Shown here in pieces: positions 1 to 64,000 of a stretch of 64,000 nt of DNA (positions within the stretch are counted from its first letter, which is position 1; each line of letters opens with the position of its first letter). The DNA comes from an uncultured Fibrobacterota bacterium (lineage in GTDB: Bacteria; Fibrobacterota; Chitinivibrionia; Chitinivibrionales; WJKA01), in assembly GCA_964589825.1 (NCBI GenBank), contig CAZPUS010000011.1:18628-82627 (forward strand), in the 5' to 3' direction. The translations under genes and the position numbers were made by a program. Under the pieces are notes generated by a model. That model saw nothing but the letters and a program-made list of their open reading frames with translations. It did not search any database and was not told the DNA's origin.

Positions 1-399
1 AGCAGATCTTCGCATCGTGCTTTAAAAGGTACACAGGATTCGATCGTTGCCCTGTACAATCGTGCGGTTTCCCTGCAGGGAAACGGTGAAAAGCAACGTG
101 CACTCGTACTATACCGTAGGATCCTTTCACTTGATTCGACCCATGTACGAACAATGAACAATATGGGTGTTCTTTTTGCACGTAAGGGAGCATACGATTC
201 AGCCTCTCATTACTATTCACGTGTGCTTCGGTACGAGCCCGGGATGACACAGACGTATGTTAACCTGATAAGTGTTCAGCTTATGCGGGGTGACAGCGCA
301 CAGGCACGGGAGATTTTTGCCCGACTAAAGACATTGCAGGCTGACAGTGCGCTTTTGGAAAAAGCGGCGGAGCTTTTCGAGCCTGCGGTGATACGTTAG
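1..399 (+). CDS. TPR-repeat protein, C-terminal part (gene starts upstream of the window)
   Basis: Frame +1 is open from base 1 to the TAG at 397-399. The tracked ORF 154..399 is only the part after an internal Met. The translation shows TPR-like helix pairs (GAYDSASHYYSRVLRYEPGMTQTYVNLISVQLMRGDSAQAREIF). Confidence 0.6.
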   Translation, partial: SRSSHRALKGTQDSIVALYNRAVSLQGNGEKQRALVLYRRILSLDSTHVRTMNNMGVLFARKGAYDSASHYYSRVLRYEPGMTQTYVNLISVQLMRGDSAQAREIFARLKTLQADSALLEKAAELFEPAVIR

Positions 400-492
400 A
401 ACGTTGCTGCAGCGGAATAAGAGGCGGCACAACGGCTGCCGCAGATACGCAATAGATAGTGCAGGACTCCTTTACATTCGCGTGTTTAGCAT

Positions 493-1071
493 ATGCATAT
501 TACACTTGCCAACAAGATAACGCTTGCCAGGATAGTGGGTGTTGCCGTCTTCGTTCTTTTGCTGCTGTATTTTAAAAGCAGTCTCGAGGAAGAAGCGGTT
601 CATCGTGAGCTTATGCGCTACGGCGCGCTTTCACTTTTTGTAGTTATTATTCTTTCGGATGCGCTTGACGGCTACATCGCCCGGCGTAACAATGAAGAGA
701 CCGACCTGGGCAGGATCCTCGATCCATTTGCGGACAAGGCGCTTTTTTTTGTCTCTTACATAATGCTGAGCCATACAAGTTTTCATGGCACGCTGCCGGT
801 AATTCCGATGTGGCTGGTGTGGCTGGTGATAAGCAGGGATCTGTTTCTTTGCTGCGGCGCATTGCTTATCCATATTTTAATGGGATCTGTGACTATTACT
901 CCCTCGTGGACCGGGAAGGTGACGACTTTCCTGCAGGCGTGCGTTATTTGTCTTGTACTCGCCAAAGTATCCGGTGCGGTCTTTTTATCGGCAACCCTTG
1001 TTGCAGGTCTGTGTACTCTCATATCGGGTGTGCGATACCTTATACAGGGATATCTGCAGCTGCGCGGTTAG
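493..1071 (+). CDS. pgsA: CDP-alcohol phosphatidyltransferase (CDP-diacylglycerol--glycerol-3-phosphate 3-phosphatidyltransferase-like)
   Basis: 192-aa polytopic membrane ORF with the D-x2-D-G-x2-A-R...G-x3-D-x3-D signature (SDALDGYIARRNNEETDLGRILDPFADK). Confidence 0.8.
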   Translation: MHITLANKITLARIVGVAVFVLLLLYFKSSLEEEAVHRELMRYGALSLFVVIILSDALDGYIARRNNEETDLGRILDPFADKALFFVSYIMLSHTSFHGTLPVIPMWLVWLVISRDLFLCCGALLIHILMGSVTITPSWTGKVTTFLQACVICLVLAKVSGAVFLSATLVAGLCTLISGVRYLIQGYLQLRG

Positions 1072-1103
1072 ACGAGAAGCCGTCCCGATAGTAACAACCC
1101 GTA

Positions 1104-2045
1104 TCAGCGATAATCCATACACCCCCATTCACCACAAAGCGAATAGCGTATCGACGATTCGGGTTTGAGCCGTGCGTGGCGGACGACGATGCTGTTGTGT
1201 ACGCTTGTAGCTGAGGGAAGCTGTTGAGGTTCGTACCATGTGTGGGAACCGAGACGTAAAATTGCATCATCCGCAAGTCGGAGGTTATACGCAGAATTGG
1301 TCCGTGTATCCACAACCATCCATTCTGGAGGTGCAAGCGGTGATATCCCGGCTATAGTATCGTGGTGAATCGCTGCAAGTGAGGCCGGGGTGCCAATATC
1401 TTTCCAATACGCAGGTGCATGGACACACACCTTTACGGGTGCTCCATGTGCACGAAGCCGGTCCCATACCGCAGTGATTGAAAAATCATCCGAGGTCAGG
1501 TAAGAAAAAAAATCGGGACGGTAAAGCGTAATGCCGATGAATGCGCCCGATCCGTGGTGTAATCTCTCATCGGAATTAACGCTATCGTACGTGCCAAGGT
1601 ACGTATGGGTTTGCGTATCGTATACAATAGTGGGATGCGATGCATGGGTGAACACGACCGGGGCACAAAGTGCATCCATGTGTCTGAAACGTGCGACAAG
1701 TCCACACAGATCTATATCCGCCACAATATCGACATTTGCCACTACGCAAATATCGTCTTTGCTGCAGAACGAAGCACTGTTATACAGCGCGCCGCCGGTG
1801 CCGAGAATCCGGTCCGTTTCGTGAAACAGGGATACGTCGTACGCGTTCGATTGTACGAAAGATTCGATCCGGGAATGTAAATAGTGCGTGTTGACACCAA
1901 CGGCGTTGCATCCGCACTCCTTCATCCACTCGATTTTATGCTGCAGGGCAGGTGCTCCGCACAGAGGTACCAGCGCCTTTGGAATCGATCCTGTAATTGG
2001 CCGAAGCCGTGTTCCGAAACCGGCACTCAGAATCAGTCCCCGCAT
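1104..2045 (-). CDS. Sugar-1-phosphate nucleotidylyltransferase family protein (MurU/GlmU-like N-terminal domain with a C-terminal extension)
   Basis: 313-aa ORF with an N-terminal nucleotide-binding loop (LILSAGFGTRLRPITGSIPKALVP). It overlaps the upstream DUF1343 gene by 13 nt, which suggests co-translation. The exact sugar specificity cannot be read from the sequence. Confidence 0.65.
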   Translation of the reverse strand: MRGLILSAGFGTRLRPITGSIPKALVPLCGAPALQHKIEWMKECGCNAVGVNTHYLHSRIESFVQSNAYDVSLFHETDRILGTGGALYNSASFCSKDDICVVANVDIVADIDLCGLVARFRHMDALCAPVVFTHASHPTIVYDTQTHTYLGTYDSVNSDERLHHGSGAFIGITLYRPDFFSYLTSDDFSITAVWDRLRAHGAPVKVCVHAPAYWKDIGTPASLAAIHHDTIAGISPLAPPEWMVVDTRTNSAYNLRLADDAILRLGSHTWYEPQQLPSATSVHNSIVVRHARLKPESSIRYSLCGEWGCMDYR

Positions 2046-3259
2046 TGCGGCTCCTCAGAATAGTGGCGTATGTGCCTGAAAGTATATTCAAACTCCCGGT
2101 ATTGCTGTTGCCACTGAGTGCGGATATCGTCGGGAAGTGTTCCCGAAACGATATATTTTCTGACCAGGGGGGTACCGGTAAGAATATCGATCGGCATTTT
2201 TTTGTACTCGTATTCATATGGTGGCGGATTGAAAAAGACGTGGCTGCCGCAGCTGCGCCACAATGCATCCAGAAGCACCACCGCAGTGTGTACCGGGTGA
2301 AACCGGCGTGGATGTGTTACGTGCAGTTGTGCTCCTCTGCAGTACTGTCCTTGCCATTTATCGAAAGTCGGCAAAAAATCGTGACGCCGAAGATGGCAGC
2401 CGGAAAGTGTGGATACGTGCGGGTGGCTTTTTAATGCGTCGCAATCGAGAAATGGAGCACCAAAGAGCTCGAACGGCCGTGTGGTGCCACGGCCTTCGGA
2501 GATATTGGTCGCTTCGAACAGAACCATCCCCGGATAGACTCGCGCGGTGTCAAGGGTCGGGATGTTGGGTGAGGGCATAATCCACGGTAGTCCGAAGTCG
2601 CTGTAGAAAGAATTGCGGTGCCATCCCTGCATCCATACCACAGAAAGCCTAAGCGAGGGAAAGTAGCGCTGCGCCAGCAGAGAAGCCAGTTCTCCCAGGG
2701 TAAGACGGTGACAAAGCGGGATTTCTGCACCGCCCACAAATGAAAAATGGGTGGAGGGACATACGGGACCGTCGAAATCGAGTGCGGCAATTGGGTTGGG
2801 GCGATCGAGTACCCATACCGGGATGCCCGCTTTGCTGCATGCATGAAGACAATTTTTTATTGTCCAGATATAAGTGTACGGGCGTGCACCTACATCCATG
2901 AGATCGATAACGAGTGCATCGATGTGTGTGAGCATTTCCGCGGTGGGAGTGCGCGTGCTGCCGTATAGGCTGTAGAGAGGAGCTTTCCATTCAGAAACGA
3001 GCGATCCGTCCCATTCGACCATATTTGCCTGTGTAAAGCCGTAAAGTCCGTGCTGGGGACCGAAGATTGCACCCAGACGCAATTCAGAAGAGGCGTGTAC
3101 CAACTCGAGGATATGCCGCCACTCGGAATTTACGGATGCGGCATGGCACAAAACGCCGAGTCGTTTGTTGCGCAAAGCAGGTGGGGGAGAGGAAAAAAAT
3201 CTATCGATGCCGAGTCTGCATGTCATAATAATTGTAAAAAAAGATAAATGCGCCTGCAA
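2033..3259 (-). CDS. DUF1343 family protein (exo-beta-N-acetylmuramidase NamZ-like)
   Basis: 408-aa ORF. I recognise the blocks GPQHGLYG, DLMDVGARPYTYIWT and VWVLDRPNP as the DUF1343/NamZ family. This assignment is from memory, not a search. Confidence 0.7.
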   Translation of the reverse strand: MQAHLSFFTIIMTCRLGIDRFFSSPPPALRNKRLGVLCHAASVNSEWRHILELVHASSELRLGAIFGPQHGLYGFTQANMVEWDGSLVSEWKAPLYSLYGSTRTPTAEMLTHIDALVIDLMDVGARPYTYIWTIKNCLHACSKAGIPVWVLDRPNPIAALDFDGPVCPSTHFSFVGGAEIPLCHRLTLGELASLLAQRYFPSLRLSVVWMQGWHRNSFYSDFGLPWIMPSPNIPTLDTARVYPGMVLFEATNISEGRGTTRPFELFGAPFLDCDALKSHPHVSTLSGCHLRRHDFLPTFDKWQGQYCRGAQLHVTHPRRFHPVHTAVVLLDALWRSCGSHVFFNPPPYEYEYKKMPIDILTGTPLVRKYIVSGTLPDDIRTQWQQQYREFEYTFRHIRHYSEEPQCGD

Positions 3260-3493
3260 TTCAGTCGTGAAAAAAAAGTAATACGTGTTGTGCCGTTATA
3301 ATACATGCACATACCAAAAATAGCACACGCACCGTCGGTTAGTCATAATTGTGTGTGTAGTATGTCATCACCTGAAAATCTGTGAATTGCTGTGTGTTTG
3401 AATGTAAATATGTAAAATATTATTTTATACTGACTTTTTACTCCAGACATTTTGTTACCCGAACCGGAATTGTGAAGGAGGTGACACGAGTAG

Positions 3494-3697
3494 ATGAACG
3501 GTATTATCGTACGAGGAAACGAAGCACCTGAGAAGGCGATCCGCAGATTCAAGAAAGTTTGCGAGCGTACAGGAGTATTGTCCGATCTGAAAAAGTATCG
3601 GTATTTTGAAAAACCGTGTGAAGCACGCAAGCGGAAGAAAAACGCGGCGATTCGTAAACGTATGCGCAATGAGCGCCGCCGTGGCGGGCAACTGTAA
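3494..3697 (+). CDS. rpsU: 30S ribosomal protein S21
   Basis: 67-aa highly basic ORF with the typical S21 sequence (EKAIRRFKKVCERTGVLSDLKKYRYFEKPCEARKRKK). A GGAGG Shine-Dalgarno lies upstream (gtgaaggaggtgacacgagtagATG). Confidence 0.9.
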   Translation: MNGIIVRGNEAPEKAIRRFKKVCERTGVLSDLKKYRYFEKPCEARKRKKNAAIRKRMRNERRRGGQL

Positions 3698-3792
3698 CCT
3701 CATATACACATACGCAACCGATATTTCTGCAGTATAGAGATATACTATCCTGGTGTGTTGTCCCGACACAGGAGACATCACACCGGCGGTAT

Positions 3793-4374
3793 TCAGCTGC
3801 GTGCTGCAGTAGGATAAAACGACTCCGGTTTTATCCTGTGAGCGGCGGTATGCGTAATTACCGCACATGCGGTAGCCACGTTGAGAGAATTTTTAAAACC
3901 ATACGTGGGGATTTCAATCATTGCGTGGCAGCGCTCGAGTGCATCTCTGGATACGCCGAGCGCTTCATTGCCGAATACGAATGCGCAGGGTGAGGGATAT
4001 TCGATATTACAGAACGGTTGTGACACTGAGGTGGTTTCAGACGCATACACGGTAACGTGTTGCTGTCTGCACCACTCTATGGCATCTATAGCGGTGGTGA
4101 ATTTTTTCCAGGGTACGTAGTCGGTTGTTCCCAAAGATGTCTTATCGAGTTTGACATGCGGTGGTGTAGCGGTATAGCCGCAGAGGAAAAGACCGCGAAC
4201 TCTGAGCGTATCACAGATACGAAATATGGATCCCACATTGAACGCACTTCTCAAATTGTCGAGAATAACGTAGATGGGCATAGAAGGCAGTGCACGGTAT
4301 TCTTCAGGACTCAGAGAAGTGTCATAGCTTCGTACTTCAAAATTCGTTTCAGTGTCTCCTTTGTCTCTGGCCAT
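3793..4374 (-). CDS. SpoU/TrmH-family RNA 2'-O-methyltransferase
   Basis: 193-aa ORF with SpoU class IV methyltransferase motifs (NLRSAFNVGSIFRICD; FVFGNEALGVS; IPTYGFKNSLNVATA). Confidence 0.75.
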   Translation of the reverse strand: MARDKGDTETNFEVRSYDTSLSPEEYRALPSMPIYVILDNLRSAFNVGSIFRICDTLRVRGLFLCGYTATPPHVKLDKTSLGTTDYVPWKKFTTAIDAIEWCRQQHVTVYASETTSVSQPFCNIEYPSPCAFVFGNEALGVSRDALERCHAMIEIPTYGFKNSLNVATACAVITHTAAHRIKPESFYPTAARS

Positions 4375-4431
4375 TGGGGGATATATCCTGCAGATGGTAA
4401 TTCGGCGTTATCGATCCGGTAATCGTTCAGT

Positions 4432-5745
4432 TCATGTATGAATACGTTCGGTTTTCCCATCGTGTTCGTTTACAAAGAAGAAAAGTATGCCCCCGGTGAT
4501 AAACAACACAGACACCGAGAGAATGCTGATGCGGATTGCCTGTTGAGAGGTCGCTCCCAGAGCCTGAATGAAAACCCCGATACCTCCCATGAGGACAGGG
4601 CCGAGTATGGCGGATGCCTTGTGGATCAGGTTGTAGAATCCAAAGAACTCTCCTGATTTATCAGCAGGGATGATACGTGCATAAAAAGACCTGCTCAGCG
4701 CCTGAAGCCCTCCCTGTACTGTCCCGACTACAGCGGCGAGGATGTAAAATTCATATACATGGTGCATGAATGCACCCCAGACAGTGATGGCGATATAAAC
4801 GCCAATCGCAGCAAAAATACACACGCGATCTCCCATCCGTGTCGCAATCCAGCCAAATACAACGGCAGAGGGAAAACCTATGAACTGAGTGATAAGAAGC
4901 GCCATTATCAGATTGCCGGTATCAAAACCGATCGACATCCCGTACGCGATCGACATCCGCTGAATGGTTCCCACTCCGTCCATGTAGAGCCAGTACGCAC
5001 CCAGAAAAAGTCCGACCGTCTTAAGATGGCGAATACTTCGAAAGGTGGATCCCAGCTGACGGATCCCGTTTAAAACATCGAGGCGCCACAAGTGCGTTGC
5101 ATTTGTGTGATGGCTATGGTAATTCATTCGTTCCTTTACCCACAAAATGAGCGGAATGGTAAAGACCATCCACCAGATTCCCACACAGATAAACGATGCT
5201 CGAACCGCCTGTGACCTGGATGTAAGGCCGAACGTTTCAGGAGAGGTGGTCATCCATACATTGAGTGTGAGCAGTATGCCCCCGCCAAGGTATCCGAGGG
5301 CGTAACCAAAGGTCGAAATAAACGAACGGTGCTGTTGTGGTGCCACATCGACAAGCAGCGAATCGTAAAACACATTGGCGCCCGAAAAGCAGATGCCGGC
5401 TGCAATGAATATTATACTGGCGAGCAGCCACCCCTGCGTTCCGATGGTACTCAACACTATCGACATGAAAGCGCCGGTAAATGCAAAGCCGAGCAGGAAC
5501 GCTTTTCGGGTATTACGACAGTCTGCAATTGCACCAAGTACCGGTGCGGTGAGTGCAACCACCCCGGCAGTGATTGAATTGGCGATGGAAAGCCGTGCAT
5601 TACTTTCAACGTGGGATGTCTGGGCACACCAGACGCTTTTGAAAAAAACTGGATAGAACGCCACGACGATGGTGGTGATGAAGGCTGAATTTGCCCAGTC
5701 ATAAAGACACCAGGACCATTGTTCTTTGGAAAGAATGCGCCACAT
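4432..5745 (-). CDS. MFS transporter, UMF1/Atg22-like family
   Basis: 437-aa ORF with about 12 hydrophobic segments. The N-terminal motif WSWCLYDWANSAF is typical of the UMF1 subfamily. Confidence 0.7.
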   Translation of the reverse strand: MWRILSKEQWSWCLYDWANSAFITTIVVAFYPVFFKSVWCAQTSHVESNARLSIANSITAGVVALTAPVLGAIADCRNTRKAFLLGFAFTGAFMSIVLSTIGTQGWLLASIIFIAAGICFSGANVFYDSLLVDVAPQQHRSFISTFGYALGYLGGGILLTLNVWMTTSPETFGLTSRSQAVRASFICVGIWWMVFTIPLILWVKERMNYHSHHTNATHLWRLDVLNGIRQLGSTFRSIRHLKTVGLFLGAYWLYMDGVGTIQRMSIAYGMSIGFDTGNLIMALLITQFIGFPSAVVFGWIATRMGDRVCIFAAIGVYIAITVWGAFMHHVYEFYILAAVVGTVQGGLQALSRSFYARIIPADKSGEFFGFYNLIHKASAILGPVLMGGIGVFIQALGATSQQAIRISILSVSVLFITGGILFFFVNEHDGKTERIHT

Positions 5746-7058
5746 CAGGTTTTTTTCTCTTTTTTCTGTGCCGCCGGAAACAGTACATTGTTGAGAATAA
5801 GCCGATAGCCGGGTGAATTCGGATGAAGACTCAAATCGGTGGGAGGATCACCCACTGCATGGGAATAGTCTTCAGGATCGTGGCCTCCCAGATATGCGTA
5901 CATTCCTTTGCCGAGTATACCATGAAGATACCTGACTCGATTCGTTCCGGGGCTGAACCCCAGTATTACCGCATCCTCCCGCAGTACTTCTTTGTTGTAT
6001 GACGTGGCAAGCCCGTAAAAGCCTTCGATAGTCCGTACGTGATTCTGGGTGAGCATGGACGGCACCGGATCGAGTTTTGCGCTAAAATCGAACAGCGTAA
6101 AATCACGTGCAGGCGTACGCATGCGGGAGTTGACTTTTACCACATCTATATTGCCGAAGTAGCCGGCATAAGGATTTGTCTCTATCTCAAAGTTGCGAAA
6201 TGCAATACAGTTACTGAAATCGAGTTTGGCACGCCAGGCGGGATCGACCGGGTCACCGTCGTACACACGGGCGACAATATCGGTCCCGAGCGCGGCGAGT
6301 GCGATATCGAGTGTGTTGGGGGCACAGCACATGGCAAACAGAAAACCGCCCTGTTCCACATAATTACGGACCTTTAACGCCACCGCTTTTTTCAGTTCCG
6401 CGACACTTTCAAAGCCCAGATCATCGGCGATGTCACCAAGGCGTGCCCGCTGGCGTTTGAACCATGCGGTATGATGAAAACTGCGGAAAAACTTATTGTA
6501 TTGACCGGTAAAATCCTCATGGTGGAGATGAAGCCAGTCGAACTCGTCAAGTTTTCCCTGCAGTACTTCCTTGTCGTATACTTTTTCATACGGGATTCCG
6601 GCATAGGTGAGTGCCATGGTGACCGCATCGTCCCAAGGAACTTTGTTGGGCGGGGTGTACACGGCGATATCCGGTGCTTTCTCCAGCGTCATTTTTTCCA
6701 TGTTATGCTGTGAAATCGTGGGAAGTATCTCGTTATTCCACTGCGATGTTGTAACTCGTACCGTATGTACTCCGTGCATTTGTGCATACAGTCGATGCTG
6801 TGAGGAGTAATCGAGTACGAATGAACCACCCCGGAAGTTGAGGCACCAGGAGGCATTGGACCCTTCGTTAAGGGCATTGTATACTACACCGTAGGCTTTG
6901 AGATGATCCTTTTGTGCCTCGTCCATGGGAATAAGGAGCTTGTCTGCATATGACCGGTATAGTATTGCCGGGAGTATCAGCAGCAAAACCGTACGGTAAC
7001 AGCGAGCGTTTTGGACAAGTATCCGTACCAGGGCATGAAGAAAGTATCGTGTGTGCAT
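5745..7058 (-). CDS. Conserved hypothetical exported protein (family often auto-annotated 'asparagine synthetase B'; function unknown)
   Basis: 437-aa ORF with an N-terminal hydrophobic anchor/signal. I recall the block LKAYGVVYNAL...WCLNFRGGSF from a conserved family in FCB-group genomes. It overlaps the downstream MFS gene by 1 nt. Confidence 0.5.
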   Translation of the reverse strand: MHTRYFLHALVRILVQNARCYRTVLLLILPAILYRSYADKLLIPMDEAQKDHLKAYGVVYNALNEGSNASWCLNFRGGSFVLDYSSQHRLYAQMHGVHTVRVTTSQWNNEILPTISQHNMEKMTLEKAPDIAVYTPPNKVPWDDAVTMALTYAGIPYEKVYDKEVLQGKLDEFDWLHLHHEDFTGQYNKFFRSFHHTAWFKRQRARLGDIADDLGFESVAELKKAVALKVRNYVEQGGFLFAMCCAPNTLDIALAALGTDIVARVYDGDPVDPAWRAKLDFSNCIAFRNFEIETNPYAGYFGNIDVVKVNSRMRTPARDFTLFDFSAKLDPVPSMLTQNHVRTIEGFYGLATSYNKEVLREDAVILGFSPGTNRVRYLHGILGKGMYAYLGGHDPEDYSHAVGDPPTDLSLHPNSPGYRLILNNVLFPAAQKKEKKT

Positions 7059-7393
7059 ACTGATTATTGCCAGCCGATGGAGATAAGGTGTTCTTTGTAT
7101 GGAGTGGATATTGTAATAATAGCCATGGGGCTATTCTCCGTATAATCAATGGAAATGATCGCATTGCAGCACTGCCGTATTACGTAATACCTAAAAAGAG
7201 ACATTGGTACACGAAATGCGCTGCCATCATTACGCTCACCGCGTTTTTTATCACGATAATCGCGCAGGTTAGGAGGGTATAGTTGTATGTGCCGTTGTGC
7301 TTCTGATCTGACAAAATGGTGCTAATCCACGGCAATCAGTAAAAAATGTATTATCCCGTAGGCAAGGAGCCACAAACAACGGACGCGTGAAAA

Positions 7394-10300
7394 TCAGAAA
7401 AGACAGGTGACATTGAGCGCGCCGAGATAGGCCCGGTAATTCTGTTGCGAATAATCGGTCTCGTCTTCGCTGTGATCATAAGCAATGCTGATATCCCAGG
7501 AGATATTGCGGGATATCGAGTGAGTGATTTTGCATTGCGCATAATAACTTTGTATGCGTATGCGCTCTCGCGCATCCGAATAGTCTGAATCTTTTTCTTC
7601 ATCCGTAGCGGCGTATTCCCCGTTAAGTTCCAGGCTGAGCAGCCGGGGTACAATATATACCTTGAGCCGGTTCGAGATCTGATAGCTGAGGCCATCGATG
7701 TTATCACGAGCTTCGGTGTAAGGTGAGATCGAAAGACGCGTGCTGTTATGCAGTCTGCGTGATGGCCGAAGTGTACAACGTCCCTGTATGGTATTACGCA
7801 GCCTGTCCTCGATGTTCTGCTGTGTAGTATCGGGATGGTTGCCGATTTCGTTGTCCCATAAAAGTTTGTATGTAAGCCCCCAGGTGAGTCCGCTGCTGAG
7901 CCGGTGGCGCGCAGAGAGGTTCAGCAGCTGGCTGAACACGTGTGTGCGCACGCCGGCAGGCAACTCGGCACTGAAGGCTGTATCGTTATTAGTGGTGTCG
8001 ATGAGATAACGGGCGGTGACTCCCTCCGGTATATCTGTTGCCGAAGAGAAGATCGCCAGGCTGTCTTCTACCTCTTTACGGGTTTCGTAGCCTGAGCGGA
8101 GATCACCGGTAAACACGGGCAGGTGCTCCCCGGGTGCGTAACGGGTTCCCACAGACAGCGTGTGGAGATGCTGCGGTGAGGATTCGGTTGCACCGTTAAG
8201 GGAGAAGATATTGGAAGCAAAGCGCTTCTCGTATTCGTACTCTCCGGATGCGGACAGCTGTGTGGTGATATCGCGGGCAACAGAAAGTTGTGCAGTGCGA
8301 CGGTCTGTCTCCAGATACGGGTTGGCTGCAGAGAAATAGCGTGAAGAAATGTACATGAGCGTAGTGGTAAGAATATAGCCACTGTACCGACCTTCCCCGT
8401 AAACCGATGCAGCGGTGTGGGTCCCTTTGCCGAGTCCTTCGGATAGTGAAGATCCGATGTCCCCGAGTTCGGGGTCGTACCAGTTAATTGCGCGTATTTC
8501 AGGTGATGTTCTATTGAGTGTGTCTTCGTAGGCAAGCGTGTCATGCACGCCCACAGCGACTTCTGCCCCTACCGAAACATCTCCGTTCATGAGATCCGCA
8601 TCAGTAGCCAGAAAAACGGTCTGGGCTTCGATGGGATTGGGCCTGCCGGGATCGTCGATTTTTGTACGAAGTGCGGGATTGTTGGCCTGATCCCGTGCGG
8701 CGATGCAGCCGCCTTCAACTGTCACATCATAATGGGGTTTGTATCTGAGAAGACCGTAATAGCTCATCTGCTGGCGTTGCGACATACCGGAATCGATAAT
8801 CGTGTTAACGAGCGTTCTGTCGTGGTCTCCCGAGTCTTTGGAAACCTGGGTTTCACCGATTCCCACATCAGCTTCGAATCTTTTATCGCCTTTTCCCATT
8901 TCCATGAATGCCCCGTGGTATCGCAGGCCGGTAAAACTTCTACCGAAAAAGGTGAGCTCGCTTTCGCTCAGCATGTAATCACCCGCGTATATTTTATGAT
9001 CGCCGTAATCAAAGGTGAGGCGAAGGTTGCGTGCCCGAATATTTCCCGGTACCCAGGTGTTGCCGTAAATATCCGCCATAATATTCACGTTCGAATTTTT
9101 TCGTCTTCCGTTGGCGAACAGCTGAAGATGGGGTTGAAACCGATCGAGTATCGATTCACTCTGTTCACCGATGTATTGGGTTTGTGATATAGTGGTATCG
9201 ATCGTGGTGTCCCGGGCAGTCCCTGCGGTGTCGTAGGCAATCGTGGTGATCTGCTGTGAAAACGAACGCGGATCGAAATAGCCGATACCGGTGGTGATGT
9301 TACCCATAAACGCGGTACGTGTATTCTGCCTGTTTTTTTGTGCGAGGAAGCCCGGGGTGAAATTATCGGGCGTTTCTATCTGCTGGCTTGATGTCGGGAT
9401 GGTGAGGGATGCGATTCGCTGTGGCGGGGTAAGATGCTCTTTTAGTTTTACGGAAGGGACCTTACGGATATCCTGGCCGTTGTGATAAACCATCTGCGCC
9501 TGACGCGGGGTTACTTCCTCGGTCGTAATGAGGCCGGTGCGGTTTCGCGTGACCGGCGTTTTGATAAACTGTGCATCGGACTGCGGAGCAACGACGATTC
9601 CGGTGGTGTTGCTTCGTATGCTGCTGGAGTTGATACGTACCACGGAACGATTTTCACAGGCGATGCCGGTTATGTTATCTTGCACCGTAAGGCTCTCGGC
9701 TATGATATCGGCGCCTGCACGGCACCGCAGAGCGGATACATGGCCTCTGCGAAGCTGTGTGTGGGAAATGCGAACACGCGCGTTTCTGACGGTTATTGCA
9801 TGCAACGAATTTTTTTCGAAAATCGAACGTCTGATTTCGGCAGAACCGTTCTCTACAAAGACGCCATAGTTGGCATGTTGAACCACGCAGTGTGTAAACC
9901 GGGACTGTTTTCTGCTGCGGCAGTAGATTCTGTCCCAGTCCCATGGTTTCGGATCGGGACGTGCGGACTGAAAAACCACGGGGGCATTTTTGCTTCCGCG
10001 TACGTCTATAGCGCCGAATACTGCAATACAGGTATTTTCGCCGCCGATATATACCTTGCAGCCGGCATCGAAAATGAGGGATGTGTCCGCCGGAACTATT
10101 ACATTGCCCTTAATAAGAATAGGGCTGTGCTTTTTGGTATAATGCCCCGATACCGAACCGCTTTGAATAACGGTAGTATAGGTGTCGCGTTTCGACTGCC
10201 CGGCGTCAATCGCTAGAGGATACAGAATCGATATGACGCAGGCGAGGAGACCCGTTGCGGAAAAGACGGAGAGACTACAGCGGTGAATTGCCTTGTGCAT
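7394..10300 (-). CDS. Large outer-membrane protein: N-terminal right-handed beta-helix (PbH1-like) region plus a C-terminal beta-barrel-like region
   Basis: 968-aa ORF with a signal peptide. Residues ~60-250 show repeated short beta-helix rungs (HANYGVFVENGSAEIRRSIFEKNSLHAITVRNARVRISHTQL...DNITGIACENRSVVRINSSSIRSNTTGIVV). The remainder is rich in alternating aromatic/polar beta-strand patterns and ends in a terminal Phe (LNVTCLF), the classical OMP C-terminal signature. Confidence 0.6.
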   Translation of the reverse strand: MHKAIHRCSLSVFSATGLLACVISILYPLAIDAGQSKRDTYTTVIQSGSVSGHYTKKHSPILIKGNVIVPADTSLIFDAGCKVYIGGENTCIAVFGAIDVRGSKNAPVVFQSARPDPKPWDWDRIYCRSRKQSRFTHCVVQHANYGVFVENGSAEIRRSIFEKNSLHAITVRNARVRISHTQLRRGHVSALRCRAGADIIAESLTVQDNITGIACENRSVVRINSSSIRSNTTGIVVAPQSDAQFIKTPVTRNRTGLITTEEVTPRQAQMVYHNGQDIRKVPSVKLKEHLTPPQRIASLTIPTSSQQIETPDNFTPGFLAQKNRQNTRTAFMGNITTGIGYFDPRSFSQQITTIAYDTAGTARDTTIDTTISQTQYIGEQSESILDRFQPHLQLFANGRRKNSNVNIMADIYGNTWVPGNIRARNLRLTFDYGDHKIYAGDYMLSESELTFFGRSFTGLRYHGAFMEMGKGDKRFEADVGIGETQVSKDSGDHDRTLVNTIIDSGMSQRQQMSYYGLLRYKPHYDVTVEGGCIAARDQANNPALRTKIDDPGRPNPIEAQTVFLATDADLMNGDVSVGAEVAVGVHDTLAYEDTLNRTSPEIRAINWYDPELGDIGSSLSEGLGKGTHTAASVYGEGRYSGYILTTTLMYISSRYFSAANPYLETDRRTAQLSVARDITTQLSASGEYEYEKRFASNIFSLNGATESSPQHLHTLSVGTRYAPGEHLPVFTGDLRSGYETRKEVEDSLAIFSSATDIPEGVTARYLIDTTNNDTAFSAELPAGVRTHVFSQLLNLSARHRLSSGLTWGLTYKLLWDNEIGNHPDTTQQNIEDRLRNTIQGRCTLRPSRRLHNSTRLSISPYTEARDNIDGLSYQISNRLKVYIVPRLLSLELNGEYAATDEEKDSDYSDARERIRIQSYYAQCKITHSISRNISWDISIAYDHSEDETDYSQQNYRAYLGALNVTCLF

Positions 10301-10402
10301 TACAGACTCACTTCGTAGGTATGTGATACGTATATTGCGCAGTCGGGCTGTGCAGGCTGCACATTATCGGCAAAACAGATAAAAGTATCGGCCGCACATT
10401 GC

Positions 10403-11539
10403 TCAGTTTTCAATCTGACGAGCGGTGCGCGGAGTCTCTTCTACATGATGATAGGCACGTATGAGTTTTCCGATTCTTCCCCATCTGATCTTGGCCGGAA
10501 GAAGCCAAACCGGAACGTCTTTATCTAAAGAGAAATATATAATAAATGCACGAGCCTTGACAAATTTACGGTTAAGGTAACCCCAGAATCGTGAATCCGT
10601 CGAGTTATCTCTGTTGTCTCCCATCATAAAATAGTTATCGTGCTGAACCACATATTCATTGACGGCAGACCCGTTATGGGTGAGAACTTTCCGGATTTCG
10701 ATCTCTTTGTCCGGATATGAGGCCTGTACCACGCGCTCCACGCTGTGCAGGTAGTTTTGAAGCAGCAGCCAGTTGTCGATGTAGTTGAGCCGTGGATCAT
10801 CGTTGGTAACCTGGTTGAACGGTTTGTTCATACTCCTTCCCTGAGCGGAAGTAAACCGGATCGGCGCATCGTTTGCGTATTCTCCGTCCAGGTAAAGCTG
10901 CAGCTCAATTTTTATTTTATTATCGCGCGGGTCATGCCTGAAAAACTGTCGAAGAACGGGGGCGTTTTCCAGGAAAAGCACGAATCCGTTACGCGGATGC
11001 TCCTGAGTAACGAGATGCTTACAAAAGAGAAACTCCCGCACCGGCATGCGTGAAGGATGCAGCGTGTCTCCTTTGGCAGGTATTACGAGCGGATCGAAAT
11101 TTCGTATTCCCGGTGCAGGGAAATTGCCGTTGCTGATATATTGTCCTTTTGGCGGGAGTGCGACGATGTCACCGTTTACAAGGACTCGTTTGCCGTGGAT
11201 TTCGACCGTATCCCCGGGACCGGCAACACAGCGTTTGATATAGTCACGGTTGTTGCTGCCGGGGTATTTGAAAATAAGCACATCGCCCGGCTGGGGTTCG
11301 GCGACCCCCGGAAATTTTGTGTGCGAAAATGGAAGAACCGGCGCACCGTAATAAAATTTGAGACCCAGAAGGAAATCACCGATCAGCAGGCTTTTTTCCA
11401 TTGAACCCGAAGGGATTCTGAACGCCTGGATAATATACAGGATAAAAACGAGCGCCATTGCAAGGGCAATGACCATCTCTCTGCCCCAGTTGAGGAGGCC
11501 ATGTTTTTCTGATCGTTTTTTGGGTGATGATTCGGTCAC
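10403..11539 (-). CDS. lepB: Signal peptidase I
   Basis: 378-aa ORF with an N-terminal TM segment, the catalytic Ser box (IPSGSMEKSLLIGDF), the Lys box (YIKRCVAGPGD) and the GDNRDNSTDSRFWG box. Confidence 0.9.
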   Translation of the reverse strand: MTESSPKKRSEKHGLLNWGREMVIALAMALVFILYIIQAFRIPSGSMEKSLLIGDFLLGLKFYYGAPVLPFSHTKFPGVAEPQPGDVLIFKYPGSNNRDYIKRCVAGPGDTVEIHGKRVLVNGDIVALPPKGQYISNGNFPAPGIRNFDPLVIPAKGDTLHPSRMPVREFLFCKHLVTQEHPRNGFVLFLENAPVLRQFFRHDPRDNKIKIELQLYLDGEYANDAPIRFTSAQGRSMNKPFNQVTNDDPRLNYIDNWLLLQNYLHSVERVVQASYPDKEIEIRKVLTHNGSAVNEYVVQHDNYFMMGDNRDNSTDSRFWGYLNRKFVKARAFIIYFSLDKDVPVWLLPAKIRWGRIGKLIRAYHHVEETPRTARQIEN

Positions 11540-11551
11540 AAACGTATCCTT

Positions 11552-12328
11552 TTATGAAAGAGGTGAGAAAAAATCGAGCGTAGCGCTATGCAGAATGGTA
11601 TTGGTGGCGACTACCGTTCCTGATTCGTGGGTCCGCACGCCCCGTATGTCGGTACATGTACCACCGGCTTCCCGAATAATGCAGCAGGCTGCGGCGCAAT
11701 CCCACGGCTTATCAAGCATGTTCACTATTACATCCAGTTTTCCGCATGCCAGACACGCATAGGAATACGCATCCATAAAGCCGTAACAGTAATCGAGTGC
11801 ATGAATAAGCGTCATGAGGCTCTCTCCCTGCGTCGTGTGATCGTACTCCCGCAGCCCGAGTATGCTTCCCATAGCATCGTGAAGCGCGTTGCAGGAAGAG
11901 ACCGAGATTGCTCGTTCATTGCAGTACGCTCCATGACGATGCCGTGCATAATATGTCTCTTTGAATGCGGGGAAATGCATCACGCCCACCACGGGCATGC
12001 CTTCTTCTTCTAAAGCGATCAATACGCTGTACGTGGGGATCCCTCTGAGATAAGGGCGTGTGCCGTCGAGAGGATCGAGTATCCATCTTCGTGTGGATGT
12101 GCCTTTATGCTCGCCGTATTCTTCACCAAGGATCCCGTCGTCAGGAAACGCACAGCCGAGCTGATGACGGATGCATGCTTCACAGGTCCGGTCAATGTCA
12201 CTCACCGGTGAGGAGTCTTCTTTATGCGACACGTTCGCCGAAGTGCGTGACAGTCCATCAAGCTGGATTTTGCCGGCCTGGTGTGCCGCCCGGGTGGCAA
12301 TATCGAGTTCTTTCGTATAGGAATACAT
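11552..12328 (-). CDS. Inositol monophosphatase / histidinol-phosphatase (IMPase) family protein
   Basis: IMPase motifs are present (WILDPLDGTRPYLRG; metal-binding EE...DPLDGT). The tracked ORF runs to 12373. I prefer the Met at 12328 (MYSYTKELD...), which removes the 41-nt overlap with panB. That start choice is inference. Confidence 0.75.
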   Translation of the reverse strand: MYSYTKELDIATRAAHQAGKIQLDGLSRTSANVSHKEDSSPVSDIDRTCEACIRHQLGCAFPDDGILGEEYGEHKGTSTRRWILDPLDGTRPYLRGIPTYSVLIALEEEGMPVVGVMHFPAFKETYYARHRHGAYCNERAISVSSCNALHDAMGSILGLREYDHTTQGESLMTLIHALDYCYGFMDAYSYACLACGKLDVIVNMLDKPWDCAAACCIIREAGGTCTDIRGVRTHESGTVVATNTILHSATLDFFSPLS

Positions 12329-12332
12329 ATAA

Positions 12333-13175
12333 TCAGAGGGAATCAGGGTGTTGGTGTTGCGCAGTGCGCGCAAAGTCTTCGGGTAACTGTCGATTCAGGT
12401 GGCGTACGTTTCCCGGTCCGGGAAATTCTCCCTGCCGGGTTTGTCGTATATATTCTGTAAGGGCGTTGCGAATGATGTCCCGACCATCGCAAAAGTGTCT
12501 GGTATGGTGAAATTCACGAGGGGTGATCCCGAGAATATCGTGCAGGACCTGCACCTGTCCATCGCAGAAACGCCCGGCCCCGATCCCAATCGTAGGAATA
12601 GAGAGTCGCCGGGTGATAAGCGATGCGACTTCTTCAAACACGAGCTCCAGCACAATCATGAACGCTCCCGCGTTCTCGAGTCTATGAGCCGAGGTCACCA
12701 GTTCATGAATACGGGCATCATCTTTTCCCTGAATACGAGCATTGGGCCCGAGAGACTGTGGAGTATAGCCGATATGCGCGCACACGGCAATATCGTTATC
12801 CCTGAGCAGCTGTATGGTTTCCGCAAGGTGTTCTCCTTCGACTTTTACCCCATCCGCTCCTTTGGATAGCATCTTCCGGGCATTGTCAAGTGCATTGTCG
12901 GCCGTGTCGTACGATCCTTTCGGCATATCCACCAGTACAAACGATGATTGTGCTCCGCGAGCAACGGCGCCGGTGTGGTGCAGCATGTCGCTCATGGTCA
13001 CGTCCCCGATATCGCGGTAGCCCAGCACGTTGGTTCCTACGCTATCCCCAACGAGCTGAATGTCGACACCACATTCCTCCTGGAGACATGCGCAGGGATA
13101 GTCGTAGCTGGTACACATGACGATCGGTGTGCCCTTTTTTTTCTTTTCGGTAAAGGTATGAATGCTCTTTTTCAT
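12333..13175 (-). CDS. panB: 3-methyl-2-oxobutanoate hydroxymethyltransferase
   Basis: 280-aa ORF with typical PanB blocks (IVMCTSYDYPCA; LVGDSVGTNVLGY; VKVEGE; IGYTPQS; GIGAG..CDGQVQV). Confidence 0.9.
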   Translation of the reverse strand: MKKSIHTFTEKKKKGTPIVMCTSYDYPCACLQEECGVDIQLVGDSVGTNVLGYRDIGDVTMSDMLHHTGAVARGAQSSFVLVDMPKGSYDTADNALDNARKMLSKGADGVKVEGEHLAETIQLLRDNDIAVCAHIGYTPQSLGPNARIQGKDDARIHELVTSAHRLENAGAFMIVLELVFEEVASLITRRLSIPTIGIGAGRFCDGQVQVLHDILGITPREFHHTRHFCDGRDIIRNALTEYIRQTRQGEFPGPGNVRHLNRQLPEDFARTAQHQHPDSL

Positions 13176-13353
13176 GATTGATCGATTTATACAGAAGTGT
13201 TGCGGTTTTTTATAGTTATCAGATTATAACTGCGGCATGCTCAACGGCCAATCCGGTCATTTCAGGCAAAGAAAAAGCAACCAACGATATCGCCATACAT
13301 TTATCCGGAGCTTCATATCCGTTCAGTCGGGTATCGATGCTATAGCGCAGATA

Positions 13354-13529
13354 CCTCGTGTTGCGTCCTTGAAGTAATGCGTTCACTTATGATACCGGAT
13401 AGAAAAAAACGCCATCTGTGGTTGCAGAGAAGATACGTACGTCTGCGGCCGGGTCGTTGTGTCCCGTTCTTGCATCTGCTATGTGGTGTCGTTTCGGTGC
13501 AGCTTCGATGACAACCGCTCAATTTAGGA
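13354..13529 (+). repeat. Degenerate full-length copy of the ~163-bp TIR element (copy L)
   Basis: The right end ...TTTCGGTGCAGCTTCGATGACAACCGCTCAATTTAGGA matches the family right end. The left end CCTCGTGTTGCG is a degraded left TIR. The interior is only partly alignable. Confidence 0.5.
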
Positions 13530-14099
13530 AGAAAATAATTTTTCGCCATGCGCACCAATGATTTCATGATATTGCCCGTATTCCTTTTTGGAAGGATCCT
13601 GCTGCGCAGGATACTGATTCGCAAGATACGATTCTTGTTGTCGAGTTGACTTTTTTTTTTCGGTGATGTACTATTATATGGCGCTCTGCAGCTTTTGTCA
13701 GAAACAGTGAACGACAGTTCTTGTGAATTCACGATACCTGTGTCCACCAAAAAACTGCGTATTTCCGCGTATATGAAGAAATAAGCGGAATATGCCCGGC
13801 TATTGAGCCCCCGGTTCTCTGCAAGCTGTTCCGGAACGAGTTTGCCCCCGTAAAACAAGCCTGTATTTTGTGAAATGAAGCATGCATATTGTATACGTAT
13901 CCCATAATAATTCAGCGTCATAACCCGTGATTAAACTGCTTTTGCCTGAGTCTGTGAGCAGAATATGAAAGGAGTGCTTGGCCGCAGCCACTGTATCATT
14001 AGTTATATTGTAAGCGACTGGTGTTGATGTGTGTCTGAGTGTGTTGCAGCATGCAGCAGTAACAATACCGATCGTGACGAACCTGCCTTTGGTTTATGT

Positions 14100-14564
14100 A
14101 TGAGAACTATCATTTATTCGATACTATTCTGCTGGTATATACTTATATCGGCCTTATCTGCGTCTGCGCAGTCGATGTCACCTGAAGATCCGTTTAGGCT
14201 GTATGATTCGATGTGTGTGCGCAATGTCACGGTGACCCGTACCCCGCGCATCGAGCAGGATACGCTTTCATTCCGTATGCAGCTCACCTTCGATACGTTG
14301 TTGTCGAATTATTTTTCCTATTATGAAGATGGAGACGATTCGCTCTTTATCCGCTTTTATGATGCGGTGATTGAGCCGGCACAAGAGCGTTTCCCGGGGT
14401 CATCACCCTTCAGGGGCCTGCGAACTGTCACTAAAGAAACCCGCAAGGCACTTTCGGGTACGTTCGGTGTTATCGCGATTCGTATCGATGGCGTGTGGCG
14501 GTATACGATCTCAGCGTCTCCCCCGGTGATGGAAATTGTGCTGTGGCGAATAATAGATGAATAA
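14100..14564 (+). CDS. Hypothetical exported protein
   Basis: The tracked ORF is 14031..14564. The Met at 14100 gives a clean signal peptide ([25 protein letters not shown]). I recognise no family. Confidence 0.45.
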
Positions 14565-14682
14565 TCGAAGAATAATCAGAGCCGTGCTATTGCATTCTTT
14601 AATGACACATACTATTTTTCTTTCGGGTAAACTGGCCAACCAATTTTTTTATTTTTTTTCACAAAAAACGAGGAAGGGGCAT

Positions 14683-15129
14683 ATGGCCAACAGAGGAGTA
14701 AACAAAGTGATTCTGATAGGCAATCTGGGAAAGGATCCCGAATTGCGCTATACTGCAAACGGGACAGCGGTCTGTCAGTTTCCACTTGCCACCACGGACA
14801 GAAAGGATACGACCGAGTGGCACAACATCGTAGTATGGAATAAGCTTGCCGAGGTGGCGAATCAGTACCTGAAGAAAGGGCGAACGGTTTATATCGAAGG
14901 GCGGATATCGACCAACTCGTGGGAAGACAAAGAGGGCAACAAGCGGTATCGTACCGAAATAATTGCCAACCAGTTGCAGTTTCTTGGCAATTCGGGACCG
15001 TCAGGCTCGGATGGAGGATCGCAGAATCAGAGTGCGGCATCCAAATCGGGCGCAGACGCGGATACGTCTCAGTGGGAAGCTTCACCTGCCGGTGATCAGT
15101 CGCCGGTCGAAGACGATCTTCCGTTTTAA
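14683..15129 (+). CDS. ssb: Single-stranded DNA-binding protein
   Basis: The OB-fold sequence [37 protein letters not shown]...[12 protein letters not shown] and the acidic tail DDLPF are present. An AGGAAGGGG Shine-Dalgarno lies 3 nt upstream of the ATG at 14683. The tracked ORF start at 14557 is an upstream extension. Confidence 0.9.
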
Positions 15130-15193
15130 TCCGAAGGGATGAATCCGGCTACGTACGCATAACTCGCATTGTAATCCATGCGTATCTTACAAA

Positions 15194-15227
15194 GGGGCAT
15201 GTCACAGGGTGGCTATGTCCCTTTTTT
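15194..15227 (+). terminator. Rho-independent terminator downstream of ssb
   Basis: The stem GGGGCAT...ATGTCCC is followed by TTTTTT. Confidence 0.6.
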
Positions 15228-15234
15228 ACTTTAA

Positions 15235-15325
15235 CCTGAATTGAGCGGTGACATTAATCACCGGGTAAGCAAGGACGTGCGGACATGAGGTGAACACAAT
15301 TCTTACAATGTGCTGAATGTATTTT
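15235..15325 (+). repeat. Truncated / internally deleted copy of the TIR element (copy A)
   Basis: It starts with an intact left TIR, CCTGAATTGAGCGG. The downstream sequence retains CATGAGGTGAACACAAT (fused internal blocks). The right boundary is uncertain. Confidence 0.45.
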
Positions 15326-15407
15326 TTTATGGAGAGCTTTTTATGAGCATGCAGTATACGCACTACGTACTTCTATAATTTTATTTCGAGTAGCGGGGAG
15401 AGCAATA

Positions 15408-16115
15408 ATGAGTGTTGAAATTATGCTTTTGGTAGTGTTGGGTGCAATTACGGTATCGGCATATATGACCGCCATTAATGCCCTGGGGGTGGCTCGCATT
15501 ACCATATCGTTTTTTTTGGCTACTGTGTTACTTGCAGGAACCGTTATCGTGATAATACAGTACGTGGAGCAACGTCAGGAGGTGCGGGAGAAAAAGATGC
15601 AGCAGCAGAAGCTGCAGGAGATGGTCACGAAACAACAGCAAAGACTCGAAGAGGTCAAACGAGAGATGCGCAGGCAACTTTCGCAAAAACGACAGACTAT
15701 TGAAGCGGCCCGCGAGATCGAGTCGAACGTGACACGGGCCGAAAAACTGGCTTCGTTTATTTCCAATGTCAACCTTACCGATCGGTCTCTGAGCCTCAAT
15801 GAACTTATGGATCGCGCAAGCGGTACGAGAAAACGCGTGGCGGAGCTGGAGTCGACTATCACGAAACTGCAGCAGAAGCATGCGAATTTTTCTGAGGTAT
15901 TCGAGCCGATCCAACAGGGTATGAAGAGCCTTTCGAGTGCATCTCAGTATTTTTACTCGTACTATCATGCAGAAACAGGGGCCCAGGAACAGCGTTGGGA
16001 AAACAAGATGCGTGTGCAGGCCAATGCCGCGCAATCGCATTTTGAAAAAGCCCGTCAGCTTATTGACACACGTATAGAAGAGATTAAAAATAGAGACAGT
16101 GTTGCCACCCGGTAG
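15408..16115 (+). CDS. Hypothetical membrane-anchored coiled-coil protein
   Basis: 235-aa ORF with two N-terminal hydrophobic helices followed by a long charged heptad-like region (QEVREKKMQQQKLQEMVTKQQQRLEEVKREMRRQL...). I recognise no family. Confidence 0.5.
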   Translation: MSVEIMLLVVLGAITVSAYMTAINALGVARITISFFLATVLLAGTVIVIIQYVEQRQEVREKKMQQQKLQEMVTKQQQRLEEVKREMRRQLSQKRQTIEAAREIESNVTRAEKLASFISNVNLTDRSLSLNELMDRASGTRKRVAELESTITKLQQKHANFSEVFEPIQQGMKSLSSASQYFYSYYHAETGAQEQRWENKMRVQANAAQSHFEKARQLIDTRIEEIKNRDSVATR

Positions 16116-16162
16116 CATTTCGCTGCGCGAGCGCTCATGTCACCGGTACAGTATATAGCCGT

Positions 16163-16681
16163 ATGATACTGGATATTACACAAATAGAGGAAGGCAGAAC
16201 CGAGATCTCGCAGCAGGTACCCGTACCTCCGCAACGGTGCGGAGAATATGAGATACCAGAGCCGCTTGCCTGTCATGCCTGTCTGGAAAAATCGGGTAAC
16301 AGGATTCATGCAGTCGTTGAATGTGATGTCGAGGTGACGCTTACGTGTTGCAGGTGTCTTAAAAAATACACGTGTCATCTGCATGCCCGTACCAGTGCCT
16401 TTGTATTCGACCACAGCGCAGGCAGGAAGGCCCGGGAACCGGTTGTCTCGGATAATGCATATCCGGACTTTTATTTTGATGAAGCTAAAAGAGAAGTCGA
16501 TCTGACTCCTGCATTACTCGATGATATAGAGGTCGCGCTTCCAATGAAGCCGTTATGCAATACTGCATGCAGCGGTGTCGCGAAAAAGAATAGCACGGAA
16601 AAAACAGATCAGGAAACCGGCAAGGACCGCACCACGATTGATCCCCGGTGGGAAAAACTGAGAAAACTACGTAATACCTAA
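16163..16681 (+). CDS. yceD: YceD/DUF177 family protein (23S rRNA accumulation protein)
   Basis: 172-aa ORF directly upstream of rpmF-plsX, the conserved position. It is acidic with CxxC-type pairs (CCRCLKKY ... CNTACSG), typical of DUF177. Confidence 0.7.
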   Translation: MILDITQIEEGRTEISQQVPVPPQRCGEYEIPEPLACHACLEKSGNRIHAVVECDVEVTLTCCRCLKKYTCHLHARTSAFVFDHSAGRKAREPVVSDNAYPDFYFDEAKREVDLTPALLDDIEVALPMKPLCNTACSGVAKKNSTEKTDQETGKDRTTIDPRWEKLRKLRNT

Positions 16682-16718
16682 CTTTTATTAATTCATATAT
16701 TAAGGGAGCAATTATCAC

Positions 16719-16898
16719 ATGGCAGTGCCAAAAAAACGCTCGAGCCCGACGCGAAGAGATAAAAGAAGAACGCATCATAAGGTGGTTGCGTCGAAACCCG
16801 CGCTTTGTGCACATTGCAAACAGCCGAAGCAGCCGCATTCCGTATGTCACAACTGTGGCTATTACGCAGGGGTTGAAGTAGTCGAACCAGAGGAATAG
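16719..16898 (+). CDS. rpmF: 50S ribosomal protein L32
   Basis: Not in the ORF track because it is 59 aa. Hand translation gives MAVPKKRSSPTRRDKRRTHHKVVASKPALCAHCKQPKQPHSVCHNCGYYAGVEVVEPEE. A GGGAG Shine-Dalgarno lies upstream. It sits between yceD and plsX as in most bacteria. Confidence 0.9.
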   Translation: MAVPKKRSSPTRRDKRRTHHKVVASKPALCAHCKQPKQPHSVCHNCGYYAGVEVVEPEE

Positions 16899-16904
16899 CG
16901 GCGT

Positions 16905-17861
16905 ATGACGCAGGCTCGAATCGCTGTAGACGTAATGGGAGGTGATTACGGAACGCCGGTTCTGGTTGAAGGGGCTCTCCGAGCGCTTACACATGCAGAC
17001 GTTTCGGTAGAGCTTTTTTTGTGTGGCAACCGCACGCGTATCGAATCGGCGTTCGACGCATCCTCCTCCGAATATGGCAGCTGTATTCCACGCTGTCGTA
17101 TCGTAGATTGTCCCGAGGAGATTCAATCCTGCGACAGTCCCGCGCGGGTGTGGAAGCAAAAGCGCAAGGCATCTATTGTTCGGTGCATAAGTCTGCAACG
17201 GGAAGGGGAAGTCGATGCATCCGTAAGTGCGGGTGATACAGGCATACTCATGAGCGCTGCATTATTCGTGCTGGGAAGAAAAGAGGGGGTCAGCAGGCCC
17301 GCACTCGGTGTGCTTCTTCCGACCATTGCCGCATGTCCGTGTCTGCTTATAGATGTTGGCGCAAATGTGAACAGTAGAGGAACGCATCTTGTTGAGTTCG
17401 CACATATGGGATGCGATTATTTCATCAGCCATTTTGGTGCGCATGAACCCTCTGTTGCATTACTCAACATCGGTGAGGAGCCTTTGAAGGGAACGCGGGC
17501 GTTGGCACAGGCGGATGCGTGTCTCGGACAGCGGATGCCATCCGGGTACCGGGGCTATATAGAAGCAAATCAGGTGCTTACCGGAGATGTGGATGTTATC
17601 GTGTGTAATGGATTCGTGGGAAATGTACTGCTTAAAGCGTACGAGAGCTTTTATGTGGTAATGGGTTCGGTACTTCGTTCTTCGAACAAACAACTCAGCG
17701 ATCACCTTTCGAATGCGATGAGCATATTCAATCCTGAGCGGTACGGTGCGGCCCCGCTTCTGGGAGTGAACGGCATCGTACTTAAGGCGCATGGCGGCTC
17801 AACTGCCACCGCCTTTTCGAATGCAGTGCAAAATACCATTGCGCATATACATACGATTTGA
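16905..17861 (+). CDS. plsX: Phosphate acyltransferase PlsX
   Basis: 318-aa ORF with PlsX blocks (IAVDVMGGDYG; SAGDTGILMSAA; NIGEE..KG; GFVGNVLLK; LKAHGGS). Confidence 0.9.
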   Translation: MTQARIAVDVMGGDYGTPVLVEGALRALTHADVSVELFLCGNRTRIESAFDASSSEYGSCIPRCRIVDCPEEIQSCDSPARVWKQKRKASIVRCISLQREGEVDASVSAGDTGILMSAALFVLGRKEGVSRPALGVLLPTIAACPCLLIDVGANVNSRGTHLVEFAHMGCDYFISHFGAHEPSVALLNIGEEPLKGTRALAQADACLGQRMPSGYRGYIEANQVLTGDVDVIVCNGFVGNVLLKAYESFYVVMGSVLRSSNKQLSDHLSNAMSIFNPERYGAAPLLGVNGIVLKAHGGSTATAFSNAVQNTIAHIHTI

Positions 17862-17867
17862 TACGAA

Positions 17868-18050
17868 CCTGCACTGAGCGATTTTATATGCGAAACCCGC
17901 TGCCATCCGCACTGATCTTGCGTTATCCGGTAACAATGAGCAGGCCGACGAGAGTGGCCGTTCATTGTGAAGTACGCAATAACAGTACCGTTCACCGCAT
18001 CTTTCATCAAAACAATCGTTTTGTTTCGCACAAAAAACCGAATATTCAGA
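17868..18050 (+). mobile_element. TIR element copy B (plsX-fabD spacer)
   Basis: It aligns over its length with the other copies (CCTGCACTGAGCGATTTTATATGCGAAACCCGCTGCCATCCGCAC...CAATAACAGTACCGTTCACCGCATCTTTCATCAAAACAATCG...). The right end is partly duplicated/degraded (AACCGAATATTCAG). Confidence 0.7.
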
Positions 18051-18081
18051 AATAATATCATCATAAGCGTGAGGTGTACAT

Positions 18082-19014
18082 ATGACAAAAGACGCTGTCG
18101 TATTCCCGGGGCAGGGATCACAGACAGTCGGAATGGGGAAGGGCTTTTTTGACGCATACGAAGAAGCGCGTGCTATCTATACCATTGGCGCGAAGGTGCT
18201 GGGTATCGACATTGCTGCCCTGTGTTTCGAAGGGCCCAAAGAAGAGCTGCTGCGCACATACAACACCCAGATTGCGCTTTTTACCACGGAAGCGGCGATC
18301 AGCGCGGTGCTGTCGGCAAAGGGAGTTAAAGCGGCATTTACCGCAGGGCACTCTCTGGGGGAATACAGTGCGTTGTTTCACAGCGGTGCACTTGGCTTCG
18401 AAGATGGTTTGCGGCTTGTCGCCGCACGGGCTCAGCTTATGGATCAATCCACAAAGGAGACCGACGGAGCAATGGCTGCAGTGATCGGTCTGTCGGCACA
18501 TACGATCGATGAGGTGCTTTCGGGTATTACAAAAGGGTGTGTAGTTCGTGCCAACCAGAACAGTCCGGTGCAGACAGTGATATCCGGCGATACGGCATCG
18601 GTCGATGCAGCATGTGACGCTCTGAAAAATGCAGGAGCAAAACGCTGCAAGCACCTTGCGGTCAGCGGCGCGTTCCATTCACCGCTGATGCAGCATGCGG
18701 CCGATGAATTCGCAAAGGAGATAGAACAGGTGGAGTTTCGCAGGCCAGAAATCCCGGTGATCCCGAATACCACCGCGACGCCCGTCAGTGAGCCCGATCA
18801 GATTAAATTTGCCCTGATACACCAGATTACTTCACCGGTTCGCTGGGTAGAGACCGTGCAGACGATGTCTGCACAGGGGGTAGGCCGGTGTATGGAAGCC
18901 GGACCCGGAACGGTGCTTAAGGGATTGATTCGCAAAACGGACGATTCGCTGGAGGTTGTGTCGGTGCATACAGTCGACGACATACCCGGAGAGCACGCCG
19001 GTGGCGTTTCCTGA
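18082..19014 (+). CDS. fabD: Malonyl-CoA:ACP transacylase
   Basis: 310-aa ORF with FPGQGSQ, the active-site GHSLGEYSAL and the AFHSPLM blocks. Confidence 0.9.
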   Translation: MTKDAVVFPGQGSQTVGMGKGFFDAYEEARAIYTIGAKVLGIDIAALCFEGPKEELLRTYNTQIALFTTEAAISAVLSAKGVKAAFTAGHSLGEYSALFHSGALGFEDGLRLVAARAQLMDQSTKETDGAMAAVIGLSAHTIDEVLSGITKGCVVRANQNSPVQTVISGDTASVDAACDALKNAGAKRCKHLAVSGAFHSPLMQHAADEFAKEIEQVEFRRPEIPVIPNTTATPVSEPDQIKFALIHQITSPVRWVETVQTMSAQGVGRCMEAGPGTVLKGLIRKTDDSLEVVSVHTVDDIPGEHAGGVS

Positions 19015-19157
19015 GCCGTAGTAAGTGAAAGCAACTGTGTGGCGGCGGAAGATACGCCGATTCTATTCCTTGCACCAGCGAATCGAGGATGAATTTTGTA
19101 TGTGCGGCCGGCCGGTATTGTTCACATAACTGGTGTGTTGTAATGTATTTTATGTTA

Positions 19158-19319
19158 CCTGAGCAGAGCGATTTTGTGTGTGCGATTCGTTGTCATCTGC
19201 ACAGCTGTTTCGTCCCCGGAACAATGAACCGACCAACAAGGTTGATCCGTTATTTCCGAGAATACAATAACAGTACGATTCACCGCAGCGTTAATAAAAT
19301 AGGATCGCTCGGTGCAGGT
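19158..19319 (+). mobile_element. TIR element copy C (fabD-fabG spacer)
   Basis: The left end is CCTGAGCAGAGCGATTTTGTGTG and the right end is GATCGCTCGGTGCAGGT. Internal blocks ATGAACCGACCAACAAGG and CAATAACAGTACGATTCACCGCAGCG are present. The flanking 4-mers are GTTA/GTAA (3 of 4 identical). Confidence 0.8.
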
Positions 19320-19374
19320 GTAAATGTTTTATACCATTGTGCACGCGTGATGATGAAATAAAGGAGATGAACCT

Positions 19375-20121
19375 ATGATTTCGCTGGAAGGCAAAAAGGC
19401 TCTTATTACCGGGGCCGGAAGAGGAATAGGCAAGGACATCGCCACGACACTGGCGCAGGCCGGCGCGGATCTGGCACTCTGTGATGTCGATAAGGACACG
19501 GCGGAAGCCACTGCAAAGCAGATCGAAGAGGTGAGTGGGCGTAACGTGAGTGCACATCGCTGTGATGTTGCCGACTCTTCGCAGGTGAAGGAATTATTCG
19601 ATAAGGTAGTGCATCTGCACGGGAGCCTCGATGTGCTGGTAAACAATGCGGGCATAACCCGTGATAATCTGGTGATGCGCATGAAGGAAGAAGACTGGGA
19701 CAATGTATTGCGGGTAAATCTGAAAAGTGCATACTTGTGCAGCAAAGAGGCGATACGGGTGATGATCAAGGCCCGAAGCGGAAAAATTGTAAATATTGCA
19801 TCCGTGGTTGGATTGATGGGTAATGCGGGACAGGCCAACTATGCCGCGTCAAAGGGCGGTATGATTTCGCTGACCAAGACTCTTGCCAGGGAACTGGGAC
19901 CACGGGGAATCCAGGTCAATGCAGTAGCACCGGGATTTATTTCATCCGCAATGACAGAAAAATTATCCGAAAAAGTCCGGGATGCCATGATTAATCAGAT
20001 ACCTCTCAGCAGCTTTGGTACAACGCAGGATGTCGCAAATGCCGTGGCCTTCCTCAGCTCGGATATGGCCGGATATGTAACCGGCCATGTATTGAACGTG
20101 GATGGCGGAATGGCAATGTAG
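19375..20121 (+). CDS. fabG: 3-oxoacyl-ACP reductase
   Basis: 248-aa SDR with TGAGRGIG, NNAG and the catalytic Y-x3-K (YAASKGG). It sits in a fab operon. Confidence 0.9.
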   Translation: MISLEGKKALITGAGRGIGKDIATTLAQAGADLALCDVDKDTAEATAKQIEEVSGRNVSAHRCDVADSSQVKELFDKVVHLHGSLDVLVNNAGITRDNLVMRMKEEDWDNVLRVNLKSAYLCSKEAIRVMIKARSGKIVNIASVVGLMGNAGQANYAASKGGMISLTKTLARELGPRGIQVNAVAPGFISSAMTEKLSEKVRDAMINQIPLSSFGTTQDVANAVAFLSSDMAGYVTGHVLNVDGGMAM

Positions 20122-20130
20122 GGGTGTATA

Positions 20131-20213
20131 CCTGAGCAAAGCGATTTTGTGTGTGAAATTTGCCGTCATTTATACCGCACGAGTGTTCCCTTATAATGAT
20201 GAGTCAACCATTA
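20131..20213 (+). repeat. Left-half copy of the TIR element (copy D, fabG-acpP spacer)
   Basis: CCTGAGCAAAGCGATTTTGTGTGTGAAATTTGCCGTCATTTATACCGCAC...CCCTTATAATGATGAGTCAACCA matches the left ~85 bp of the family, then the similarity ends. Confidence 0.6.
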
Positions 20214-20278
20214 ATATGTAAGGAGATGACGAAGATTTCATAAATTATTATTTCAACGTATATATCCAATGAAAGGAG

Positions 20279-20518
20279 TTGGGAGTGAGTGACAACGAAA
20301 AGAAGGTAAAAGAAATTATCGCCGAAAAACTCGGGGTAGAAGAAGCCAAAGTAACGCCCGATGCATCATTTGTCGATGATCTTGGTGCTGATTCTCTTGA
20401 TCAGGTAGAGCTTATCATGGCGTTCGAAGATGAATTCGACGTGGAAATTCCTGATGAAGATGCGGAAAAGCTGCAGACTGTGCAGGATGCGCTCAACTAC
20501 CTGGAAAACAAATTATAG
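20279..20518 (+). CDS. acpP: Acyl carrier protein
   Basis: 79-aa acidic ORF with the phosphopantetheine site DLGADSLD. The start is non-ATG (TTG) as given in the track. Confidence 0.9.
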
Positions 20519-20527
20519 GCCGATGAA

Positions 20528-20569
20528 AGTACCCTGCACCGGTGTATGCCGGTGCGGAGTGTACTTTTT
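20528..20569 (+). terminator. Rho-independent terminator / attenuator after acpP
   Basis: AGTAC-CCTGCACCGG-tgtatg-CCGGTGCGG-a-GTACT is followed by TTTT. It lies 10 nt after the acpP stop, the classical position of a partial terminator between acpP and fabF. Confidence 0.6.
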
Positions 20570-20852
20570 GTAGTGACCCGGCGTTGATTATTCCGATACA
20601 TGCGCGACGTTTCGGTTTTTGTGGCAGCTATGACGGATAACCTTTTTATGGAGACAATGGTATATTGTGTGCATTGAAGCCGTACCAACGCGTTCCCGGC
20701 AGTGTATCTTTTTCGTGTGCGCAGCAATGCAGTTCTCGTGTGACAGTATTACGTCACGGCATAGATTCGAATAATGGAGCACGGGCTGACGTGTTACGGT
20801 ATATGCACTTTTCTAACATGATATTCAACAACCACATCAGGAAAAAGAGTGT

Positions 20853-22094
20853 ATGACAAAGAGAGTCGTTGTTACAGGGATGGGGGTAGTAAGCCCGGTG
20901 GGCAACGGGGTCGAGACCTTCTGGAATTCGCTGCGCCGCGGTGACTGCGGTATCGGCCGAATTGAAGCATTCGACACATCCGAATATCCTTCTCAGATCG
21001 GTGGAGAATCACAGATGCCCGATTTGAGTGATGTGATAGATAAAAAAGAAGCCCGTCGCACCTCGCGGTTTATTCTTTTTGCGCTTGGGGCAGCGGATAT
21101 GGCAATGAAGCAGGCAGGACTCGGGTCATTCAGTCCGAATGATCCGACACGTTGCGCGACCATCATAGGTTCGGGTATCGGCGGACTCGGGTTTCTTGAA
21201 GAACAGCACAAAAAGTTGGTAACACGACATCCCTCCCGTGTGTCACCTTTTCTTATTCCAATGATGATACCCGATATGGCATCTGGTCGTGTCTCGATTC
21301 AGTATGGATTCAAAGGGCCAAATTACGCCACGGTGACTGCGTGCGCTTCTGGTGGACATGCGATAGGGGAGACCTACCAGAAGATAAAAAACGATGCAGT
21401 GGACATCGCGATTACCGGAGGTGCTGAATCGACAATTACGCCGCTCGCACTGGCAGGTTTTTCGAATATGAAAGCGCTGTCAACACGAAACGACGATCCG
21501 AAAAGTGCCAGCCGGCCATTTGACAAGGAACGGGACGGATTTGTAATGGCGGAAGGAGCGGGTATCCTGATTCTGGAAAGCCTGGAGCACGCCCGGCAAC
21601 GTAATGCCACTATACTCGGTGAAGTCATCGGGTACGGCTCCTCGGGCGACGCCTATCATATAACGGCTCCCCAACCGGACGGATCCGGTATGGCAGCGGC
21701 ATTGTCGGGAGCGCTTGATGATGCGGGGGTTCAGCCCGAAACAATTGAGTATATTAATGCGCACGGTACGTCGACGCCGCCCAACGATAAAATCGAGACG
21801 GCTGCAATGAAGACGGTGTTTGGTGACGTCATTCATTCAGTAAGTATCAGCTCGACAAAATCGATGACCGGCCACCTTCTGGGTGCTTCCGGAGGTATCG
21901 AGTGCATTGCTACCTTATGCGCACTGCGGGACGGGTTCATACCACCAACAATAAACTATCAGAATCCGGATCCGGAGTGTGATCTTGACTATACTCCCAA
22001 TACCGGCAAAAACCGTACGATTGAGTATGCGGTATCCAACTCGTTTGGATTCGGCGGGCATAACGCATCTTTGATTCTTAAAAAATATGTATGA
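20853..22094 (+). CDS. fabF: 3-oxoacyl-ACP synthase II
   Basis: 413-aa ORF with KAS II blocks (VVVTGMGVVSP; the active-site ACASG; NAHGTSTP; GHLLGASG; NSFGFGGHN). Confidence 0.9.
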   Translation: MTKRVVVTGMGVVSPVGNGVETFWNSLRRGDCGIGRIEAFDTSEYPSQIGGESQMPDLSDVIDKKEARRTSRFILFALGAADMAMKQAGLGSFSPNDPTRCATIIGSGIGGLGFLEEQHKKLVTRHPSRVSPFLIPMMIPDMASGRVSIQYGFKGPNYATVTACASGGHAIGETYQKIKNDAVDIAITGGAESTITPLALAGFSNMKALSTRNDDPKSASRPFDKERDGFVMAEGAGILILESLEHARQRNATILGEVIGYGSSGDAYHITAPQPDGSGMAAALSGALDDAGVQPETIEYINAHGTSTPPNDKIETAAMKTVFGDVIHSVSISSTKSMTGHLLGASGGIECIATLCALRDGFIPPTINYQNPDPECDLDYTPNTGKNRTIEYAVSNSFGFGGHNASLILKKYV

Positions 22095-22887
22095 TCGTAT
22101 TTTCTGTCTTCTCACCAATCTGTTCAATAAATTCGGTATAACCAGCCGGGATGCAGGCCGGTGCAGGTCTGCATCCGGCGTTGGGGAGATAGAGGCGATT
22201 CTCGGGTATCGGTTCGAAAAACCCTCTTTGTGTCTGAATGCGCTGATACATAGATCGCATCCCTCCTGCAAAAATCACGGTGATTATTCTGCATCAAATG
22301 AACGACTCGAATTTCTGGGTGACGCGGTTCTTGACTGTTGTGTGGCCCATTATCTGTTTGAAAGATATCCCTCCAAGACCGAAGGAACGCTTTCTAAAAT
22401 TAAATCACTGGTGGTAAGCCGGAAAATTTTGGCACAGATTGCCGAGGGACTGGGGCTGGGGCCGTATATCTGTATGGGTGTATCCGAGGAAGAGACGGGC
22501 GGGCGTAAAAAAGTATCCATACTTGCCAATACATTCGAGGCCATAATCGGCGCCATGTATCTTGATGCCGGCATAGAGCCGGTCGATCGTTTTCTGGAAC
22601 GGTCTCTTTATTCACGTATCGAGGGGTTCCTAAAGGAGACCGAAAATATCAATTATAAAAGCAAGCTCATGGAGCGTTCGCAGAAAAGCGGGTTCGGCAT
22701 TCCGATATACCAGTTGATACGCACGCAGGGACCCGAGCATAAAAAAATATTTACTATGAGCGTGTGGATTAATAAGCAGAAGGTAGGAGAGGGCACAGGA
22801 ATGAACAAAAAAGAAGCGGAACAGAAGGCGGCAAAGCAGGCTTTGCAGCAAAAAGGACTCTTCAGAAACCACGATTCACTGTCTTAA
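22087..22887 (+). CDS. rnc: Ribonuclease III
   Basis: 266-aa ORF with the RNase III signature ERLEFLGDAVL and a C-terminal dsRBD (GPEHKKIFTMSVWIN...GTGMNKKEAEQKAAKQAL). It overlaps the fabF stop by 8 nt. Confidence 0.85.
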   Translation: MYDRIFCLLTNLFNKFGITSRDAGRCRSASGVGEIEAILGYRFEKPSLCLNALIHRSHPSCKNHGDYSASNERLEFLGDAVLDCCVAHYLFERYPSKTEGTLSKIKSLVVSRKILAQIAEGLGLGPYICMGVSEEETGGRKKVSILANTFEAIIGAMYLDAGIEPVDRFLERSLYSRIEGFLKETENINYKSKLMERSQKSGFGIPIYQLIRTQGPEHKKIFTMSVWINKQKVGEGTGMNKKEAEQKAAKQALQQKGLFRNHDSLS

Positions 22888-23216
22888 AAAGCGCAATGAA
22901 GCCCAGCGCCGCGATTGTGCTGCTATATATACAGCAATACCGATCTGCTATTATTTTGGCGAGGAGGATTCAACGCATAATTAACAGCAGTATCGCATTG
23001 GTGGGGTGCAGTGGGCGTTGTAGACAACACGGATCGGTTCATGATACAGAAAACAGCGTCGTGAGATATGCACCCTCTCCGGATCGTTCTGGTTACCCGG
23101 AAATATCGGACTTTGGTCCCTGTCCTTCTGGTTTTGTCGAATCCGAAATGAGCTGCACGGTACTAAAACGTGAGCATCTTCAGGGGTATCCACATGAACA
23201 CCTGAAACCTCAGAGG

Positions 23217-24572
23217 TTATTTCTCCCTGCATATCAACTCGTTATGGCTTGAGAGCCACAGGTCGAACACATCCCGGGCACGGGTGCATATTCTCGTTTT
23301 TTTCTCTTTTTTCGGCCATTTCTTTTTCCCGGGAGGTGGTGCGATCGGAGGGAAAAGTCCGAAATGGACATTGCTGGGAGAAAAAGTGGTATCCGATGAA
23401 TCCACAATATGACGATGAAGTGCGCCGAGTGCGGTTTCGGGAGGCGGGGGACGAAGCTGCGTATGGCGCAGTGCTGCATGTACGAACAGCGCGGTGAGGT
23501 GGCCGGTCGCGATGCTTTCGGTATATCCTTCGTTTCCACAGAGTTGCCCGGCGATATAAATACCCGGTATGTGTTTCAAATTCATGGTGGGACGGAGATG
23601 GCGGGGGGAATTGATGTAAGTATTACGGTGGATACTGCCGTAGCGGAGAAAATGCGCATGTTCGAGTCCGGGGATCAGATGGAACACTTTTTTTTGTGAC
23701 CCGATAGTGAGTCTGGTCTGACATCCTACGAGATTGAAGGCATAGCCGCCATGATCCTCCCGTCGAAGCTGACATACCGCATACGGACGTGAATTGGTGT
23801 GTGGATTGTGGAGACCGATGGGGCGCATCGGGCCGAATGCAAGCGCCTGTTTGCCTCTGCGGGCGATCACTTCAATTGGAAGGCATGATTCAAAATACTT
23901 GTGATCTTCAAAGGAATGCGCGCGTACCGTATCGGCCTCTGTCAAAGCCCGGTAAAAACGTTCGAATTGGCTATGATCGAACGGGCAGTTGACGTAATCG
24001 GTTGCATCCGGCATTCGACGTGACGCGCAGAATGCGGTATTCATATCAATAGAGTCGCCTTCTACAATAGGTGCGATCGCATCGTAGAAATAAAAATGAG
24101 CATCACCGAGACGGCTCTGAAGCCAACCGGAAAGTGCGTGGCTGGTAAGAGGACCGGAAGCGAGAATGACCGGGGACGGCATTCCGTCCAGACTGGTGCA
24201 TTCCTTTTCAACACGCTCAATGCGGGGATGATCGTTGAGCTGTGTATCTATCGCATCGCTGAATCGACTACGGTTTACCGCGAGCGCACTGCCCGCAGCC
24301 ACCGCGTGATGTTGCGCTTCGCGTAAAAGCGGGCTGTTACATTTTTGAAGTTCTTGTTTCAGAAGTCCGGGACCACTGGGGAGCGCCTTGGATCGAAGTG
24401 AATTCGAACAGACCAGTTCCGCCGCTTTACCGCTTTGGTGGGCGGGGGTCATCGTAGAAGGACGCATTTCGTAAAGGGTTACCTTAATGCCCATACGTGC
24501 ACATACCAGTGCCGCTTCACTTCCCGCAAGCCCTGCACCGATGATTGTTACATGCAAATCAGTCTCATTCAT
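23217..24572 (-). CDS. trmFO: Methylenetetrahydrofolate--tRNA-(uracil54-C5)-methyltransferase
   Basis: 451-aa ORF with the FAD-binding IIGAGLAGSEAA motif and TrmFO/Gid blocks (LVCSNSLRS; GQLCGNEGYTESIATG). Confidence 0.85.
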   Translation of the reverse strand: MNETDLHVTIIGAGLAGSEAALVCARMGIKVTLYEMRPSTMTPAHQSGKAAELVCSNSLRSKALPSGPGLLKQELQKCNSPLLREAQHHAVAAGSALAVNRSRFSDAIDTQLNDHPRIERVEKECTSLDGMPSPVILASGPLTSHALSGWLQSRLGDAHFYFYDAIAPIVEGDSIDMNTAFCASRRMPDATDYVNCPFDHSQFERFYRALTEADTVRAHSFEDHKYFESCLPIEVIARRGKQALAFGPMRPIGLHNPHTNSRPYAVCQLRREDHGGYAFNLVGCQTRLTIGSQKKVFHLIPGLEHAHFLRYGSIHRNTYINSPRHLRPTMNLKHIPGIYIAGQLCGNEGYTESIATGHLTALFVHAALRHTQLRPPPPETALGALHRHIVDSSDTTFSPSNVHFGLFPPIAPPPGKKKWPKKEKKTRICTRARDVFDLWLSSHNELICREK

Positions 24573-24599
24573 GGCAGCTGCATCTATGCAACGGTGCGA

Positions 24600-26831
24600 T
24601 TACGACTCATCCGCATCCTGTCGAGCCTTACACTGCGGACAGCGATAGTAGTTTCCCCGTGATTTCGTTTCTTTATAACCCATGACCGCGCAACCGCATT
24701 TTTCACATGTACGGGAAACGGGCTGGTCCCACATCGCGAACGTGCAGTCCGGGTAATTGCTGCATGAGTAGAAGATCTTACCCCGTCGTGACCGTCGTTC
24801 GGTAAGCTCTCCGTTGCACTCCTGCTGGGGACAACTAACACCGGTGGTGATAGGCTTGGTGTTGGTGCAGTCGGGATAGCGCGAACAGCCCATAAAGCGC
24901 CCGTTTCGGTGAGAAATGATAGACATCGGCGCACCGCATTTTTCACATGTTTCGTCGGTCAGCTGTTTTTCCTGTTCCAGTGGTTCGGTGTGCCTGCAGG
25001 AGGGAAAGCCCTCACAAGCGAGAAATTTACCGTTTTTTCCCCATTTGACAACCAGGTTATGTTCACCGCATTCCGGGCATATCCGATCGGTTCTTTCCTG
25101 GTATTGCTGTTTAAGCTCTTTTACCTTCGCTTTTGTCTGTTCAAGCTCATTGGCAAACGCCTCGTAAAACTGCGAGAGGGTGGTTTTCTCTTCCGCCTCA
25201 CCGGCCTCGATTTTGTCGAGTTTCTCTTCCATGTCGGCGGTAAAACCTACTTCGAAAATATCGCTGAATTCGCGTACAAGGATATTCTTCACGATGGATC
25301 CGAGTTCCGTGGGTATGAATCGCTTCTGCTCCATCTCGACATACTGGCGTTTTCTGAGTGTATCGATAATCTGGGAGTATGTACTCGGACGACCGATACC
25401 TTTTTGTTCGAGTTCCCGCACCAGAGATGCTTCAGAAAAACGCGCAGGTGGCTGCGTAAAGTGCTGATTCATTTCGATTTTTTGAGCCTCGACAGTGTCG
25501 TTCTCGCGCAGGTCGGGTAAGGTTTCGTTATGTTCCTCGCGTTCCTTTTCTTTATCGTCACTCCCTATTTCGTAAAGTTTGAGAAATCCGTCGAACGTAA
25601 GAATGGAGCCTGTTGCGCGAAAAATATAGCGATCTTTTTCCATGTCGATTCTCGTATTATCGAAAAGCGCATCGCTTGCCTGGGATGCCATGAAGCGTTT
25701 CCAGATGAGCGTGTAAAGTTTGAGCTGATCTGCGGAAAGATGATTTTTTATCGTTTCCGGGGAATATTCTTTTGATGTATATACCGGACGAATTGCCTCA
25801 TGCGCATCCTGTGCACCCTTCTTGCTTTTGAACATCCGGGGTTTTTCGGGTATGTACTCATCGCCTAATTGATTTCGCAGCAGCTCTCTTGCTCCCTGTA
25901 TCGCTTCGGTTGCCACACGGATAGAATCGGTACGCATGTAAGTGATAAGTCCCGTGGCACCTTCAGAGCCGATCTCGAGCCCTTCGTAGAGCTGTTGGGC
26001 GACCATCATTGTCTTTGATGCACTAAAACCCAGACGCCTGGCCGCGTCCTGTTGCAGGGTACTGGTAATGAACGGCGCATAAGGGCGACGGCGCTTCTGT
26101 TCTTTTTTTACCTCTTTTACGCGAAAACTCGCCCCTTTGACGGCATCATGCACTTGCTGCGCGCTTTTTTCATCGGGAATCTCCGGACTCTTTCCGTCGA
26201 TACTGTGAAGTCTTGCATGAAAGGTTTCGTTTTGAAAACGGCATATGCTCTCGATACTCCAGTACTCTTTTGCTTCAAAGGCCTCCCGTTGCTCCTCGCG
26301 TTCACAAATCAGCCTGAGTGCGACGGACTGTACCCGTCCCGCGCTCAGTCCGCGGTAGATTACTTTCCAGAGTACCGGTGATATCTGATAGCCGACTATT
26401 CTATCGAGAATACGGCGGGCTTCCTGGGCCGCGACGCGATTCATATCGAGTTCTTTGGGATTTTCTATTGCCTGTGTCACCGCTCGTTTGGTTATTTCGT
26501 TAAAGCTTACCCGTTTGATATTACCGTTTTTTGCAGAGATCTGATTGTAGACATGATAAGCGATCGCTTCTCCCTCCCGGTCGGGGTCAGGTGCGAGATA
26601 GACCATGTCTGCCGCCTCCGCCGCCTTTTTCAGTTTTGTCAGCACCCGTTTTTTCCCTTTTGAAATAATATATTTCGGGGTAAAATCGTGTTCGATATCG
26701 ACACCAAGCTCCTTGACCGGCAGATCGATAATATGCCCCATGGTTGCTTCCACACTGAAGTCTTTGCTCAGATACTTAGAAATGGTTTTACACTTTGCCG
26801 GTGACTCAACCACTACAAGGTTTTTACCCAT
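24600..26831 (-). CDS. topA: DNA topoisomerase I
   Basis: 743-aa ORF with a TOPRIM N-terminus (LVVVESPAKCKTISKYL), the active-site region (ITYMRTDS) and several C-terminal C4 zinc-ribbon repeats (CPECG...C; CEKCGAPM...C). Confidence 0.95.
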   Translation of the reverse strand: MGKNLVVVESPAKCKTISKYLSKDFSVEATMGHIIDLPVKELGVDIEHDFTPKYIISKGKKRVLTKLKKAAEAADMVYLAPDPDREGEAIAYHVYNQISAKNGNIKRVSFNEITKRAVTQAIENPKELDMNRVAAQEARRILDRIVGYQISPVLWKVIYRGLSAGRVQSVALRLICEREEQREAFEAKEYWSIESICRFQNETFHARLHSIDGKSPEIPDEKSAQQVHDAVKGASFRVKEVKKEQKRRRPYAPFITSTLQQDAARRLGFSASKTMMVAQQLYEGLEIGSEGATGLITYMRTDSIRVATEAIQGARELLRNQLGDEYIPEKPRMFKSKKGAQDAHEAIRPVYTSKEYSPETIKNHLSADQLKLYTLIWKRFMASQASDALFDNTRIDMEKDRYIFRATGSILTFDGFLKLYEIGSDDKEKEREEHNETLPDLRENDTVEAQKIEMNQHFTQPPARFSEASLVRELEQKGIGRPSTYSQIIDTLRKRQYVEMEQKRFIPTELGSIVKNILVREFSDIFEVGFTADMEEKLDKIEAGEAEEKTTLSQFYEAFANELEQTKAKVKELKQQYQERTDRICPECGEHNLVVKWGKNGKFLACEGFPSCRHTEPLEQEKQLTDETCEKCGAPMSIISHRNGRFMGCSRYPDCTNTKPITTGVSCPQQECNGELTERRSRRGKIFYSCSNYPDCTFAMWDQPVSRTCEKCGCAVMGYKETKSRGNYYRCPQCKARQDADES

Positions 26832-26913
26832 ACAAATTATCCTTCACTTATTAATTATTAATGCACTGACGCAATATACAAATACCGAACCAATGCGACG
26901 ATTTAAATTCCGG

Positions 26914-27516
26914 TTATACGTGGTAGCGGTCGGAAAAAAAAGTGACAATTGCGCTGTCGTAAGTACTCGTGTGTTTAAAGGCCTTGACAGCAAGATCTTG
27001 TCGGGTGGAAAGATCGGTTCCCCCTTCCCGGGATATCTGCTGCGCAATCCGCGGGTAATCGGTCGGTTCGACGACCACGGTGACATACTGGTGGTTTTTT
27101 GCGGCGCTTCGTATCATTGTCGGGCCACCGATATCGATATTCTCGATGGCGTCATTCGTTTCGACATTGGGATCGGCGACTGTTTTTTCAAACGGATAGA
27201 GATTCACGACCACGAGATCGATTGGCGCAATGGAATGGTCCCGGCTTTCGTGTATATCGCCGTCGTGGTCCCGGCGGAAAAGAAGACCCCCGTGGATTTT
27301 GGGGTGAAGCGTCTTGACGCGTCCATCAAAGATTTCCGGAGAGCCGGTATACTCACTTACCGCAGTAACGGCGACGCCTCCCTGTGTCAGAGCACGCGCC
27401 GTTCCTCCGGTGGAGAGGATCTCTATTTTATGGGATTGCAGAGTTTGTGCGAACTCAACCACCCCCTCTTTATTTGATACGCTTATCAGTGCACGACGAA
27501 TGGGGCTTTTTTCCAT
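26914..27516 (-). CDS. IMP cyclohydrolase domain protein (PurH N-terminal MGS-like domain only)
   Basis: 200-aa ORF matching the first ~200 residues of bifunctional PurH ([15 protein letters not shown]; STGGTA; [15 protein letters not shown]; LVVVNLYPF; [16 protein letters not shown]). The ORF stops there, and topA begins 82 bp downstream, so no AICAR transformylase domain follows. Confidence 0.75.
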
Positions 27517-27560
27517 ATATTAGTTCCCTCGGATAATGAAACATAAGTAATAAAATTATA

Positions 27561-27723
27561 CCTGAATTGAGCGAGTTTGTTTGCGGGATCTGCTGCCGGC
27601 CGTACTTCTCTTATAATTTCGAAACCTATGAGACAACCAACAAAGTCGCACCATAATATTCGAGAACACAACAGCAGCGCGGCTCACCGCAGCTTTTATC
27701 AAAATAACCGCTCAATATTAGGT
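27561..27723 (+). mobile_element. TIR element copy E (reference copy)
   Basis: The 163-bp sequence runs CCTGAATTGAGCGAGTTTGTTTGCG...CAAAATAACCGCTCAATATTAGGT. It is flanked by a perfect direct repeat TATA (27557-27560 and 27724-27727). Confidence 0.85.
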
Positions 27724-27994
27724 TATATAAAATGGTTTATTGTACATGCCGGGGGCAAATCGGCTGCGTGCGATCGATCCCGATTAGCTGTTATCCAGAG
27801 ACAGAACCTTGTGGTATCTCAATCGGCAAAAGTGGAAACTCCCTGTCTTCAGGATAAAGAATGGGCATGCGCAGTGGAAATGCCTTAAGTGTCAAAAAAA
27901 GGTGGGAAGCCTCCGACCTAACCTTTGCCGGTATCAGTCGATAGACGGACAGCCCTCGACATTGAGCCGAGGGCGCTTTGGCTGCGACGCAGGA

Positions 27995-28198
27995 TTATAT
28001 CTTTCCCGACTGTACCAGCTGTGCGAAGTTTCCGAATGATCTGTCATACGTACGCTCCACATCATCGGGGAATACGCATGCAGGCAGTTCCCGGGCACGA
28101 AGATGATACTGCAGGCATTCGCAGCAACGTCCCTTTCGCGGGCATGGTTCGTAGGTACAATTACAATGCTGCATGTTTTTTTCCTGGCTGCATTCCAT
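27995..28198 (-). CDS. Small cysteine-rich protein (DUF6485-like)
   Basis: The last 67 codons of tracked ORF 27995..28495 read [55 protein letters not shown]..., which I recognise as a small conserved Cys-rich family. The upstream part of the tracked ORF runs through repeat copy F and is not coding. Confidence 0.6.
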
Positions 28199-28271
28199 AC
28201 GGCACCTCCAGTATGTTTTATGGTGACGGGTGTTCGGTAAATACACTATTTTTCCATGGATAAAAATACAA

Positions 28272-28430
28272 CCTGAACAGAGGGTTGTATTGATAAACGC
28301 TGCGGTGAACCGTGCTGCTGTTGCGTTTCGGAAATGACAGGAGAACACTTTGACGGGATCTTTATTTCCGGGGATGCAGGTGCAGTGCTGATGGAGGCAG
28401 ATAACGCACACAACATCGTACAGTTCAGGC
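28272..28430 (-). mobile_element. TIR element copy F (inverted orientation)
   Basis: It is the reverse complement of the family (CCTGAACAGAGGGTTGTATTGATAAACGCTGCGGTGAACCGTGCTGCTGTTG...CGTACAGTTCAGGC). It is flanked by a perfect direct repeat ACAA (28268-28271 and 28431-28434). Confidence 0.85.
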
Positions 28431-28493
28431 ACAAGCTGATTTGTAATGGCGTGGCGGCTACTCATGTAATCCGAAAATAGCAGAGGGGAATGC

Positions 28494-29480
28494 ATGGATC
28501 AAATGCACTTTTATACCGATATCGTATTTCTCAATGTGCTGCTTATGGCGGCGGGCTTCCTCATGCTTGTCAAAGGCAGTGACTGGTTCGTGGAATCATC
28601 CGCCGATATCTCACGAAAGTACAATATTCCGCAGATGGTCGTCGGACTTACTATCGTGAGTATCGGAACCTCGCTTCCGGAGCTTGCGACCAACGTGTAC
28701 GCCACCATTACCGGCGAGGTAGGTATTGCACTCGGAAACATTCTGGGAAGTAACATCGCCAATGTATATCTGGTACTGGGTATCGCGGTGGTCTTGTATG
28801 GCAGAATATCGATTTCGCGTAAGTTTCTTAACAGAGATGGATTGTTTCTTCTTGGAATTTATCTGCTTTTTGCGGTTTTTGCCTGGTTCCCCGCCGACAC
28901 TCATATGCTCAACACCATGGAATGCGGGGTGTTTCTCCTACTGCTGGTGGGCTATTGCGTATATCTTTTTACCAATACCGATGTAATGCAAGAGGAGATG
29001 CCGGAAGAAGCGAAGCATGTTCATTTTACCCGTGCGAGCGTGGCATGGTTGTTTCTTGGTGTCGGGCTGATCTGCATAATTGTCGGTGCAAAGCTCATTG
29101 TCGATAATGTGGTCAAGATCGCGAATGATTTCGATATTCCCAAACCGATAATTTCGGCTACGGTTGTGGCATTCGGAACTTCGGTTCCCGAGCTTGCGGT
29201 TACTATCTCCGGGGTGATTAAAAAGAAAAACGCGATCGCGCTCGGCAATATAGTCGGAAGCTGTATTTTCAACATCCTGCTGGTACTCGGCGCGGTGGGA
29301 GTGCTCAGTAATGTGGATGTGGATTCGAATTCAATGTTCTTTCTTACCCCGCTTATGGTATCCTCAGGAGCGTTGCTGTTGCTGTTTATGCGCACCGGAA
29401 GGGCGCTGGTCAGAGTTGAAGGGGTGGTTTTTCTGGTGTTGTATTCGGCGTATATCGCGTATAATGTGGTGTTGATGTAA
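28494..29480 (+). CDS. Ca2+/cation (Na+) antiporter, CaCA family (YrbG-like)
   Basis: 328-aa polytopic ORF with the two alpha-repeat signatures [11 protein letters not shown] and [11 protein letters not shown]. Confidence 0.8.
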
Positions 29481-29505
29481 TCAAGAGGGAGGTCATTTAC
29501 GTACA

Positions 29506-30120
29506 ATGAAGGTTCAGCGGTTTGATACCGGGATAAAAATAAAAACAATCTTTACGGCCGGAATCGTTGCGGCACTGGCATGTATTTATTGTGCCGGACC
29601 GTCCACCACCCGTGCAGAACAATGGTATCCGGATACCTGGTATTCCGAGGACAATGTATACCAGAATCGTGCACTTGGCTTCAGCCTGCATTTCAAAGGA
29701 AGATGGCATATTGTGACAGAACCGGAGGATATGAATGAAACCGGGCGGGATTTTTTTGCGCAACTGCATGAGTCGAGCTCTGAGCTCCTTTTTATGGGCA
29801 CTACCGCTGATAGTGCAAAAGCGTGTCTCGGTATCGCAAGCCAGCTCAATTATCCTAATCGTCTTTTTGCGCAGAAGACACGTGAGGCGAATCTGGAAGA
29901 TATCGATCAGGATTACGGCCTCAGCCAGTTCATTGCCCATAAACATGATATGGTAAAGTGGGAGTACCGAATAGGATCCCACTCTTTTGTCGAGTTCTTT
30001 TTTTTACACGATACGTACAATGTCCGCATTCGATTCTGGACCAAAGCGCGTATTTTTAGTAATTTTCTGCCTGTGTTCGAAGGGATAATGACATCGCTGG
30101 AGTATACGTACGGTTATTGA
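29506..30120 (+). CDS. Hypothetical exported protein
   Basis: 204-aa ORF with an N-terminal hydrophobic segment (IFTAGIVAALACIYCAG). I recognise no family. It starts 26 nt after the antiporter gene. Confidence 0.45.
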   Translation: MKVQRFDTGIKIKTIFTAGIVAALACIYCAGPSTTRAEQWYPDTWYSEDNVYQNRALGFSLHFKGRWHIVTEPEDMNETGRDFFAQLHESSSELLFMGTTADSAKACLGIASQLNYPNRLFAQKTREANLEDIDQDYGLSQFIAHKHDMVKWEYRIGSHSFVEFFFLHDTYNVRIRFWTKARIFSNFLPVFEGIMTSLEYTYGY

Positions 30121-30289
30121 GCTGCCACTCTTTTATGCCCTGAAGGTATAGGTCGCAACTCATACAGCAAATACCCGCGTGCTCAAATGGAATCCGGGTT
30201 TTTAATGATTCCATTATGCATCACGGCTTCCACGATTGATGAGGAGACGTCTGTTTTTCGGCTGGGCGCCGGTACGAAATGTATTTTTA

Positions 30290-30392
30290 ACTGAATTGAG
30301 CGATTGCGTTAATATACGCTGCGGTGGGTCGTGCTGTGGTTGTATTCTTCCAAATATGGTGTCTTGCGGGTGGTCTGCGTATAATTTCAGGA
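30290..30392 (-). repeat. Internally deleted copy of the TIR element (copy G, inverted orientation)
   Basis: ACTGAATTGAGCGATTGCGTTAATATACGCTGCGGTGGGTCGTGCTGTGGTTGT...ATAATTTCAGGA retains both ends and the CTGCGGTG core but is only ~103 bp long. Confidence 0.6.
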
Positions 30393-30554
30393 TCAAAAAC
30401 CAGTGCGGAAGAGAGCTGCGGAGTGTATACCTGCATAAGCGACGTTGAGATGTGAGAGCGTGTATTGTCGTATTCGTATCTCAGAGCCCCTTGATTTTTT
30501 ACAGGTAACCATCACTACAGCCGATGATGTCTCACCTTACACGATAGAGCGATT

Positions 30555-31034
30555 GTGATTAAGTTTTCAACAAAATGCCGCTATGGTCTCCGGGCGCTTG
30601 CCACTATTGCCAGGTCGCCGGAAGATGTCCCGGTCAAAGGCAGAGAGATCGCGCGGCAGCAGCATTTTTCAGAGAGTTATCTTGAAAACATATGCATGAT
30701 ACTTAAATCAAAAGGATTTATAGCCACAGTGCGTGGAGCACACGGCGGGTATATGCTTGCTCGCAGCGCCTCGCAGATCGTGATCCGCGATGTGGTCGAA
30801 GCGCTCGAGGGTCCGATATCACTGGTCGATTGTCTGGATGACTGCAAACGCTGTACTCATGAAGACGATTGTGTAACCAGGGCTATGTGGAAAACACTGC
30901 GACACGCCATTGTCGGGATACTCGACAAGATGACGCTGGAGGACCTGCTTCAATTTTCGGATACAAAAAGCGAGCGGATTCTTAAAAATGCGCTCTATTC
31001 CTGGATTTGTGAAGATGGCGAAAAACCGGTATAA
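30555..31034 (+). CDS. Rrf2-family transcriptional regulator (IscR/NsrR-like)
   Basis: 159-aa ORF with a GTG start. It has an Rrf2 wHTH N-terminus (STKCRYGLRALATIA...YLENICMILKSKGFIATVRGAHGGYML) and a C-x-C-x5-6-C cluster region (CLDDCKRCTHEDDC), consistent with Fe-S ligation. Confidence 0.8.
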   Translation: MIKFSTKCRYGLRALATIARSPEDVPVKGREIARQQHFSESYLENICMILKSKGFIATVRGAHGGYMLARSASQIVIRDVVEALEGPISLVDCLDDCKRCTHEDDCVTRAMWKTLRHAIVGILDKMTLEDLLQFSDTKSERILKNALYSWICEDGEKPV

Positions 31035-31044
31035 GTTACTGTTA

Positions 31045-31206
31045 CCTAAATTGAGCGATTTTATTTGCGAAATCTGCTGCAATCCGCATTCCTCTTATTT
31101 TCTCTAAAACCATGAGATAACCAACAAGGTTGCCCCATACTTTTCGAGACCACAATAGCAGCACGACTCACCGCAGCGTTCATCGACACAATTGCTCAAT
31201 TCAGGT
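31045..31206 (+). mobile_element. TIR element copy H (Rrf2-nadA spacer)
   Basis: CCTAAATTGAGCGATTTTATTTGCGAAATCTGCTGCAATCCGCA...CTCACCGCAGCGTTCATCGACACAATTGCTCAATTCAGGT. The flanking 4-mers are GTTA/TTTA (3 of 4 identical). Confidence 0.8.
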
Positions 31207-31245
31207 TTTACACATATTCATTCACATTGTTGGAAAAAACCGCGT

Positions 31246-32145
31246 ATGAAAGATATCCTTGGGACGTTGAAAAAAGAGCGCAATGCGGTAATCCTCGCAC
31301 ATAATTATGAAGAAGCAGCGGTACAGGATCTTGCCGATTTTGTGGGCGACTCGCTCGAATTGAGTCGAAAAGCCGCACAAACCGATGCAGAAGTGATCGT
31401 TTTCTGCGGTGTGCGATTCATGGCGGAAACCGCGAAAATCCTTGCCCCTGACAGGACCGTATTGCTTCCGGTGGCCGAGGCCGGTTGCCCCATGGCGGAC
31501 ATGATAACCGTATCTGCGCTGCAGCAGCTTACCGATGCGCATCCCGACGCAACAGTCGTGTGTTACGTAAATACTTCTGCAGAGGTAAAGGCGCATAGTG
31601 ACATATGCTGTACCTCGTCCAATGCGGTGGAAGTGGTTCAAAACGCATGCCCGGAAGATCGGGAAGTTATTTTCATCCCGGACAAAAACCTGGCAGCGAA
31701 TACCGCCCGGGCACTCGGACGCAGTTTTATCGTATGGCAGGGGTATTGCCCCGTACACGCGGCAATGACACTGCACGATCTCTCATGCATTCGGCAGCAG
31801 CACCCCGAGGCACTGGTTATGGTACATCCGGAATGCGATCCGGCGGTATGTGAGCGTGCGGATGCGGTGGTTTCAACTGGTGGTATGTGTCGCTATGCGC
31901 GCCAAAACCGGGCATCCGAAATAATCGTCGGTACTGAAGTGGGTATGTTGTATCGGCTGCAAAAGGAAAATCCTCGGACGCGTTTTTATCCTCTGTCTGA
32001 CAGAGCAGTATGCGCGGACATGAAGCGTATCGGCCCCGAGACCGTTATTTCGTCCTTAAAGGAGAACAGGCATGAAATCACTCTTTCGGAGGAGGTGATT
32101 CACTATGCACGAAAAAGCATTACACGGATGCTTGACATACGCTGA
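31246..32145 (+). CDS. nadA: Quinolinate synthase
   Basis: NadA blocks are present (ILAHNY; FVGDSLELS; FCGVRFMAETAKIL; AGCPMADM; VCYVNTSAEVKA; CTSSNA; HPEC). I place the start at the Met at 31246 (MKDILGTLKKE...), because the tracked TTG start at 31192 lies inside repeat copy H. Confidence 0.9.
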   Translation: MKDILGTLKKERNAVILAHNYEEAAVQDLADFVGDSLELSRKAAQTDAEVIVFCGVRFMAETAKILAPDRTVLLPVAEAGCPMADMITVSALQQLTDAHPDATVVCYVNTSAEVKAHSDICCTSSNAVEVVQNACPEDREVIFIPDKNLAANTARALGRSFIVWQGYCPVHAAMTLHDLSCIRQQHPEALVMVHPECDPAVCERADAVVSTGGMCRYARQNRASEIIVGTEVGMLYRLQKENPRTRFYPLSDRAVCADMKRIGPETVISSLKENRHEITLSEEVIHYARKSITRMLDIR

Positions 32146-32347
32146 AGGTCGTATCGTTTTCGGCAGCTGTGCAGGGGAAGAAGGGATTATGTATTTTTAA
32201 GGGCGTGTTTTTTATATTACTCCGCGCATGAGGGCGTATCGGCGGGATGGGGTGACTGCCTCTGTGCAGTGACAACTCGATGGCGCAGATTGCAGACGCT
32301 TTTGCGATTAAAGGAGCGCCATTGGCGCATAAATAATCGAATTCAAA

Positions 32348-32509
32348 TTTGAATTGCGTGATTGTTTTCATGAAAGCTGCAGTGTGCCGCCCTGTTATTA
32401 TGTTCTCATAAATGACAGGTCAATCTTGTTGGGTGGTGCATCATTTACGGGAGCACAAGTGCAGTGTGGATGGCAGCAAGTTTCACGAATAAAATCGCAC
32501 AGTTCAGGT
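32348..32509 (-). mobile_element. TIR element copy I (inverted orientation, nadA-metA spacer)
   Basis: It is the reverse complement of the family (TTTGAATTGCGTGATTGTTTTCATGAAAGCTGCAGTGTGCCGCCCTGTTATTATGTTCTC...AAAATCGCACAGTTCAGGT). The flanking 4-mers are CAAA/CACA (3 of 4 identical). Confidence 0.7.
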
Positions 32510-32540
32510 CACACATTAAAGTTACCCGGCAGCTTTTATC

Positions 32541-33434
32541 ATGACTATAGTAGTTCCCAAGGATTATCATTTAATCAACGCACTGGAGCAGCGGCGCGTA
32601 GAATGCATCGATCAGACGAGAGCGCTTCGGGAAGAAATCCGGGCCTTACGTGTTGGTATTCTGAACATTATGCCGCAGGCAGAACAATATGAATACCATT
32701 TGCTCGTACCGCTTGGCAGAAGTGTTATACAGATCGAGCCGGTATGGCTTCGGCTCAAATCGCATAATTATTCAAGCAGCAGCAGAGAGCATCTCGACAA
32801 TGTATATGTCACTTTTGAGCAGGCGAATACCGAACGCCATCTTGACGGTTTGCTCGTGACCGGTGCGCCGGTGGAGGAAATCCCCTTCGAGGATGTGTCA
32901 TACTGGAATGAAATTATCGAGATTATGACCTTTGCACAACACTACAATATTCCCACTCTTGGTATATGCTGGGGTGGGCTTGCACTGGCCAGGTTTCTCG
33001 GGATGGAAAAAGTGAAGTACGACAGGAAGCTGTTCGGGGTATATGAAACCAGAAATGTCGATCGTACACATCGAATTACCGGTGAAATGGATGATGTGTT
33101 CTGGTGTCCCCAGAGCAGACATTCCGGCATCCGAAATCAGGTGCTCGAGCAACAGAGTAAGCAAGGCAATATCAGGCTGCTGGCCTATTCGGATGAGGCG
33201 GGCTACGTTATATTCGAAAGTATGGATGGGATTTTTCTCATGCATCTGGGTCACCTCGAGTATGATGCTACCCGTCTTGTAGAGGAATATTACCGGGATA
33301 AAAAGAAGGGCCGTACCGATGTAGAGCCGCCAAAGAATCTTGATCTGAACAATCCGGTCAATCGGTGGCGCGCGCATTCGCTGGAATTTTTTCAACAGTG
33401 GATTAAATACCTTCACGACAGAGTCGCGTTCTGA
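32541..33434 (+). CDS. metA: Homoserine O-acyltransferase (MetA family; succinyl or acetyl donor not determinable)
   Basis: 297-aa ORF with MetA blocks (ALRVGILNIMP; GLLVTGAPVEEIPFEDVSYWNE; the active-site GICWGG; PQSRHS). Confidence 0.9.
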   Translation: MTIVVPKDYHLINALEQRRVECIDQTRALREEIRALRVGILNIMPQAEQYEYHLLVPLGRSVIQIEPVWLRLKSHNYSSSSREHLDNVYVTFEQANTERHLDGLLVTGAPVEEIPFEDVSYWNEIIEIMTFAQHYNIPTLGICWGGLALARFLGMEKVKYDRKLFGVYETRNVDRTHRITGEMDDVFWCPQSRHSGIRNQVLEQQSKQGNIRLLAYSDEAGYVIFESMDGIFLMHLGHLEYDATRLVEEYYRDKKKGRTDVEPPKNLDLNNPVNRWRAHSLEFFQQWIKYLHDRVAF

Positions 33435-33450
33435 AAACGCAGTACGGGAG

Positions 33451-34347
33451 TTGCGTATGTCTATGAGTAAATGGATCAACGAATCTATTCCACAGGTAGT
33501 ATCCACCCTCGAACAACGAATACTCAAGGGCATACATATAGAATCGGAAAGTGGTCTCAATCTTACTGGACGACAGACGATATATGCATTGCTGGACGAT
33601 ATCCTGGCCGCACTTTTTCCAAGTGTATATAGCAAAGAGAAGGTGTCAGAGGAGAATCTGAGCTATTTTCTCGATAACTATCTCCGGCATATAGGCTTCG
33701 AGCTCCCCAGGCTTCTGCAGGAGGTGCTCGAACATTACTGCGAGGAAAAAGAGTGCGGGCAATGCACCTGTCCCGAAAAGGCACAACGTGTATCACGAGA
33801 ACTTATTCAGGCACTGCCGAGACTCAGAAGCGAGCTTGCCGCCGACATCGGCGTGGCGTTCGAAAGCGATCCCGCGTCGAGGTCGGCAGGAGAGGTACTG
33901 TTGAGTTATCCCGGAATAGAAGCGATCGCCACCTTTCGCATTGCGCACGAGCTCTATGTAAACGACATACCGATTATTCCCCGCTTAATGACCGAACGAG
34001 CCCACTCACGTACCGGCATTGACATTCATCCGGGCGCATCCATAGGCACGTCTTTTTTCATAGACCATGGAACCGGCGTGGTTATCGGGGAAACGACGAC
34101 CATAGGGACGAATGTCAAAATTTACCAGGGGGTTACTCTTGGTGCACTTTCACCGCTGGATAAAAGCGGGAAGGCACGCCGCGGGAAAAAACGGCATCCG
34201 GATATCGAGGACGAAGTGATAATCTATGCCAATGCTACGATCCTCGGTGGCAAAACCCGTATCGGCAGAGGCAGTATTATAAGCGGTAACTCATGGATTA
34301 CCAGTTCCGTGCCTCCGGGAAGTGTAGTGCGAAACGGTGTGATATAA
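33451..34347 (+). CDS. cysE: Serine O-acetyltransferase (long N-terminal form)
   Basis: 298-aa ORF with the SATase N-domain and left-handed beta-helix hexapeptide repeats (RTGIDIHPGASIGTSFFIDHGTGVVIGETTTIGTNVKIYQGVTLGA). Confidence 0.85.
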   Translation: MRMSMSKWINESIPQVVSTLEQRILKGIHIESESGLNLTGRQTIYALLDDILAALFPSVYSKEKVSEENLSYFLDNYLRHIGFELPRLLQEVLEHYCEEKECGQCTCPEKAQRVSRELIQALPRLRSELAADIGVAFESDPASRSAGEVLLSYPGIEAIATFRIAHELYVNDIPIIPRLMTERAHSRTGIDIHPGASIGTSFFIDHGTGVVIGETTTIGTNVKIYQGVTLGALSPLDKSGKARRGKKRHPDIEDEVIIYANATILGGKTRIGRGSIISGNSWITSSVPPGSVVRNGVI

Positions 34348-34382
34348 ATTCGAAGGCGAGATCGCGCCGCACGAATGGAGGG

Positions 34383-36617
34383 TTATGATGACCCTTCAGA
34401 AACATGTACTGCCCCGATAAGTTCTCCGTACTCCCCGTTTCCGTACAGCCGCGTGTACGTCCAGTAATTTGCCAGTACCTTCTTTACATACTTTCGGGTT
34501 TCACTATAGGAGATATTTTCCACGAATATGTCGAAGGAGCAGCCTTTGTTGGCATTGTACCAGCGGCTTGCATTGCCGGGCCCGGCGTTGTAGGCGGAAA
34601 GTGCAAGGACTTTGTTGTTGTCGTATTTGTCCAGAAGCATACCCAGATAATAGGTGCCGAATTTTACATTGTACTTTCCGTGGTATAATGAGTCGACCGC
34701 ATATTGTGTTTCGCCCAGTGTTTGTGCCACATCCTTGGCGGTATAGGGCATGAGCTGCATGAGTCCTATCGCACCCACCGGAGAGACGATTTCCATGTCG
34801 AAAATGCTTTCCTGGCGCATTACTGAGTAGACCAGAAGCGGATCAACGCCATGGGTACGCGCATGTGATATCACCGTGGATTTGAAGGGTGTTGGGTACA
34901 GCATTTTATAGAGCCGGCGGGGCATGTTCGGACGGGTATGCAGAGGCACGTTCCAGTATATTTCCCTGGTACTTCTGTACGAATAGGTGGGATTGCGATA
35001 ATAGGAGAAGACGTGCGCCAGAAAAAACTGCAGGCGCCTGTTGTTCTGATAGGTGTAGGAAAGCGGATTAAGATAATATTCTGACTGCGTCTCCAGACCG
35101 CACAAGGCAAGCTGTGTACCCGCATAAAGCCGTGCACTGTCTGTCGGAGTGAGAGAGGCGCCGTTTTCTCCTCCGCTGTGGTTAACGAGCCAGTCCAGTG
35201 CCGCAGAATCGCTCTCTACCGCCGAGAATGCCGGGATATGAGATGAATCTCTCATGATGTAGAGCATTTCCCGTGCGCGGTAGGAGTAATAATCGGTTAT
35301 TGAGTACGAGAAGATCTTTCTGAGTGACTGCGATGCGTGCTCATACCGGTGCAGTCTGAACAGAGATTTTGCCTTCCAGTAATATGCGCCGCACCGCAGG
35401 CTGGATCGGGGATAGGTCCTAATAAAAGAGTCGAAGTGTGCGCGTGCTTTTTCATACTTTTCGAGTTTATAGTAGCATAACCCGGCCCGGAAAAACGCAT
35501 CATCGGCTTTTGAACTGTGACCGTAACGCTGGTGCAGTGTAGTAAAAAGCTGGGCTGCGCCATCCAGATTTCCGCTCTCTTCTTTCTGCCAGGCGCGATA
35601 CCACAGGATATTTGCGGTCATTGCGTGGCGGGGGAATTTTTCGATATGCATATCGTACCAGTGGGTCGATCTGGCTCGCTGCCCGATATATCGGTAGTTT
35701 CGGGCAAGGGTTATGATAATTTCAGGCACCGCGGAAAATTCCTCGAGATAGGTCTTTGCCCATCGTATCGATTTATGATAATTTTTCAGCTTGTAATTGA
35801 GTCGGCAGCGATATTCGAGATATTCACGACGTGAAACCGAGGCGTTGAAATCGGCTCGATCCAGCGCGTTATGCAGCCATCTGCTGGCGATATCGTATTT
35901 CCGGCATTTACAGAAGTATTCGGACAGCTGAAAAAGGCGGGCGGTGGAAAAGGCAGAGTCGGGGATATCACACGCATCGATTTTGCTTACCAAGCTGCAT
36001 ATATGCGCCTGCGCATTCATAGCACCCAGCTTCGAAAGAAGGCTGTCGAGTTTGTCCCATCTGCGTGTTTCGACCATGTCGTCAATCAGATTTTGCAGCA
36101 CATTTTTGGCGCTGCGCACCGGTTCGGTGGCAAAAAAGGCATAATTGAACCAGCGAAGCCGGGCCCGAAGCGACGAGTCGCGGTTGGCATGCGCGAAGAT
36201 ATGTTTTTGCAAATGAATCTTATACCGGTAGGGTATCGGCTGTGATGCCGCGCTTCGATAGGCGCTGATCGCATAATCGGTACCGTGCAGCTGCTGCTGT
36301 GCACGGCCGATGTGTTCATAGGCACACGGCATCAGCGCACTGTGTGTGCGGGCACTTTTTTTTAGGTAGTGAAGTGCTTCGTGATACTTGTGTGTGTTGA
36401 GATAGGCGATACCGAGCGTGAAGCTACGTCCTGCAGAGTCGGTTATTACACTGTCCGCCTGCATGAGGGCAATTGCTGCGTCATAATCGCCGTGCGCCAT
36501 TTGCTGCGCACCGGTTTCGTACACCGGGCACAGCCCGAAGGCATCAAGCGACAGTGCTCCGCAGAGACCGACAGCGCTCAGAACTATCGATACAGTTGAA
36601 TAGAGTGTTCGGTGCAT
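34383..36617 (-). CDS. Soluble lytic murein transglycosylase (Slt70-like: superhelical N-domain plus C-terminal SLT domain)
   Basis: 744-aa ORF with a signal peptide, a long TPR/alpha-superhelical region and a C-terminal SLT catalytic block (VMRQESIFDMEIVSPVGAIGLMQLMPYTA...AYNAGPGNASRW). Confidence 0.85.
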   Translation of the reverse strand: MHRTLYSTVSIVLSAVGLCGALSLDAFGLCPVYETGAQQMAHGDYDAAIALMQADSVITDSAGRSFTLGIAYLNTHKYHEALHYLKKSARTHSALMPCAYEHIGRAQQQLHGTDYAISAYRSAASQPIPYRYKIHLQKHIFAHANRDSSLRARLRWFNYAFFATEPVRSAKNVLQNLIDDMVETRRWDKLDSLLSKLGAMNAQAHICSLVSKIDACDIPDSAFSTARLFQLSEYFCKCRKYDIASRWLHNALDRADFNASVSRREYLEYRCRLNYKLKNYHKSIRWAKTYLEEFSAVPEIIITLARNYRYIGQRARSTHWYDMHIEKFPRHAMTANILWYRAWQKEESGNLDGAAQLFTTLHQRYGHSSKADDAFFRAGLCYYKLEKYEKARAHFDSFIRTYPRSSLRCGAYYWKAKSLFRLHRYEHASQSLRKIFSYSITDYYSYRAREMLYIMRDSSHIPAFSAVESDSAALDWLVNHSGGENGASLTPTDSARLYAGTQLALCGLETQSEYYLNPLSYTYQNNRRLQFFLAHVFSYYRNPTYSYRSTREIYWNVPLHTRPNMPRRLYKMLYPTPFKSTVISHARTHGVDPLLVYSVMRQESIFDMEIVSPVGAIGLMQLMPYTAKDVAQTLGETQYAVDSLYHGKYNVKFGTYYLGMLLDKYDNNKVLALSAYNAGPGNASRWYNANKGCSFDIFVENISYSETRKYVKKVLANYWTYTRLYGNGEYGELIGAVHVSEGSS

Positions 36618-36749
36618 ACTATCCCGTTACTGCCGTCAGGCATTGAATGCCCTTGATTGGTTTTTGGATGTAGCGTATTTCTGTTATATATAGTACGTAT
36701 ACGCCATATAAAAATATTATTTTGCATCGGGTGGTATTGGTGAATTGGA

Positions 36750-36912
36750 CCTAAATTGAGTGATTTTGTTTGCGCAATTTACTGCAATCCGCACTACTCT
36801 TAATTTTCTCCAAAAGCATGAGACAACCAGCACACTTGCTCCATGGTTTTCGAGAACACAATAGCAGCACTGCTCACCGCAGCTTTCATCAATACAACCT
36901 CTCAATTTAGGC
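36750..36912 (+). mobile_element. TIR element copy J (inserted into the 3' end of a glycosyltransferase gene)
   Basis: CCTAAATTGAGTGATTTTGTTTGCGCAATTTACTGCAATCCGCAC...CTCACCGCAGCTTTCATCAATACAACCTCTCAATTTAGGC. It is flanked by a perfect direct repeat TGGA (36746-36749 and 36913-36916). The right TIR supplies the last codons and the stop of gene 36902..38059. Confidence 0.85.
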
Positions 36913-38059
36913 TGGATGTAATATCCCGGTACAGTTTTTCAAGCTGGATGCGGGCATTGAAATAATTACGTATCCTTTGGTATGCACGCGCCCCATCTTT
37001 GCGGATATATTCGGGATGAGCGGCATAGCGGCACAGCGCATCCGCAAAGCGCTGCGTGTCACCGTATGGCACCAGGATACCGGTTTGCGCGTGCTCGATG
37101 ATTTCGGTTACTCCCCCCGAATCAAACGCAATGGAAGGCAGCGCGCAGGCGCCGGCTTCCGCCACCACACGGCCGAACGGTTCGTTGCGTGACGCAATGC
37201 AGAACACATCATGGGAGCGCAGCGTGGCAGTTACTTCACTGGTAAACGGTTGGAGTATACAGCAATTCCCCAGTCCGTGTCTTTCAATTTGTTGTTGCAG
37301 CATTTGTCGGTATTGCTGTGGCCAATATGCCGTGTCGCCCACAATGGAGAGTGTGATACCGGTAGCCTCTGCGCATCGTGAATATGCGTCGGCGAATGCA
37401 TCGATAAGCAGATGGCAGCCCTTCCAGGGTACCACGCGGCCCAGATAAATAAACCTGACCGTGTTGTCGTTGCGCCGTTGTGGTGTGGTGGGCTCAGGCA
37501 GGTGTACGCCGTTGTATATTACCCGTGCATGATTCTGAAGCGGCGGTGCCAGGTTTTTTTTTACGTGCGTACTTATTGCGATAAGGTGACACCGCTCTCT
37601 ACGGGGGAACAAAAGCTCGTAAAGCCGTCTTACCCGCTGTCCGGGCTCGAAAAGCTCCCGCATATGAATAAAATACGTCGGTTTTTTGAGAACGCGGGCC
37701 GTGCACATAACGAGTATATGCGCTTTGGGCACGTTTGCATGAATGATATCAGGATGCAGACGTTGCATAGTCCTGCCCGCTGCGATGCAATAGCGAAAAT
37801 ACGAAAAAAGTGCAAAGAGACGCACCGGGTGCGTCAAAACCAAACCGTCTCTGCGCAGCCCTTCGATACTGCGGCTGCAGGGGATCACATGGCACTCGAT
37901 CCCAAGTTCGTGAGCCTGTTGTGTCAGCGCGCCTTTTTCGGACGTGATCAGATGAAGCCGGTGATTACCGGTTTCGGCAAAGTATCGAAGAATATCCAGC
38001 AGAGATTTTTCGGCTCCTCCGATTCGTCGTGCCCAGTGATTGACGAACACGAAAGTCAT
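36902..38059 (-). CDS. Glycosyltransferase, GT4 (GT-B fold)
   Basis: GT4 features are present (N-terminal GGAEKSLLDIL; C-terminal E-x7-E region PFGRVVAEAGACALPSIAFDSGGVTEII). I prefer the start at 38059 (MTFVFVNHW...), which makes an ATGA overlap with the upstream gene. The tracked start is 38074. Confidence 0.8.
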   Translation of the reverse strand: MTFVFVNHWARRIGGAEKSLLDILRYFAETGNHRLHLITSEKGALTQQAHELGIECHVIPCSRSIEGLRRDGLVLTHPVRLFALFSYFRYCIAAGRTMQRLHPDIIHANVPKAHILVMCTARVLKKPTYFIHMRELFEPGQRVRRLYELLFPRRERCHLIAISTHVKKNLAPPLQNHARVIYNGVHLPEPTTPQRRNDNTVRFIYLGRVVPWKGCHLLIDAFADAYSRCAEATGITLSIVGDTAYWPQQYRQMLQQQIERHGLGNCCILQPFTSEVTATLRSHDVFCIASRNEPFGRVVAEAGACALPSIAFDSGGVTEIIEHAQTGILVPYGDTQRFADALCRYAAHPEYIRKDGARAYQRIRNYFNARIQLEKLYRDITSSLN

Positions 38060-39162
38060 GCCGCGGTACTCCATAAAAAACGATTCAGAACACGCTCATA
38101 GCCGCATTTGACAAGTCGTGTGTACAATTCGCTGTCATGGTAGAGCCTTTGCAAATGTGCGGCACATTCTTCGCTGTTTCCGGCCGGAAAAACAAGCCCG
38201 CACTCGCCAACTGCATCGGGAAGACCACCGGCATTGCTTGCGATCACCGCCCTGCCGTGTGCCATGGCTTCAAGCGCGGTAATGCCGAAGCCTTCTGTTT
38301 CGTGTGAAGTCTCGATCGATGGGACCACACACACATGGGCCTGACGGTAAAGCTCTTCTTTTTCCTGTTCGTCTACCGACGTCTCGAGTGTAATACGCTC
38401 TCTGAAGCCGCTTTTTTCTATACGCTCGCGAAGCGGCTTTTCCAAGGGCCCCTCTCCGGCCAGAATCAGCCGCCATGGGATATCAAAGCGGCATAATTCG
38501 CAGGCCCTGATGAGGATGTTCTGCCCCTTTACTTTTACCAACCGGCCCAGGCAGAGAATAATATATGGATCGAATGCCATCGATTCGGATTGTATGCGTC
38601 CCGGATCCAGATCTCTGCGTTTTGTGAGTACTGCGGGGGGTATATCGAGACGGGGAGGAACGTGTCGTGTCGCCGTGTCTATCCCGAGCCGAAAGATTAG
38701 GGACTCGGTGTATGATCCGAGTACATAGATAAGCGAAGCCCGTTGCATTGCCCGACGAAGCAGGGCGGGGTATATACCCCATCGCCCTGCATGCAGCAGT
38801 TCGGTACCGTAGGTGTACACACGATACGATACAGGCATAAAAAAGGAACAGATGAATGGTATCAGAGCTGCATAGATATTTCCGCATTCCGTGACAGGCT
38901 GGGCATGCCGATGCCGGCGAATACAACGCATATACACACGCAAAAGAGAGGGAAGCGACAATTTTTTGTTAACTCCGGACGCAAAGTTGGAAACGAACCT
39001 TATCCGCGCCGAGTATGAACCCGGTTTTGCCGGGGGCGGTGTATATGCACAGCCGACAAGGACGATGTCATCGCTTTCATAGCGGTATTTTACTATATCC
39101 TTCAGATATGTCTGAATGCCACCTCGTTGTGGAGGGAAATCGAGTGTGAGAAGAATTTTCAT
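38056..39162 (-). CDS. Glycosyltransferase, GT4
   Basis: 368-aa ORF with a GT4 C-terminal motif (EGFGITALEAMAHGRAVIASNAGGLPDAV). Confidence 0.8.
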   Translation of the reverse strand: MKILLTLDFPPQRGGIQTYLKDIVKYRYESDDIVLVGCAYTPPPAKPGSYSARIRFVSNFASGVNKKLSLPSLLRVYMRCIRRHRHAQPVTECGNIYAALIPFICSFFMPVSYRVYTYGTELLHAGRWGIYPALLRRAMQRASLIYVLGSYTESLIFRLGIDTATRHVPPRLDIPPAVLTKRRDLDPGRIQSESMAFDPYIILCLGRLVKVKGQNILIRACELCRFDIPWRLILAGEGPLEKPLRERIEKSGFRERITLETSVDEQEKEELYRQAHVCVVPSIETSHETEGFGITALEAMAHGRAVIASNAGGLPDAVGECGLVFPAGNSEECAAHLQRLYHDSELYTRLVKCGYERVLNRFLWSTAA

Positions 39163-40668
39163 TCACCCATTCTCCCGTGAATTATCACTTAATTCAACAC
39201 CGTACGGTAGTGCGCCGGTTCGCTGATCGAGTGCATACCGCATAAGTACACCGTTAAAAAACCAGAAATAGAACGTGCCGGGAAAGTAGTGGATGTGCGT
39301 TCCGGTAATGCTTATCACAAAAAAGACGATATTCATCACGGCAATACCTTTTATCAGACTGCGGGAAAAAGAAGGTGTGAGCAGATGCGGCAGCTTAAGT
39401 CCGTAATAAATAAATGCGGCAAATATCGCGATAATGCCGAATGCACCGGGATAGCCGAATTCTGCCAGATAGGTAAAATAGAGCGAGTCGGTTTTCAGTG
39501 TTCCCAGGCCGCGGCCCAATATTGCATTTACCGGCGTTACCGAAAACCTGAGCATCTGATGCCATAGTTCCAATCGGGAAAGAAAGGAGTGTTCCTGAAA
39601 CGGATTGAGTATGGCGGAGCTTCTTTGTGCAACGAGTGAATTAATGTGGGCCTGGTTGAGTACTTGTTGACTCAGTACAGGGTCGCCGAGTAACCCCCCG
39701 GCGCTGTCCCCTGCGGTAAAACCCATAATTACGTTATAGCCGGCATAGAGAAGGGCTATAAGACAAATAATCAGGATCTTTCGGGGAAGGTTTTTCATGT
39801 TGACGATAAAGATCCATAGCAGCATACTTCCGATAAGTCCGATCCAGTTGGATCGTACCGAAGTGATAAGAATGCCGTAGGCCATGAGGGGGAAGCACAA
39901 CAGGAGAAGAGCTCGTATATTCTTTCGGGTCGCAGTTGTCCATAAGATACACGATCCGATGAGTGAAAGCTGTGCATAATCCGCAAGTACTACAGGTGCC
40001 TTGAAAAACGAAAAGGGGCGGATGATGTCTTCTACAAAAAGTGTCGAAAAATCGATGGTTGATAGCCAGATGTTTTCCGCTTCACTGTATCCTATGTACA
40101 GTTGTTTCATACCGTAAGCAACGGCAAGAGCCCCGATTATTACGGTAAGGCGCCACAGCCATTTCAGATGGATATGGTGGTAGGCGTACACCATCCCGAT
40201 GAAAAAGAAGAATACGGGCGGTCCGTAGAACTTGAATTTCATTATCGAGACAGATACGGAGCTTATATTAAAAGCGAATACCCGAAAAAGCATGTAGCCT
40301 GCATAGAACAGCATAAGACCGAGGCATAATCTGTACCCGGTTCCCTTTTGCCAGTAATTTTTGAAATGAAAAAAGAGTGCAGCAAGCATAAGGACCAGAA
40401 ACGATTCCTCGAAAACAAGAAGCGGATCATTGGTTGGGCGTGCATATACAAGGTAATACAGGCGCCTGATATGCCCGACAAACGGCATTCCGATAACCAG
40501 TATATACATGCCGATAACCGGACGCTGAAATATGGGCCAGGCGGCCAGCAGCACGAGTGCGCCCATAAACTGTGTACGCGTAGGGATATGAATGAGGTGA
40601 TACGCGATGAAATTGGCGGCTGCGATTATTCCGGCATATAGGAGAAATCGAATCAAAGCGTTTTTCAT
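39163..40668 (-). CDS. O-antigen ligase / Wzy-like polysaccharide polymerase family membrane protein
   Basis: 501-aa ORF with at least 10 hydrophobic helices and a large loop region typical of the Wzy_C/O-antigen-ligase family. It is embedded among glycosyltransferase genes. Confidence 0.65.
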   Translation of the reverse strand: MKNALIRFLLYAGIIAAANFIAYHLIHIPTRTQFMGALVLLAAWPIFQRPVIGMYILVIGMPFVGHIRRLYYLVYARPTNDPLLVFEESFLVLMLAALFFHFKNYWQKGTGYRLCLGLMLFYAGYMLFRVFAFNISSVSVSIMKFKFYGPPVFFFFIGMVYAYHHIHLKWLWRLTVIIGALAVAYGMKQLYIGYSEAENIWLSTIDFSTLFVEDIIRPFSFFKAPVVLADYAQLSLIGSCILWTTATRKNIRALLLLCFPLMAYGILITSVRSNWIGLIGSMLLWIFIVNMKNLPRKILIICLIALLYAGYNVIMGFTAGDSAGGLLGDPVLSQQVLNQAHINSLVAQRSSAILNPFQEHSFLSRLELWHQMLRFSVTPVNAILGRGLGTLKTDSLYFTYLAEFGYPGAFGIIAIFAAFIYYGLKLPHLLTPSFSRSLIKGIAVMNIVFFVISITGTHIHYFPGTFYFWFFNGVLMRYALDQRTGALPYGVELSDNSRENG

Positions 40669-41675
40669 GTATGACTACTCCTGCACATCCGTTTACGGGT
40701 ATTTTCTGCACGTTGCAGTTGTCGGTAGACCATTTCGTAGGCGTGAGCCGTGCGGGATATATCATATTGCGATACGGTCTCTGCTCCTGCAGCGGTCAGT
40801 CGTTGTCTCAGTGATGGCTGTGAAAGACAGTCGGTCAGCATACGCGAGAACTCTTCGACAGTGGTGGAAAGCAGTGCATTATGGTCGTGCGTGCAAAGCG
40901 CATCGATGCCCTGGTTGCGAAGTGCCACAACGGCAGTGTTGCTTGCCATCGCTTCGAGAACCGGTACCCCGAAGCCTTCCCAGGAGCTTGTCATACAATA
41001 TATCCACGATTCGTTCCAGATGTAAAGAAGGTGCGTCCGATTTACGTGTCCCCGGTACACCACATTGGGTGCATCGACCGCTTCCGGGCCGATTACGGTC
41101 AGGATGGCATCCGGGTGATGGGGCAGTATATGCTGCTGAAACAGATCGAGCAAAATATGGCCCTGTTTTCTGCTGTTGAGATCACCGAGAAACAGCAGAG
41201 AGGGATGCGGGGATTTTGACGCATGCGCTTCTTTAAATAGCGTTAAGGGAATTCCACAGGGTATTATATGCGATATCCCCGGTATAGGTCGGGCGCTTTT
41301 GTGGGATATACCGATATTTTTTCTGCGTAAAAGCGAGGACCATATTTCAAAAAGAAAAAACAAACCCTGGTAAAGAGCTCTTTGATAAGAGTGTGCAAAA
41401 AGTGCTTCGTAAAACGCGGAGCCGTAAAAAGTGCGTACCGAATGTGCGTATGAGAAACAGAAATAATCGTCTCCGTGAAAGTGTACAATATCGTAGGAAT
41501 CGGTCGCAATGCGCCGAAATACCAATGCAGGAAGAAACTTGGCAAAGAGCGGGGAGCCGCTGCCTTTGGCCTGGAACCGCACATGATTGTAAAGTGCATT
41601 ACCGGGACGCGGAGAAAAGGAGTAACACGTCACCACATGGCCTCGCTGCACAAGGGCATTGGCGAGCCAGTGCAC
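40665..41675 (-). CDS. Glycosyltransferase, GT4 (the true start is probably upstream; see findings)
   Basis: 336-aa tracked ORF with a GTG start and a GT4 C-terminal motif (SSWEGFGVPVLEAMASNTAVVALRNQG). The frame stays open upstream to 41759 and encodes the missing conserved N-terminus (IRIAFFSKQLPSDAPCGVSVQV-HWLANALVQRGH). Confidence 0.75.
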   Translation of the reverse strand: MHWLANALVQRGHVVTCYSFSPRPGNALYNHVRFQAKGSGSPLFAKFLPALVFRRIATDSYDIVHFHGDDYFCFSYAHSVRTFYGSAFYEALFAHSYQRALYQGLFFLFEIWSSLLRRKNIGISHKSARPIPGISHIIPCGIPLTLFKEAHASKSPHPSLLFLGDLNSRKQGHILLDLFQQHILPHHPDAILTVIGPEAVDAPNVVYRGHVNRTHLLYIWNESWIYCMTSSWEGFGVPVLEAMASNTAVVALRNQGIDALCTHDHNALLSTTVEEFSRMLTDCLSQPSLRQRLTAAGAETVSQYDISRTAHAYEMVYRQLQRAENTRKRMCRSSHT

Positions 41676-41877
41676 CTGTACGGAAACGCCACAGGGAGCA
41701 TCAGAAGGGAGTTGTTTGCTGAAAAATGCGATACGGATATCTGTTTTCCTCGTAACTATTTAAAAAAAGGATGAGATAACATTTGCAGTTGTTGTGCCAT
41801 ACACCTTTGTGTGCTATTGCATATAAAATCGGTAATCGCAATCCTGAACCCGGTTTGAAACCGGGCAGAATAGACCT

Positions 41878-42834
41878 TTAAAATATAACTATTTTCCGAA
41901 ATTTTATACTCCCGTATGCCAATGCAGCAAAAAGGAGAACTGGAGATACCAGATACGAAAGCCACTCTCGCCAGAAGCGTGATGTAGCGATGCAAAATGT
42001 GCCGGTACGCGATCTCGTGCACACGGTGATGTATGCGGCATCGGCTGCACACGCCACGACAGATAGGGCCGGGGACGAGATACTGATACCGGCGGCAATT
42101 ACATGTACCGCAGCAAGCAGCGCGATACTCGGTGGTATGGGTGAGCCGCGGTAGCGTCGATATCGTTGCGGGTGTTTTTTCATCAGTAAAGGATCGAACC
42201 GCCTGCGAAGGCAGTTTTTAAGGAGTTCCCACTTGTCATCCCTGAAGCGGTGTGCAACACGCATTGTCTCGCAAAAACCGATAGTGCCACCCGCGTCAAT
42301 TAGCCTGAGTGCAAGATCGATATCTTCGTGCTGAAAACGAAACCGTTCGTCGAACCCGCCGATATCACGCAACCACGTGCTTCGGTATACCATGTTGTTG
42401 GTTCGATACCCGCGCGATTCGAGCCGGGTATAGGCTTTGTAGTGTCCGCTGCAGTGAGTGGTTCCGTCAATGGACGTTTTCCCTTCCGCCCCGCACCAGT
42501 GTGGATGCAGCTGCATACAGTCAAGGCATTGCGGTGCCCAGTCCGGGGCTACCTGACAATCGTCATCCACGAAGGCGCAAAGGTTCGCATGTGCAGCCTC
42601 TATCCCTGCGTTTCGTTTTGCGGGGATAGAGGGAGAGGGCAGGTAGTGCCATTGAATATTGGGATAGTCATTGTACAACTCACGACTGTGGTAATCGGCT
42701 ACTACAATGCACTGACACCGGGATTTACCGCCCTGTACGGCCTTAAAACTCGTAAGGAGCGAATCGAGGCATGTGCGGATATAGCCGGGGCGGTGAGAGG
42801 CTACTATCACACTGAGAAGGTAGTTATCGCTCAT
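41878..42834 (-). CDS. Glycosyltransferase, GT2, with C-terminal transmembrane segments
   Basis: 318-aa ORF with a GT2 N-terminus (LSVIVASHRPGYI; the DxD-like FVDDDC) and two or three hydrophobic helices at the C-terminus. Confidence 0.75.
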   Translation of the reverse strand: MSDNYLLSVIVASHRPGYIRTCLDSLLTSFKAVQGGKSRCQCIVVADYHSRELYNDYPNIQWHYLPSPSIPAKRNAGIEAAHANLCAFVDDDCQVAPDWAPQCLDCMQLHPHWCGAEGKTSIDGTTHCSGHYKAYTRLESRGYRTNNMVYRSTWLRDIGGFDERFRFQHEDIDLALRLIDAGGTIGFCETMRVAHRFRDDKWELLKNCLRRRFDPLLMKKHPQRYRRYRGSPIPPSIALLAAVHVIAAGISISSPALSVVACAADAAYITVCTRSRTGTFCIATSRFWREWLSYLVSPVLLFAALAYGSIKFRKIVIF

Positions 42835-44938
42835 GAGGTGTATTCCCGAAGCAATATGGTTTATTCGGTTTATTATCCACAGTCAAGGTCGAAAGTGCGT
42901 GTTCCATTCGTGCGACCTGTCTGGACCACCGGTGCCGTTGTGCACTGTGCGCGGCGTGTGTGCCGATATGCTGGTATTCCCGGGCATGAGCGTATATTGA
43001 AGAGATAAACTTACTGTCGCATGTCACATCGTTTCCGTGAAGCAGAAACCCGTTGCAGCCATGACGTATGAACTCCCTGTGTGCACGTATGGGGCTTGCA
43101 AATACCATGCAGCCGTGTGTCATCGCTTCGAGCAGAGCAAGACTGTGTCCCCCTTCATAGCGTGATGCGGAAATCACGAAGGGGCAGTACGAATACCATT
43201 GCGACATCGAGTCCATTGATTCGTGTGCTATGGTGTAAACCGTTAACTTCGGGTGTGAGGTCAGGTTCGAAATGAGTGTTACACCGCGAGTGCCGACCCC
43301 TACGAGGTATAACGAAATGCGGGTGTCTGATCTTTGAGCCCATTCATTGCATATCGAATGCACATAGTCGATATTTTTTCGTTGTGAGTATTGCCCGACC
43401 GCAAGTACACGAAGCGGGACGTCACGACCAAAGCGGTGCACCGGTGTAACGGGTGTCACTCCGGTGGGTACATAGCGCAGTTTGTGTGCCTGTTGCGGAT
43501 AGTGGTATGTGAGCCAGCGCATGTCGGCCACTGTTTCACACACGCACAGATGGGCGGTGTGCAGATGCAGCCGAAGCAGTGGAAAACGAAGCAGCCTCGA
43601 TTTCCATGCCCCGGCATGCAGCAGGTTTTGAACCCGGGATACAGCTGCAACCTCTTCCCAGCCGTGATTGTGAAGAAGGCAGCGAGTCTGCAGCCGAAGC
43701 AGTCGTATCAAACATGCACACACGACACCGTCGGTCGATCTTGCGATAATCACATCCGGAACACGGGGACTGAGCAGCGCTGCCAGAAACCGTATCCCGC
43801 ACGTAAGGGCAAACACAAAATCATGGTGACCGCCTTTGTTGTAAATGTTTCGGGTTATATACCCCCGCATGGCCAGCCCTTTCATCTGTTGGTGCATGAC
43901 CCGGTGCACTCCCCCTTGTGACCCGGGAGGAATGGAAGCGAGATACCAGACACGTCTGATGTGGCGCAACTGCGTCGGAATACGCGATGCAAAACAGAGA
44001 GAAAGCAAATATTTCGGCAGCAGACACAATGCGGCGACCTGTTCGGTACACGCGGCGATACAGAGAGCGGCGGTATGCAGCGGATGTTTTACAAGCTGCG
44101 AGAGGCTTCTTCTTCGAAGCTGCGTAATACCGCTTTTTGCGATAAGAGCCATATGGGTCCGCAATGCGGTTGAATAATGGCGAATGCGGCGGTAGCCGGT
44201 CGGGTGAAGCCGGTAGATGTGGTACTCCGACGACAGAATTGAGTCGATTCTGGCAACAGAGTCACGAATATAGCGCAAAATCGCAACGTCTCGTGATCTG
44301 TGGCACACATGCAACAGAGGACGGAACACAATCGAGCCTCCGGCGAGCATTCGCAGGGCGAGTTCCTGATCCTCACCCGAGGGCTTTCGTGCATTAAACG
44401 AGGTATCGAACAATCCGCACTCCTTCAGCCTCTCTTTTCTGTAAACGATATTACAGCTCAGAAATGCACCGCCGGAGTGGACCTGGACCTCTCGATCCCA
44501 GATGCCGTCTCCCTGGGCCGAAACAGCTCCTTCGATACCCACCACCGACAGATTCGTATTCAGCGACGTTGTGTATTCGTGTACTCTGTCAAGCCATCGC
44601 GGCAGCAAAATGATGTCGTCATCGAGAAACGCGCACCATTGCCCGCGGCATGTGCGAATACCCGTGTTGCGGGCGGCAGCCGCTCCCCGTGGTATTGTGT
44701 GACGGATATATCGTATTCCGAATCTCGCGCATAACGACGCAATGTAACTCGAAGTTGCACGATGAGAATGATCATCGACCACGATTATTTCGGTATCCTG
44801 CGCAGAGGACATCTCCTGGCGGTAAAGCGCGTTCAGCAGGCAGGTAATAGATTCGGGGCGGTCTCTGGTCGGGACGATTACAGAGACGGGGAACCGATTC
44901 GCATGCATTGAATCAGGTGACGATACGTGTTGAGGCAT
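42824..44938 (-). CDS. Bifunctional glycosyltransferase (N-terminal GT2 fused to C-terminal GT4)
   Basis: 704-aa ORF. The N-terminal half has GT2 motifs (VSVIVPTRDRPES; IIVVDDHS; FLDDDI). The C-terminal half has GT4 motifs (SRYEGGHSLALLEAMTHGCMVFASP). An alternative Met start at 44908 would shorten the overlap with the upstream gene. Confidence 0.75.
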   Translation of the reverse strand: MPQHVSSPDSMHANRFPVSVIVPTRDRPESITCLLNALYRQEMSSAQDTEIIVVDDHSHRATSSYIASLCARFGIRYIRHTIPRGAAAARNTGIRTCRGQWCAFLDDDIILLPRWLDRVHEYTTSLNTNLSVVGIEGAVSAQGDGIWDREVQVHSGGAFLSCNIVYRKERLKECGLFDTSFNARKPSGEDQELALRMLAGGSIVFRPLLHVCHRSRDVAILRYIRDSVARIDSILSSEYHIYRLHPTGYRRIRHYSTALRTHMALIAKSGITQLRRRSLSQLVKHPLHTAALCIAACTEQVAALCLLPKYLLSLCFASRIPTQLRHIRRVWYLASIPPGSQGGVHRVMHQQMKGLAMRGYITRNIYNKGGHHDFVFALTCGIRFLAALLSPRVPDVIIARSTDGVVCACLIRLLRLQTRCLLHNHGWEEVAAVSRVQNLLHAGAWKSRLLRFPLLRLHLHTAHLCVCETVADMRWLTYHYPQQAHKLRYVPTGVTPVTPVHRFGRDVPLRVLAVGQYSQRKNIDYVHSICNEWAQRSDTRISLYLVGVGTRGVTLISNLTSHPKLTVYTIAHESMDSMSQWYSYCPFVISASRYEGGHSLALLEAMTHGCMVFASPIRAHREFIRHGCNGFLLHGNDVTCDSKFISSIYAHAREYQHIGTHAAHSAQRHRWSRQVARMEHALSTLTVDNKPNKPYCFGNTPHER

Positions 44939-45987
44939 GTAGTCGGACTGCTCCTGCTGATGTGTTCGAAATGACGGATTCCTTCGAGAGCCTTACGAGA
45001 CCAGTAGCTGGTATGTACGGCACAATCCTTAATTCCATCCGAAATAGAAGCTAAGGATGAGGGGTTGACAAAACGGGCACAATCACCGCATGTTTCCCGC
45101 AGCGGGGGTATATCAGAAACCACAGCCGGACATCCCTGCTGCATTGCTTCCAGGGGCGGCAGCCCGAGGCCTTCATGCAGTGAGCAGAAAAGCAGACCGC
45201 TGCACTGCTGAAGATGTGCAGTGTAGTGCTCCATGGTATCGTATTCGATATTAACGCCGGTGGGCATCGATGCGTACGTCTTGATATCGTCGTTTATCGA
45301 ATCGCCTAGGATGCAGAGAGAGTAGTCGGGGTACGACTCGGCGAAATGCTGAAATGCACGCACTACGCTCGCGGTGTTTTTGTTAGGACCACCCGCCAGC
45401 GTGATAAAATATTTTTTTCTCGCAGTATCGGGGGATGAAGCGGCATGCACCGAAAGGGGAGGGTAAAGAAGTTGTGTACGATTGTGTACCCGGGGAAAGC
45501 GCTTTTCTACCTGTTGCTGCGTATGCCCGGATACACAAAATATTCGGTCGAATGTAGAAAGTATGTGCGTCTGTACACGCCAGTAAAGGCTGCGGCGTAC
45601 TGCCTCGGTATGCGGGATATAGGGCCAGTTTTCTACACCGAGATCGTGTACCGTGGCGCATACACGGCAGGGATGAATGAATCCTGATCCCATTCTAAAA
45701 ATCGGACCGAGGCTTACCCAGTAATGGAGTACATCGATGCGGTAGCGAAGGATGAGCCACGGTATTATGATACCGTCGACTTTCCAGTCGCCGCGTGAAC
45801 AATACGGAATATAGTGAATACGATCATCGGCCAGCAACGGGGCAATGCGTCGTGAATCTCCCCACACGAAAAGGGTGAAATCGCGTGGGAGTTTACACAG
45901 GGCGCGGCAGAGCTGCCGCGCATAAGTGCCCACACCGCGTATGCCGTAACGATGCGAAAAAAGTCGTAAATCCCACAGCACTCTCAT
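44878..45987 (-). CDS. Glycosyltransferase, GT4
   Basis: It carries a GT4 C-terminal motif (SLHEGLGLPPLEAMQQGCPAVVSDIPPLRE). The start at 45987 (MRVLWDL...) forms an ATGA overlap with the upstream gene. The tracked start is 45996. Confidence 0.8.
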   Translation of the reverse strand: MRVLWDLRLFSHRYGIRGVGTYARQLCRALCKLPRDFTLFVWGDSRRIAPLLADDRIHYIPYCSRGDWKVDGIIIPWLILRYRIDVLHYWVSLGPIFRMGSGFIHPCRVCATVHDLGVENWPYIPHTEAVRRSLYWRVQTHILSTFDRIFCVSGHTQQQVEKRFPRVHNRTQLLYPPLSVHAASSPDTARKKYFITLAGGPNKNTASVVRAFQHFAESYPDYSLCILGDSINDDIKTYASMPTGVNIEYDTMEHYTAHLQQCSGLLFCSLHEGLGLPPLEAMQQGCPAVVSDIPPLRETCGDCARFVNPSSLASISDGIKDCAVHTSYWSRKALEGIRHFEHISRSSPTTCLNTYRHLIQCMRIGSPSL

Positions 45988-47108
45988 ACGTTGCATATCT
46001 CCCTGTAGTGAGCAAAAATCCGCCGAGCCGATTCCCGAAAAGACCAGTTGGCGCGGTAGGCGGTCATGGCACGTGCCAGACGTCGCTGCAGCCCGCGTGT
46101 CTCGATTATCCGCTGAATGTGCCGTCGCACCTCTTCCGGATCAAAGGAGGACAGCTCCATAACCGGCTCGCGAGAGCGGATCTCCCGAGTCAGGTCGATA
46201 TCGGTGGCGACGATATACCGTCGGGCACCAATAAGAGTGGCAAGACTGCTGGAGCAGGACCGGGACGAAAAGAGGGCCAGAGCGATATCCAGTGAAGTGA
46301 GAAGCGTGGTACGATGTGCATCGTCGACCCAGTGAGTGATGGTAAAGCGGTCACTCATACCATATCGCTCGAGTTGTTCACACAGACGGGAGTAAAGGCC
46401 GTGGTCACAGCCGCGGCGAATAGTGCCGATCCAGAAAAAATGCCAGGGAATTTCGAGCCGTGAAAGTGTTTCCAGAAGAAGTGTATAGTCGTACTGGGGA
46501 TTGATGAATCCGATCGTCCCGAGAAGAAGCGGAGATTGCTCGGTAAAGTTTTTGTGGCTGAGTCGCGGCGGCTGGGGTGCCGCAACATCGGGAACCGGCA
46601 TGGGAATGTGGTTTATTTTCGACGTATCGACGCCTTTATGGCCAAGCAAATCGATATGATATCGCGCATGCACAAAAAGCCTGTGTGCAAAAAAATCATG
46701 TTTCAGGTGACGGCGATACGCCGTTGCTGCAGGGTGACGTATATCGTAGACGGCTTTTTTGGCAATTCGAAGCGGTAGCGGCCCTTCGATTTGTTCGCGC
46801 GGAAAGACGCCCGGCAGTTGTTCATATACCTCGTGAAGCGTGACACATACCGGTACGGTAAGACGACGGCACAAAAAGCGGTACCGGTCTCCCCGGTGAG
46901 AGAGCCACTGTGACGTTTCGTACTGAATATGAACGCAGTCACACGCATTGATGCGTGCGGCACAGGCCCGCGGGGAGGTGCTGCACTGCCGGGGCGTGAA
47001 CCGTTCGATTCGGCACAGGGGATGTAACTGCTGCAGATATCTCTCCGAATAGATCGAGATTCCGCAGCGTGCGCTATCGGGTGCGATCCATGCGATTTTT
47101 GGCGTCAT
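45984..47108 (-). CDS. Glycosyltransferase-like protein (GT-B/GT4-like, divergent)
   Basis: 374-aa ORF in the glycosyltransferase run. The architecture resembles GT4, but the canonical E-x7-E is not obvious by eye. Confidence 0.55.
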   Translation of the reverse strand: MTPKIAWIAPDSARCGISIYSERYLQQLHPLCRIERFTPRQCSTSPRACAARINACDCVHIQYETSQWLSHRGDRYRFLCRRLTVPVCVTLHEVYEQLPGVFPREQIEGPLPLRIAKKAVYDIRHPAATAYRRHLKHDFFAHRLFVHARYHIDLLGHKGVDTSKINHIPMPVPDVAAPQPPRLSHKNFTEQSPLLLGTIGFINPQYDYTLLLETLSRLEIPWHFFWIGTIRRGCDHGLYSRLCEQLERYGMSDRFTITHWVDDAHRTTLLTSLDIALALFSSRSCSSSLATLIGARRYIVATDIDLTREIRSREPVMELSSFDPEEVRRHIQRIIETRGLQRRLARAMTAYRANWSFRESARRIFAHYREICNV

Positions 47109-47149
47109 AGCGCATAGGTTCCTGTTGGACTCACGGTACGTATTTGTAA

Positions 47150-47312
47150 CCTGAATAGAGCGATTGTGTGTGCGGGATGTGCTGCAATCCGCACTACTCT
47201 TATATTTTCAAAAATACTGAAGACAACCGACAGGGTTGCCCCATGGTTTTTGAGGACACAATAGCGGTACGCCTCACCGCAGCTTTCATCAAAACAACCG
47301 CTCAGTTCAATT
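47150..47312 (+). mobile_element. TIR element copy K (inside the polysaccharide gene array)
   Basis: CCTGAATAGAGCGATTGTGTGTGCGGGATGTGCTGCAATCCGCACTACTCTTATATTTT...CCTCACCGCAGCTTTCATCAAAACAACCGCTCAGTTCAATT. The flanking 4-mers are GTAA/GAAA (3 of 4 identical). Confidence 0.8.
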
Positions 47313-47406
47313 GAAAATCAGACATTGGTATATCCTGTAAGGGAACCGGAAACAGATTAACCGGAATCCTGCAGTAGCCAACCGCCAACACAGTACCGGC
47401 AGGTAT

Positions 47407-48279
47407 TTATGTATGAGCGGTTTCACGTGAACGAGGGCTGCGGCACTGGGCAAAGCAGGACCCGCCTCCCTGTATGCCGAAGTACAGTTCGATTCGGTTG
47501 GTACACACATTAACGATCCGAAGCAGCAATCCCGCTCCGGGGACTCGTTTGACAATGGCAAAGCAGCTGGTGAGTGCCGCCAACAATCCACATCCGGCCC
47601 TGGCAAAACAGATCGAATATTTTTCGGGATACCCCAGAAGCCATCCAACAATGCCTGCAGGGCTGAAAAAAGCGTCTACATGAAATCGACGTGCGAATTC
47701 GGTATACAATTCATGAGCGTTTTGTAGACACACGTGTCCGTCAAGCTGAGCGATGCAGTCATTGCCTGTTTTTTGTATAAGCATCCCGGAGGGCCACTGA
47801 TGCCGATAATCGCCACATTCACTATGAAAAAAAAGTGATGCACCGGGTATACAGGTGCGATTCAATTCGTCAAGGACTCTGCTGCGGGTGGAAATATGCC
47901 CAAGCGTGTCGACTGTATATTGCGCATCGAACACCCCTGCCTTAAATGGCAACGCACACGCATCGGCACATACGGGGTCAACTCCTTCCTGCGACTGTTG
48001 TATGGTGCGAAGCGCGGGAAAGGAAATGTCGAGGGTCACCAACCGCACCGGATAGCCGGTACGAACCCACTGTGCATATGCTCCGTTGCCGCATCCGCAA
48101 TCGAGTACAACGGCGCCCGGCGGAACCCGGTCCATCATACGGGCTATACCGTCGTGTTTAAACGAAAAAAAACGAATCGTTCTGCGTATCAGCGGATTGC
48201 GGGTACGCACACGGGTGGTATTCCATGCCCGGGAGGTGTGTTTGTTGTCGTTGAACGTGCTGTAATAGGTGTACGCCAT
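47407..48279 (-). CDS. Class I SAM-dependent methyltransferase
   Basis: 290-aa ORF with SAM-binding motif I (VVLDCGCGNGAYA) and a post-I acidic residue (LDIS). The C-terminal third is hydrophobic. Confidence 0.7.
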   Translation of the reverse strand: MAYTYYSTFNDNKHTSRAWNTTRVRTRNPLIRRTIRFFSFKHDGIARMMDRVPPGAVVLDCGCGNGAYAQWVRTGYPVRLVTLDISFPALRTIQQSQEGVDPVCADACALPFKAGVFDAQYTVDTLGHISTRSRVLDELNRTCIPGASLFFHSECGDYRHQWPSGMLIQKTGNDCIAQLDGHVCLQNAHELYTEFARRFHVDAFFSPAGIVGWLLGYPEKYSICFARAGCGLLAALTSCFAIVKRVPGAGLLLRIVNVCTNRIELYFGIQGGGSCFAQCRSPRSRETAHT

Positions 48280-48293
48280 GATGGTGCGGCAAT

Positions 48294-50480
48294 TCAGTCG
48301 GTTTTCGATTTATAGTAGTGGTAATAGTACTTGTAGTAGCCATATGACGAGTAGCGGTGCGAAAGGTCAATGTCGTTGAGTACTGCTCCGACAAGCCGGG
48401 CCCCCACATTGGTGAGATTTTTTATCGCATCGATGGCAGCTTCCCTGTTCGTGTGTCCCGATTTGAGTACGAGCAGAATGCCGTCGGTTCTTGTACTGAG
48501 CAGTGCCCCGTCGGTAATGGCCAGAAGCGGAGGAGAGTCAAATACTATCATATCGTACACTGTTTTCAATTGGTCTATAAGACGTACCATTTTCTGCGAT
48601 CCGATCAGTTCTGCCGGATTGGGGGTAAACCTTCCGGCCGTCATGATGAAAAGATTGCCACAGGGTGTTTCCCGGACCGAGTCCTCGATTGGTCTGGTAT
48701 CGCTGAACAATTCGGTGAATCCGGGCTCCCGCTTGCTTTTGAAAATGTGGTGAAGCACCGGACGACGAAGGTCGGTGTCGACAAGAAGTGTCTTCCTGCC
48801 CATGTCCGCATAGGAGACGGCGAGGTTTATAGCAGTGAGCGATTTTCCCGCCGATGCGCCGGCGGAGCTTATTACCAGAGTCTGCAAGGGGTTGTCGGGC
48901 GATACAAAGGAGAGGTTCGTACGCAGGGAACGATACGCCTCTCTTACAATCGAATCGTCGTCCGAAAATGAAAGCAGGTCGCCCGGATAACTCGTTACGG
49001 AAAGATTCCCCTTTCCCGACGCGGACTGGCGTTTGATTTCGATATTCTTTTTCTTGTTATATGTGACATGAGGAATAGTGCCCAGTACAGGTGTATTACA
49101 GTAGCGTTCCACGTCGGTATTCGATTTTATCGTTGTGTCGTTGAGCTCGATCACGAACGCGAGACCGGTCCCGAGTCCGAGTCCGAGTAGTATACTGAGT
49201 ATATAGTATTGTTTTTCATTTTTCGGGATGGGTCTGTTCGGCATGCGGGCAAGATCGACCACTTTTATGCCGGTCGATCCGGATGCGCTCATCAGTCGTG
49301 CTTCCTCCGCCTTGTTAATGAGGAAATTGTAGATGTTTTCGTAAATATTTTTTGTACGTTTGAGTTTTTGTAGCTTGAGGGTATTGTTAATTATGTCAGG
49401 ATTTCCCTTTTTGTATTCCTCTATGGCCTGCTTGTATGATTCGAGGCGCTGGCGAAAAAGCGAGAGTTCGTGTTTTTTGTTCAGTACCGATTCCCGAAGC
49501 TCCTGCCATCGTTTTACCAGTTTTGGATCGACCGGCTCCGTACGCTTTTCGCGCTGATAACGCAGCAGCTGATCCTCTATCTGTTCGATCTGTCGCGACA
49601 GAGTGGATATCCGCGACACTCTGATACCGAGCTCTTCCAGCCGCATTTTTTTCTGTTCCAGGCTTCGCAGCTTCGAGCGTAATTCGAGATAGTCTTCGGA
49701 CTGGACTTTCTTTTTCGGGATGAGCTGTTGCTCCAGTTTGGCAAGTTGCTGCTCTTCCGCGGAAAGCTCCGCCTCCTTGACACCTTTCTTTGCAAGCTCC
49801 TGTGCGTAAGTTTCCTTGAGTTTTTGCAGCTCGGGCGGCGTACCGGAGGAGATGTCGCCCCCGAGTTTCTCCTGAAACATGCGATATCGCTCTTCCGCAT
49901 CCTTGAGCTTTTCCCGGATAAGCTCGAGCTGTTTGTTAATTTCGACTATTTTTCTTCTGTTTTCTTCGGTAACTACCTCCCGGCATTGCGTGATAAACAT
50001 TTCGGTGCCGATACTTGCAATGTGGTACGCGAGTTTTTTCGATTTCGCCCGTACATTAAACCGGTAAAAGGAGTTGTAGGAAGTGTTTCGCAGTGATATG
50101 GCGTTGCGAATTATATCGATTGCCTGCTCATGCGTTGCATTGGGATGGGCCTTGCGTACCATATCCATACCGATACTGTCCAGTATCATCTCCGACACGG
50201 TGCGGCTGTTGAGTATCCCTTTGTAAAAACTCAGCGATCTGCCGCCGTAGTTCATTGCCTTGCTGATGAGCTGGTTTTTTTCTTCTATAACGATTCTGGC
50301 ATATGATTCGTATTCGTCTTCAAGCCGGGAGACGTAAAACACAGTAAAGCCGACGATCGAAAGCAGGGAAATAATGACAATCCATTTTCTCCGCATGAGT
50401 ATGGAATAATAATCTCTCAGCCGTGCGCCGGTGGTATGAAAGGAGCCGTATCCCCCAGATCCATGTGGTGTCGCATTCAT
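48294..50480 (-). CDS. wzc: Polysaccharide co-polymerase / tyrosine autokinase (Wzc/GumC-like)
   Basis: 728-aa ORF with an N-terminal TM segment, a long coiled-coil periplasmic region and a second TM segment. The cytoplasmic kinase has Walker A (SSAGASAGKS), Walker A' (LLVDTDLRRP), Walker B (MIVFDSPP) and a C-terminal Tyr cluster (YSSYGYYKYYYHYYK). Confidence 0.85.
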   Translation of the reverse strand: MNATPHGSGGYGSFHTTGARLRDYYSILMRRKWIVIISLLSIVGFTVFYVSRLEDEYESYARIVIEEKNQLISKAMNYGGRSLSFYKGILNSRTVSEMILDSIGMDMVRKAHPNATHEQAIDIIRNAISLRNTSYNSFYRFNVRAKSKKLAYHIASIGTEMFITQCREVVTEENRRKIVEINKQLELIREKLKDAEERYRMFQEKLGGDISSGTPPELQKLKETYAQELAKKGVKEAELSAEEQQLAKLEQQLIPKKKVQSEDYLELRSKLRSLEQKKMRLEELGIRVSRISTLSRQIEQIEDQLLRYQREKRTEPVDPKLVKRWQELRESVLNKKHELSLFRQRLESYKQAIEEYKKGNPDIINNTLKLQKLKRTKNIYENIYNFLINKAEEARLMSASGSTGIKVVDLARMPNRPIPKNEKQYYILSILLGLGLGTGLAFVIELNDTTIKSNTDVERYCNTPVLGTIPHVTYNKKKNIEIKRQSASGKGNLSVTSYPGDLLSFSDDDSIVREAYRSLRTNLSFVSPDNPLQTLVISSAGASAGKSLTAINLAVSYADMGRKTLLVDTDLRRPVLHHIFKSKREPGFTELFSDTRPIEDSVRETPCGNLFIMTAGRFTPNPAELIGSQKMVRLIDQLKTVYDMIVFDSPPLLAITDGALLSTRTDGILLVLKSGHTNREAAIDAIKNLTNVGARLVGAVLNDIDLSHRYSSYGYYKYYYHYYKSKTD

Positions 50481-51373
50481 CAGTTAAACACTCCGCTGAG
50501 GTTCTGTACCGTTACTATAAAAAGAAGAGCATTGTTCATTATGGAGAGCAGGGTTTTCCAGTCGAACCATTTTGAGTAGATGATAATGACGTCACCACGG
50601 CTGACATGGGGCATTTCATCCATATTACCCTGGTCTATATATTTGCGCACGTTTATTATCTCTTCGCTGGTACGGTCGTTTTGTTGGGAAAGCCGCCGTA
50701 CACGTGAAAGATCGGCTTTCTGGGACGGGCCGCCCGCCATGTATATTACTTCAAATATATTGAGTGAATCCTCGAGTTCGAAGAAACCCGGTTTGGCTAC
50801 CGCACCTATTACCTTTACCTTTGCCGCGCGTCCCTTGGAAAGCAGCAGCACTTTATCCCTGTCACGAAGCAACGGCATTTCGTTAATATCGCCTTTGTGG
50901 AGGAAATTACGCATATTGAAAAAGACGGTCTGCAGGGTGCTGTCACCGCGAATCACTTTAATGCGTGTGTAATCCGCCTGTTGCGTGCCACCGCCGGCAG
51001 CGGCGATCGCTTCCTGCACCGTGACGCCCTTGTAGGTCTGCAGTGGACCGGGTTGTGCTATTTGACCCAGCATAGTAACGGTGATCTGCGGGTTTTCCTC
51101 GATCGCGACAGATACCAGCGGGTTTGGAAGATGCTTTGCGAGTTGGAAGGTGATCTCTCTTCGCAATTCCGCGGTCGTGATATCGACTACGTATTCGCCG
51201 GCAAGCAGGGGATAATTGATGGTTCCGTCATCCGAGACAGTGTAGGTCCCCGAGTATTCGGGATGTGAGGCAACTTCTATGGAGATGACATCGCCGCTTG
51301 ATATTATCGCGGCATCGAGTCCGGTGACTGCAGCACAGAACAGAATGAGTATAGAGATAGAGAACATGCGCAT
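50480..51373 (-). CDS. wza: Polysaccharide export protein (Wza-like, Poly_export plus SLBB domains)
   Basis: 297-aa ORF with a signal peptide, PES-like and SLBB-type beta-grasp repeats (GDVISIEV...; VTMLGQIAQPGPLQ; VKVIGAVAKPGFFEL). It overlaps wzc by 1 nt. Confidence 0.75.
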   Translation of the reverse strand: MRMFSISILILFCAAVTGLDAAIISSGDVISIEVASHPEYSGTYTVSDDGTINYPLLAGEYVVDITTAELRREITFQLAKHLPNPLVSVAIEENPQITVTMLGQIAQPGPLQTYKGVTVQEAIAAAGGGTQQADYTRIKVIRGDSTLQTVFFNMRNFLHKGDINEMPLLRDRDKVLLLSKGRAAKVKVIGAVAKPGFFELEDSLNIFEVIYMAGGPSQKADLSRVRRLSQQNDRTSEEIINVRKYIDQGNMDEMPHVSRGDVIIIYSKWFDWKTLLSIMNNALLFIVTVQNLSGVFN

Positions 51374-51384
51374 ATGTATAACCT

Positions 51385-52413
51385 TTACTGGGGTTTGAAT
51401 ACAAACGGATAGGTAACCGTTGTTTCGCCTTGTTCAACGGAATCGAATCGCCACATTTTAATTTTTCGCACTATTTCGCGTACCAGTGCTTCATTACCGG
51501 TGGTGTTTTCGAGTACCTGTACCTCAGTGACCGTGCCCGATGCCGCGATAATGAAACGTACCGTTATTTTACCCGAAAGGTCGGGGACACGTTTCAGATA
51601 TTTTTCGTAACTCATCTGAAGGCTGAGCTTGTGTTTTTCCACCAGCTTGTTTATCGCCCGGATACTGCGGTTGGCACTCGTTTTTCCCGCGCCTTCTATA
51701 CTTTTGGGCCTGCTGAATTCAACGCCTCCTTTTTTCCCCAGGGCCGCGGTCTTGGTGGGTCCGATATCCGCCACGAGATCATCGATGCTCTCACGGTGGT
51801 CGATATCGATATCCTTACTTTTTACCAGTTTCGACTGCATGATATCTTCTTTTCTGGTTTGTTTAAGGCCGGTTACGTTATTAAGCGCCCGGTCAAGATC
51901 CTGTGAGGCGTCTTCCTCCTCACCGAGTATGTTGGCCACGGAGGGTCCTTTTGCGGTTTTTCCCGATGCGGTGAGCATTCCCAGCACTCCGACCGTACGT
52001 ACTTTCTTTTCCACCTGCCGGGTACGCTGCTGCACCCTTGTTTCCGCCTCCTTTGTAGAAATTTGTTTTTTGGGCTCCTGACTCTTTTCTGGTTCACTTT
52101 TTTCCTGCGGTTTCGATTCGGCAGTGGATGTTTTTTTCTCCGCAGGCGTTTTATCCTTGGGGATGGGTTTGTCAACAATAAGCTTTGCCATACGATTGGG
52201 AATCTCTTCAAGCCGTTTTACTTCATTCTGTTTTTTAACGTCTTGTTTAGCGAGCCAGTATGCACCTGCACCATGGAGTATGAGGGAAAAAACCACGATA
52301 CATACAATCCGTAACTCGGTGATGCGTAACGGACTCCCCTTTAGTTTCTTTAACTCCTGCGGCGTGATACGGCTCGAGGAGGCAAATACAACTGTGTTAC
52401 CAGATCGCTGCAC
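51385..52413 (-). CDS. TonB C-terminal-domain protein (AgmX/TonB-like energy transducer)
   Basis: It has a single TM helix (IVCIVVFSLILHGAGAYWL), a Lys/Glu/Pro-rich linker, a VGVLGML motif and a C-terminal TonB_C-like fold (GKITVRFIIAASGTVTEVQVLENTTGNEALVREIVRKIKMWRF). I prefer the GTG at 52413, which is preceded by AAGGAAA 8 nt upstream. The tracked ORF extends to 52494. Confidence 0.7.
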   Translation of the reverse strand: MQRSGNTVVFASSSRITPQELKKLKGSPLRITELRIVCIVVFSLILHGAGAYWLAKQDVKKQNEVKRLEEIPNRMAKLIVDKPIPKDKTPAEKKTSTAESKPQEKSEPEKSQEPKKQISTKEAETRVQQRTRQVEKKVRTVGVLGMLTASGKTAKGPSVANILGEEEDASQDLDRALNNVTGLKQTRKEDIMQSKLVKSKDIDIDHRESIDDLVADIGPTKTAALGKKGGVEFSRPKSIEGAGKTSANRSIRAINKLVEKHKLSLQMSYEKYLKRVPDLSGKITVRFIIAASGTVTEVQVLENTTGNEALVREIVRKIKMWRFDSVEQGETTVTYPFVFKPQ

Positions 52414-52620
52414 ACCCGGTTTCCTTATTCTGTAAAGTAGTATAACGGTAGATTGTAACGATTTTGAAGCCAAAAGACGGAGGTGTATGCACACATGCTT
52501 CTCTGCCGCCGGTTCGGCTCAATTGTATCGTAGGATATGACGAGTAGAGTGTCACGGTTATCATTCGTCGGGTACGGCAGCGCATGTCTGCGGGTACTGC
52601 ATTGTCGTTCATGGCAGAGG

Positions 52621-53136
52621 CTACTGTTCTTTCAATACGGCGAGTGAAAAGTTACTGTATCCCTGCTTTCCACAGGTATACATGATTTTTTTCAACAGGC
52701 GAAAACGAATGCGTTTATCTCCCTGGATAACGACGTCTCCGGTGAATTTCGTGTCCGAGGAGTACTCGGCGATTCTTTCGGTGCGAGTTCTGCGTTGACG
52801 GAGTTTTTCATTGAGCCCGGGGATAATAAGTTTTTTGGAAGCGAGTACGTTATCGACATGGGCCACGACATCGTCCTCTACCATAATAAGCGTATTGTTG
52901 ACCTTCACCTGCAGATGTGTTTGCGGTTTCTCTTTGGCCGAAGATTCGGGCAGTGTCAGGTTGTCAGAGACAGTAATAATCTGCCCTTCTGCAGAGAAAC
53001 TCTTGAGAAGATAGACCAGCAGGATGGTCATTACGTCGATAAGCGAGGTGATTTGAGGGCGTATCGCCCGGTTTTTGTTATGGGCACGTACTTTTCGTAG
53101 TTGCTGCATGTTTTTTTTCGATGCGGGAAAGCTCAT
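52621..53136 (-). CDS. exbD: Biopolymer transport protein ExbD/TolR
   Basis: It has an ExbD architecture: a basic N-terminus, one TM helix (ITSLIDVMTILLVYLL) and a periplasmic domain. The start at 53136 makes an ATGA overlap with the upstream exbD. The tracked start is 53184. Confidence 0.8.
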   Translation of the reverse strand: MSFPASKKNMQQLRKVRAHNKNRAIRPQITSLIDVMTILLVYLLKSFSAEGQIITVSDNLTLPESSAKEKPQTHLQVKVNNTLIMVEDDVVAHVDNVLASKKLIIPGLNEKLRQRRTRTERIAEYSSDTKFTGDVVIQGDKRIRFRLLKKIMYTCGKQGYSNFSLAVLKEQ

Positions 53137-53642
53137 CCTATCCCTCCTGAAAGACCGATGTCGGGCAGCTGGGATTCCCGGCACACATCCATAAACTTGA
53201 CGATATCGTTATAGAGGATGTTCGATTCGATAACCAGTACCACGCTTTTTTGGGACGGGTACTGGAATTTTACCGCTTTGAGCAGGGTACGTAGTCTGGT
53301 ATAATTATAGGAGCCCTGCGTTTTGGGCACCATATCGAGTTTCTTTCCGGTTCCGGCGATTCTGAACCCTTTGTCGGTAATTACAATAGAGATGTCGATC
53401 TGTTTTTCTTCTTTGGGTGCTGACGCTTCCGCCTGCGACGCCTCGGAAGCGGGCGGCAGATTGATGTTAATCACCGCGATATGCGTAAACACCGCCATGG
53501 TGACAAGGAACGGAATAAGTACCATAAAGAGGTTCATGATCGGGGTAAGATCAAGCTCGACCCCTTCGAGATTGCGGGATACGCTCTTTTGGGCGCGACG
53601 GGTTGCGGGGAAAGTTCGCTGTGTTTTTTTATCCTGTGTCAT
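53133..53642 (-). CDS. exbD: Biopolymer transport protein ExbD/TolR
   Basis: 169-aa ORF with the DLTPIMNLFMVLIPFLV TM segment and an ExbD periplasmic domain (VVLVIESNILYNDIVKFMDVCRE). Confidence 0.8.
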   Translation of the reverse strand: MTQDKKTQRTFPATRRAQKSVSRNLEGVELDLTPIMNLFMVLIPFLVTMAVFTHIAVININLPPASEASQAEASAPKEEKQIDISIVITDKGFRIAGTGKKLDMVPKTQGSYNYTRLRTLLKAVKFQYPSQKSVVLVIESNILYNDIVKFMDVCRESQLPDIGLSGGIG

Positions 53643-53657
53643 GATTGGTGATAAACG

Positions 53658-54293
53658 TCAGGATTCTCTTTTGTGCGAAAAAAGGAAGTTTAGTATACGT
53701 ACCGAACTTTCATCTATCTCTTCGATAATCGTATTCGATTTGGCGCCGAGTACCGAGTACATGATCATACAGGGGACTGCAACGATAAGTCCGGTCGCGG
53801 TCGTGTTCATGGCCATGGATATACCGCGTGCCAGTACAACCGCTTTCTGGGAGGGGTCAGCGGCAGAAAGCGCGCTGAAGGCTTCCCGCAGACCGAAAAT
53901 GGTACCCAACAGTCCGAGCAGCGTAGATATGTTGGCAAACAGGGAGAGGTAGTGGGTGCGACGCTGTATCTTTGGCAATTCGCGCAGTGCAAGCTCGTCA
54001 ACCGCATTCTGTATCTCCTGTTCCGATTCATTCTGTGCATAGTGCCACAGTGCGGCTTCGATAATTACCGAAAGGGGATCTTTCATTTTTGCGCACAGGC
54101 GTCGGGCTTTCTCCACCTCCCCGTGATTCACCATCTTGGTCACCTGGGTCAGCAGCGCCTTGGCATTCACACGGCAGTGAATATAATAATAGATAAGCCG
54201 TTCGATGATGATACCCAGCGCAAAGGCGGATATGGCGGTCAAAACATACATCCATACACCGCCTTCCTGATAGAACTTCGCGATTTCCCCCAT
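53658..54293 (-). CDS. exbB: MotA/TolQ/ExbB proton-channel protein
   Basis: 211-aa ORF with three TM helices and the conserved C-terminal channel region (LSLFANISTLLGLLGTIFGL...GISMAMNTTATGLIVAVP). Confidence 0.85.
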   Translation of the reverse strand: MGEIAKFYQEGGVWMYVLTAISAFALGIIIERLIYYYIHCRVNAKALLTQVTKMVNHGEVEKARRLCAKMKDPLSVIIEAALWHYAQNESEQEIQNAVDELALRELPKIQRRTHYLSLFANISTLLGLLGTIFGLREAFSALSAADPSQKAVVLARGISMAMNTTATGLIVAVPCMIMYSVLGAKSNTIIEEIDESSVRILNFLFSHKRES

Positions 54294-54426
54294 TGTGATT
54301 CCTCCTTTATATGGTGAAGTACGTATGATAATTCATATGATGATGCGTGTACATGTGTATTATTATATCGTTATGGCGTCACGATGTCAAAACAATCGTG
54401 CAGTTTAAGTCCGTGGAAATGCCGAA

Positions 54427-54774
54427 TCAGGGATCATCGATACCGTGAAAAGGGAGAGGTTTTCGTATTTCGTGATCATAGGAGTGTGAAAATTCGATTT
54501 CTTTGTAAAAGCTCTTTTCTTTGGGCAGAAAGATCATGACCTGGGGTTTTTCTATCTTACCCTTTATTTCCAGTCCCCGGGAAAAGGTGATTGCGCCGGA
54601 GGTGTCCATGCTGAACTCGTTTCCCTGCCGGGGTGGATTGTGCGCCGAAGCGGTGTCTTGCTCTGGGGCAAGTGAATCAGGCTGTGACCTCTGAATGGTC
54701 GATTGTGCAACTGTTATGGTTGTGCATACCAGTATGCACAATCCCGTGAACAGACGGGTGTGGTTTCTATTCAT
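54427..54774 (-). CDS. Small secreted protein, unknown function
   Basis: 115-aa ORF with a signal peptide (LFTGLCILVCTTITVAQS). It overlaps the stop of the upstream TPR gene by 4 nt, which suggests translational coupling. Confidence 0.5.
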   Translation of the reverse strand: MNRNHTRLFTGLCILVCTTITVAQSTIQRSQPDSLAPEQDTASAHNPPRQGNEFSMDTSGAITFSRGLEIKGKIEKPQVMIFLPKEKSFYKEIEFSHSYDHEIRKPLPFHGIDDP

Positions 54775-57700
54775 TGTACATTCCTCCCGGAGGAATCATT
54801 CGACATGGCTGCGCTTTGGGGCTTAAGGGTAAAATTGGGTACGGACGGAAAATCGTAATTTCCTTTTTTTACTTTATCGGGAGAAAGTGGTTGTGTGTGT
54901 CCCGGGGGCTGAGGCAGATAGTGCGATTTCTGGATCACGAATTGTGCTCTGATCCACACCCCGTAGGTAAGTTGTATGTTGTTTTTCACATGCAGGGAGA
55001 TCACGTTTTTACCGCTTCGCAGCTTTCCGAGCAGGTCGAAACGCGCCGCCCGTTGCCAGTTGAGTGCTTCTGTCGAATCGAGAACAAGACGGTGGTCGTT
55101 GATATATATCTCCAGTTCATCTGCAGCCGTGATTGCACAGGAAGCGTGTTCAGGCTGAGTGGTAAGATAAAACTCCCGACGGAAAAAGAGCTCCCGGGCG
55201 GGTTCGTAGTCAGCACCTGACGGGGTGCCGCTGCCGCACCACATCGGGGTCGGAGTGTGTGGTCCAAAACCCGAAACTGAAAAGCTGTCCGAAGTGTTCA
55301 TTTTTTGTACCGGTCGCCAGTTCCCGGAGTTACATTCCAGTCTATTCCAGCATGCAGGCGAATCGCTGCTGCAGCGCCATTTTGGGGATGACGTGAGAAT
55401 GTTGGTATCGATGACGGTGGTTTGGGAACCGTATTTTGACGGATCTTCCTGATAGAGGCGTACATAGGCGTGGGTCGCATAAGCACCTGCCGCATATTCT
55501 TTTTTCGCATACTCCAGTATCTGTGAATAAATACCGAGTGCTTTTTCACCCAGACGAAGCCCGATCTCTTCGAATTTTGCCCGGTACTGCATTTTTTCCT
55601 TCTCGGTCACGCCCCGTGGAAACGGGGGGTGTACGAATACCAGTTCGGAAAGGATATCATAGCTTCGTGCCTGGGTATACAGTATCTCGGCAAGACGTTC
55701 TTTGCTTTTTTCGACACTCGTATCCCGGATACCGTAGGAGCCTGCCACCTGCATTACCCGCACGAAATTTTCCACACTGTTTTGTACATAGCCTTCGATT
55801 TTCGAGAGCAGTTTTATCTTGTAGCGGAATGTTTCATAGGGATCGAAGTCGGTGGGAATGGGTGCGCTGCGTGCAACTGCCGCGATATCCATATAGGTTC
55901 TTCCAAGTGAGTGGGCGGTGTGGGTGACACGAGACTTGGCTTTTGTATAATACGTGTCTTCCTGGCGGTAGAGTGAGGCCATTTCAAGTGTTTTTATGAA
56001 TGAATTGATCGCTTTTGACTTGTAAGGGGCAATTTTTTGCAGCATATTGAGCTTCTGAGACACGAGTGCGAATCCTGAGAGAGAACGGTTTACACTCGAT
56101 TTGCTTTCTTTATAGGCATGTACAATGGAGAGATAGTTGTCAGCAACAAGAAAGGGAAGCTGGGTAAGTTTTTCCCGGGAACGTGTAATGAAGCGGTTAG
56201 ATAATTCATTATCGATTCCAAGCTGGACATTACGTTCATGATAGGTGAGTGCTTCCTCATTTAAATACCGTTCAACCGCCTGTGCTATGGCGAGTTCGAT
56301 ACTGAAGCTTTCCTCCTGTGCAAGGTCGTCCCTTCTTTTCTGGTTGAGTATGTGAAGACCGAACTCTTCGTATACCTTACCCATCTGGAACAAGCCCCGC
56401 GTAATCCATTCGGTAATCTGATATTCGATTACCCTGGAATAGCGTGTAATCGCTTGTTTTCTCAATTTTCGCAGCTGCGTCACTTTTGGAGAATAGTTCG
56501 GATGAGAAGAATACGGCAGTGAAATATCGTTCATACGGGAATGTACCATTTCACCGAGCGTGTATTGCGCCTTGGCCGCATAATAGGCGTTTGCATCCCC
56601 CGGCTGGTCCATATTTTTATATGTCGAGATAGCGCGTGACAGTATCTGTGAGGCCTCACTCGATTTATCCTTCATGTAGAGTGCGATACCCCGCATGCAC
56701 AGCGCCTGAACAATTCGTGTCTTGTCGTCACCGTATTTTTCAGAAAATGTGGCCGTAACTTCGCTTACCCGGTCCCAGTCTTCCAGTTTGCCGTACAGCT
56801 CGGCTGCCCTGAAAAGAAGGTCGGGAGCGGTTTTTGACTTGGGAAAAAGTTCTGCCATTTTTCTGAACGTTGCGGCCGCTTCACGCAGTTTCCCCGCGTT
56901 TTCAAAGGCAAAGCCCGCATTGTAAAGTGCGGTTTGGGAGAATTCGGCTTTGGGATGTTCGGTGACGACTTTCAGGTACATGTTTGCCGCTTTGCGCCAT
57001 TTTTGCATCTTTTCATGGCATTTTGCCATACGAAACGAAGCCTTGGCAACGAGCCTGGAATCGGGATATTTTTCAAGAAGCTTTTGATACATGAGTGTCG
57101 CGTGATCCCATTGTGCCACCCGTTCGTACGCCTGCCCCGCATTGAACAATGCAACGTCGGCGATTTTGTTATCAGCGTATTTCAACGCCGCTTCTTCATA
57201 TGATTGTGCCGCTTTTTCATACCGTTGTTGTTTTTCATATTGTTCCGCCATACGAAATATCGATTCCGATATCTTGCTTTGGGCCATCTCTTTGTCTTTG
57301 CTGCCTTCTTTTGCTTCGCTTCTCAGACGTGCGTACCATTTTTGTGCATTGGTAAATTCCTTTTCCTTGTAATAGCTTTGTGCGACCATGCGAATTGCGG
57401 AAACCTTCTCCTCGCTCTGGTCGTGTTCTTCGATGACCTTTCTCGCCGCCTCGCGTGCAGGGCCGTAGGAGCCGTTGTTAAAATAGACCGATGCTTTGAT
57501 AAGGAGCACTTCGGGGATTTTCGGGTTTGAATCGTTTACCTTCAGATAGTTATTGCAGGCTTCTATAAGTAATCCCGCGGCATCCGAAAGCCCGGTGTCG
57601 GATACGTTGTCCGGTGATTTGGAGGAGTCCTGCTGTGATGTATAGCTGTCAAGGCTGTCGACCATGTCGTTTGTGTCAACGGCATCGGGATGTTGTTGAG

Positions 57701-57824
57701 GAATCTTGTCGCCCCCCCGGCTCGCAACTGATGCGCATCGAAGGCTCATTGCTGCAAAGAGAAGACACAGCGCCGGAATGCGCCATATATGGTATTGTGC
57801 TAGTACAAATTCGAATAATTTCAT
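54771..57824 (-). CDS. Large exported TPR protein (YbgF/BamD-like TPR arrays) with a C-terminal non-TPR beta-rich module
   Basis: The Met at 57824 gives a signal peptide (MKLFEFVLAQYHIWRIPALCLLFAAMSLRCASVAS). Many YbgF/BamD-type TPR units are present (YPDSRLVAKASFRMAKCHEKMQKW; HPKAEFSQTALYNAGFAFENAG; FPKSKTAPDLLFRAAELY). The tracked ORF start at 58064 would overlap the upstream gene by 188 nt. Confidence 0.7.
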   Translation of the reverse strand: MKLFEFVLAQYHIWRIPALCLLFAAMSLRCASVASRGGDKIPQQHPDAVDTNDMVDSLDSYTSQQDSSKSPDNVSDTGLSDAAGLLIEACNNYLKVNDSNPKIPEVLLIKASVYFNNGSYGPAREAARKVIEEHDQSEEKVSAIRMVAQSYYKEKEFTNAQKWYARLRSEAKEGSKDKEMAQSKISESIFRMAEQYEKQQRYEKAAQSYEEAALKYADNKIADVALFNAGQAYERVAQWDHATLMYQKLLEKYPDSRLVAKASFRMAKCHEKMQKWRKAANMYLKVVTEHPKAEFSQTALYNAGFAFENAGKLREAAATFRKMAELFPKSKTAPDLLFRAAELYGKLEDWDRVSEVTATFSEKYGDDKTRIVQALCMRGIALYMKDKSSEASQILSRAISTYKNMDQPGDANAYYAAKAQYTLGEMVHSRMNDISLPYSSHPNYSPKVTQLRKLRKQAITRYSRVIEYQITEWITRGLFQMGKVYEEFGLHILNQKRRDDLAQEESFSIELAIAQAVERYLNEEALTYHERNVQLGIDNELSNRFITRSREKLTQLPFLVADNYLSIVHAYKESKSSVNRSLSGFALVSQKLNMLQKIAPYKSKAINSFIKTLEMASLYRQEDTYYTKAKSRVTHTAHSLGRTYMDIAAVARSAPIPTDFDPYETFRYKIKLLSKIEGYVQNSVENFVRVMQVAGSYGIRDTSVEKSKERLAEILYTQARSYDILSELVFVHPPFPRGVTEKEKMQYRAKFEEIGLRLGEKALGIYSQILEYAKKEYAAGAYATHAYVRLYQEDPSKYGSQTTVIDTNILTSSPKWRCSSDSPACWNRLECNSGNWRPVQKMNTSDSFSVSGFGPHTPTPMWCGSGTPSGADYEPARELFFRREFYLTTQPEHASCAITAADELEIYINDHRLVLDSTEALNWQRAARFDLLGKLRSGKNVISLHVKNNIQLTYGVWIRAQFVIQKSHYLPQPPGHTQPLSPDKVKKGNYDFPSVPNFTLKPQSAAMSNDSSGRNVQ

Positions 57825-57876
57825 ACGAAAGCGGTTTTCATAATTATGCGATATCACGGGGTGCGATGATGTTATA

Positions 57877-60800
57877 TTAATCCGGTTTGTTTTCGCTGGA
57901 AGAAAGAAGTCTTTGAGAAGCGACAATAGCATTCCAGGCGGCATTTTCTTTGTATTTGCTGTCAGGGTACCTGTTCGACACTGCGATATATTCCTGGGCC
58001 GCCTGTTCATAGCGACCGAGAGAAAAGAGGATCTCGGCCATATTGTAATGGCATTCGTTTGCATTGGGATGGTCGGGATATGCCTCTATATAGGTGCGGT
58101 AGTAATTCGCTGCACGGGAATAGAGTGTGGTATCCCGCTCATACAGTGCCTGCTGGTGAAGATCGGTGACCGCTTCATACATCATGTGCTGCGCAAGACT
58201 GTCCGCACGCGCAACAATGTGCGCGTCCTCTTTTGCAGAAGTCCAGGTTCCTTTGCGGTGGAATTTGGAGAAATAATCGACTTTACGTTCCACGGTCTGC
58301 TCGGGTGACATATCTCGCGTTTGGGCGATAACGAGCCGGTATTCTATATGCGGTCGCCGACGGTCATAAGGATACAGCTGCAGAATTTTATTGTACGAAT
58401 TGGCTGCAAGAGAGTACCGACCCTGCTCCTCGAAAATCTGTCCCAGCTTTTCGAGGATCTGAATACCCATTCGTCTGTTACCGAGACGTTTGATGAATTC
58501 CGTGGCGCGCTGCAGTCCCTCCTGTCCGGAGAAGTCTGCCTCACTGAAGCTGATGGCGATATATTTCATTGCCTCGTTCTGAAGCTGTGCTTTTCCGGAA
58601 AAAGATCTCTTTCCAAGATCTATCAATGCGATAAAAGAGCTGATCGCCATGTTGGGATTCGATCGACGATAATGCGTCCATGCGAGTTTGTAGAGTGCCT
58701 CATCAAACCAGCGGCTTGTAGGATATTGGATTACCCGCCTGTATGCGTCTTCGGCCTTTGCGAGACGGTTGTTGTCGAACGCCGTCTCGCCGATATACAT
58801 CCATGCCTGTGGTGCATATCGGGAGTCTGGGTAATACCGCGCGAGTTTTTCCATATAGGCGAGTGCGCTATCCGGCCGGGAGAGTTCATTATAACACCAC
58901 CCGAGGCTATAATAGACCGGAAAGATATGGTCATGTTCAGGATATTTGTTCACAAGTCGTGAAAAGGTGCGTATGCTTCGTGAGTAGTCGGGGCGGGGCG
59001 GCTGCGGAGGTTCTGGTCTGTTGATATTCGCTCCGGCGCGATATTCCCGCATCAGAGAATCATAGCGCATAAGCCGCGATTCATATCGGGCATAGCGTTG
59101 ACGGTATTCGTTTTTTTCCTGTTGGAAGTAGAGCTCACCAAGATGGTAGCCGATGTAGACTTCATCTTCCGGTGGCGGATCGAGTGCGAGCTTGTTTTGA
59201 CACTCTCGAATAAGGTCCCGGCGGCTTTGTACCGAGAACGTTTCTTCGTATACGATAAGGGAGTCGAGAGATCGTTTTCTGCGTTCGATCTGCTGCGAGA
59301 TACGGGCAACAACCGTGGTGTCGGAAGCCAATTCTTTCCCGGACCTGAGGCTGTCGATGGTAAAGCGGATCTTGCGTTTGTGGTGTGCGATGCGCTGTTT
59401 TTCCCAGCGGTGCCGATCGATATGTATGGTGGTCTGAAGAAAGCGCATCTGTCGAACACGATGTTTTACCTGTTGGCGGGTGTAATGGGAACGATTATCC
59501 TGACGCGATTCGTTTTCATTGTTCTGTGTCTCTGTAGCGGTATGTTCGGTAATCAGTGAATCGAGTGTATAGAGGATTTTTTCCCGGGTATGAGTAAAAA
59601 CCGCTTCCTGGAATTCACCGCTGTGATAGTAACGGTAGACGAATCCGGTGATCTGCTCGGCGGTGGCAAAATACGAACGGATGCGATCGGTCGATTTCGT
59701 ATCCAGCGATCCGATGCTGTCCATCGTGGTTTGCAACTGATTTCGGATTTCTTTCAGTTTCGTGAGGTTCTCTTGCGCGGCATTTGCATCCTGAAGAGTA
59801 TGCATACGATTGCGCGTTTTTTGAAGCAGGTTGAAAATACGTTGCTTCTGCTGTGTTGCTGCTTCTGTTTTTTGCCATTCGTAGTGGGCCTTTTTTACGT
59901 ATCGTTTGGCGAGCACTACCAGCGCGTCTATTGCATGGGGAGACTGGGGGGCCTGATTGATAAGTTTTTTCAATGAAATGTTAGCTTTATTATATTTACC
60001 GAGCGCGATATAGCAGCGGGAAATGCCGTACAGACCGTCACTGAAATGTGCTTCGTAATCAAGAAGTTCAAAAAAGTGTTTCAAAGCGAGTTCATATTTT
60101 TCCTGTTCGTAGTACAGCTGGGCAAGAAGAAGCAGAATGCGTTGTTTGAGACGATCATCGAGTGAGGTGGTGGTACGGGTACGTCGGGCTTCCCGGCAAA
60201 TGCTTATCGCGGTTTCGAAATCGTTGTTCGCAAAAAAGTGACGCGCCAGTGTATGCATTACATGCAGCGCATAAGGAGCAGCGTGTACACTCTGCGTCGA
60301 TAACTCGAGTAATCCTTCACTCTTTTCGCGTCGGAGACCGCTTTCCATCGAAAGCCAGAGGCAGAGATTACGATTTCTGCCGGACAATGATGAAAAATCG
60401 TACTGCTGTGCCCATTCCCAGACATCCGCATAATGTCCGAGCCGGTAGAGACTTTGGATATAGAGTACATCCGCTTTTTTTCGTACCGGAGAGACCTCGG
60501 GGATTAAAGATGCCTGGGCCACGACCTCTGCAAACGAACCCGTAATAAATTTTGCCCGAAGATAGACCTGGCGGAGCTCGTCTACAGGTACGATATTTTC
60601 GTAGCGCTTGAGTATCCCCGGCATTCGTTTGATGAGGATATTGTACTTTCCGTTTTCCAGAAGCGTACGCATTCGATGCAGGTCGATACGCTGCATCTCT
60701 TCGAGTGCGGTGATGTCGGCCCGTTCGGTCAGTTTATCCTTCAAATGCGTAAGCCACTCATAGAATTTTTCCGACTCCAATCCAAGATTCGACCGTATTA

Positions 60801-61395
60801 TCCGCAGAAATTCACGATCGTCCTGTCGGGTACGTGTATGCGGGAGATCGATACCCATTGCGTCGGCCCCGTCGTAAAGGAGTCGTTCGATTCGGCGCCA
60901 TGTGGTATCGGTGCGATGCTTGATCTCCATAAGGCGGGAGATACGGGAAAGATTATTCTGTTTAATAGCGGAAAACATTTCCGCTACCGGGCTGGTACCG
61001 ATCATTTCTCTGCTTATTGAGAGGTCTTCCGTAAGCTGCCGGCTCAGCTTGTCGAGGTCTTTCGAGATATGCATTATCGATTTGCGGATATCTTCTACAC
61101 GCGTATCAAACCTGGCGAGTTCGCTGTCCGAAAGCCGGGTGATACGTCGGGGCAGCAGCTCCAGCATTTCGATATCGTGTACCACCTCTTTTATTGACAT
61201 GAGCTCCCGGCGCAACACGTCGATTTTGTAATGCTCTCCCCCAAGGCGGCGTACCACACGGTCTGCCGAGGACCACAGCTTATCTTCTTTATTTTGAGGT
61301 GCGGCATGTACCAGTGCACATACCAGTCCTGCTGCAGCGATGAGTGTCGCTGTACGTGGCAGGAGAATGCCGGATGTGTAGGTACGTGTTTTCAT
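57877..61395 (-). CDS. Large exported coiled-coil / TPR protein
   Basis: 1172-aa ORF with a signal peptide (LIAAAGLVCALVHAAPQ). The N-terminal and central parts are helical and coiled-coil-rich. The C-terminal third has YbgF/BamD-like TPR units (YPEHDHIFPVYYSLGWCY; YPDSRYAPQAWMYIGETAF; YPDHPNANECHYNMAEILF; YPDSKYKENAAWNAIVA). Confidence 0.7.
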   Translation of the reverse strand: MKTRTYTSGILLPRTATLIAAAGLVCALVHAAPQNKEDKLWSSADRVVRRLGGEHYKIDVLRRELMSIKEVVHDIEMLELLPRRITRLSDSELARFDTRVEDIRKSIMHISKDLDKLSRQLTEDLSISREMIGTSPVAEMFSAIKQNNLSRISRLMEIKHRTDTTWRRIERLLYDGADAMGIDLPHTRTRQDDREFLRIIRSNLGLESEKFYEWLTHLKDKLTERADITALEEMQRIDLHRMRTLLENGKYNILIKRMPGILKRYENIVPVDELRQVYLRAKFITGSFAEVVAQASLIPEVSPVRKKADVLYIQSLYRLGHYADVWEWAQQYDFSSLSGRNRNLCLWLSMESGLRREKSEGLLELSTQSVHAAPYALHVMHTLARHFFANNDFETAISICREARRTRTTTSLDDRLKQRILLLLAQLYYEQEKYELALKHFFELLDYEAHFSDGLYGISRCYIALGKYNKANISLKKLINQAPQSPHAIDALVVLAKRYVKKAHYEWQKTEAATQQKQRIFNLLQKTRNRMHTLQDANAAQENLTKLKEIRNQLQTTMDSIGSLDTKSTDRIRSYFATAEQITGFVYRYYHSGEFQEAVFTHTREKILYTLDSLITEHTATETQNNENESRQDNRSHYTRQQVKHRVRQMRFLQTTIHIDRHRWEKQRIAHHKRKIRFTIDSLRSGKELASDTTVVARISQQIERRKRSLDSLIVYEETFSVQSRRDLIRECQNKLALDPPPEDEVYIGYHLGELYFQQEKNEYRQRYARYESRLMRYDSLMREYRAGANINRPEPPQPPRPDYSRSIRTFSRLVNKYPEHDHIFPVYYSLGWCYNELSRPDSALAYMEKLARYYPDSRYAPQAWMYIGETAFDNNRLAKAEDAYRRVIQYPTSRWFDEALYKLAWTHYRRSNPNMAISSFIALIDLGKRSFSGKAQLQNEAMKYIAISFSEADFSGQEGLQRATEFIKRLGNRRMGIQILEKLGQIFEEQGRYSLAANSYNKILQLYPYDRRRPHIEYRLVIAQTRDMSPEQTVERKVDYFSKFHRKGTWTSAKEDAHIVARADSLAQHMMYEAVTDLHQQALYERDTTLYSRAANYYRTYIEAYPDHPNANECHYNMAEILFSLGRYEQAAQEYIAVSNRYPDSKYKENAAWNAIVASQRLLSSSENKPD

Positions 61396-61454
61396 AATGA
61401 ACTCAGTTTGCTTTTAACTAATCGGGTTTGCCTGGAAAATTGTGCAGGCGGTGG

Positions 61455-62714
61455 TTACTCCTCTTCTTTAGCATCTTTTTGTTGAAGGATCTCTTTTCTT
61501 CGTTCTTCTATATCGCGTAAGCGGGATTCAGGCTCTTTTTTATTCGTTTCATCTGTCTCCTGGTCTGTTGTTTCATCGGCGTGTGACGTATCCGGAGATT
61601 GCAGTCGTTTCAGCCGACGGTCGATATCGATTTTTGTGTCGTCACGGATGTTTTTGCTGATAAGAAAAAAGCGGCGCATCTCGGCGCCTGTCTGGCGATA
61701 CCGAAGCGGAAAGGAAATTTCGGTAACTACTTTCCATCTGGTATACCATGGCTCGAAAGGCGCGGTGATCCCTTTATCGCATTCCCGCTTGAAATCGGTT
61801 CCCTGACAATTGCGATGCAGCGCCGCCCGGTCATCATTGATGAGTGCGGATCCCTGGTTACGGCTCAGCAAAATCGGAACGCAGGCCAGAAGAGATATAC
61901 CGTTTTCATACCGCAGACGTCCGCCGGCAATAAGGTATGCGGGATTTTCGGTAAATCCGACTTCCCATTTTTCCTGGTCTTCCAGGCCCTCCCATTTAAA
62001 ATGAAAGGTTTTAGGCTTGATGCTGTTATTAACCAGTCCTTCCATATAGAATTCACAGAATGCCTCATAATTGCGTCCGTAAAAACACAGACCCCCGGAA
62101 AGCACATATTCCGAATAGTTCCGGTATCGTTCATCCATCGGTACTTTTATACCGAGATTTACGTTCGCCTTGAGAGGCAGGATGCTGATTTTTGCGATAA
62201 AATCCCGCTCATAAAGCAGCCGGGCAAGGAGAGTGCCGCCACCTACAATAAAACCTTCGGGGCAGAAGCCGGTGCCGCTGTCGGTTCTGAATCCGCTGAT
62301 GGAGGGGAATTTCCCCAGAAAATTGTAATGATAACCTATTCGCATTCCGATATTCTCGAATCGAAGGTCCTTGTTGTTGGGCGGGGTGATTTTCCCAAGG
62401 GCGGTTACATGACCGAATTGCGGTTTTTTCTCCCAGGGATATGAAATCAGCCTGGAATCGACATGAAGAGACATCCACTGCAGGATGCCGATACGTGTTT
62501 CGGCCTCGAGAAAAGGAAATGGCGTCAGCGCTTCGTTCGTGTCGGGATTGTCCCATAAAAAGCCGACGGCACGTCCCGTAATCCATACATTACCGGCACC
62601 GGCGGTGTTGGCACCGTCGCTTTTGTACAGTCCCCACCCTCTGCAGCGTTTCATATAGGTTTGTGCAGGGATGGCGCACGTACAGAGCATTAATATGAGT
62701 ACTATTCGTCGCAT
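61455..62714 (-). CDS. Predicted outer-membrane beta-rich protein with an acidic coiled-coil C-terminal tail (paralog of 62719..63897)
   Basis: 419-aa ORF with a signal peptide (IVLILMLCTCAIPAQT), a beta-strand-rich body with alternating aromatic residues, and a C-terminal ~70 aa that are highly charged (DETTDQETDETNKKEPESRLRDIEERRKEILQQKDAKEEE). Confidence 0.5.
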   Translation of the reverse strand: MRRIVLILMLCTCAIPAQTYMKRCRGWGLYKSDGANTAGAGNVWITGRAVGFLWDNPDTNEALTPFPFLEAETRIGILQWMSLHVDSRLISYPWEKKPQFGHVTALGKITPPNNKDLRFENIGMRIGYHYNFLGKFPSISGFRTDSGTGFCPEGFIVGGGTLLARLLYERDFIAKISILPLKANVNLGIKVPMDERYRNYSEYVLSGGLCFYGRNYEAFCEFYMEGLVNNSIKPKTFHFKWEGLEDQEKWEVGFTENPAYLIAGGRLRYENGISLLACVPILLSRNQGSALINDDRAALHRNCQGTDFKRECDKGITAPFEPWYTRWKVVTEISFPLRYRQTGAEMRRFFLISKNIRDDTKIDIDRRLKRLQSPDTSHADETTDQETDETNKKEPESRLRDIEERRKEILQQKDAKEEE

Positions 62715-62718
62715 GATT

Positions 62719-63897
62719 TCATTCGTCCTCTATCTCTTCCGGTATATCTTGCGGCATATCGTTACCACCGGTATGCTGGTGTTCTATATCACGAAGCATA
62801 TGTTCGAGCGTATCCATTTTCGTTTTTATTCGTTTTCGGTGTGAGATTAACTCCTGCTGTTTTTTCTGATAATCGAATCCTGCAGTGTTATCGAGTCCTA
62901 TCGAATCGACGGGAAGATTATTCGTTACATTGGTAAGCATCGCGTCATTCTGTCGGGTGGTATCCTCGTAAGGTGTCGTTGATTCCTCTTTTGTGCGCTG
63001 TGCGAATACGAGAGTGCGTACCGCTTCGGTGTTGGTCTCCTTGAAAGCCAGCGGTATTTCCACGCCTGCATATGCACCGAGATAGTAAGGGGTAAAGGCA
63101 TTGTGTGCCTCATCTGGTTTTATTTCCTGTGTGAGGGTTAGTCGCAATCCTCCTACCATACTTATTCTGTTGAAGATGCGTATCCGGGCTCCGGGTTCCG
63201 CCCATATATAATACTGTGTGTAACTTGCATCACCCGAAGGATTGTAGTTATTGGGTTTTTCCTGATAAAATGCAGCCCCGGCATTGATAAACGCGCTGTG
63301 GCGAACATGTTTCCATTCGAGGCCAACCAGCGTAACGAGTTGTCGGTAACGATATAAAAGCTGTGTATCGTCTGCAAAGGAGAGTTTGAAATAGGTTTTG
63401 AGCGGGATATATTCATTGAGCGCCAGCCAGTCAAAGTCGACGATACACGAAGGATAGATAAAGGGGTTGTAATTGGGCTTGGTTTCATCCGCATTTTTCG
63501 TAACGGTATCCAGAGAGGTGGTGAGAAAGACATCCAGTCGAAGCGCGATGCCGAGCCAGCGCAGTTTGTCATTGCCGGGTGTGGTAATATGCAGATGCAT
63601 CCTGGCGGGGCCCAGGCCCCGTTGCGTGACCGGTACTATAGAGCCGGAAAGCTGCAGCAGAGGGGCAACCCCAACCTTTGCACCGGCATGAGGATTGAAT
63701 TCCACCCCGGCAGCCGAGGTGCTGAAATCGAGTCCGCTTACCGCGATCAGGTTGCCTGTCTGGAGGACGTTCGAGGCATTAATGGCCACAGTTCCCTCGT
63801 TGCGGCTTCGCATTACCGTCTCGGGAGCACTCCAGACGACCTTTGAAATAAGCGTCGGTAGTAAAAAAATCGATGTTATGGTAAGAATGTGTTTCAT
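62719..63897 (-). CDS. Predicted outer-membrane beta-rich protein with an acidic C-terminal tail (paralog of 61455..62714)
   Basis: 392-aa ORF with a signal peptide (ILTITSIFLLPTLISKVVWSA). It shares short motifs with the neighbouring gene (ITTPGNDKLRW vs ITPPNNKDLRF; PLK; GGLRL vs GGRLR; LRDIE in both tails). Confidence 0.5.
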   Translation of the reverse strand: MKHILTITSIFLLPTLISKVVWSAPETVMRSRNEGTVAINASNVLQTGNLIAVSGLDFSTSAAGVEFNPHAGAKVGVAPLLQLSGSIVPVTQRGLGPARMHLHITTPGNDKLRWLGIALRLDVFLTTSLDTVTKNADETKPNYNPFIYPSCIVDFDWLALNEYIPLKTYFKLSFADDTQLLYRYRQLVTLVGLEWKHVRHSAFINAGAAFYQEKPNNYNPSGDASYTQYYIWAEPGARIRIFNRISMVGGLRLTLTQEIKPDEAHNAFTPYYLGAYAGVEIPLAFKETNTEAVRTLVFAQRTKEESTTPYEDTTRQNDAMLTNVTNNLPVDSIGLDNTAGFDYQKKQQELISHRKRIKTKMDTLEHMLRDIEHQHTGGNDMPQDIPEEIEDE

Positions 63898-64000
63898 AAC
63901 CGATTCGATATCATGGGGGTTATGCTGTTTTGCTTCGTGTGACGACCGGCATAAGCGTCGTATCGCGTTTGAACCGCTTTCCGTTTTTGCGTAGTCTGCG

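Follow-up and report, generated by a model that had tools for sequence, protein, structure and literature searches.

The 64-kb stretch of DNA considered here (the window), part of a contig from an uncultured Fibrobacterota bacterium, contains a family of short repeats that are very probably MITEs. The family is new, but the kind of bacterial transposon is well known. The elements are short and non-coding, have terminal inverted repeats and target-site duplications, lie in spacers in both orientations, have decayed derivatives, and are accompanied by no transposase in the window. The proposal of a non-autonomous MITE made in the preliminary description is therefore supported, and every prediction that could be tested here held. 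We consider this the best overall explanation, and a likely one.

The family is real, its presence being confirmed far beyond chance. Two degenerate patterns derived from the copies have nine and eight matches in the window, with zero expected, and the same sites were recovered by repeat finding, nhmmer and a covariance model. The core of the element is approximately 161 bp long, 5'-CCTGAATTGAGCG...CGCTCAATTCAGG-3'. Eight copies are full-length (nhmmer E 1e-39 to 1e-47), and the boundaries originally assigned to them hold within one nucleotide. The remainder are one degenerate full-length copy, one internally deleted mini copy, one left half and two or three terminal remnants. The family covers 2.7% of the window and occupies 13 of the 21 spacers of at least 100 bp. 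Pairwise identity between copies is 59-83%; given also the truncated, internally deleted and solo-end derivatives, the copies are old and decaying. They are not an assembly artefact, since an independent Logan assembly of run SRR13334649 (contig L001) matches positions 18033-19347, including the copy at 19157-19319, at 100% identity. No further copies turned up when exact patterns were searched for in GTDB representative genomes, JGI metagenomes and IMG/VR.

Three successive spacers inside the plsX-fabD-fabG-acpP-fabF operon contain plus-strand copies (here and below, the identities of neighbouring genes are from Pfam). The plsX/fabD spacer contains a full copy (17867-18050; nhmmer E = 2e-42, covariance model E = 2e-28) that begins 5 nt past the plsX stop codon and has approximately 20 additional nucleotides close to its right end. 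The fabD/fabG spacer contains the full copy 19157-19319 (core 19158-19318, flanks TGTTA / TGTAA). In the fabG/acpP spacer only the left half is present (20130-20215; nhmmer model positions 1-80, E = 3e-10), starting 8 nt past the fabG stop codon, in agreement with its earlier description as truncated. The other six full copies, found like 19157-19319 by both nhmmer and the covariance model, are 27560-27723 (plus strand, core 27561-27722, perfect 5-bp duplication TTATA/TTATA); 28271-28430 (minus strand, in the spacer between the divergent DUF6485 and Na/Ca-exchanger genes, flanks TTGTG / TTGTA); 31044-31206 (plus strand, between an Rrf2 regulator gene and nadA, 9 nt past the Rrf2 stop codon, flanks TGTTA / TTTTA); 32347-32509 (minus strand, between nadA and metA, flanks TGTGA / TTTGA); 36749-36912 (plus strand, flanks TTGGA / CTGGA); and 47149-47312 (plus strand, between two minus-strand polysaccharide-cluster genes, flanks TGTAA / TGAAA). 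The minus-strand glycosyltransferase ORF 36902-38074 has its stop codon inside the copy 36749-36912.

The partial copies in the original list of twelve had in several cases to be re-bounded, and a plus-strand mini copy at 7189-7274 had been overlooked. The latter retains ~40 nt from each end, fused by an internal deletion; covariance model R1 detects it with E = 0.012, nhmmer in two pieces (7197-7231 and 7234-7273), and its left flank TAATA is followed directly by CCTA. The region 13354-13529, taken for a degenerate full copy, is recognisable only in its right-hand ~45 nt (13485-13529, plus strand, TTTCGGTGCAGCTTCGATGACAACCGCTCAATTTAGG by eye against the consensus right end; nhmmer 13498-13528, E = 0.13). 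The truncated copy placed at 15235-~15325 does have a terminus, but extends over merely 16 nt: it is a plus-strand solo terminus ACCTGAATTGAGCGGT (15234-15249), preceded by TTTAA and exactly matching the consensus, with ~3e-5 such matches expected in 128 kb. The minus-strand copy at 30290-30392, also thought to be truncated, is present, but it is a degenerate full-length copy that has lost the left terminus (30289-30451, covariance model E = 2e-4; nhmmer 30290-30416 against model positions 33-162, E = 8e-14), with an intact right end followed by TAAAA. One possible plus-strand right-end remnant, CAAAACAATCGTGCAGTTTAAGT at 54387-54410, is weak (nhmmer E = 1.7; 17 of 23 positions agree with the consensus by eye) and is not relied on.

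The flanks have the layout T-NNN-A / CCTG...CAGG / T-NNN-A. With CC...GG ends, a duplication signal is seen only at length 5, where 29 of 35 positions match, the permuted mean being 19.0; none of 1854 flank permutations reaches the observed value. The copies have been inserted into 5-bp targets of the form T-N-N-N-A, which are duplicated on either side of them. A 3-bp repeat adjoining A...T ends gives the same signal (17 of 21 positions, 0 of 1854 permutations), and an offset scan finds T at -4 and A at +4 of this reading in all seven of seven copies. The 5-bp and 3-bp readings are identical in sequence and predict the same empty site, and because of this the CC...GG phase rests on the IS1380 analogy. 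The direct repeats noticed previously are real, but not their 4-bp phase: the 4-mers are sub-strings of TNNNA repeats, and a 5-bp duplication is the best reading. The other option then suggested, a 3-bp duplication with terminal A...T, is equivalent to this reading.

The element has no conserved reading frame, being interrupted by stops and frame-shifting indels, and no significant third-position excess was observed in it. A Pfam scan of ~60 ORFs of the window revealed no transposase, and neither did a tblastn search of the window with an IS1380 transposase as the query. Thus the element is non-coding, and, as had been stated, no transposase gene is present in the window. The copies were probably mobilised in trans by a DDE transposase whose gene lies elsewhere in the genome, the most likely candidate being an enzyme of the IS1380 family, a bacterial relative of piggyBac; IS1380 transposases serve as the outgroup to eukaryotic piggyBac in one study (PMC10813416). 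Such a transposase would bind the CCTRAAT termini and cut with a 5-bp stagger at TNNNA sites, and gap repair after the staggered cuts would leave the 5-bp duplication.

An IS1380-type transposase is probable because the MITE shares with IS1380 members its CC...GG ends, a 5-bp duplication and a terminal motif, CCTGAAT(T), and we lean towards assigning the MITE specifically to this family. The comparison termini in the fetched sequences are CCTGAATA in IS1678 and ISSsu5, CCTAAATT in ISEcp1 and CCTGCATT in IS1247. IS1678 has CCTGAATAATTCA at both ends and a perfect 5-bp duplication GATAG; the ends of ISSsu5 are also CCTGAATAATTCA, and those of IS1247 are CCCACATT and CCTGCATT. The published IRL of ISEcp1 is CCTAGATTCTACGT, with 5-bp AT-rich duplications TAATA, TAAGA and ACTCA (PMC6061673); in annotated plasmid records its ends are CCTAGATTC and CCTAAATTC, with the left flank TCATA. 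The MITE terminus CCTGAATT coincides at seven of eight anchored positions with IS1678, ISSsu5 and the right ends of ISEcp1 and IS1247, and the variant terminus CCTAAATT of copies 31044 and 36749 coincides with the ISEcp1 right end at all eight. The MITE thus shares with the family the CC...GG termini, the motif CCYRNAT(T), in which its CCTGAAT equals that of IS1678 and ISSsu5 at all 7 nt, and a 5-bp AT-rich duplication; TAATA, TAAGA and TCATA of ISEcp1 also fit TNNNA. However, the likeness covers just the first 7-8 nt, with CG at positions 12-13 in addition in the case of ISEcp1, and reaches no further than about 8-13 nt. The IS1380 elements are 1.65-2 kb long and carry a transposase, whereas the MITE has 161 bp and no transposase gene, and its interior, a foldback palindrome, is related to none of the fetched ISs. 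Two family members fit poorly, IS1380A with ends TCGACGC and ISSp1 with ends CCTAAC and CTTAGC. To our knowledge, this lineage has no known cognate IS.

It is unlikely that the MITE derives from a different IS family, be it IS982, with ACCTG...CAGGT and a 3-bp duplication, or another family duplicating 3 or 5 bp. In IS982 the ends have a conserved 5'-AC, the inverted repeats follow the consensus AC(N)6T(N)5TT, and the duplications range over 2-10 bp, being 3 bp long in ISDds4, ISNeu2 and ISPsma1 (PMC7335449). Read as ACCTGAATT..., the element agrees with this consensus in AC (positions 1-2) and T (position 9), and the 3-bp duplication is statistically equal to the 5-bp one. However, the consensus TT is shifted by one position, and the 3-bp reading needs an extra T...A target preference to account for the invariant T at -4 and A at +4. 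Besides, the anchored identity of seven of eight nucleotides is to IS1380 members, IS982 having been compared by its published consensus.

Terminal inverted repeats are present, as first described, but the symmetry is not restricted to the ends: the whole element is an imperfect palindrome, its model matches every copy on both strands end to end (E 1e-14 to 1e-7), and every copy folds into a single long hairpin. In the eight full copies, 87.4% of cells in 45 consensus pairs are paired despite 17-41% divergence. Intact pair cells amount to 87% versus 84.8% in shuffles, and none of 500 shuffles reaches the observed paired percentage or covariation score, although the structure was derived from the same eight sequences and related sequences can beat shuffles without any structure. 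Stem columns are somewhat more conserved than loops (identity 83.5% versus 76.5%, p = 0.011). The stem conservation and the excess of intact pairs hint that the hairpin is under some constraint and has not simply decayed neutrally.

This constraint would be consistent with a MITE by origin that was later domesticated, the hairpin being selected and acting on operon mRNA via RNase III processing, stabilisation or attenuation; such effects have been reported for ERIC and Correia elements. The complement strand indeed folds markedly better (z about -5), double changes occur in 12 cells versus 6.5 expected, and copies lie inside an essential operon with rnc downstream. However, the double changes are confined to five of the 45 pairs, the RNAalifold covariation term is unfavourable (+1.17), private substitutions, seen in a single copy, show no strand asymmetry (15 A.C mismatches versus 12 G.U pairs), and truncation or degeneration is common among the copies. 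Relative to transcription, the elements are oriented both ways, roughly 4 versus 7, without bias. Domestication is likewise unlikely. A non-mobile REP/BIME-like or other structured repeat, which recombination would have spread and which would act as a functional RNA or as a DNA palindrome bound by protein, could account for the full-length palindromy, intergenic position and conserved interior blocks, but this alternative, of which the preliminary description named the structured-RNA form, is very improbable given the significant target-site duplications, the absence of an Rfam match even at E <= 10, the balance of A.C and G.U changes, the presence of both orientations, a length several-fold that of REP units, the copies adjoining stop codons or, in one case, providing a gene's stop codon, and the absence of the element from the orthologous fab spacers of relatives.

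Mapping upheld the MITE copies' occurrence in both orientations and their confinement to spacers. In the relatives L003 and L004 the gene order is plsX-fabH-fabD-fabG-acpP-fabF-rnc; the orthologous spacers, of 29-54, 114-131 and 62-66 nt, contain no copy of the element. Without the elements, the window spacers would have about 36, about 194 and about 77 nt. This is evidence that the fab-operon copies are probably insertions into ancestral spacers, as judged from the nearest relatives available, with only 65% FabF identity. Copies within operons would be co-transcribed, forming a hairpin of ~45 pairs in the mRNA, and a possible side effect, which we only predict, is that it may affect processing or stability.

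Similar repeats are known in other bacteria. The Correia elements (NEMIS) of Neisseria, of ~100-155 bp, are bounded by inverted repeats, have a target duplication and occur in hundreds of intergenic, often co-transcribed copies, about one per 8 kb. However, they duplicate TA, are unrelated in sequence, belong to another phylum and have documented promoter, IHF and RNase III functions. ERIC/IRU and YPAL of enterobacteria, RUP of Streptococcus pneumoniae and bcr1 of the Bacillus cereus group are imperfect palindromes of 100-170 bp, found in transcribed spacers in both orientations and considered MITE-like, but their sequences and target duplications are unrelated to those of the element; we know of none attributed to IS1380. 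A benchmark for a very dense family of multi-copy MITEs is MaeMITEa-h of Microcystis aeruginosa NIES-843, of 176-429 bp, with 517 copies in 5.8 Mb, or 1.8% of the genome (PMC2779907). The sequences are unrelated. The window surpasses this benchmark locally, with 2.7% and 125-200 copies per Mb, though these values come from 64 kb only; its density is comparable to the highest values, 123 per Mb, in a MITE census (PMC11602168).

The significance of the family lies mainly in its local density and in the insertions inside the fab operon. The duplications have diverged at ~19% of informative positions, versus 17-41% between copies; therefore the source elements were probably already diverse at the time of insertion, and the family is probably largely inactive now.

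Eight full-length copies of the element are identified concordantly by an nhmmer profile and by the covariance model R1. They occupy positions 17867-18050, 19157-19319, 27560-27723, 28271-28430 (minus strand), 31044-31206, 32347-32509 (minus strand), 36749-36912 and 47149-47312. Both models also find three further copies: one is degenerate but full-length, without the left terminus (30289-30451, minus strand), another consists of the left half (20130-20215), and the third is a mini copy that carries an internal deletion (7189-7274). A possible weak right-end remnant lies at 54387-54410. In total, there are 13-14 copies or remnants, ten on the plus strand and three on the minus strand. Thus the repeat family of the preliminary description is real. 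Indeed, a repeat search of the window recovered families of 50-159 nt at the positions reported there, and two degenerate patterns based on the element copies match the window nine and eight times, where shuffled sequences predict zero matches. All eight full copies had been recognized in that description. However, it missed the mini copy, its degenerate full copy at 13354-13529 is recognizable only in the last ~45 nt, and its truncated copy at 15235-~15325 is merely a 16-nt solo terminus. The copies do not result from misassembly, as the independent Logan assembly of run SRR13334649 coincides exactly with the region 18033-19347.

The core of the element is 158-162 bp long and has ends CCTGAATTGAGCG and CGCTCAATTCAGG. 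The terminal helix consists of 14 pairs and is 85% intact over eight copies. Pairwise identity of the copies is 59-83%. The copies starting at 27560, 31044, 36749 and 47149 form a subfamily with 76-83% identity, and the other copies branch deeply. The terminal inverted repeats noted earlier were found again, but the symmetry extends beyond the ends: the element profile aligns to either strand of each copy along the full length, with E from 1e-14 to 1e-7. A coding role was rejected. The frame MKAAVSRAAIVFSK... is open in several copies, but others contain stops or indels, and the same holds for every frame, so that no reading frame is conserved. Variability at the three codon positions (24/31/39) shows no significant signal, and a profile of translated copies matched no protein among 5.8 billion. 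Promoter and terminator scans revealed nothing consistent within the elements; only three copies contain a weak stem resembling a terminator.

At the junctions, the offset scan shows T before the left flanking triplet and A after the right one in all seven analysable copies, the complete pattern being T-NNN-A/CCTG...CAGG/T-NNN-A. If the element ends are CC...GG, the flanks form a 5-bp direct repeat with matches at 29 of 35 positions, compared to the permuted mean of 19.0; none of 1854 permutations reaches this value. The repeat is perfect in one copy (TTATA) and matches at four of five positions in six copies. With the same ends, repeat lengths of 3, 4 and 6-10 give no signal in the flank permutation. 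If the ends are A-CCTG...CAGG-T, the 3-bp flanks agree at 17 of 21 positions and are identical in three copies, a level that again none of 1854 permutations reaches. As the 5-bp and 3-bp readings correspond to one and the same sequence, and both imply a TNNNA empty site, the sequence alone cannot decide between them. The former requires one assumption, a palindromic TNNNA target, and the latter requires two. The 4-bp duplication proposed initially is a partial view: its perfect 4-mers do exist as sub-strings of the 5-mers, but at a length of 4 bp neither definition of the ends yields a signal. Within the duplications, the informative inner positions show 81% identity, compared to 59-83% between the copies themselves. 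This suggests that the insertions are old and come from source elements already diverged at the time of insertion. The divergence figures and the presence of truncated and solo-end copies also suggest that the family is now mostly decaying.

The window contains ordinary chromosomal genes, as seen from Pfam scans of ~60 ORFs. These include yceD, plsX, fabD, fabG, acpP, fabF, rnc, topA, nadA, metA, an Rrf2 regulator, a polysaccharide cluster, ExbBD/TonB genes and genes of large TPR proteins. The best non-self matches of FabF (65% identity) are in Chitinivibrionales/Chitinispirillaceae MAGs; the host belongs to a deep Fibrobacterota lineage. Of the 21 spacers that are 100 bp or longer, 13 contain the element. 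Its copies sum to 1,721 bp, which is about one quarter of the intergenic DNA of the window. Three successive spacers of the fab operon each hold one element. Two relatives carrying this operon (L003 and L004) have the gene order plsX-fabH-fabD-fabG-acpP-fabF-rnc, and no element copy was found in the fab operon of either. The corresponding spacers in both relatives are 29-54, 114-131 and 62-66 nt long. The window spacers with the elements removed are ~36, 194 and 77 nt, close to these lengths, and thus the elements look like insertions into ancestral spacers. The orientation relative to the flanking genes, derived from ORF coordinates, is mixed, with ~4 copies in one sense and ~7 in the other. 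Three copies start 5-9 nt past stop codons (17861/17867 for plsX, 20121/20130 for fabG, and 31034/31044 for Rrf2), which may reflect an insertion preference for, or tolerance of, sites downstream of genes.

Other features of the same operon were observed. The fabH gene, which both relatives carry between plsX and fabD, is missing from the window operon (window positions 16905-19014 were compared with L003 649-2577 and L004 1038-3943), and the ACP_syn_III domain was seen in none of the window ORFs scanned against Pfam. The copy 17867-18050 sits at the place of fabH, and it alone has an aberrant right end with ~20 extra nucleotides. It is conceivable that fabH was deleted through recombination between two element copies. 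The acpP-fabF spacer (20519-20852) is 334 nt long, compared to 84-127 nt in the relatives. It opens with a strong terminator-like hairpin (20534-20557) and contains no recognizable element copy.

Several further observations concern individual ORFs. The glycosyltransferase ORF 36902-38074 (minus strand) ends within the copy 36749-36912, so that its last three codons and the stop codon are supplied by the element (36902-36912). A 193-aa ORF without Pfam matches (13340-13921, minus strand) crosses the right-end remnant 13485-13529, and its 3' part may be spurious or element-derived. Directly upstream of topA, a 200-aa ORF (26914-27516, minus strand) encodes an MGS-like (IMP cyclohydrolase) domain, whereas of the AICARFT domain it has only the first 58 positions. 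The gene is a truncated form of purH, or else it encodes a cyclohydrolase that stands alone. Two large ORFs with TPR repeats, 54771-58064 (1097 aa) and 57877-61395 (1172 aa), both on the minus strand, overlap by ~190 nt and adjoin the ExbB/ExbD/TonB cluster. At 54.7-57.9 kb, several ORFs on the plus strand are shadows of the 1097-aa ORF, and an apparent gene-free gap of 1 kb at 55.9-56.9 kb is covered by it. A 45-nt direct repeat with 71% identity (43181-43225 and 55625-55669), which lies within two coding regions, is probably due to chance.

MITEs are ~50-800 bp long, have no transposase ORF, carry terminal inverted repeats of at least 10-15 bp and target duplications of 2-10 bp, and form dispersed, mostly intergenic copies in both orientations. 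The element agrees with this definition in its length, non-coding nature, inverted repeats, duplication, and dispersed intergenic copies in two orientations. The original interpretation of the family as a MITE is therefore retained. No transposase gene had been noticed in the window, and none was found among the ~60 ORFs scanned against Pfam. A tblastn search of the window with the ISEcp1 transposase yielded nothing better than E = 2, and the window contains no autonomous IS with matching ends.

Mobilization in trans by a DDE transposase would fit this picture. The enzyme would recognize CCTRAAT termini and introduce cuts staggered by 5 bp at TNNNA. IS1380 elements have CC...GG termini abutting a 4-5-bp duplication. 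Given the 5-bp phase, all seven analysable copies read TNNNA/CCT...(A/G)GG/TNNNA, and this reading pointed to the IS1380 family. We read the ends of IS1380 members from annotated elements in plasmid records. ISEcp1 has ends CCTAGATTCTACG and CCTAAATTCCACG with the left flank TCATA; its published left inverted repeat is CCTAGATTCTACGT, with AT-rich 5-bp duplications TAATA, TAAGA and ACTCA (PMC6061673). IS1678 has CCTGAATAATTCA at both ends and a perfect GATAG/GATAG duplication, the end of ISSsu5 is also CCTGAATAATTCA, and IS1247 ends with CCCACATT and CCTGCATT. The first seven bases of the element terminus CCTGAATTGAGCG are common to IS1678 and ISSsu5, and seven of eight anchored positions coincide with IS1678, ISSsu5, and the right ends of ISEcp1 and IS1247. 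The variant terminus CCTAAATT is identical to the right end of ISEcp1 at all eight positions. However, the fit to ISSp1 and IS1380A, two alphaproteobacterial members, is poor, and thus the terminal motif belongs to a part of the IS1380 family. As the ends match some members and not others, we lean only slightly towards the assignment of the element to this family.

An origin from the IS982 family was considered first because of the AC ends. In this family the AC ends are conserved, the inverted repeats follow the consensus AC(N)6T(N)5TT, and the duplications measure 2-10 bp (PMC7335449). If the A is counted as part of the element, ACCTGAATTGAGCGATTTT contains AC and T9 as in this consensus. 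However, the TT falls one position late, and the IS982 reading was ranked lower after the offset scan and the comparisons with IS1380 ends.

Every copy folds into a single long hairpin; z is approximately -2 to -4 for the strand as drawn, and approximately -5 for the complement strand of the better copies. The complement folds 5-21 kcal/mol better in all full copies, because many shared positions form G.U pairs there and A.C mismatches on the other strand. This asymmetry is inherited rather than copy-private, and may simply reflect the founder sequence. Structural statistics are based on the eight full copies. RNAalifold predicts 45 consensus pairs at -21.8 kcal/mol for the complement, with an unfavourable covariation term, and a weak structure (-3 kcal/mol) for the plus orientation. 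Intact pairs account for 87.4% of cells compared to 84.8% in shuffles, double changes occur in 12 cells compared to 6.5 expected, and paired columns are slightly more conserved than unpaired ones (83.5% and 76.5%, p = 0.011). Copy-private substitutions create 12 G.U pairs and 15 A.C mismatches. Selection at the RNA level would be expected to produce a strand asymmetry, and none is seen here. Rfam 15 produced no matches at gathering thresholds over the window and none at E <= 10 over the region 27400-32600, which includes five copies. With no Rfam match, unfavourable covariation and no strand asymmetry, a structured RNA is not supported. REP/BIME repeats consist of palindromic units of 20-40 nt, have no target duplication, and are associated with a RAYT transposase. 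The REP/BIME-like alternative raised initially is thus disfavoured, given the ~161-bp unit, the significant duplication, and the lack of a RAYT-type gene in the window.

The MITE copies located within operons must presumably be co-transcribed with the genes, and the mRNA would then contain long hairpins. These hairpins could have a regulatory effect on operon mRNA; such effects have been reported for the ERIC and Correia elements.

The interior of the element, searched as an exact pattern, gave one chance match in the GTDB genomes (L002) and one in the JGI metagenomes (L005), both in sequences without the element. Two pattern scans of IMG/VR gave no match, and blastn of the consensus against plasmids produced short chance matches only. 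The sequence matches none of the known MITEs that could be searched. In its behaviour the element resembles the classical bacterial MITEs, that is, Correia/NEMIS, ERIC, RUP, bcr1 and the Microcystis MaeMITEs. MITEs are familiar in bacteria, and the type of element found here is thus no surprise. Locally, it reaches 125-200 copies per Mb and covers 2.7% of the DNA, values that describe the 64-kb window and cannot be extrapolated to the genome. The genome-wide maximum in a MITE census is 123 per Mb, in Wolbachia (PMC11602168), and MITEs constitute 1.8% of the Microcystis genome (PMC2779907). Thus the local density equals or exceeds these values, although they are genome-wide and ours refers to 64 kb.

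A literature text search retrieved no paper describing an IS1380-derived MITE, an absence that is not proof. One might regard the element as the first described bacterial MITE of the IS1380/piggyBac lineage, saturating the spacers of a deep-branching Fibrobacterota genome, including those of the essential fab operon, with the hairpin retained as punctuation of operon transcripts, e.g. as RNase III or stability signals; we consider this combined reading improbable. If the link to IS1380 is true, it would extend MITE formation to bacterial relatives of piggyBac and provide a defined target, TNNNA, to test. As no copy was found outside this genome, the element can serve as a lineage-specific marker. 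Several spurious or extended ORFs are due to the element, which should be masked when genomes of this lineage are annotated. Finally, the three insertions in an essential operon are a natural case for studying how operons tolerate long hairpins.

Follow-up and report, generated by a model that had tools for sequence, protein, structure and literature searches.

The stretch of DNA that was analysed here (64,000 nt in full, hereafter the window) comes from a genome of the Chitinivibrionales (Fibrobacterota), and carries on its minus strand a long array of genes that begins with OMP1, includes an ExbB-ExbD motor and a TonB-like gene, and runs on through wza, wzc, a methyltransferase gene, seven glycosyltransferase genes and a gene for a Wzy-like polymerase. 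The original prediction placed the start of wza 11 nt past the TonB-like gene, and this is borne out by the ORF coordinates and the strand: 11 nt lie between the stop codon of the TonB-like gene and the ATG of wza. In 41 related loci the median of this spacer is approx. 16 nt; no terminator-plus-promoter pair was found in the 11 nt present here, and the reading of the two blocks as continuous stands. The wza and wzc genes overlap by 1 nt (ATGA), and the remaining junctions of the polysaccharide block show the same operon-like spacing, with values of 14, -13, -61, -11, -4, 0 and -19 nt (negative values being overlaps). The array was said to contain only three sizeable gaps, and all of these are present (54294-54426, 133 nt; 47109-47406, 298 nt; 41676-41877, 202 nt), but a further gap of 126 nt at 52495-52620 went unlisted; should the gene of the window itself begin as recorded in the protein database (342 aa), this gap would measure about 207 nt. 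Judging from this spacing, the motor and the polysaccharide genes are probably co-transcribed. Given that the array is conserved in relatives at 33-77% amino-acid identity, its arrangement is more than chance. A TPR-SLT gene located downstream (34383-36617) was considered as a member of the unit, and ruled out because the flanks differ among relatives.

The first gene of the array, OMP1 (62719-63897; this and all the genes below are on the minus strand), encodes an exported beta-rich protein of 392 aa without a Pfam family; in relatives its orthologues also head the array, and are preceded by 0.7-0.9 kb of intergenic DNA. It is followed by OMP2 (61455-62714), a predicted outer-membrane beta-barrel of 419 aa with a charged C-terminal helical tail, likewise without a Pfam family. 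The AlphaFold model of OMP2 (pLDDT 82.7) shows about 14-16 strands plus the C-terminal helices and no plug domain. In fold it comes closest to FapF and OmpG of the PDB (E 1e-5, TM to target 0.6-0.65), and the top 50 Foldseek matches include no structure of AlgE, PgaA or PopA. The search for a PopA-like fold was prompted by the literature on Fibrobacter succinogenes S85, in which the TonB gene is followed by FSU_2404, described as a PopA-like outer-membrane protein. Next in the array are two giant TPR proteins, recognised by TPR families of Pfam and NCBIfam, one of 1172 aa (57877-61395) that is conserved in relatives, and one of up to 1097 aa (54771-58064) whose true start is probably further downstream. 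The C-terminal 300 residues or so of the 1097-aa protein match no Pfam family; a weak and partial NCBIfam rhamnosidase match (E 1e-5) hints at a sugar-binding domain in this protein, and the idea of a sugar-binding sandwich at its C-terminus was set aside for want of Pfam support. A small protein of 115 aa with one hydrophobic segment, conserved in relatives (54427-54774), comes after them.

A motif scan detected a sigma-70-type promoter-like site before exbB (TTGACA-17-TATAAT, 12/12, 54362-54390); among 44 related loci, 25 have a match of at least 10/12 in front of exbB, as compared with a frequency of 2.6% in random windows and 4.2% in shuffled upstream regions. The ExbB/TolQ/AglR-type proton channel (53658-54293; PF01618, 92 bits) is 47-77% identical across 80 related loci, and is followed by two ExbD/TolR-type proteins (53133-53642 and 52621-53184; PF02472), between which many relatives have a STAS-domain gene that is absent here. 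The cluster of one TolQ/ExbB-type and two TolR/ExbD-type proteins that characterises the Agl-Glt/Nfs core complex is therefore present, as the single PF01618 and the two PF02472 matches indicate; no Agl-specific model matched these motor proteins, and the NCBIfam matches were to generic TolQ, TolR, ExbB and ExbD models, below their cut-offs. The last protein of this block (51385-52494; NF033768, TonB_C) is a GltG-like TonB-type force transducer, i.e., a bitopic protein with one transmembrane helix, a linker and an AgmX/PglI TonB-like C-terminal domain. It scores 84.7 bits against NF033768 (cut-off 40), and this domain is also found in distant relatives; against the full-length GltG equivalog model it scores 92 bits (cut-off 650), it aligns to about positions 326-650 of that model, and it has no FHA region. 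From the Pfam domains and from the size of OMP1 and OMP2 (about 400 aa), no TonB-dependent receptor, with its plug and 22-stranded barrel, is encoded in the array.

The wza product (50480-51373; Poly_export PF02563 and two SLBB domains) is a Class-1 outer-membrane polysaccharide exporter of 297 aa with D1, D2 and D3 domains and a C-terminal membrane helix. In its AlphaFold model (pLDDT 91) this helix spans residues 272-296, and the top Foldseek matches are the E. coli Wza structures 9r64 and 2j58 (E about 5e-19, 294-301 columns). The helix is kept in relatives, and Wza has the PES motif, the SLBB domains and the outer-membrane-spanning element of OPX proteins; on reading its sequence, a canonical lipobox is absent. 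The possibility that this 297-aa protein is a short exporter that uses a barrel of the array as its pore was rejected, given the confident and conserved C-terminal helix and the fact that OMP2 is unlike a polysaccharide porin; the hallmarks of a composite translocon of a short OPX protein with an 18-stranded barrel (OPX of 280 aa or less, no C-terminal helix, AlgE/PgaA-like barrel; Schwabe et al. 2022) are not those of this system. The wzc product (48294-50480; Wzz, GNVR and AAA_31 in Pfam) is a PCP-2a co-polymerase and tyrosine autokinase that scores 187.5 bits against TIGR01007 (cut-off 108); the Wzz/GNVR periplasmic domain is joined to a BY-kinase with Walker A, A' and B motifs and a C-terminal tyrosine cluster, as in other PCP-2a proteins.

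For the rest of the block, domain searches agree with the content that had been proposed, i.e., a methyltransferase and seven glycosyltransferase genes with eight domains after wzc, together with the Wzy-like gene. The SAM-dependent methyltransferase (47407-48279; Methyltransf_11 and Methyltransf_25) comes after wzc in most relatives as well. Between this gene and the first glycosyltransferase gene lies copy K of a 159-nt direct repeat (47149-47307), which is 78% identical to copy J (36749-36907) and contains terminator-like hairpins. At this site the relatives have an extra GT2 gene of about 290 aa, of which no remnant is left in the window. The glycosyltransferase genes are those of GTa (45984-47108), a glycosyltransferase-like protein conserved in relatives with a weak GT1 signal (Glyco_trans_1_4, E 5e-4, below the cut-off); GTb, a GT4 enzyme (44878-45996); a GT2::GT4 fusion of 704 aa (42824-44938); a GT2 enzyme with two C-terminal hydrophobic segments by hydropathy (41878-42834); and three more GT4 enzymes, GTc (40665-41744), GTd (38056-39162) and GTe (36902-38074). 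No NCBIfam equivalog was obtained for any of them, and GTa has no NCBIfam match at all. Most relatives have a GT2-DUF2334 protein (580-598 aa) and a GT4 protein encoded by separate genes; in the fusion the DUF2334 part is gone, and GT2 and GT4 are joined in frame. The ORF of GTc starts with GTG at 41675; homology to relatives extends to 41744, a position that lacks an ATG, GTG or TTG codon. The array of this genome has thus suffered some erosion, with a GT2 gene lost, a DUF2334 domain lost, and one glycosyltransferase left without a canonical start. GTe, whose 3' end abuts copy J, is the last conserved gene, and the flanks beyond it vary among relatives.

The Wzy-like protein (39163-40668; 501 aa) has at least nine hydrophobic segments, and by hydropathy it is the sole polytopic membrane protein of the polysaccharide block. 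Its Wzy_C match reaches 22.8 bits with hmmscan (cut-off 31.7) and 33.1 bits summed in another search; no sequence relative was found in the PDB. Orthologues in relatives are 40-46% identical, and in a closed Fibrobacteria chromosome a 27%-identical Wzy-like homologue is located within the pathway operon. That this protein could be a WaaL-type ligase unrelated to the pathway is not supported, since its homologue sits in the same operon of that chromosome; the assignment of the Wzy-like protein to this pathway is supported by sequence comparison, which does not distinguish polymerase from ligase chemistry.

As predicted, the window contains neither a Wzx nor a Bac_transf gene, and a search of the rest of the genome had been suggested for both. 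The search for Wzx revealed a candidate on contig C21 (C21:42668-44494), which is the single match of this genome (E 2e-89) to the Wzx encoded after wzc in the Fibrobacteria operon. This gene, outside the window and apparently of the MOP family, lies in a satellite operon with the order GT4-GT4-Wzx; this order is conserved, and is contiguous with wzc in two relatives (L096 and L099). Orthologues of the C21 gene are present in 21/21 array-positive relatives and in 0/19 array-negative ones, and its product is probably the Wzx of the pathway. The apparent absence of a flippase probably reflects gene dispersal, and is no pointer to a new type of pathway. For the priming step, three Bac_transf genes were found outside the window (on contigs C15, C22 and C24), and PF00953 (WecA/MraY) had no match in the genome; the latter result is uninformative, since the assembly, 94% complete, lacks even MraY. 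Phyletic profiles did not serve to pick one of the three genes: orthologues of the C22 copy are present in all the array-positive genomes but also in 9 of the 19 array-negative ones, those of the C24 copy are in all array-positive genomes and near-universal, hence not array-specific, and the C15 copy is missing from five array-positive genomes. The C22 copy (C22:42547-43935) is the closest to the small transferase encoded within the operon of distant relatives (49%) and would be the best candidate for the priming transferase.

The distribution of the array was followed by whole-genome searches and by a scan of ExbB alignments; a scan of contigs with Wza as single protein gave no matches. Over its full length, OMP1 to the last glycosyltransferase, the array is collinear in nine of the ten relatives fetched (Chitinivibrionales), with unrelated flanks, and it is also present in the cultured species Chitinispirillum alkaliphilum. 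A TonB-like orthologue was found in 20/21 relatives that have a Wza orthologue and in 0/19 of those without it, numbers that come from related genomes and not from independent samples. One genus and several families each include both genomes with the array and genomes without it. In the set of 80 ExbB loci, the TonB-like gene is followed by wza in 24 of the 26 Chitinivibrionales-tier loci with room downstream, and in all 18 loci of the next tier, in which ExbB is 47-61% identical. This linkage is not obligate: in one relative (G003) the core, wza-wzc and the glycosyltransferase/Wzy block are on three contigs, and in a Raymondbacteria locus and in KSB1-type loci the core is present with no Wza nearby. 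In distant Fibrobacterota the operon of the motor and the TonB-like gene also includes wza-wzc, Wzx, a small priming transferase, GT4 genes and Wzy; the TPR and outer-membrane genes are at another site, which in a closed chromosome is 350 kb distant. An OMP2 homologue is kept in the five split-system genomes tested, and the three regions fetched all show the TPR/outer-membrane block next to it. An independent distribution of the two blocks, which would have argued against a link between them, was not observed, given the co-occurrence described above and the fact that the split systems of distant Fibrobacterota still have the motor beside wza-wzc.

From these data we propose that the locus is, on balance, probably the main part of one Wzx/Wzy-dependent pathway for a conserved heteropolysaccharide (capsule or EPS), coupled to a proton-driven envelope machine of the Agl/Glt/Nfs type. 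The erosion of the array in this genome, the genomes in which its modules lie apart, and the lack of an array-specific profile for the priming transferases weigh against this proposal. According to this proposal, a transferase encoded elsewhere, possibly that of C22, would form the primer on polyprenyl phosphate, which would be lengthened by the glycosyltransferases and the methyltransferase of the array together with the two GT4 enzymes of the satellite operon. The unit would be flipped by the satellite-operon Wzx, polymerised by the Wzy-like protein under the control of Wzc, and the product exported by the Class-1 Wza, with its own C-terminal helix spanning the outer membrane. The envelope machine would consist of the ExbB-ExbD-ExbD channel, the GltG-like transducer, the two giant TPR proteins and the two outer-membrane barrels, and force from the motor could act on the emerging polymer or on the export complex, leading to its ordered deposition, anchoring or extrusion. 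Such an action is proposed by analogy with Myxococcus xanthus, where Agl-Nfs is required for assembling the Wza-exported Exo spore coat (Wartel et al. 2013, PMC3858216). The coupling of pathway and motor is genetic, and most likely functional too; that both work jointly, with the motor acting physically on the polymer, is what we infer from the comparison.

A different form of coupling, which we regard as doubtful, is a direct action of motor and TonB-like protein on the Wza-Wzc complex, by gating it or by powering extrusion, instead of one that passes through the TPR and outer-membrane proteins to the polymer at the surface. The split Fibrobacterota, which keep the motor and the TonB-like gene with wza-wzc and not with the TPR/outer-membrane block, are in line with it, as are the short spacer before wza, here and in relatives, and the promoter-like site that begins a sub-unit from exbB onwards. 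To our knowledge, nevertheless, Wza-Wzc of the E. coli type needs no such motor. In addition, the OMP2 homologue persists in all five split genomes tested, with the TPR/outer-membrane block beside it in three regions; in G003 it is the TPR and outer-membrane genes that accompany the motor, with wza-wzc located separately; and in a structural model from M. xanthus the TonB-like domain of GltG binds the TPR protein GltD (PMC11761067).

Other explanations deny a common function. If the adjacency were inherited synteny, the two modules would do unrelated jobs within a shared transcription unit or neighbourhood; the loci in which they are separate (G003, the Raymondbacteria locus and the KSB1-type loci) agree with this, and the support for coupling is comparative and comes from related genomes. 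Against this, the junction is still seen where the TonB-like protein is 25-35% identical and where all the flanking genes and the glycosyltransferase content have changed, presence and absence co-vary over several independent transitions, one of them within a genus, and G003 retains all three modules though they are dispersed, and we find this explanation improbable. Very much less credible is a conventional ExbB-ExbD-TonB nutrient-uptake system that lies beside an EPS locus by chance. Its support comes from F. succinogenes, in which the proteins FSU_2400-2403 rise on cellulose and were read as an uptake system for cellodextrin (Raut et al., PMC6851124). In the array, by contrast, there is no TonB-dependent receptor, as OMP1 and OMP2 are of about 400 aa without a Pfam family and the OMP2 model is plugless, the transducer has the AgmX/PglI (GltG-type) C-terminal domain, and it co-occurs with Wza and not with any transporter. 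The array suggests an alternative reading of the F. succinogenes ExbB/ExbD/TonB cluster that was interpreted as a cellodextrin importer.

Polysaccharide export by Wza-Wzc is not known to need an energy source at the outer membrane. The Glt core complex (aglRQS plus gltC, gltD, gltE and gltG) was reported outside the Myxococcales, including Fibrobacter, with an unknown function (Luciano et al. 2011, PMC3169522); in the main text of that report neither polysaccharide nor Wza occurs, and a literature search for ExbD, TonB, Wza and Wzc in combination gave unrelated genome papers only. The role of this complex outside Myxococcus has been an open question since 2011, and the array offers a testable candidate for its ancestral job. 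Tentatively, and with less confidence than for the locus itself, an Agl/Glt-type core complex could ancestrally drive the proton-powered secretion or deposition of a Wza/Wzc-exported polysaccharide, a state that the Fibrobacterota would keep in a single operon, and of which gliding and spore-coat assembly in Myxococcus would be later specialisations. With a conserved operon and a cultured carrier, C. alkaliphilum, both the role of the core complex and the energy need of Wza-Wzc are thus testable.

Compared with the group 1 capsule and colanic acid systems of E. coli, the array shares the Class-1 Wza fold, a PCP-2a kinase with a tyrosine cluster, a putative Wzy-type polymerase and, from elsewhere in the genome, a putative MOP-family Wzx and a candidate Bac_transf priming enzyme. 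It differs from the group 1 capsule in that a Wzb phosphatase was not seen among the genes of the array, Wza is without a canonical lipobox, Wzx (with its two GT4 genes) and the priming enzyme are encoded at other sites, and a proton motor is in the same operon. The likeness to the Glt core complex resides in the single-cluster motor and the TonB-like plus TPR module; in contrast with that complex, the module here starts with two barrel genes and runs on into a Wzx/Wzy pathway. At the protein level, the resemblance to Glt proteins is that of the GltG-type domain, the TPR proteins being matched by TPR family only. A Glt-like module near polysaccharide export may likewise exist in M. xanthus, where the G4 cluster of Glt paralogues (gltD homologue MXAN_1922; PMC3169522) is close to the BPS exporter barrel MXAN_1916 (PMC9603273), a proximity taken from locus-tag numbers only; the BPS exporter, from another phylum, is a short Class-3 OPX protein with an 18-stranded barrel, unlike the Class-1 Wza described here. 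A parallel is also drawn with Agl-Nfs and Exo, which comprise a TolQ/TolR-type channel, a GltG/NfsG-type transducer, large TPR proteins and barrels, together with a polysaccharide exported by Wza/Wzc. The Myxococcus machine is linked to sporulation and gliding, whereas the system described here is not known from either context; the Myxococcus exporter, ExoA, belongs to the short Class-3 proteins and has a barrel as partner, in contrast with a Class-1 Wza with its own helix; and the Myxococcus GltG has a cytoplasmic FHA region that is absent from the transducer of the array. Finally, the motor, nfs and exo genes of Myxococcus occupy separate loci, whereas in this genome the corresponding modules follow one another in one array.

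By its ORF listing, the window has on its minus strand an unbroken array of genes that runs from ~63.9 to 36.9 kb; gene families were assigned with Pfam and NCBIfam. The array opens with two outer-membrane protein genes that match no family in either collection, OMP1 (62719-63897, minus strand) and OMP2 (61455-62714, minus strand), followed by a pair of giant TPR genes and a gene for a protein of 115 aa; ExbB, two ExbD proteins and a TonB_C protein come next, the last ending in an AgmX/PglI domain (NF033768, 84.7 bits versus a cut-off of 40). In the polysaccharide block, Wza has Poly_export and two SLBB domains, and Wzc combines Wzz and GNVR with a tyrosine kinase domain (187 bits with TIGR01007). 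The block further comprises a SAM methyltransferase, seven genes for glycosyltransferases, among them a GT2-GT4 fusion, and a Wzy_C-like protein of 501 aa, which is its only polytopic membrane protein. Outside the array the window contains housekeeping genes. The fused Ton-like and polysaccharide array of the original prediction was thus confirmed; the junction table places the wza ATG 11 nt after the TonB-like stop codon, as claimed, and shows that wza and wzc do overlap by ATGA, with further small overlaps at other junctions. The three sizeable gaps that had been named are all real, but they are not the only ones, as a fourth, of 126-207 nt, separates exbD2 from the TonB-like gene.

As a possible refutation of a joint unit, a terminator and a promoter were sought between the TonB-like gene and wza; this junction has neither a terminator-like nor a promoter-like site. 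Across the region, the counts of such sites were close to the shuffled expectation. A perfect sigma-70 consensus, TTGACA-17-TATAAT, is located at 54390-54362 (minus strand) in the gap that precedes exbB, and of 44 related loci, 25 have a promoter match of at least 10/12 ahead of exbB, a frequency that was 2.6% in random windows and 4.2% in shuffled upstream regions. Judged from its sequence, this site fits a putative internal promoter of the exbB-tonB-like-wza-wzc unit.

The two blocks are distributed together, not independently. Of 40 relatives from the same order, 21 have a full-length Wza orthologue (48-57% identity); TonB-like orthologues (44-52% identity) are present in 20 of these 21 genomes and in none of the 19 Wza-negative ones, and the sole exception is a genome that is 77% complete. 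The array is patchily present, in 2 of 6 genomes within one genus and variably inside several families, which indicates several independent gains or losses. When ~40 kb were compared in each of ten relatives, the array was collinear from OMP1 to the last glycosyltransferase in nine, and it was flanked by unrelated housekeeping genes that differ from genome to genome; therefore, the unit extends from OMP1 to the last glycosyltransferase. Downstream of the array in the window, a gene at 34383-36617 (minus strand) encodes a TPR and SLT lytic transglycosylase that resembles the spirochaete flagellar-assembly transglycosylase (197 bits with NF047373, under the cut-off of 234); its adjacency is not conserved and, given the variable flanks, it was rejected as a member of the unit. 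The cultured Chitinispirillum alkaliphilum also has the array, for which genes are called, and its TonB_C-Poly_export spacer is 12 nt. In one relative (G003) the core (motor, TonB-like, TPR and outer-membrane protein genes), wza-wzc and the glycosyltransferase-Wzy block are each on a contig of their own, revealing that linkage is not obligate, yet every module is kept. Another relative, G001, carries fragments of a Wzy orthologue (C417, C156) but no orthologue of Wza, of the TonB-like protein or of the Wzx described below; these could be a decaying remnant or reflect an assembly gap, this genome being 91% complete in 550 contigs. In a further locus (L063) the TonB-like gene is followed by a 773-aa ORF (G028:C20:1546-3867), possibly an insertion responsible for the break in the assembly, and wza onward is on another contig.

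A deeper comparison was based on 80 loci from an ExbB alignment scan, onto all of which the window proteins were mapped. Within the Chitinivibrionales tier, Wza follows the TonB-like gene in 24 of the 26 loci with room downstream, the exceptions being G003 and a Raymondbacteria locus. The second tier, formed by Fibrobacteria/Fibrobacterota records with 47-61% identical ExbB, shows the order ExbB-ExbD-ExbD-TonB-like-Wza-Wzc in 18/18 loci, without TPR or outer-membrane genes upstream; its TonB-like proteins also have the AgmX/PglI domain. An OMP2 homologue was found elsewhere in all five second-tier genomes tested, within an OMP1-OMP2-TPR-TPR block in the three regions compared; in the closed chromosome OY970309.1, 350 kb separate the block from the motor operon. 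Downstream of wzc, loci L096 and L099 encode a small priming enzyme (Bac_transf) and two GT4 proteins, followed in L099 by Wzx, which in L105 comes directly after wzc; in the closed chromosome Wzx comes first after wzc, and a small priming enzyme lies between two sets of glycosyltransferase genes, the second of which precedes a Wzy homologue. Hence, in these split systems, motor and transducer travel with a complete Wzx/Wzy pathway. Over 41 loci the median distance from the TonB-like stop to the wza start is ~16 nt. The third tier (Fermentibacteria, Aegiribacteria, Sabulitectum and KSB1-type) has TPR and motor genes without Wza.

As originally noted, the window lacks a Wzx flippase and a priming transferase, since no MOP-family or Bac_transf gene is found in it; the source genome has 6-7 Polysacc_synt and three Bac_transf genes, all beyond the window. 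The window corresponds to C11:18628-82627 of this genome; the contig extends just 567 nt past the window end, and the assembly comprises 3.1 Mb in 85 contigs (94% complete). A whole-genome search with PF00953 found no MraY/WecA at all, so that an essential gene region is missing from this assembly and absences need care. The search for Wzx in the rest of the genome gave a candidate, as the post-wzc Wzx of L105 has exactly one homologue there, at C21:42668-44494 (34% identity over 510 residues, E 2e-89). Its orthologues (47-57% identity) occur in 21/21 array-positive genomes and in 0/19 of the other relatives. It belongs to a three-gene operon, GT4 (397 aa)-GT4 (407 aa)-Wzx, with unrelated genes on either side; this order recurs in relatives, and in L096 and L099 these genes adjoin wzc. 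From homology, co-distribution and context, we assign this putative satellite operon to the pathway of the array, which would then have up to ten glycosyltransferase domains.

For the priming step, the small in-operon enzyme of distant relatives was compared with the three genomic copies, on contigs C22, C15 and C24 (49%, 45% and 40%, respectively). In the phyletic profile, orthologues of the C24 enzyme are near-universal, and those of C22 occur in 21/21 array-positive and 9/19 array-negative genomes; the C15 enzyme was excluded, its orthologues being missing from five array-positive genomes. Our best guess is that the C22 copy is the candidate priming transferase. Other polysaccharide loci are present in this genome: C14 carries OPX, Wzy_C, Wzx and Wzz; C15, in addition to its priming transferase, a Wzy_C-like protein and Wzx but no OPX; C3, OPX and a Wzz protein of 1086 aa; and C9, an OPX protein of 839 aa.

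The AlphaFold model of Wza (25 sequences, mean pLDDT 91) contains D1, two beta-grasp domains and a 25-residue C-terminal helix (272-296), and Foldseek places E. coli Wza at the top (9r64, 2j58; E ~5e-19, 294-301 aligned columns). The sequence of this helix is kept in orthologues, and a diverged form is found in distant relatives. The predicted and conserved helix makes Wza, by its model, a Class-1 exporter as defined by Saidi et al. (PMC9603273), with no need of a barrel partner of the type of Schwabe et al. (PMC9601211). In the Wzc sequence, Walker motifs A, A' and B are recognisable, as is a tyrosine cluster at the C-terminus. In its AlphaFold model (pLDDT 82.7), OMP2 forms a barrel of ~14-16 strands that carries C-terminal helices; FapF and OmpG rank best among its PDB matches, and neither a polysaccharide porin nor a PopA structure is among the top 50. 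In F. succinogenes S85, the FSU_2396-2404 cluster is highly expressed (PMC8092306), FSU_2400-2403 have been interpreted as a cellodextrin importer (PMC6851124), and FSU_2404 was described as a PopA-like outer-membrane protein (PMC12228718).

The copy in this genome has undergone several changes. In relatives, an additional GT2 gene separates the methyltransferase from the next glycosyltransferase (45984-47108, minus strand; weak GT1 signal); here this GT2 gene was lost without remnant, and its site (47109-47406) now holds a copy of a 159-nt repeat. Most relatives encode a GT2-DUF2334 protein and a separate GT4; here the deacetylase-like DUF2334 part was lost and GT2 and GT4 are joined in frame (42824-44938). 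In the GT4 gene at 40665-41744 (minus strand), homology to relatives runs 23 codons above the first ATG/GTG/TTG (41676-41744), so either the start is non-canonical or the N-terminus is truncated. Many relatives, including C. alkaliphilum and distant Fibrobacterota, have a STAS/anti-sigma-antagonist gene of ~108 aa between the two exbD genes (e.g., L150:9158-9484); in the family of this genome it is absent and the exbD genes overlap (52621-53642).

The original reading is supported overall, with the candidate flippase located on C21, and the motor and the polysaccharide pathway are probably coupled in function. A second, divergent GltG-like TonB-type gene is found at C7:4601-5608 (26% identity), and relatives that lack the array also have such a copy (26-34% identity), which indicates a further system of this type in the order. 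A literature search for the gene combination gave nothing relevant; Luciano et al. did not settle what the 'core complex' does, and their main text makes no mention of polysaccharides (PMC3169522). By its gene content, the polysaccharide half amounts to an ordinary Wzx/Wzy-dependent system whose genes are scattered, as are those of the polysaccharide pathways of M. xanthus (PMC9603273); what is unusual is that it is joined to a Glt-type motor in a conserved operonic arrangement. The nearest functional precedent is Agl-Nfs with the Exo polymer (PMC3858216). AglR5QS-GltG of the M. xanthus model is similar to TolQ5R2-TolA, with the TonB-like domain of GltG binding the TPR protein GltD (PMC11761067).
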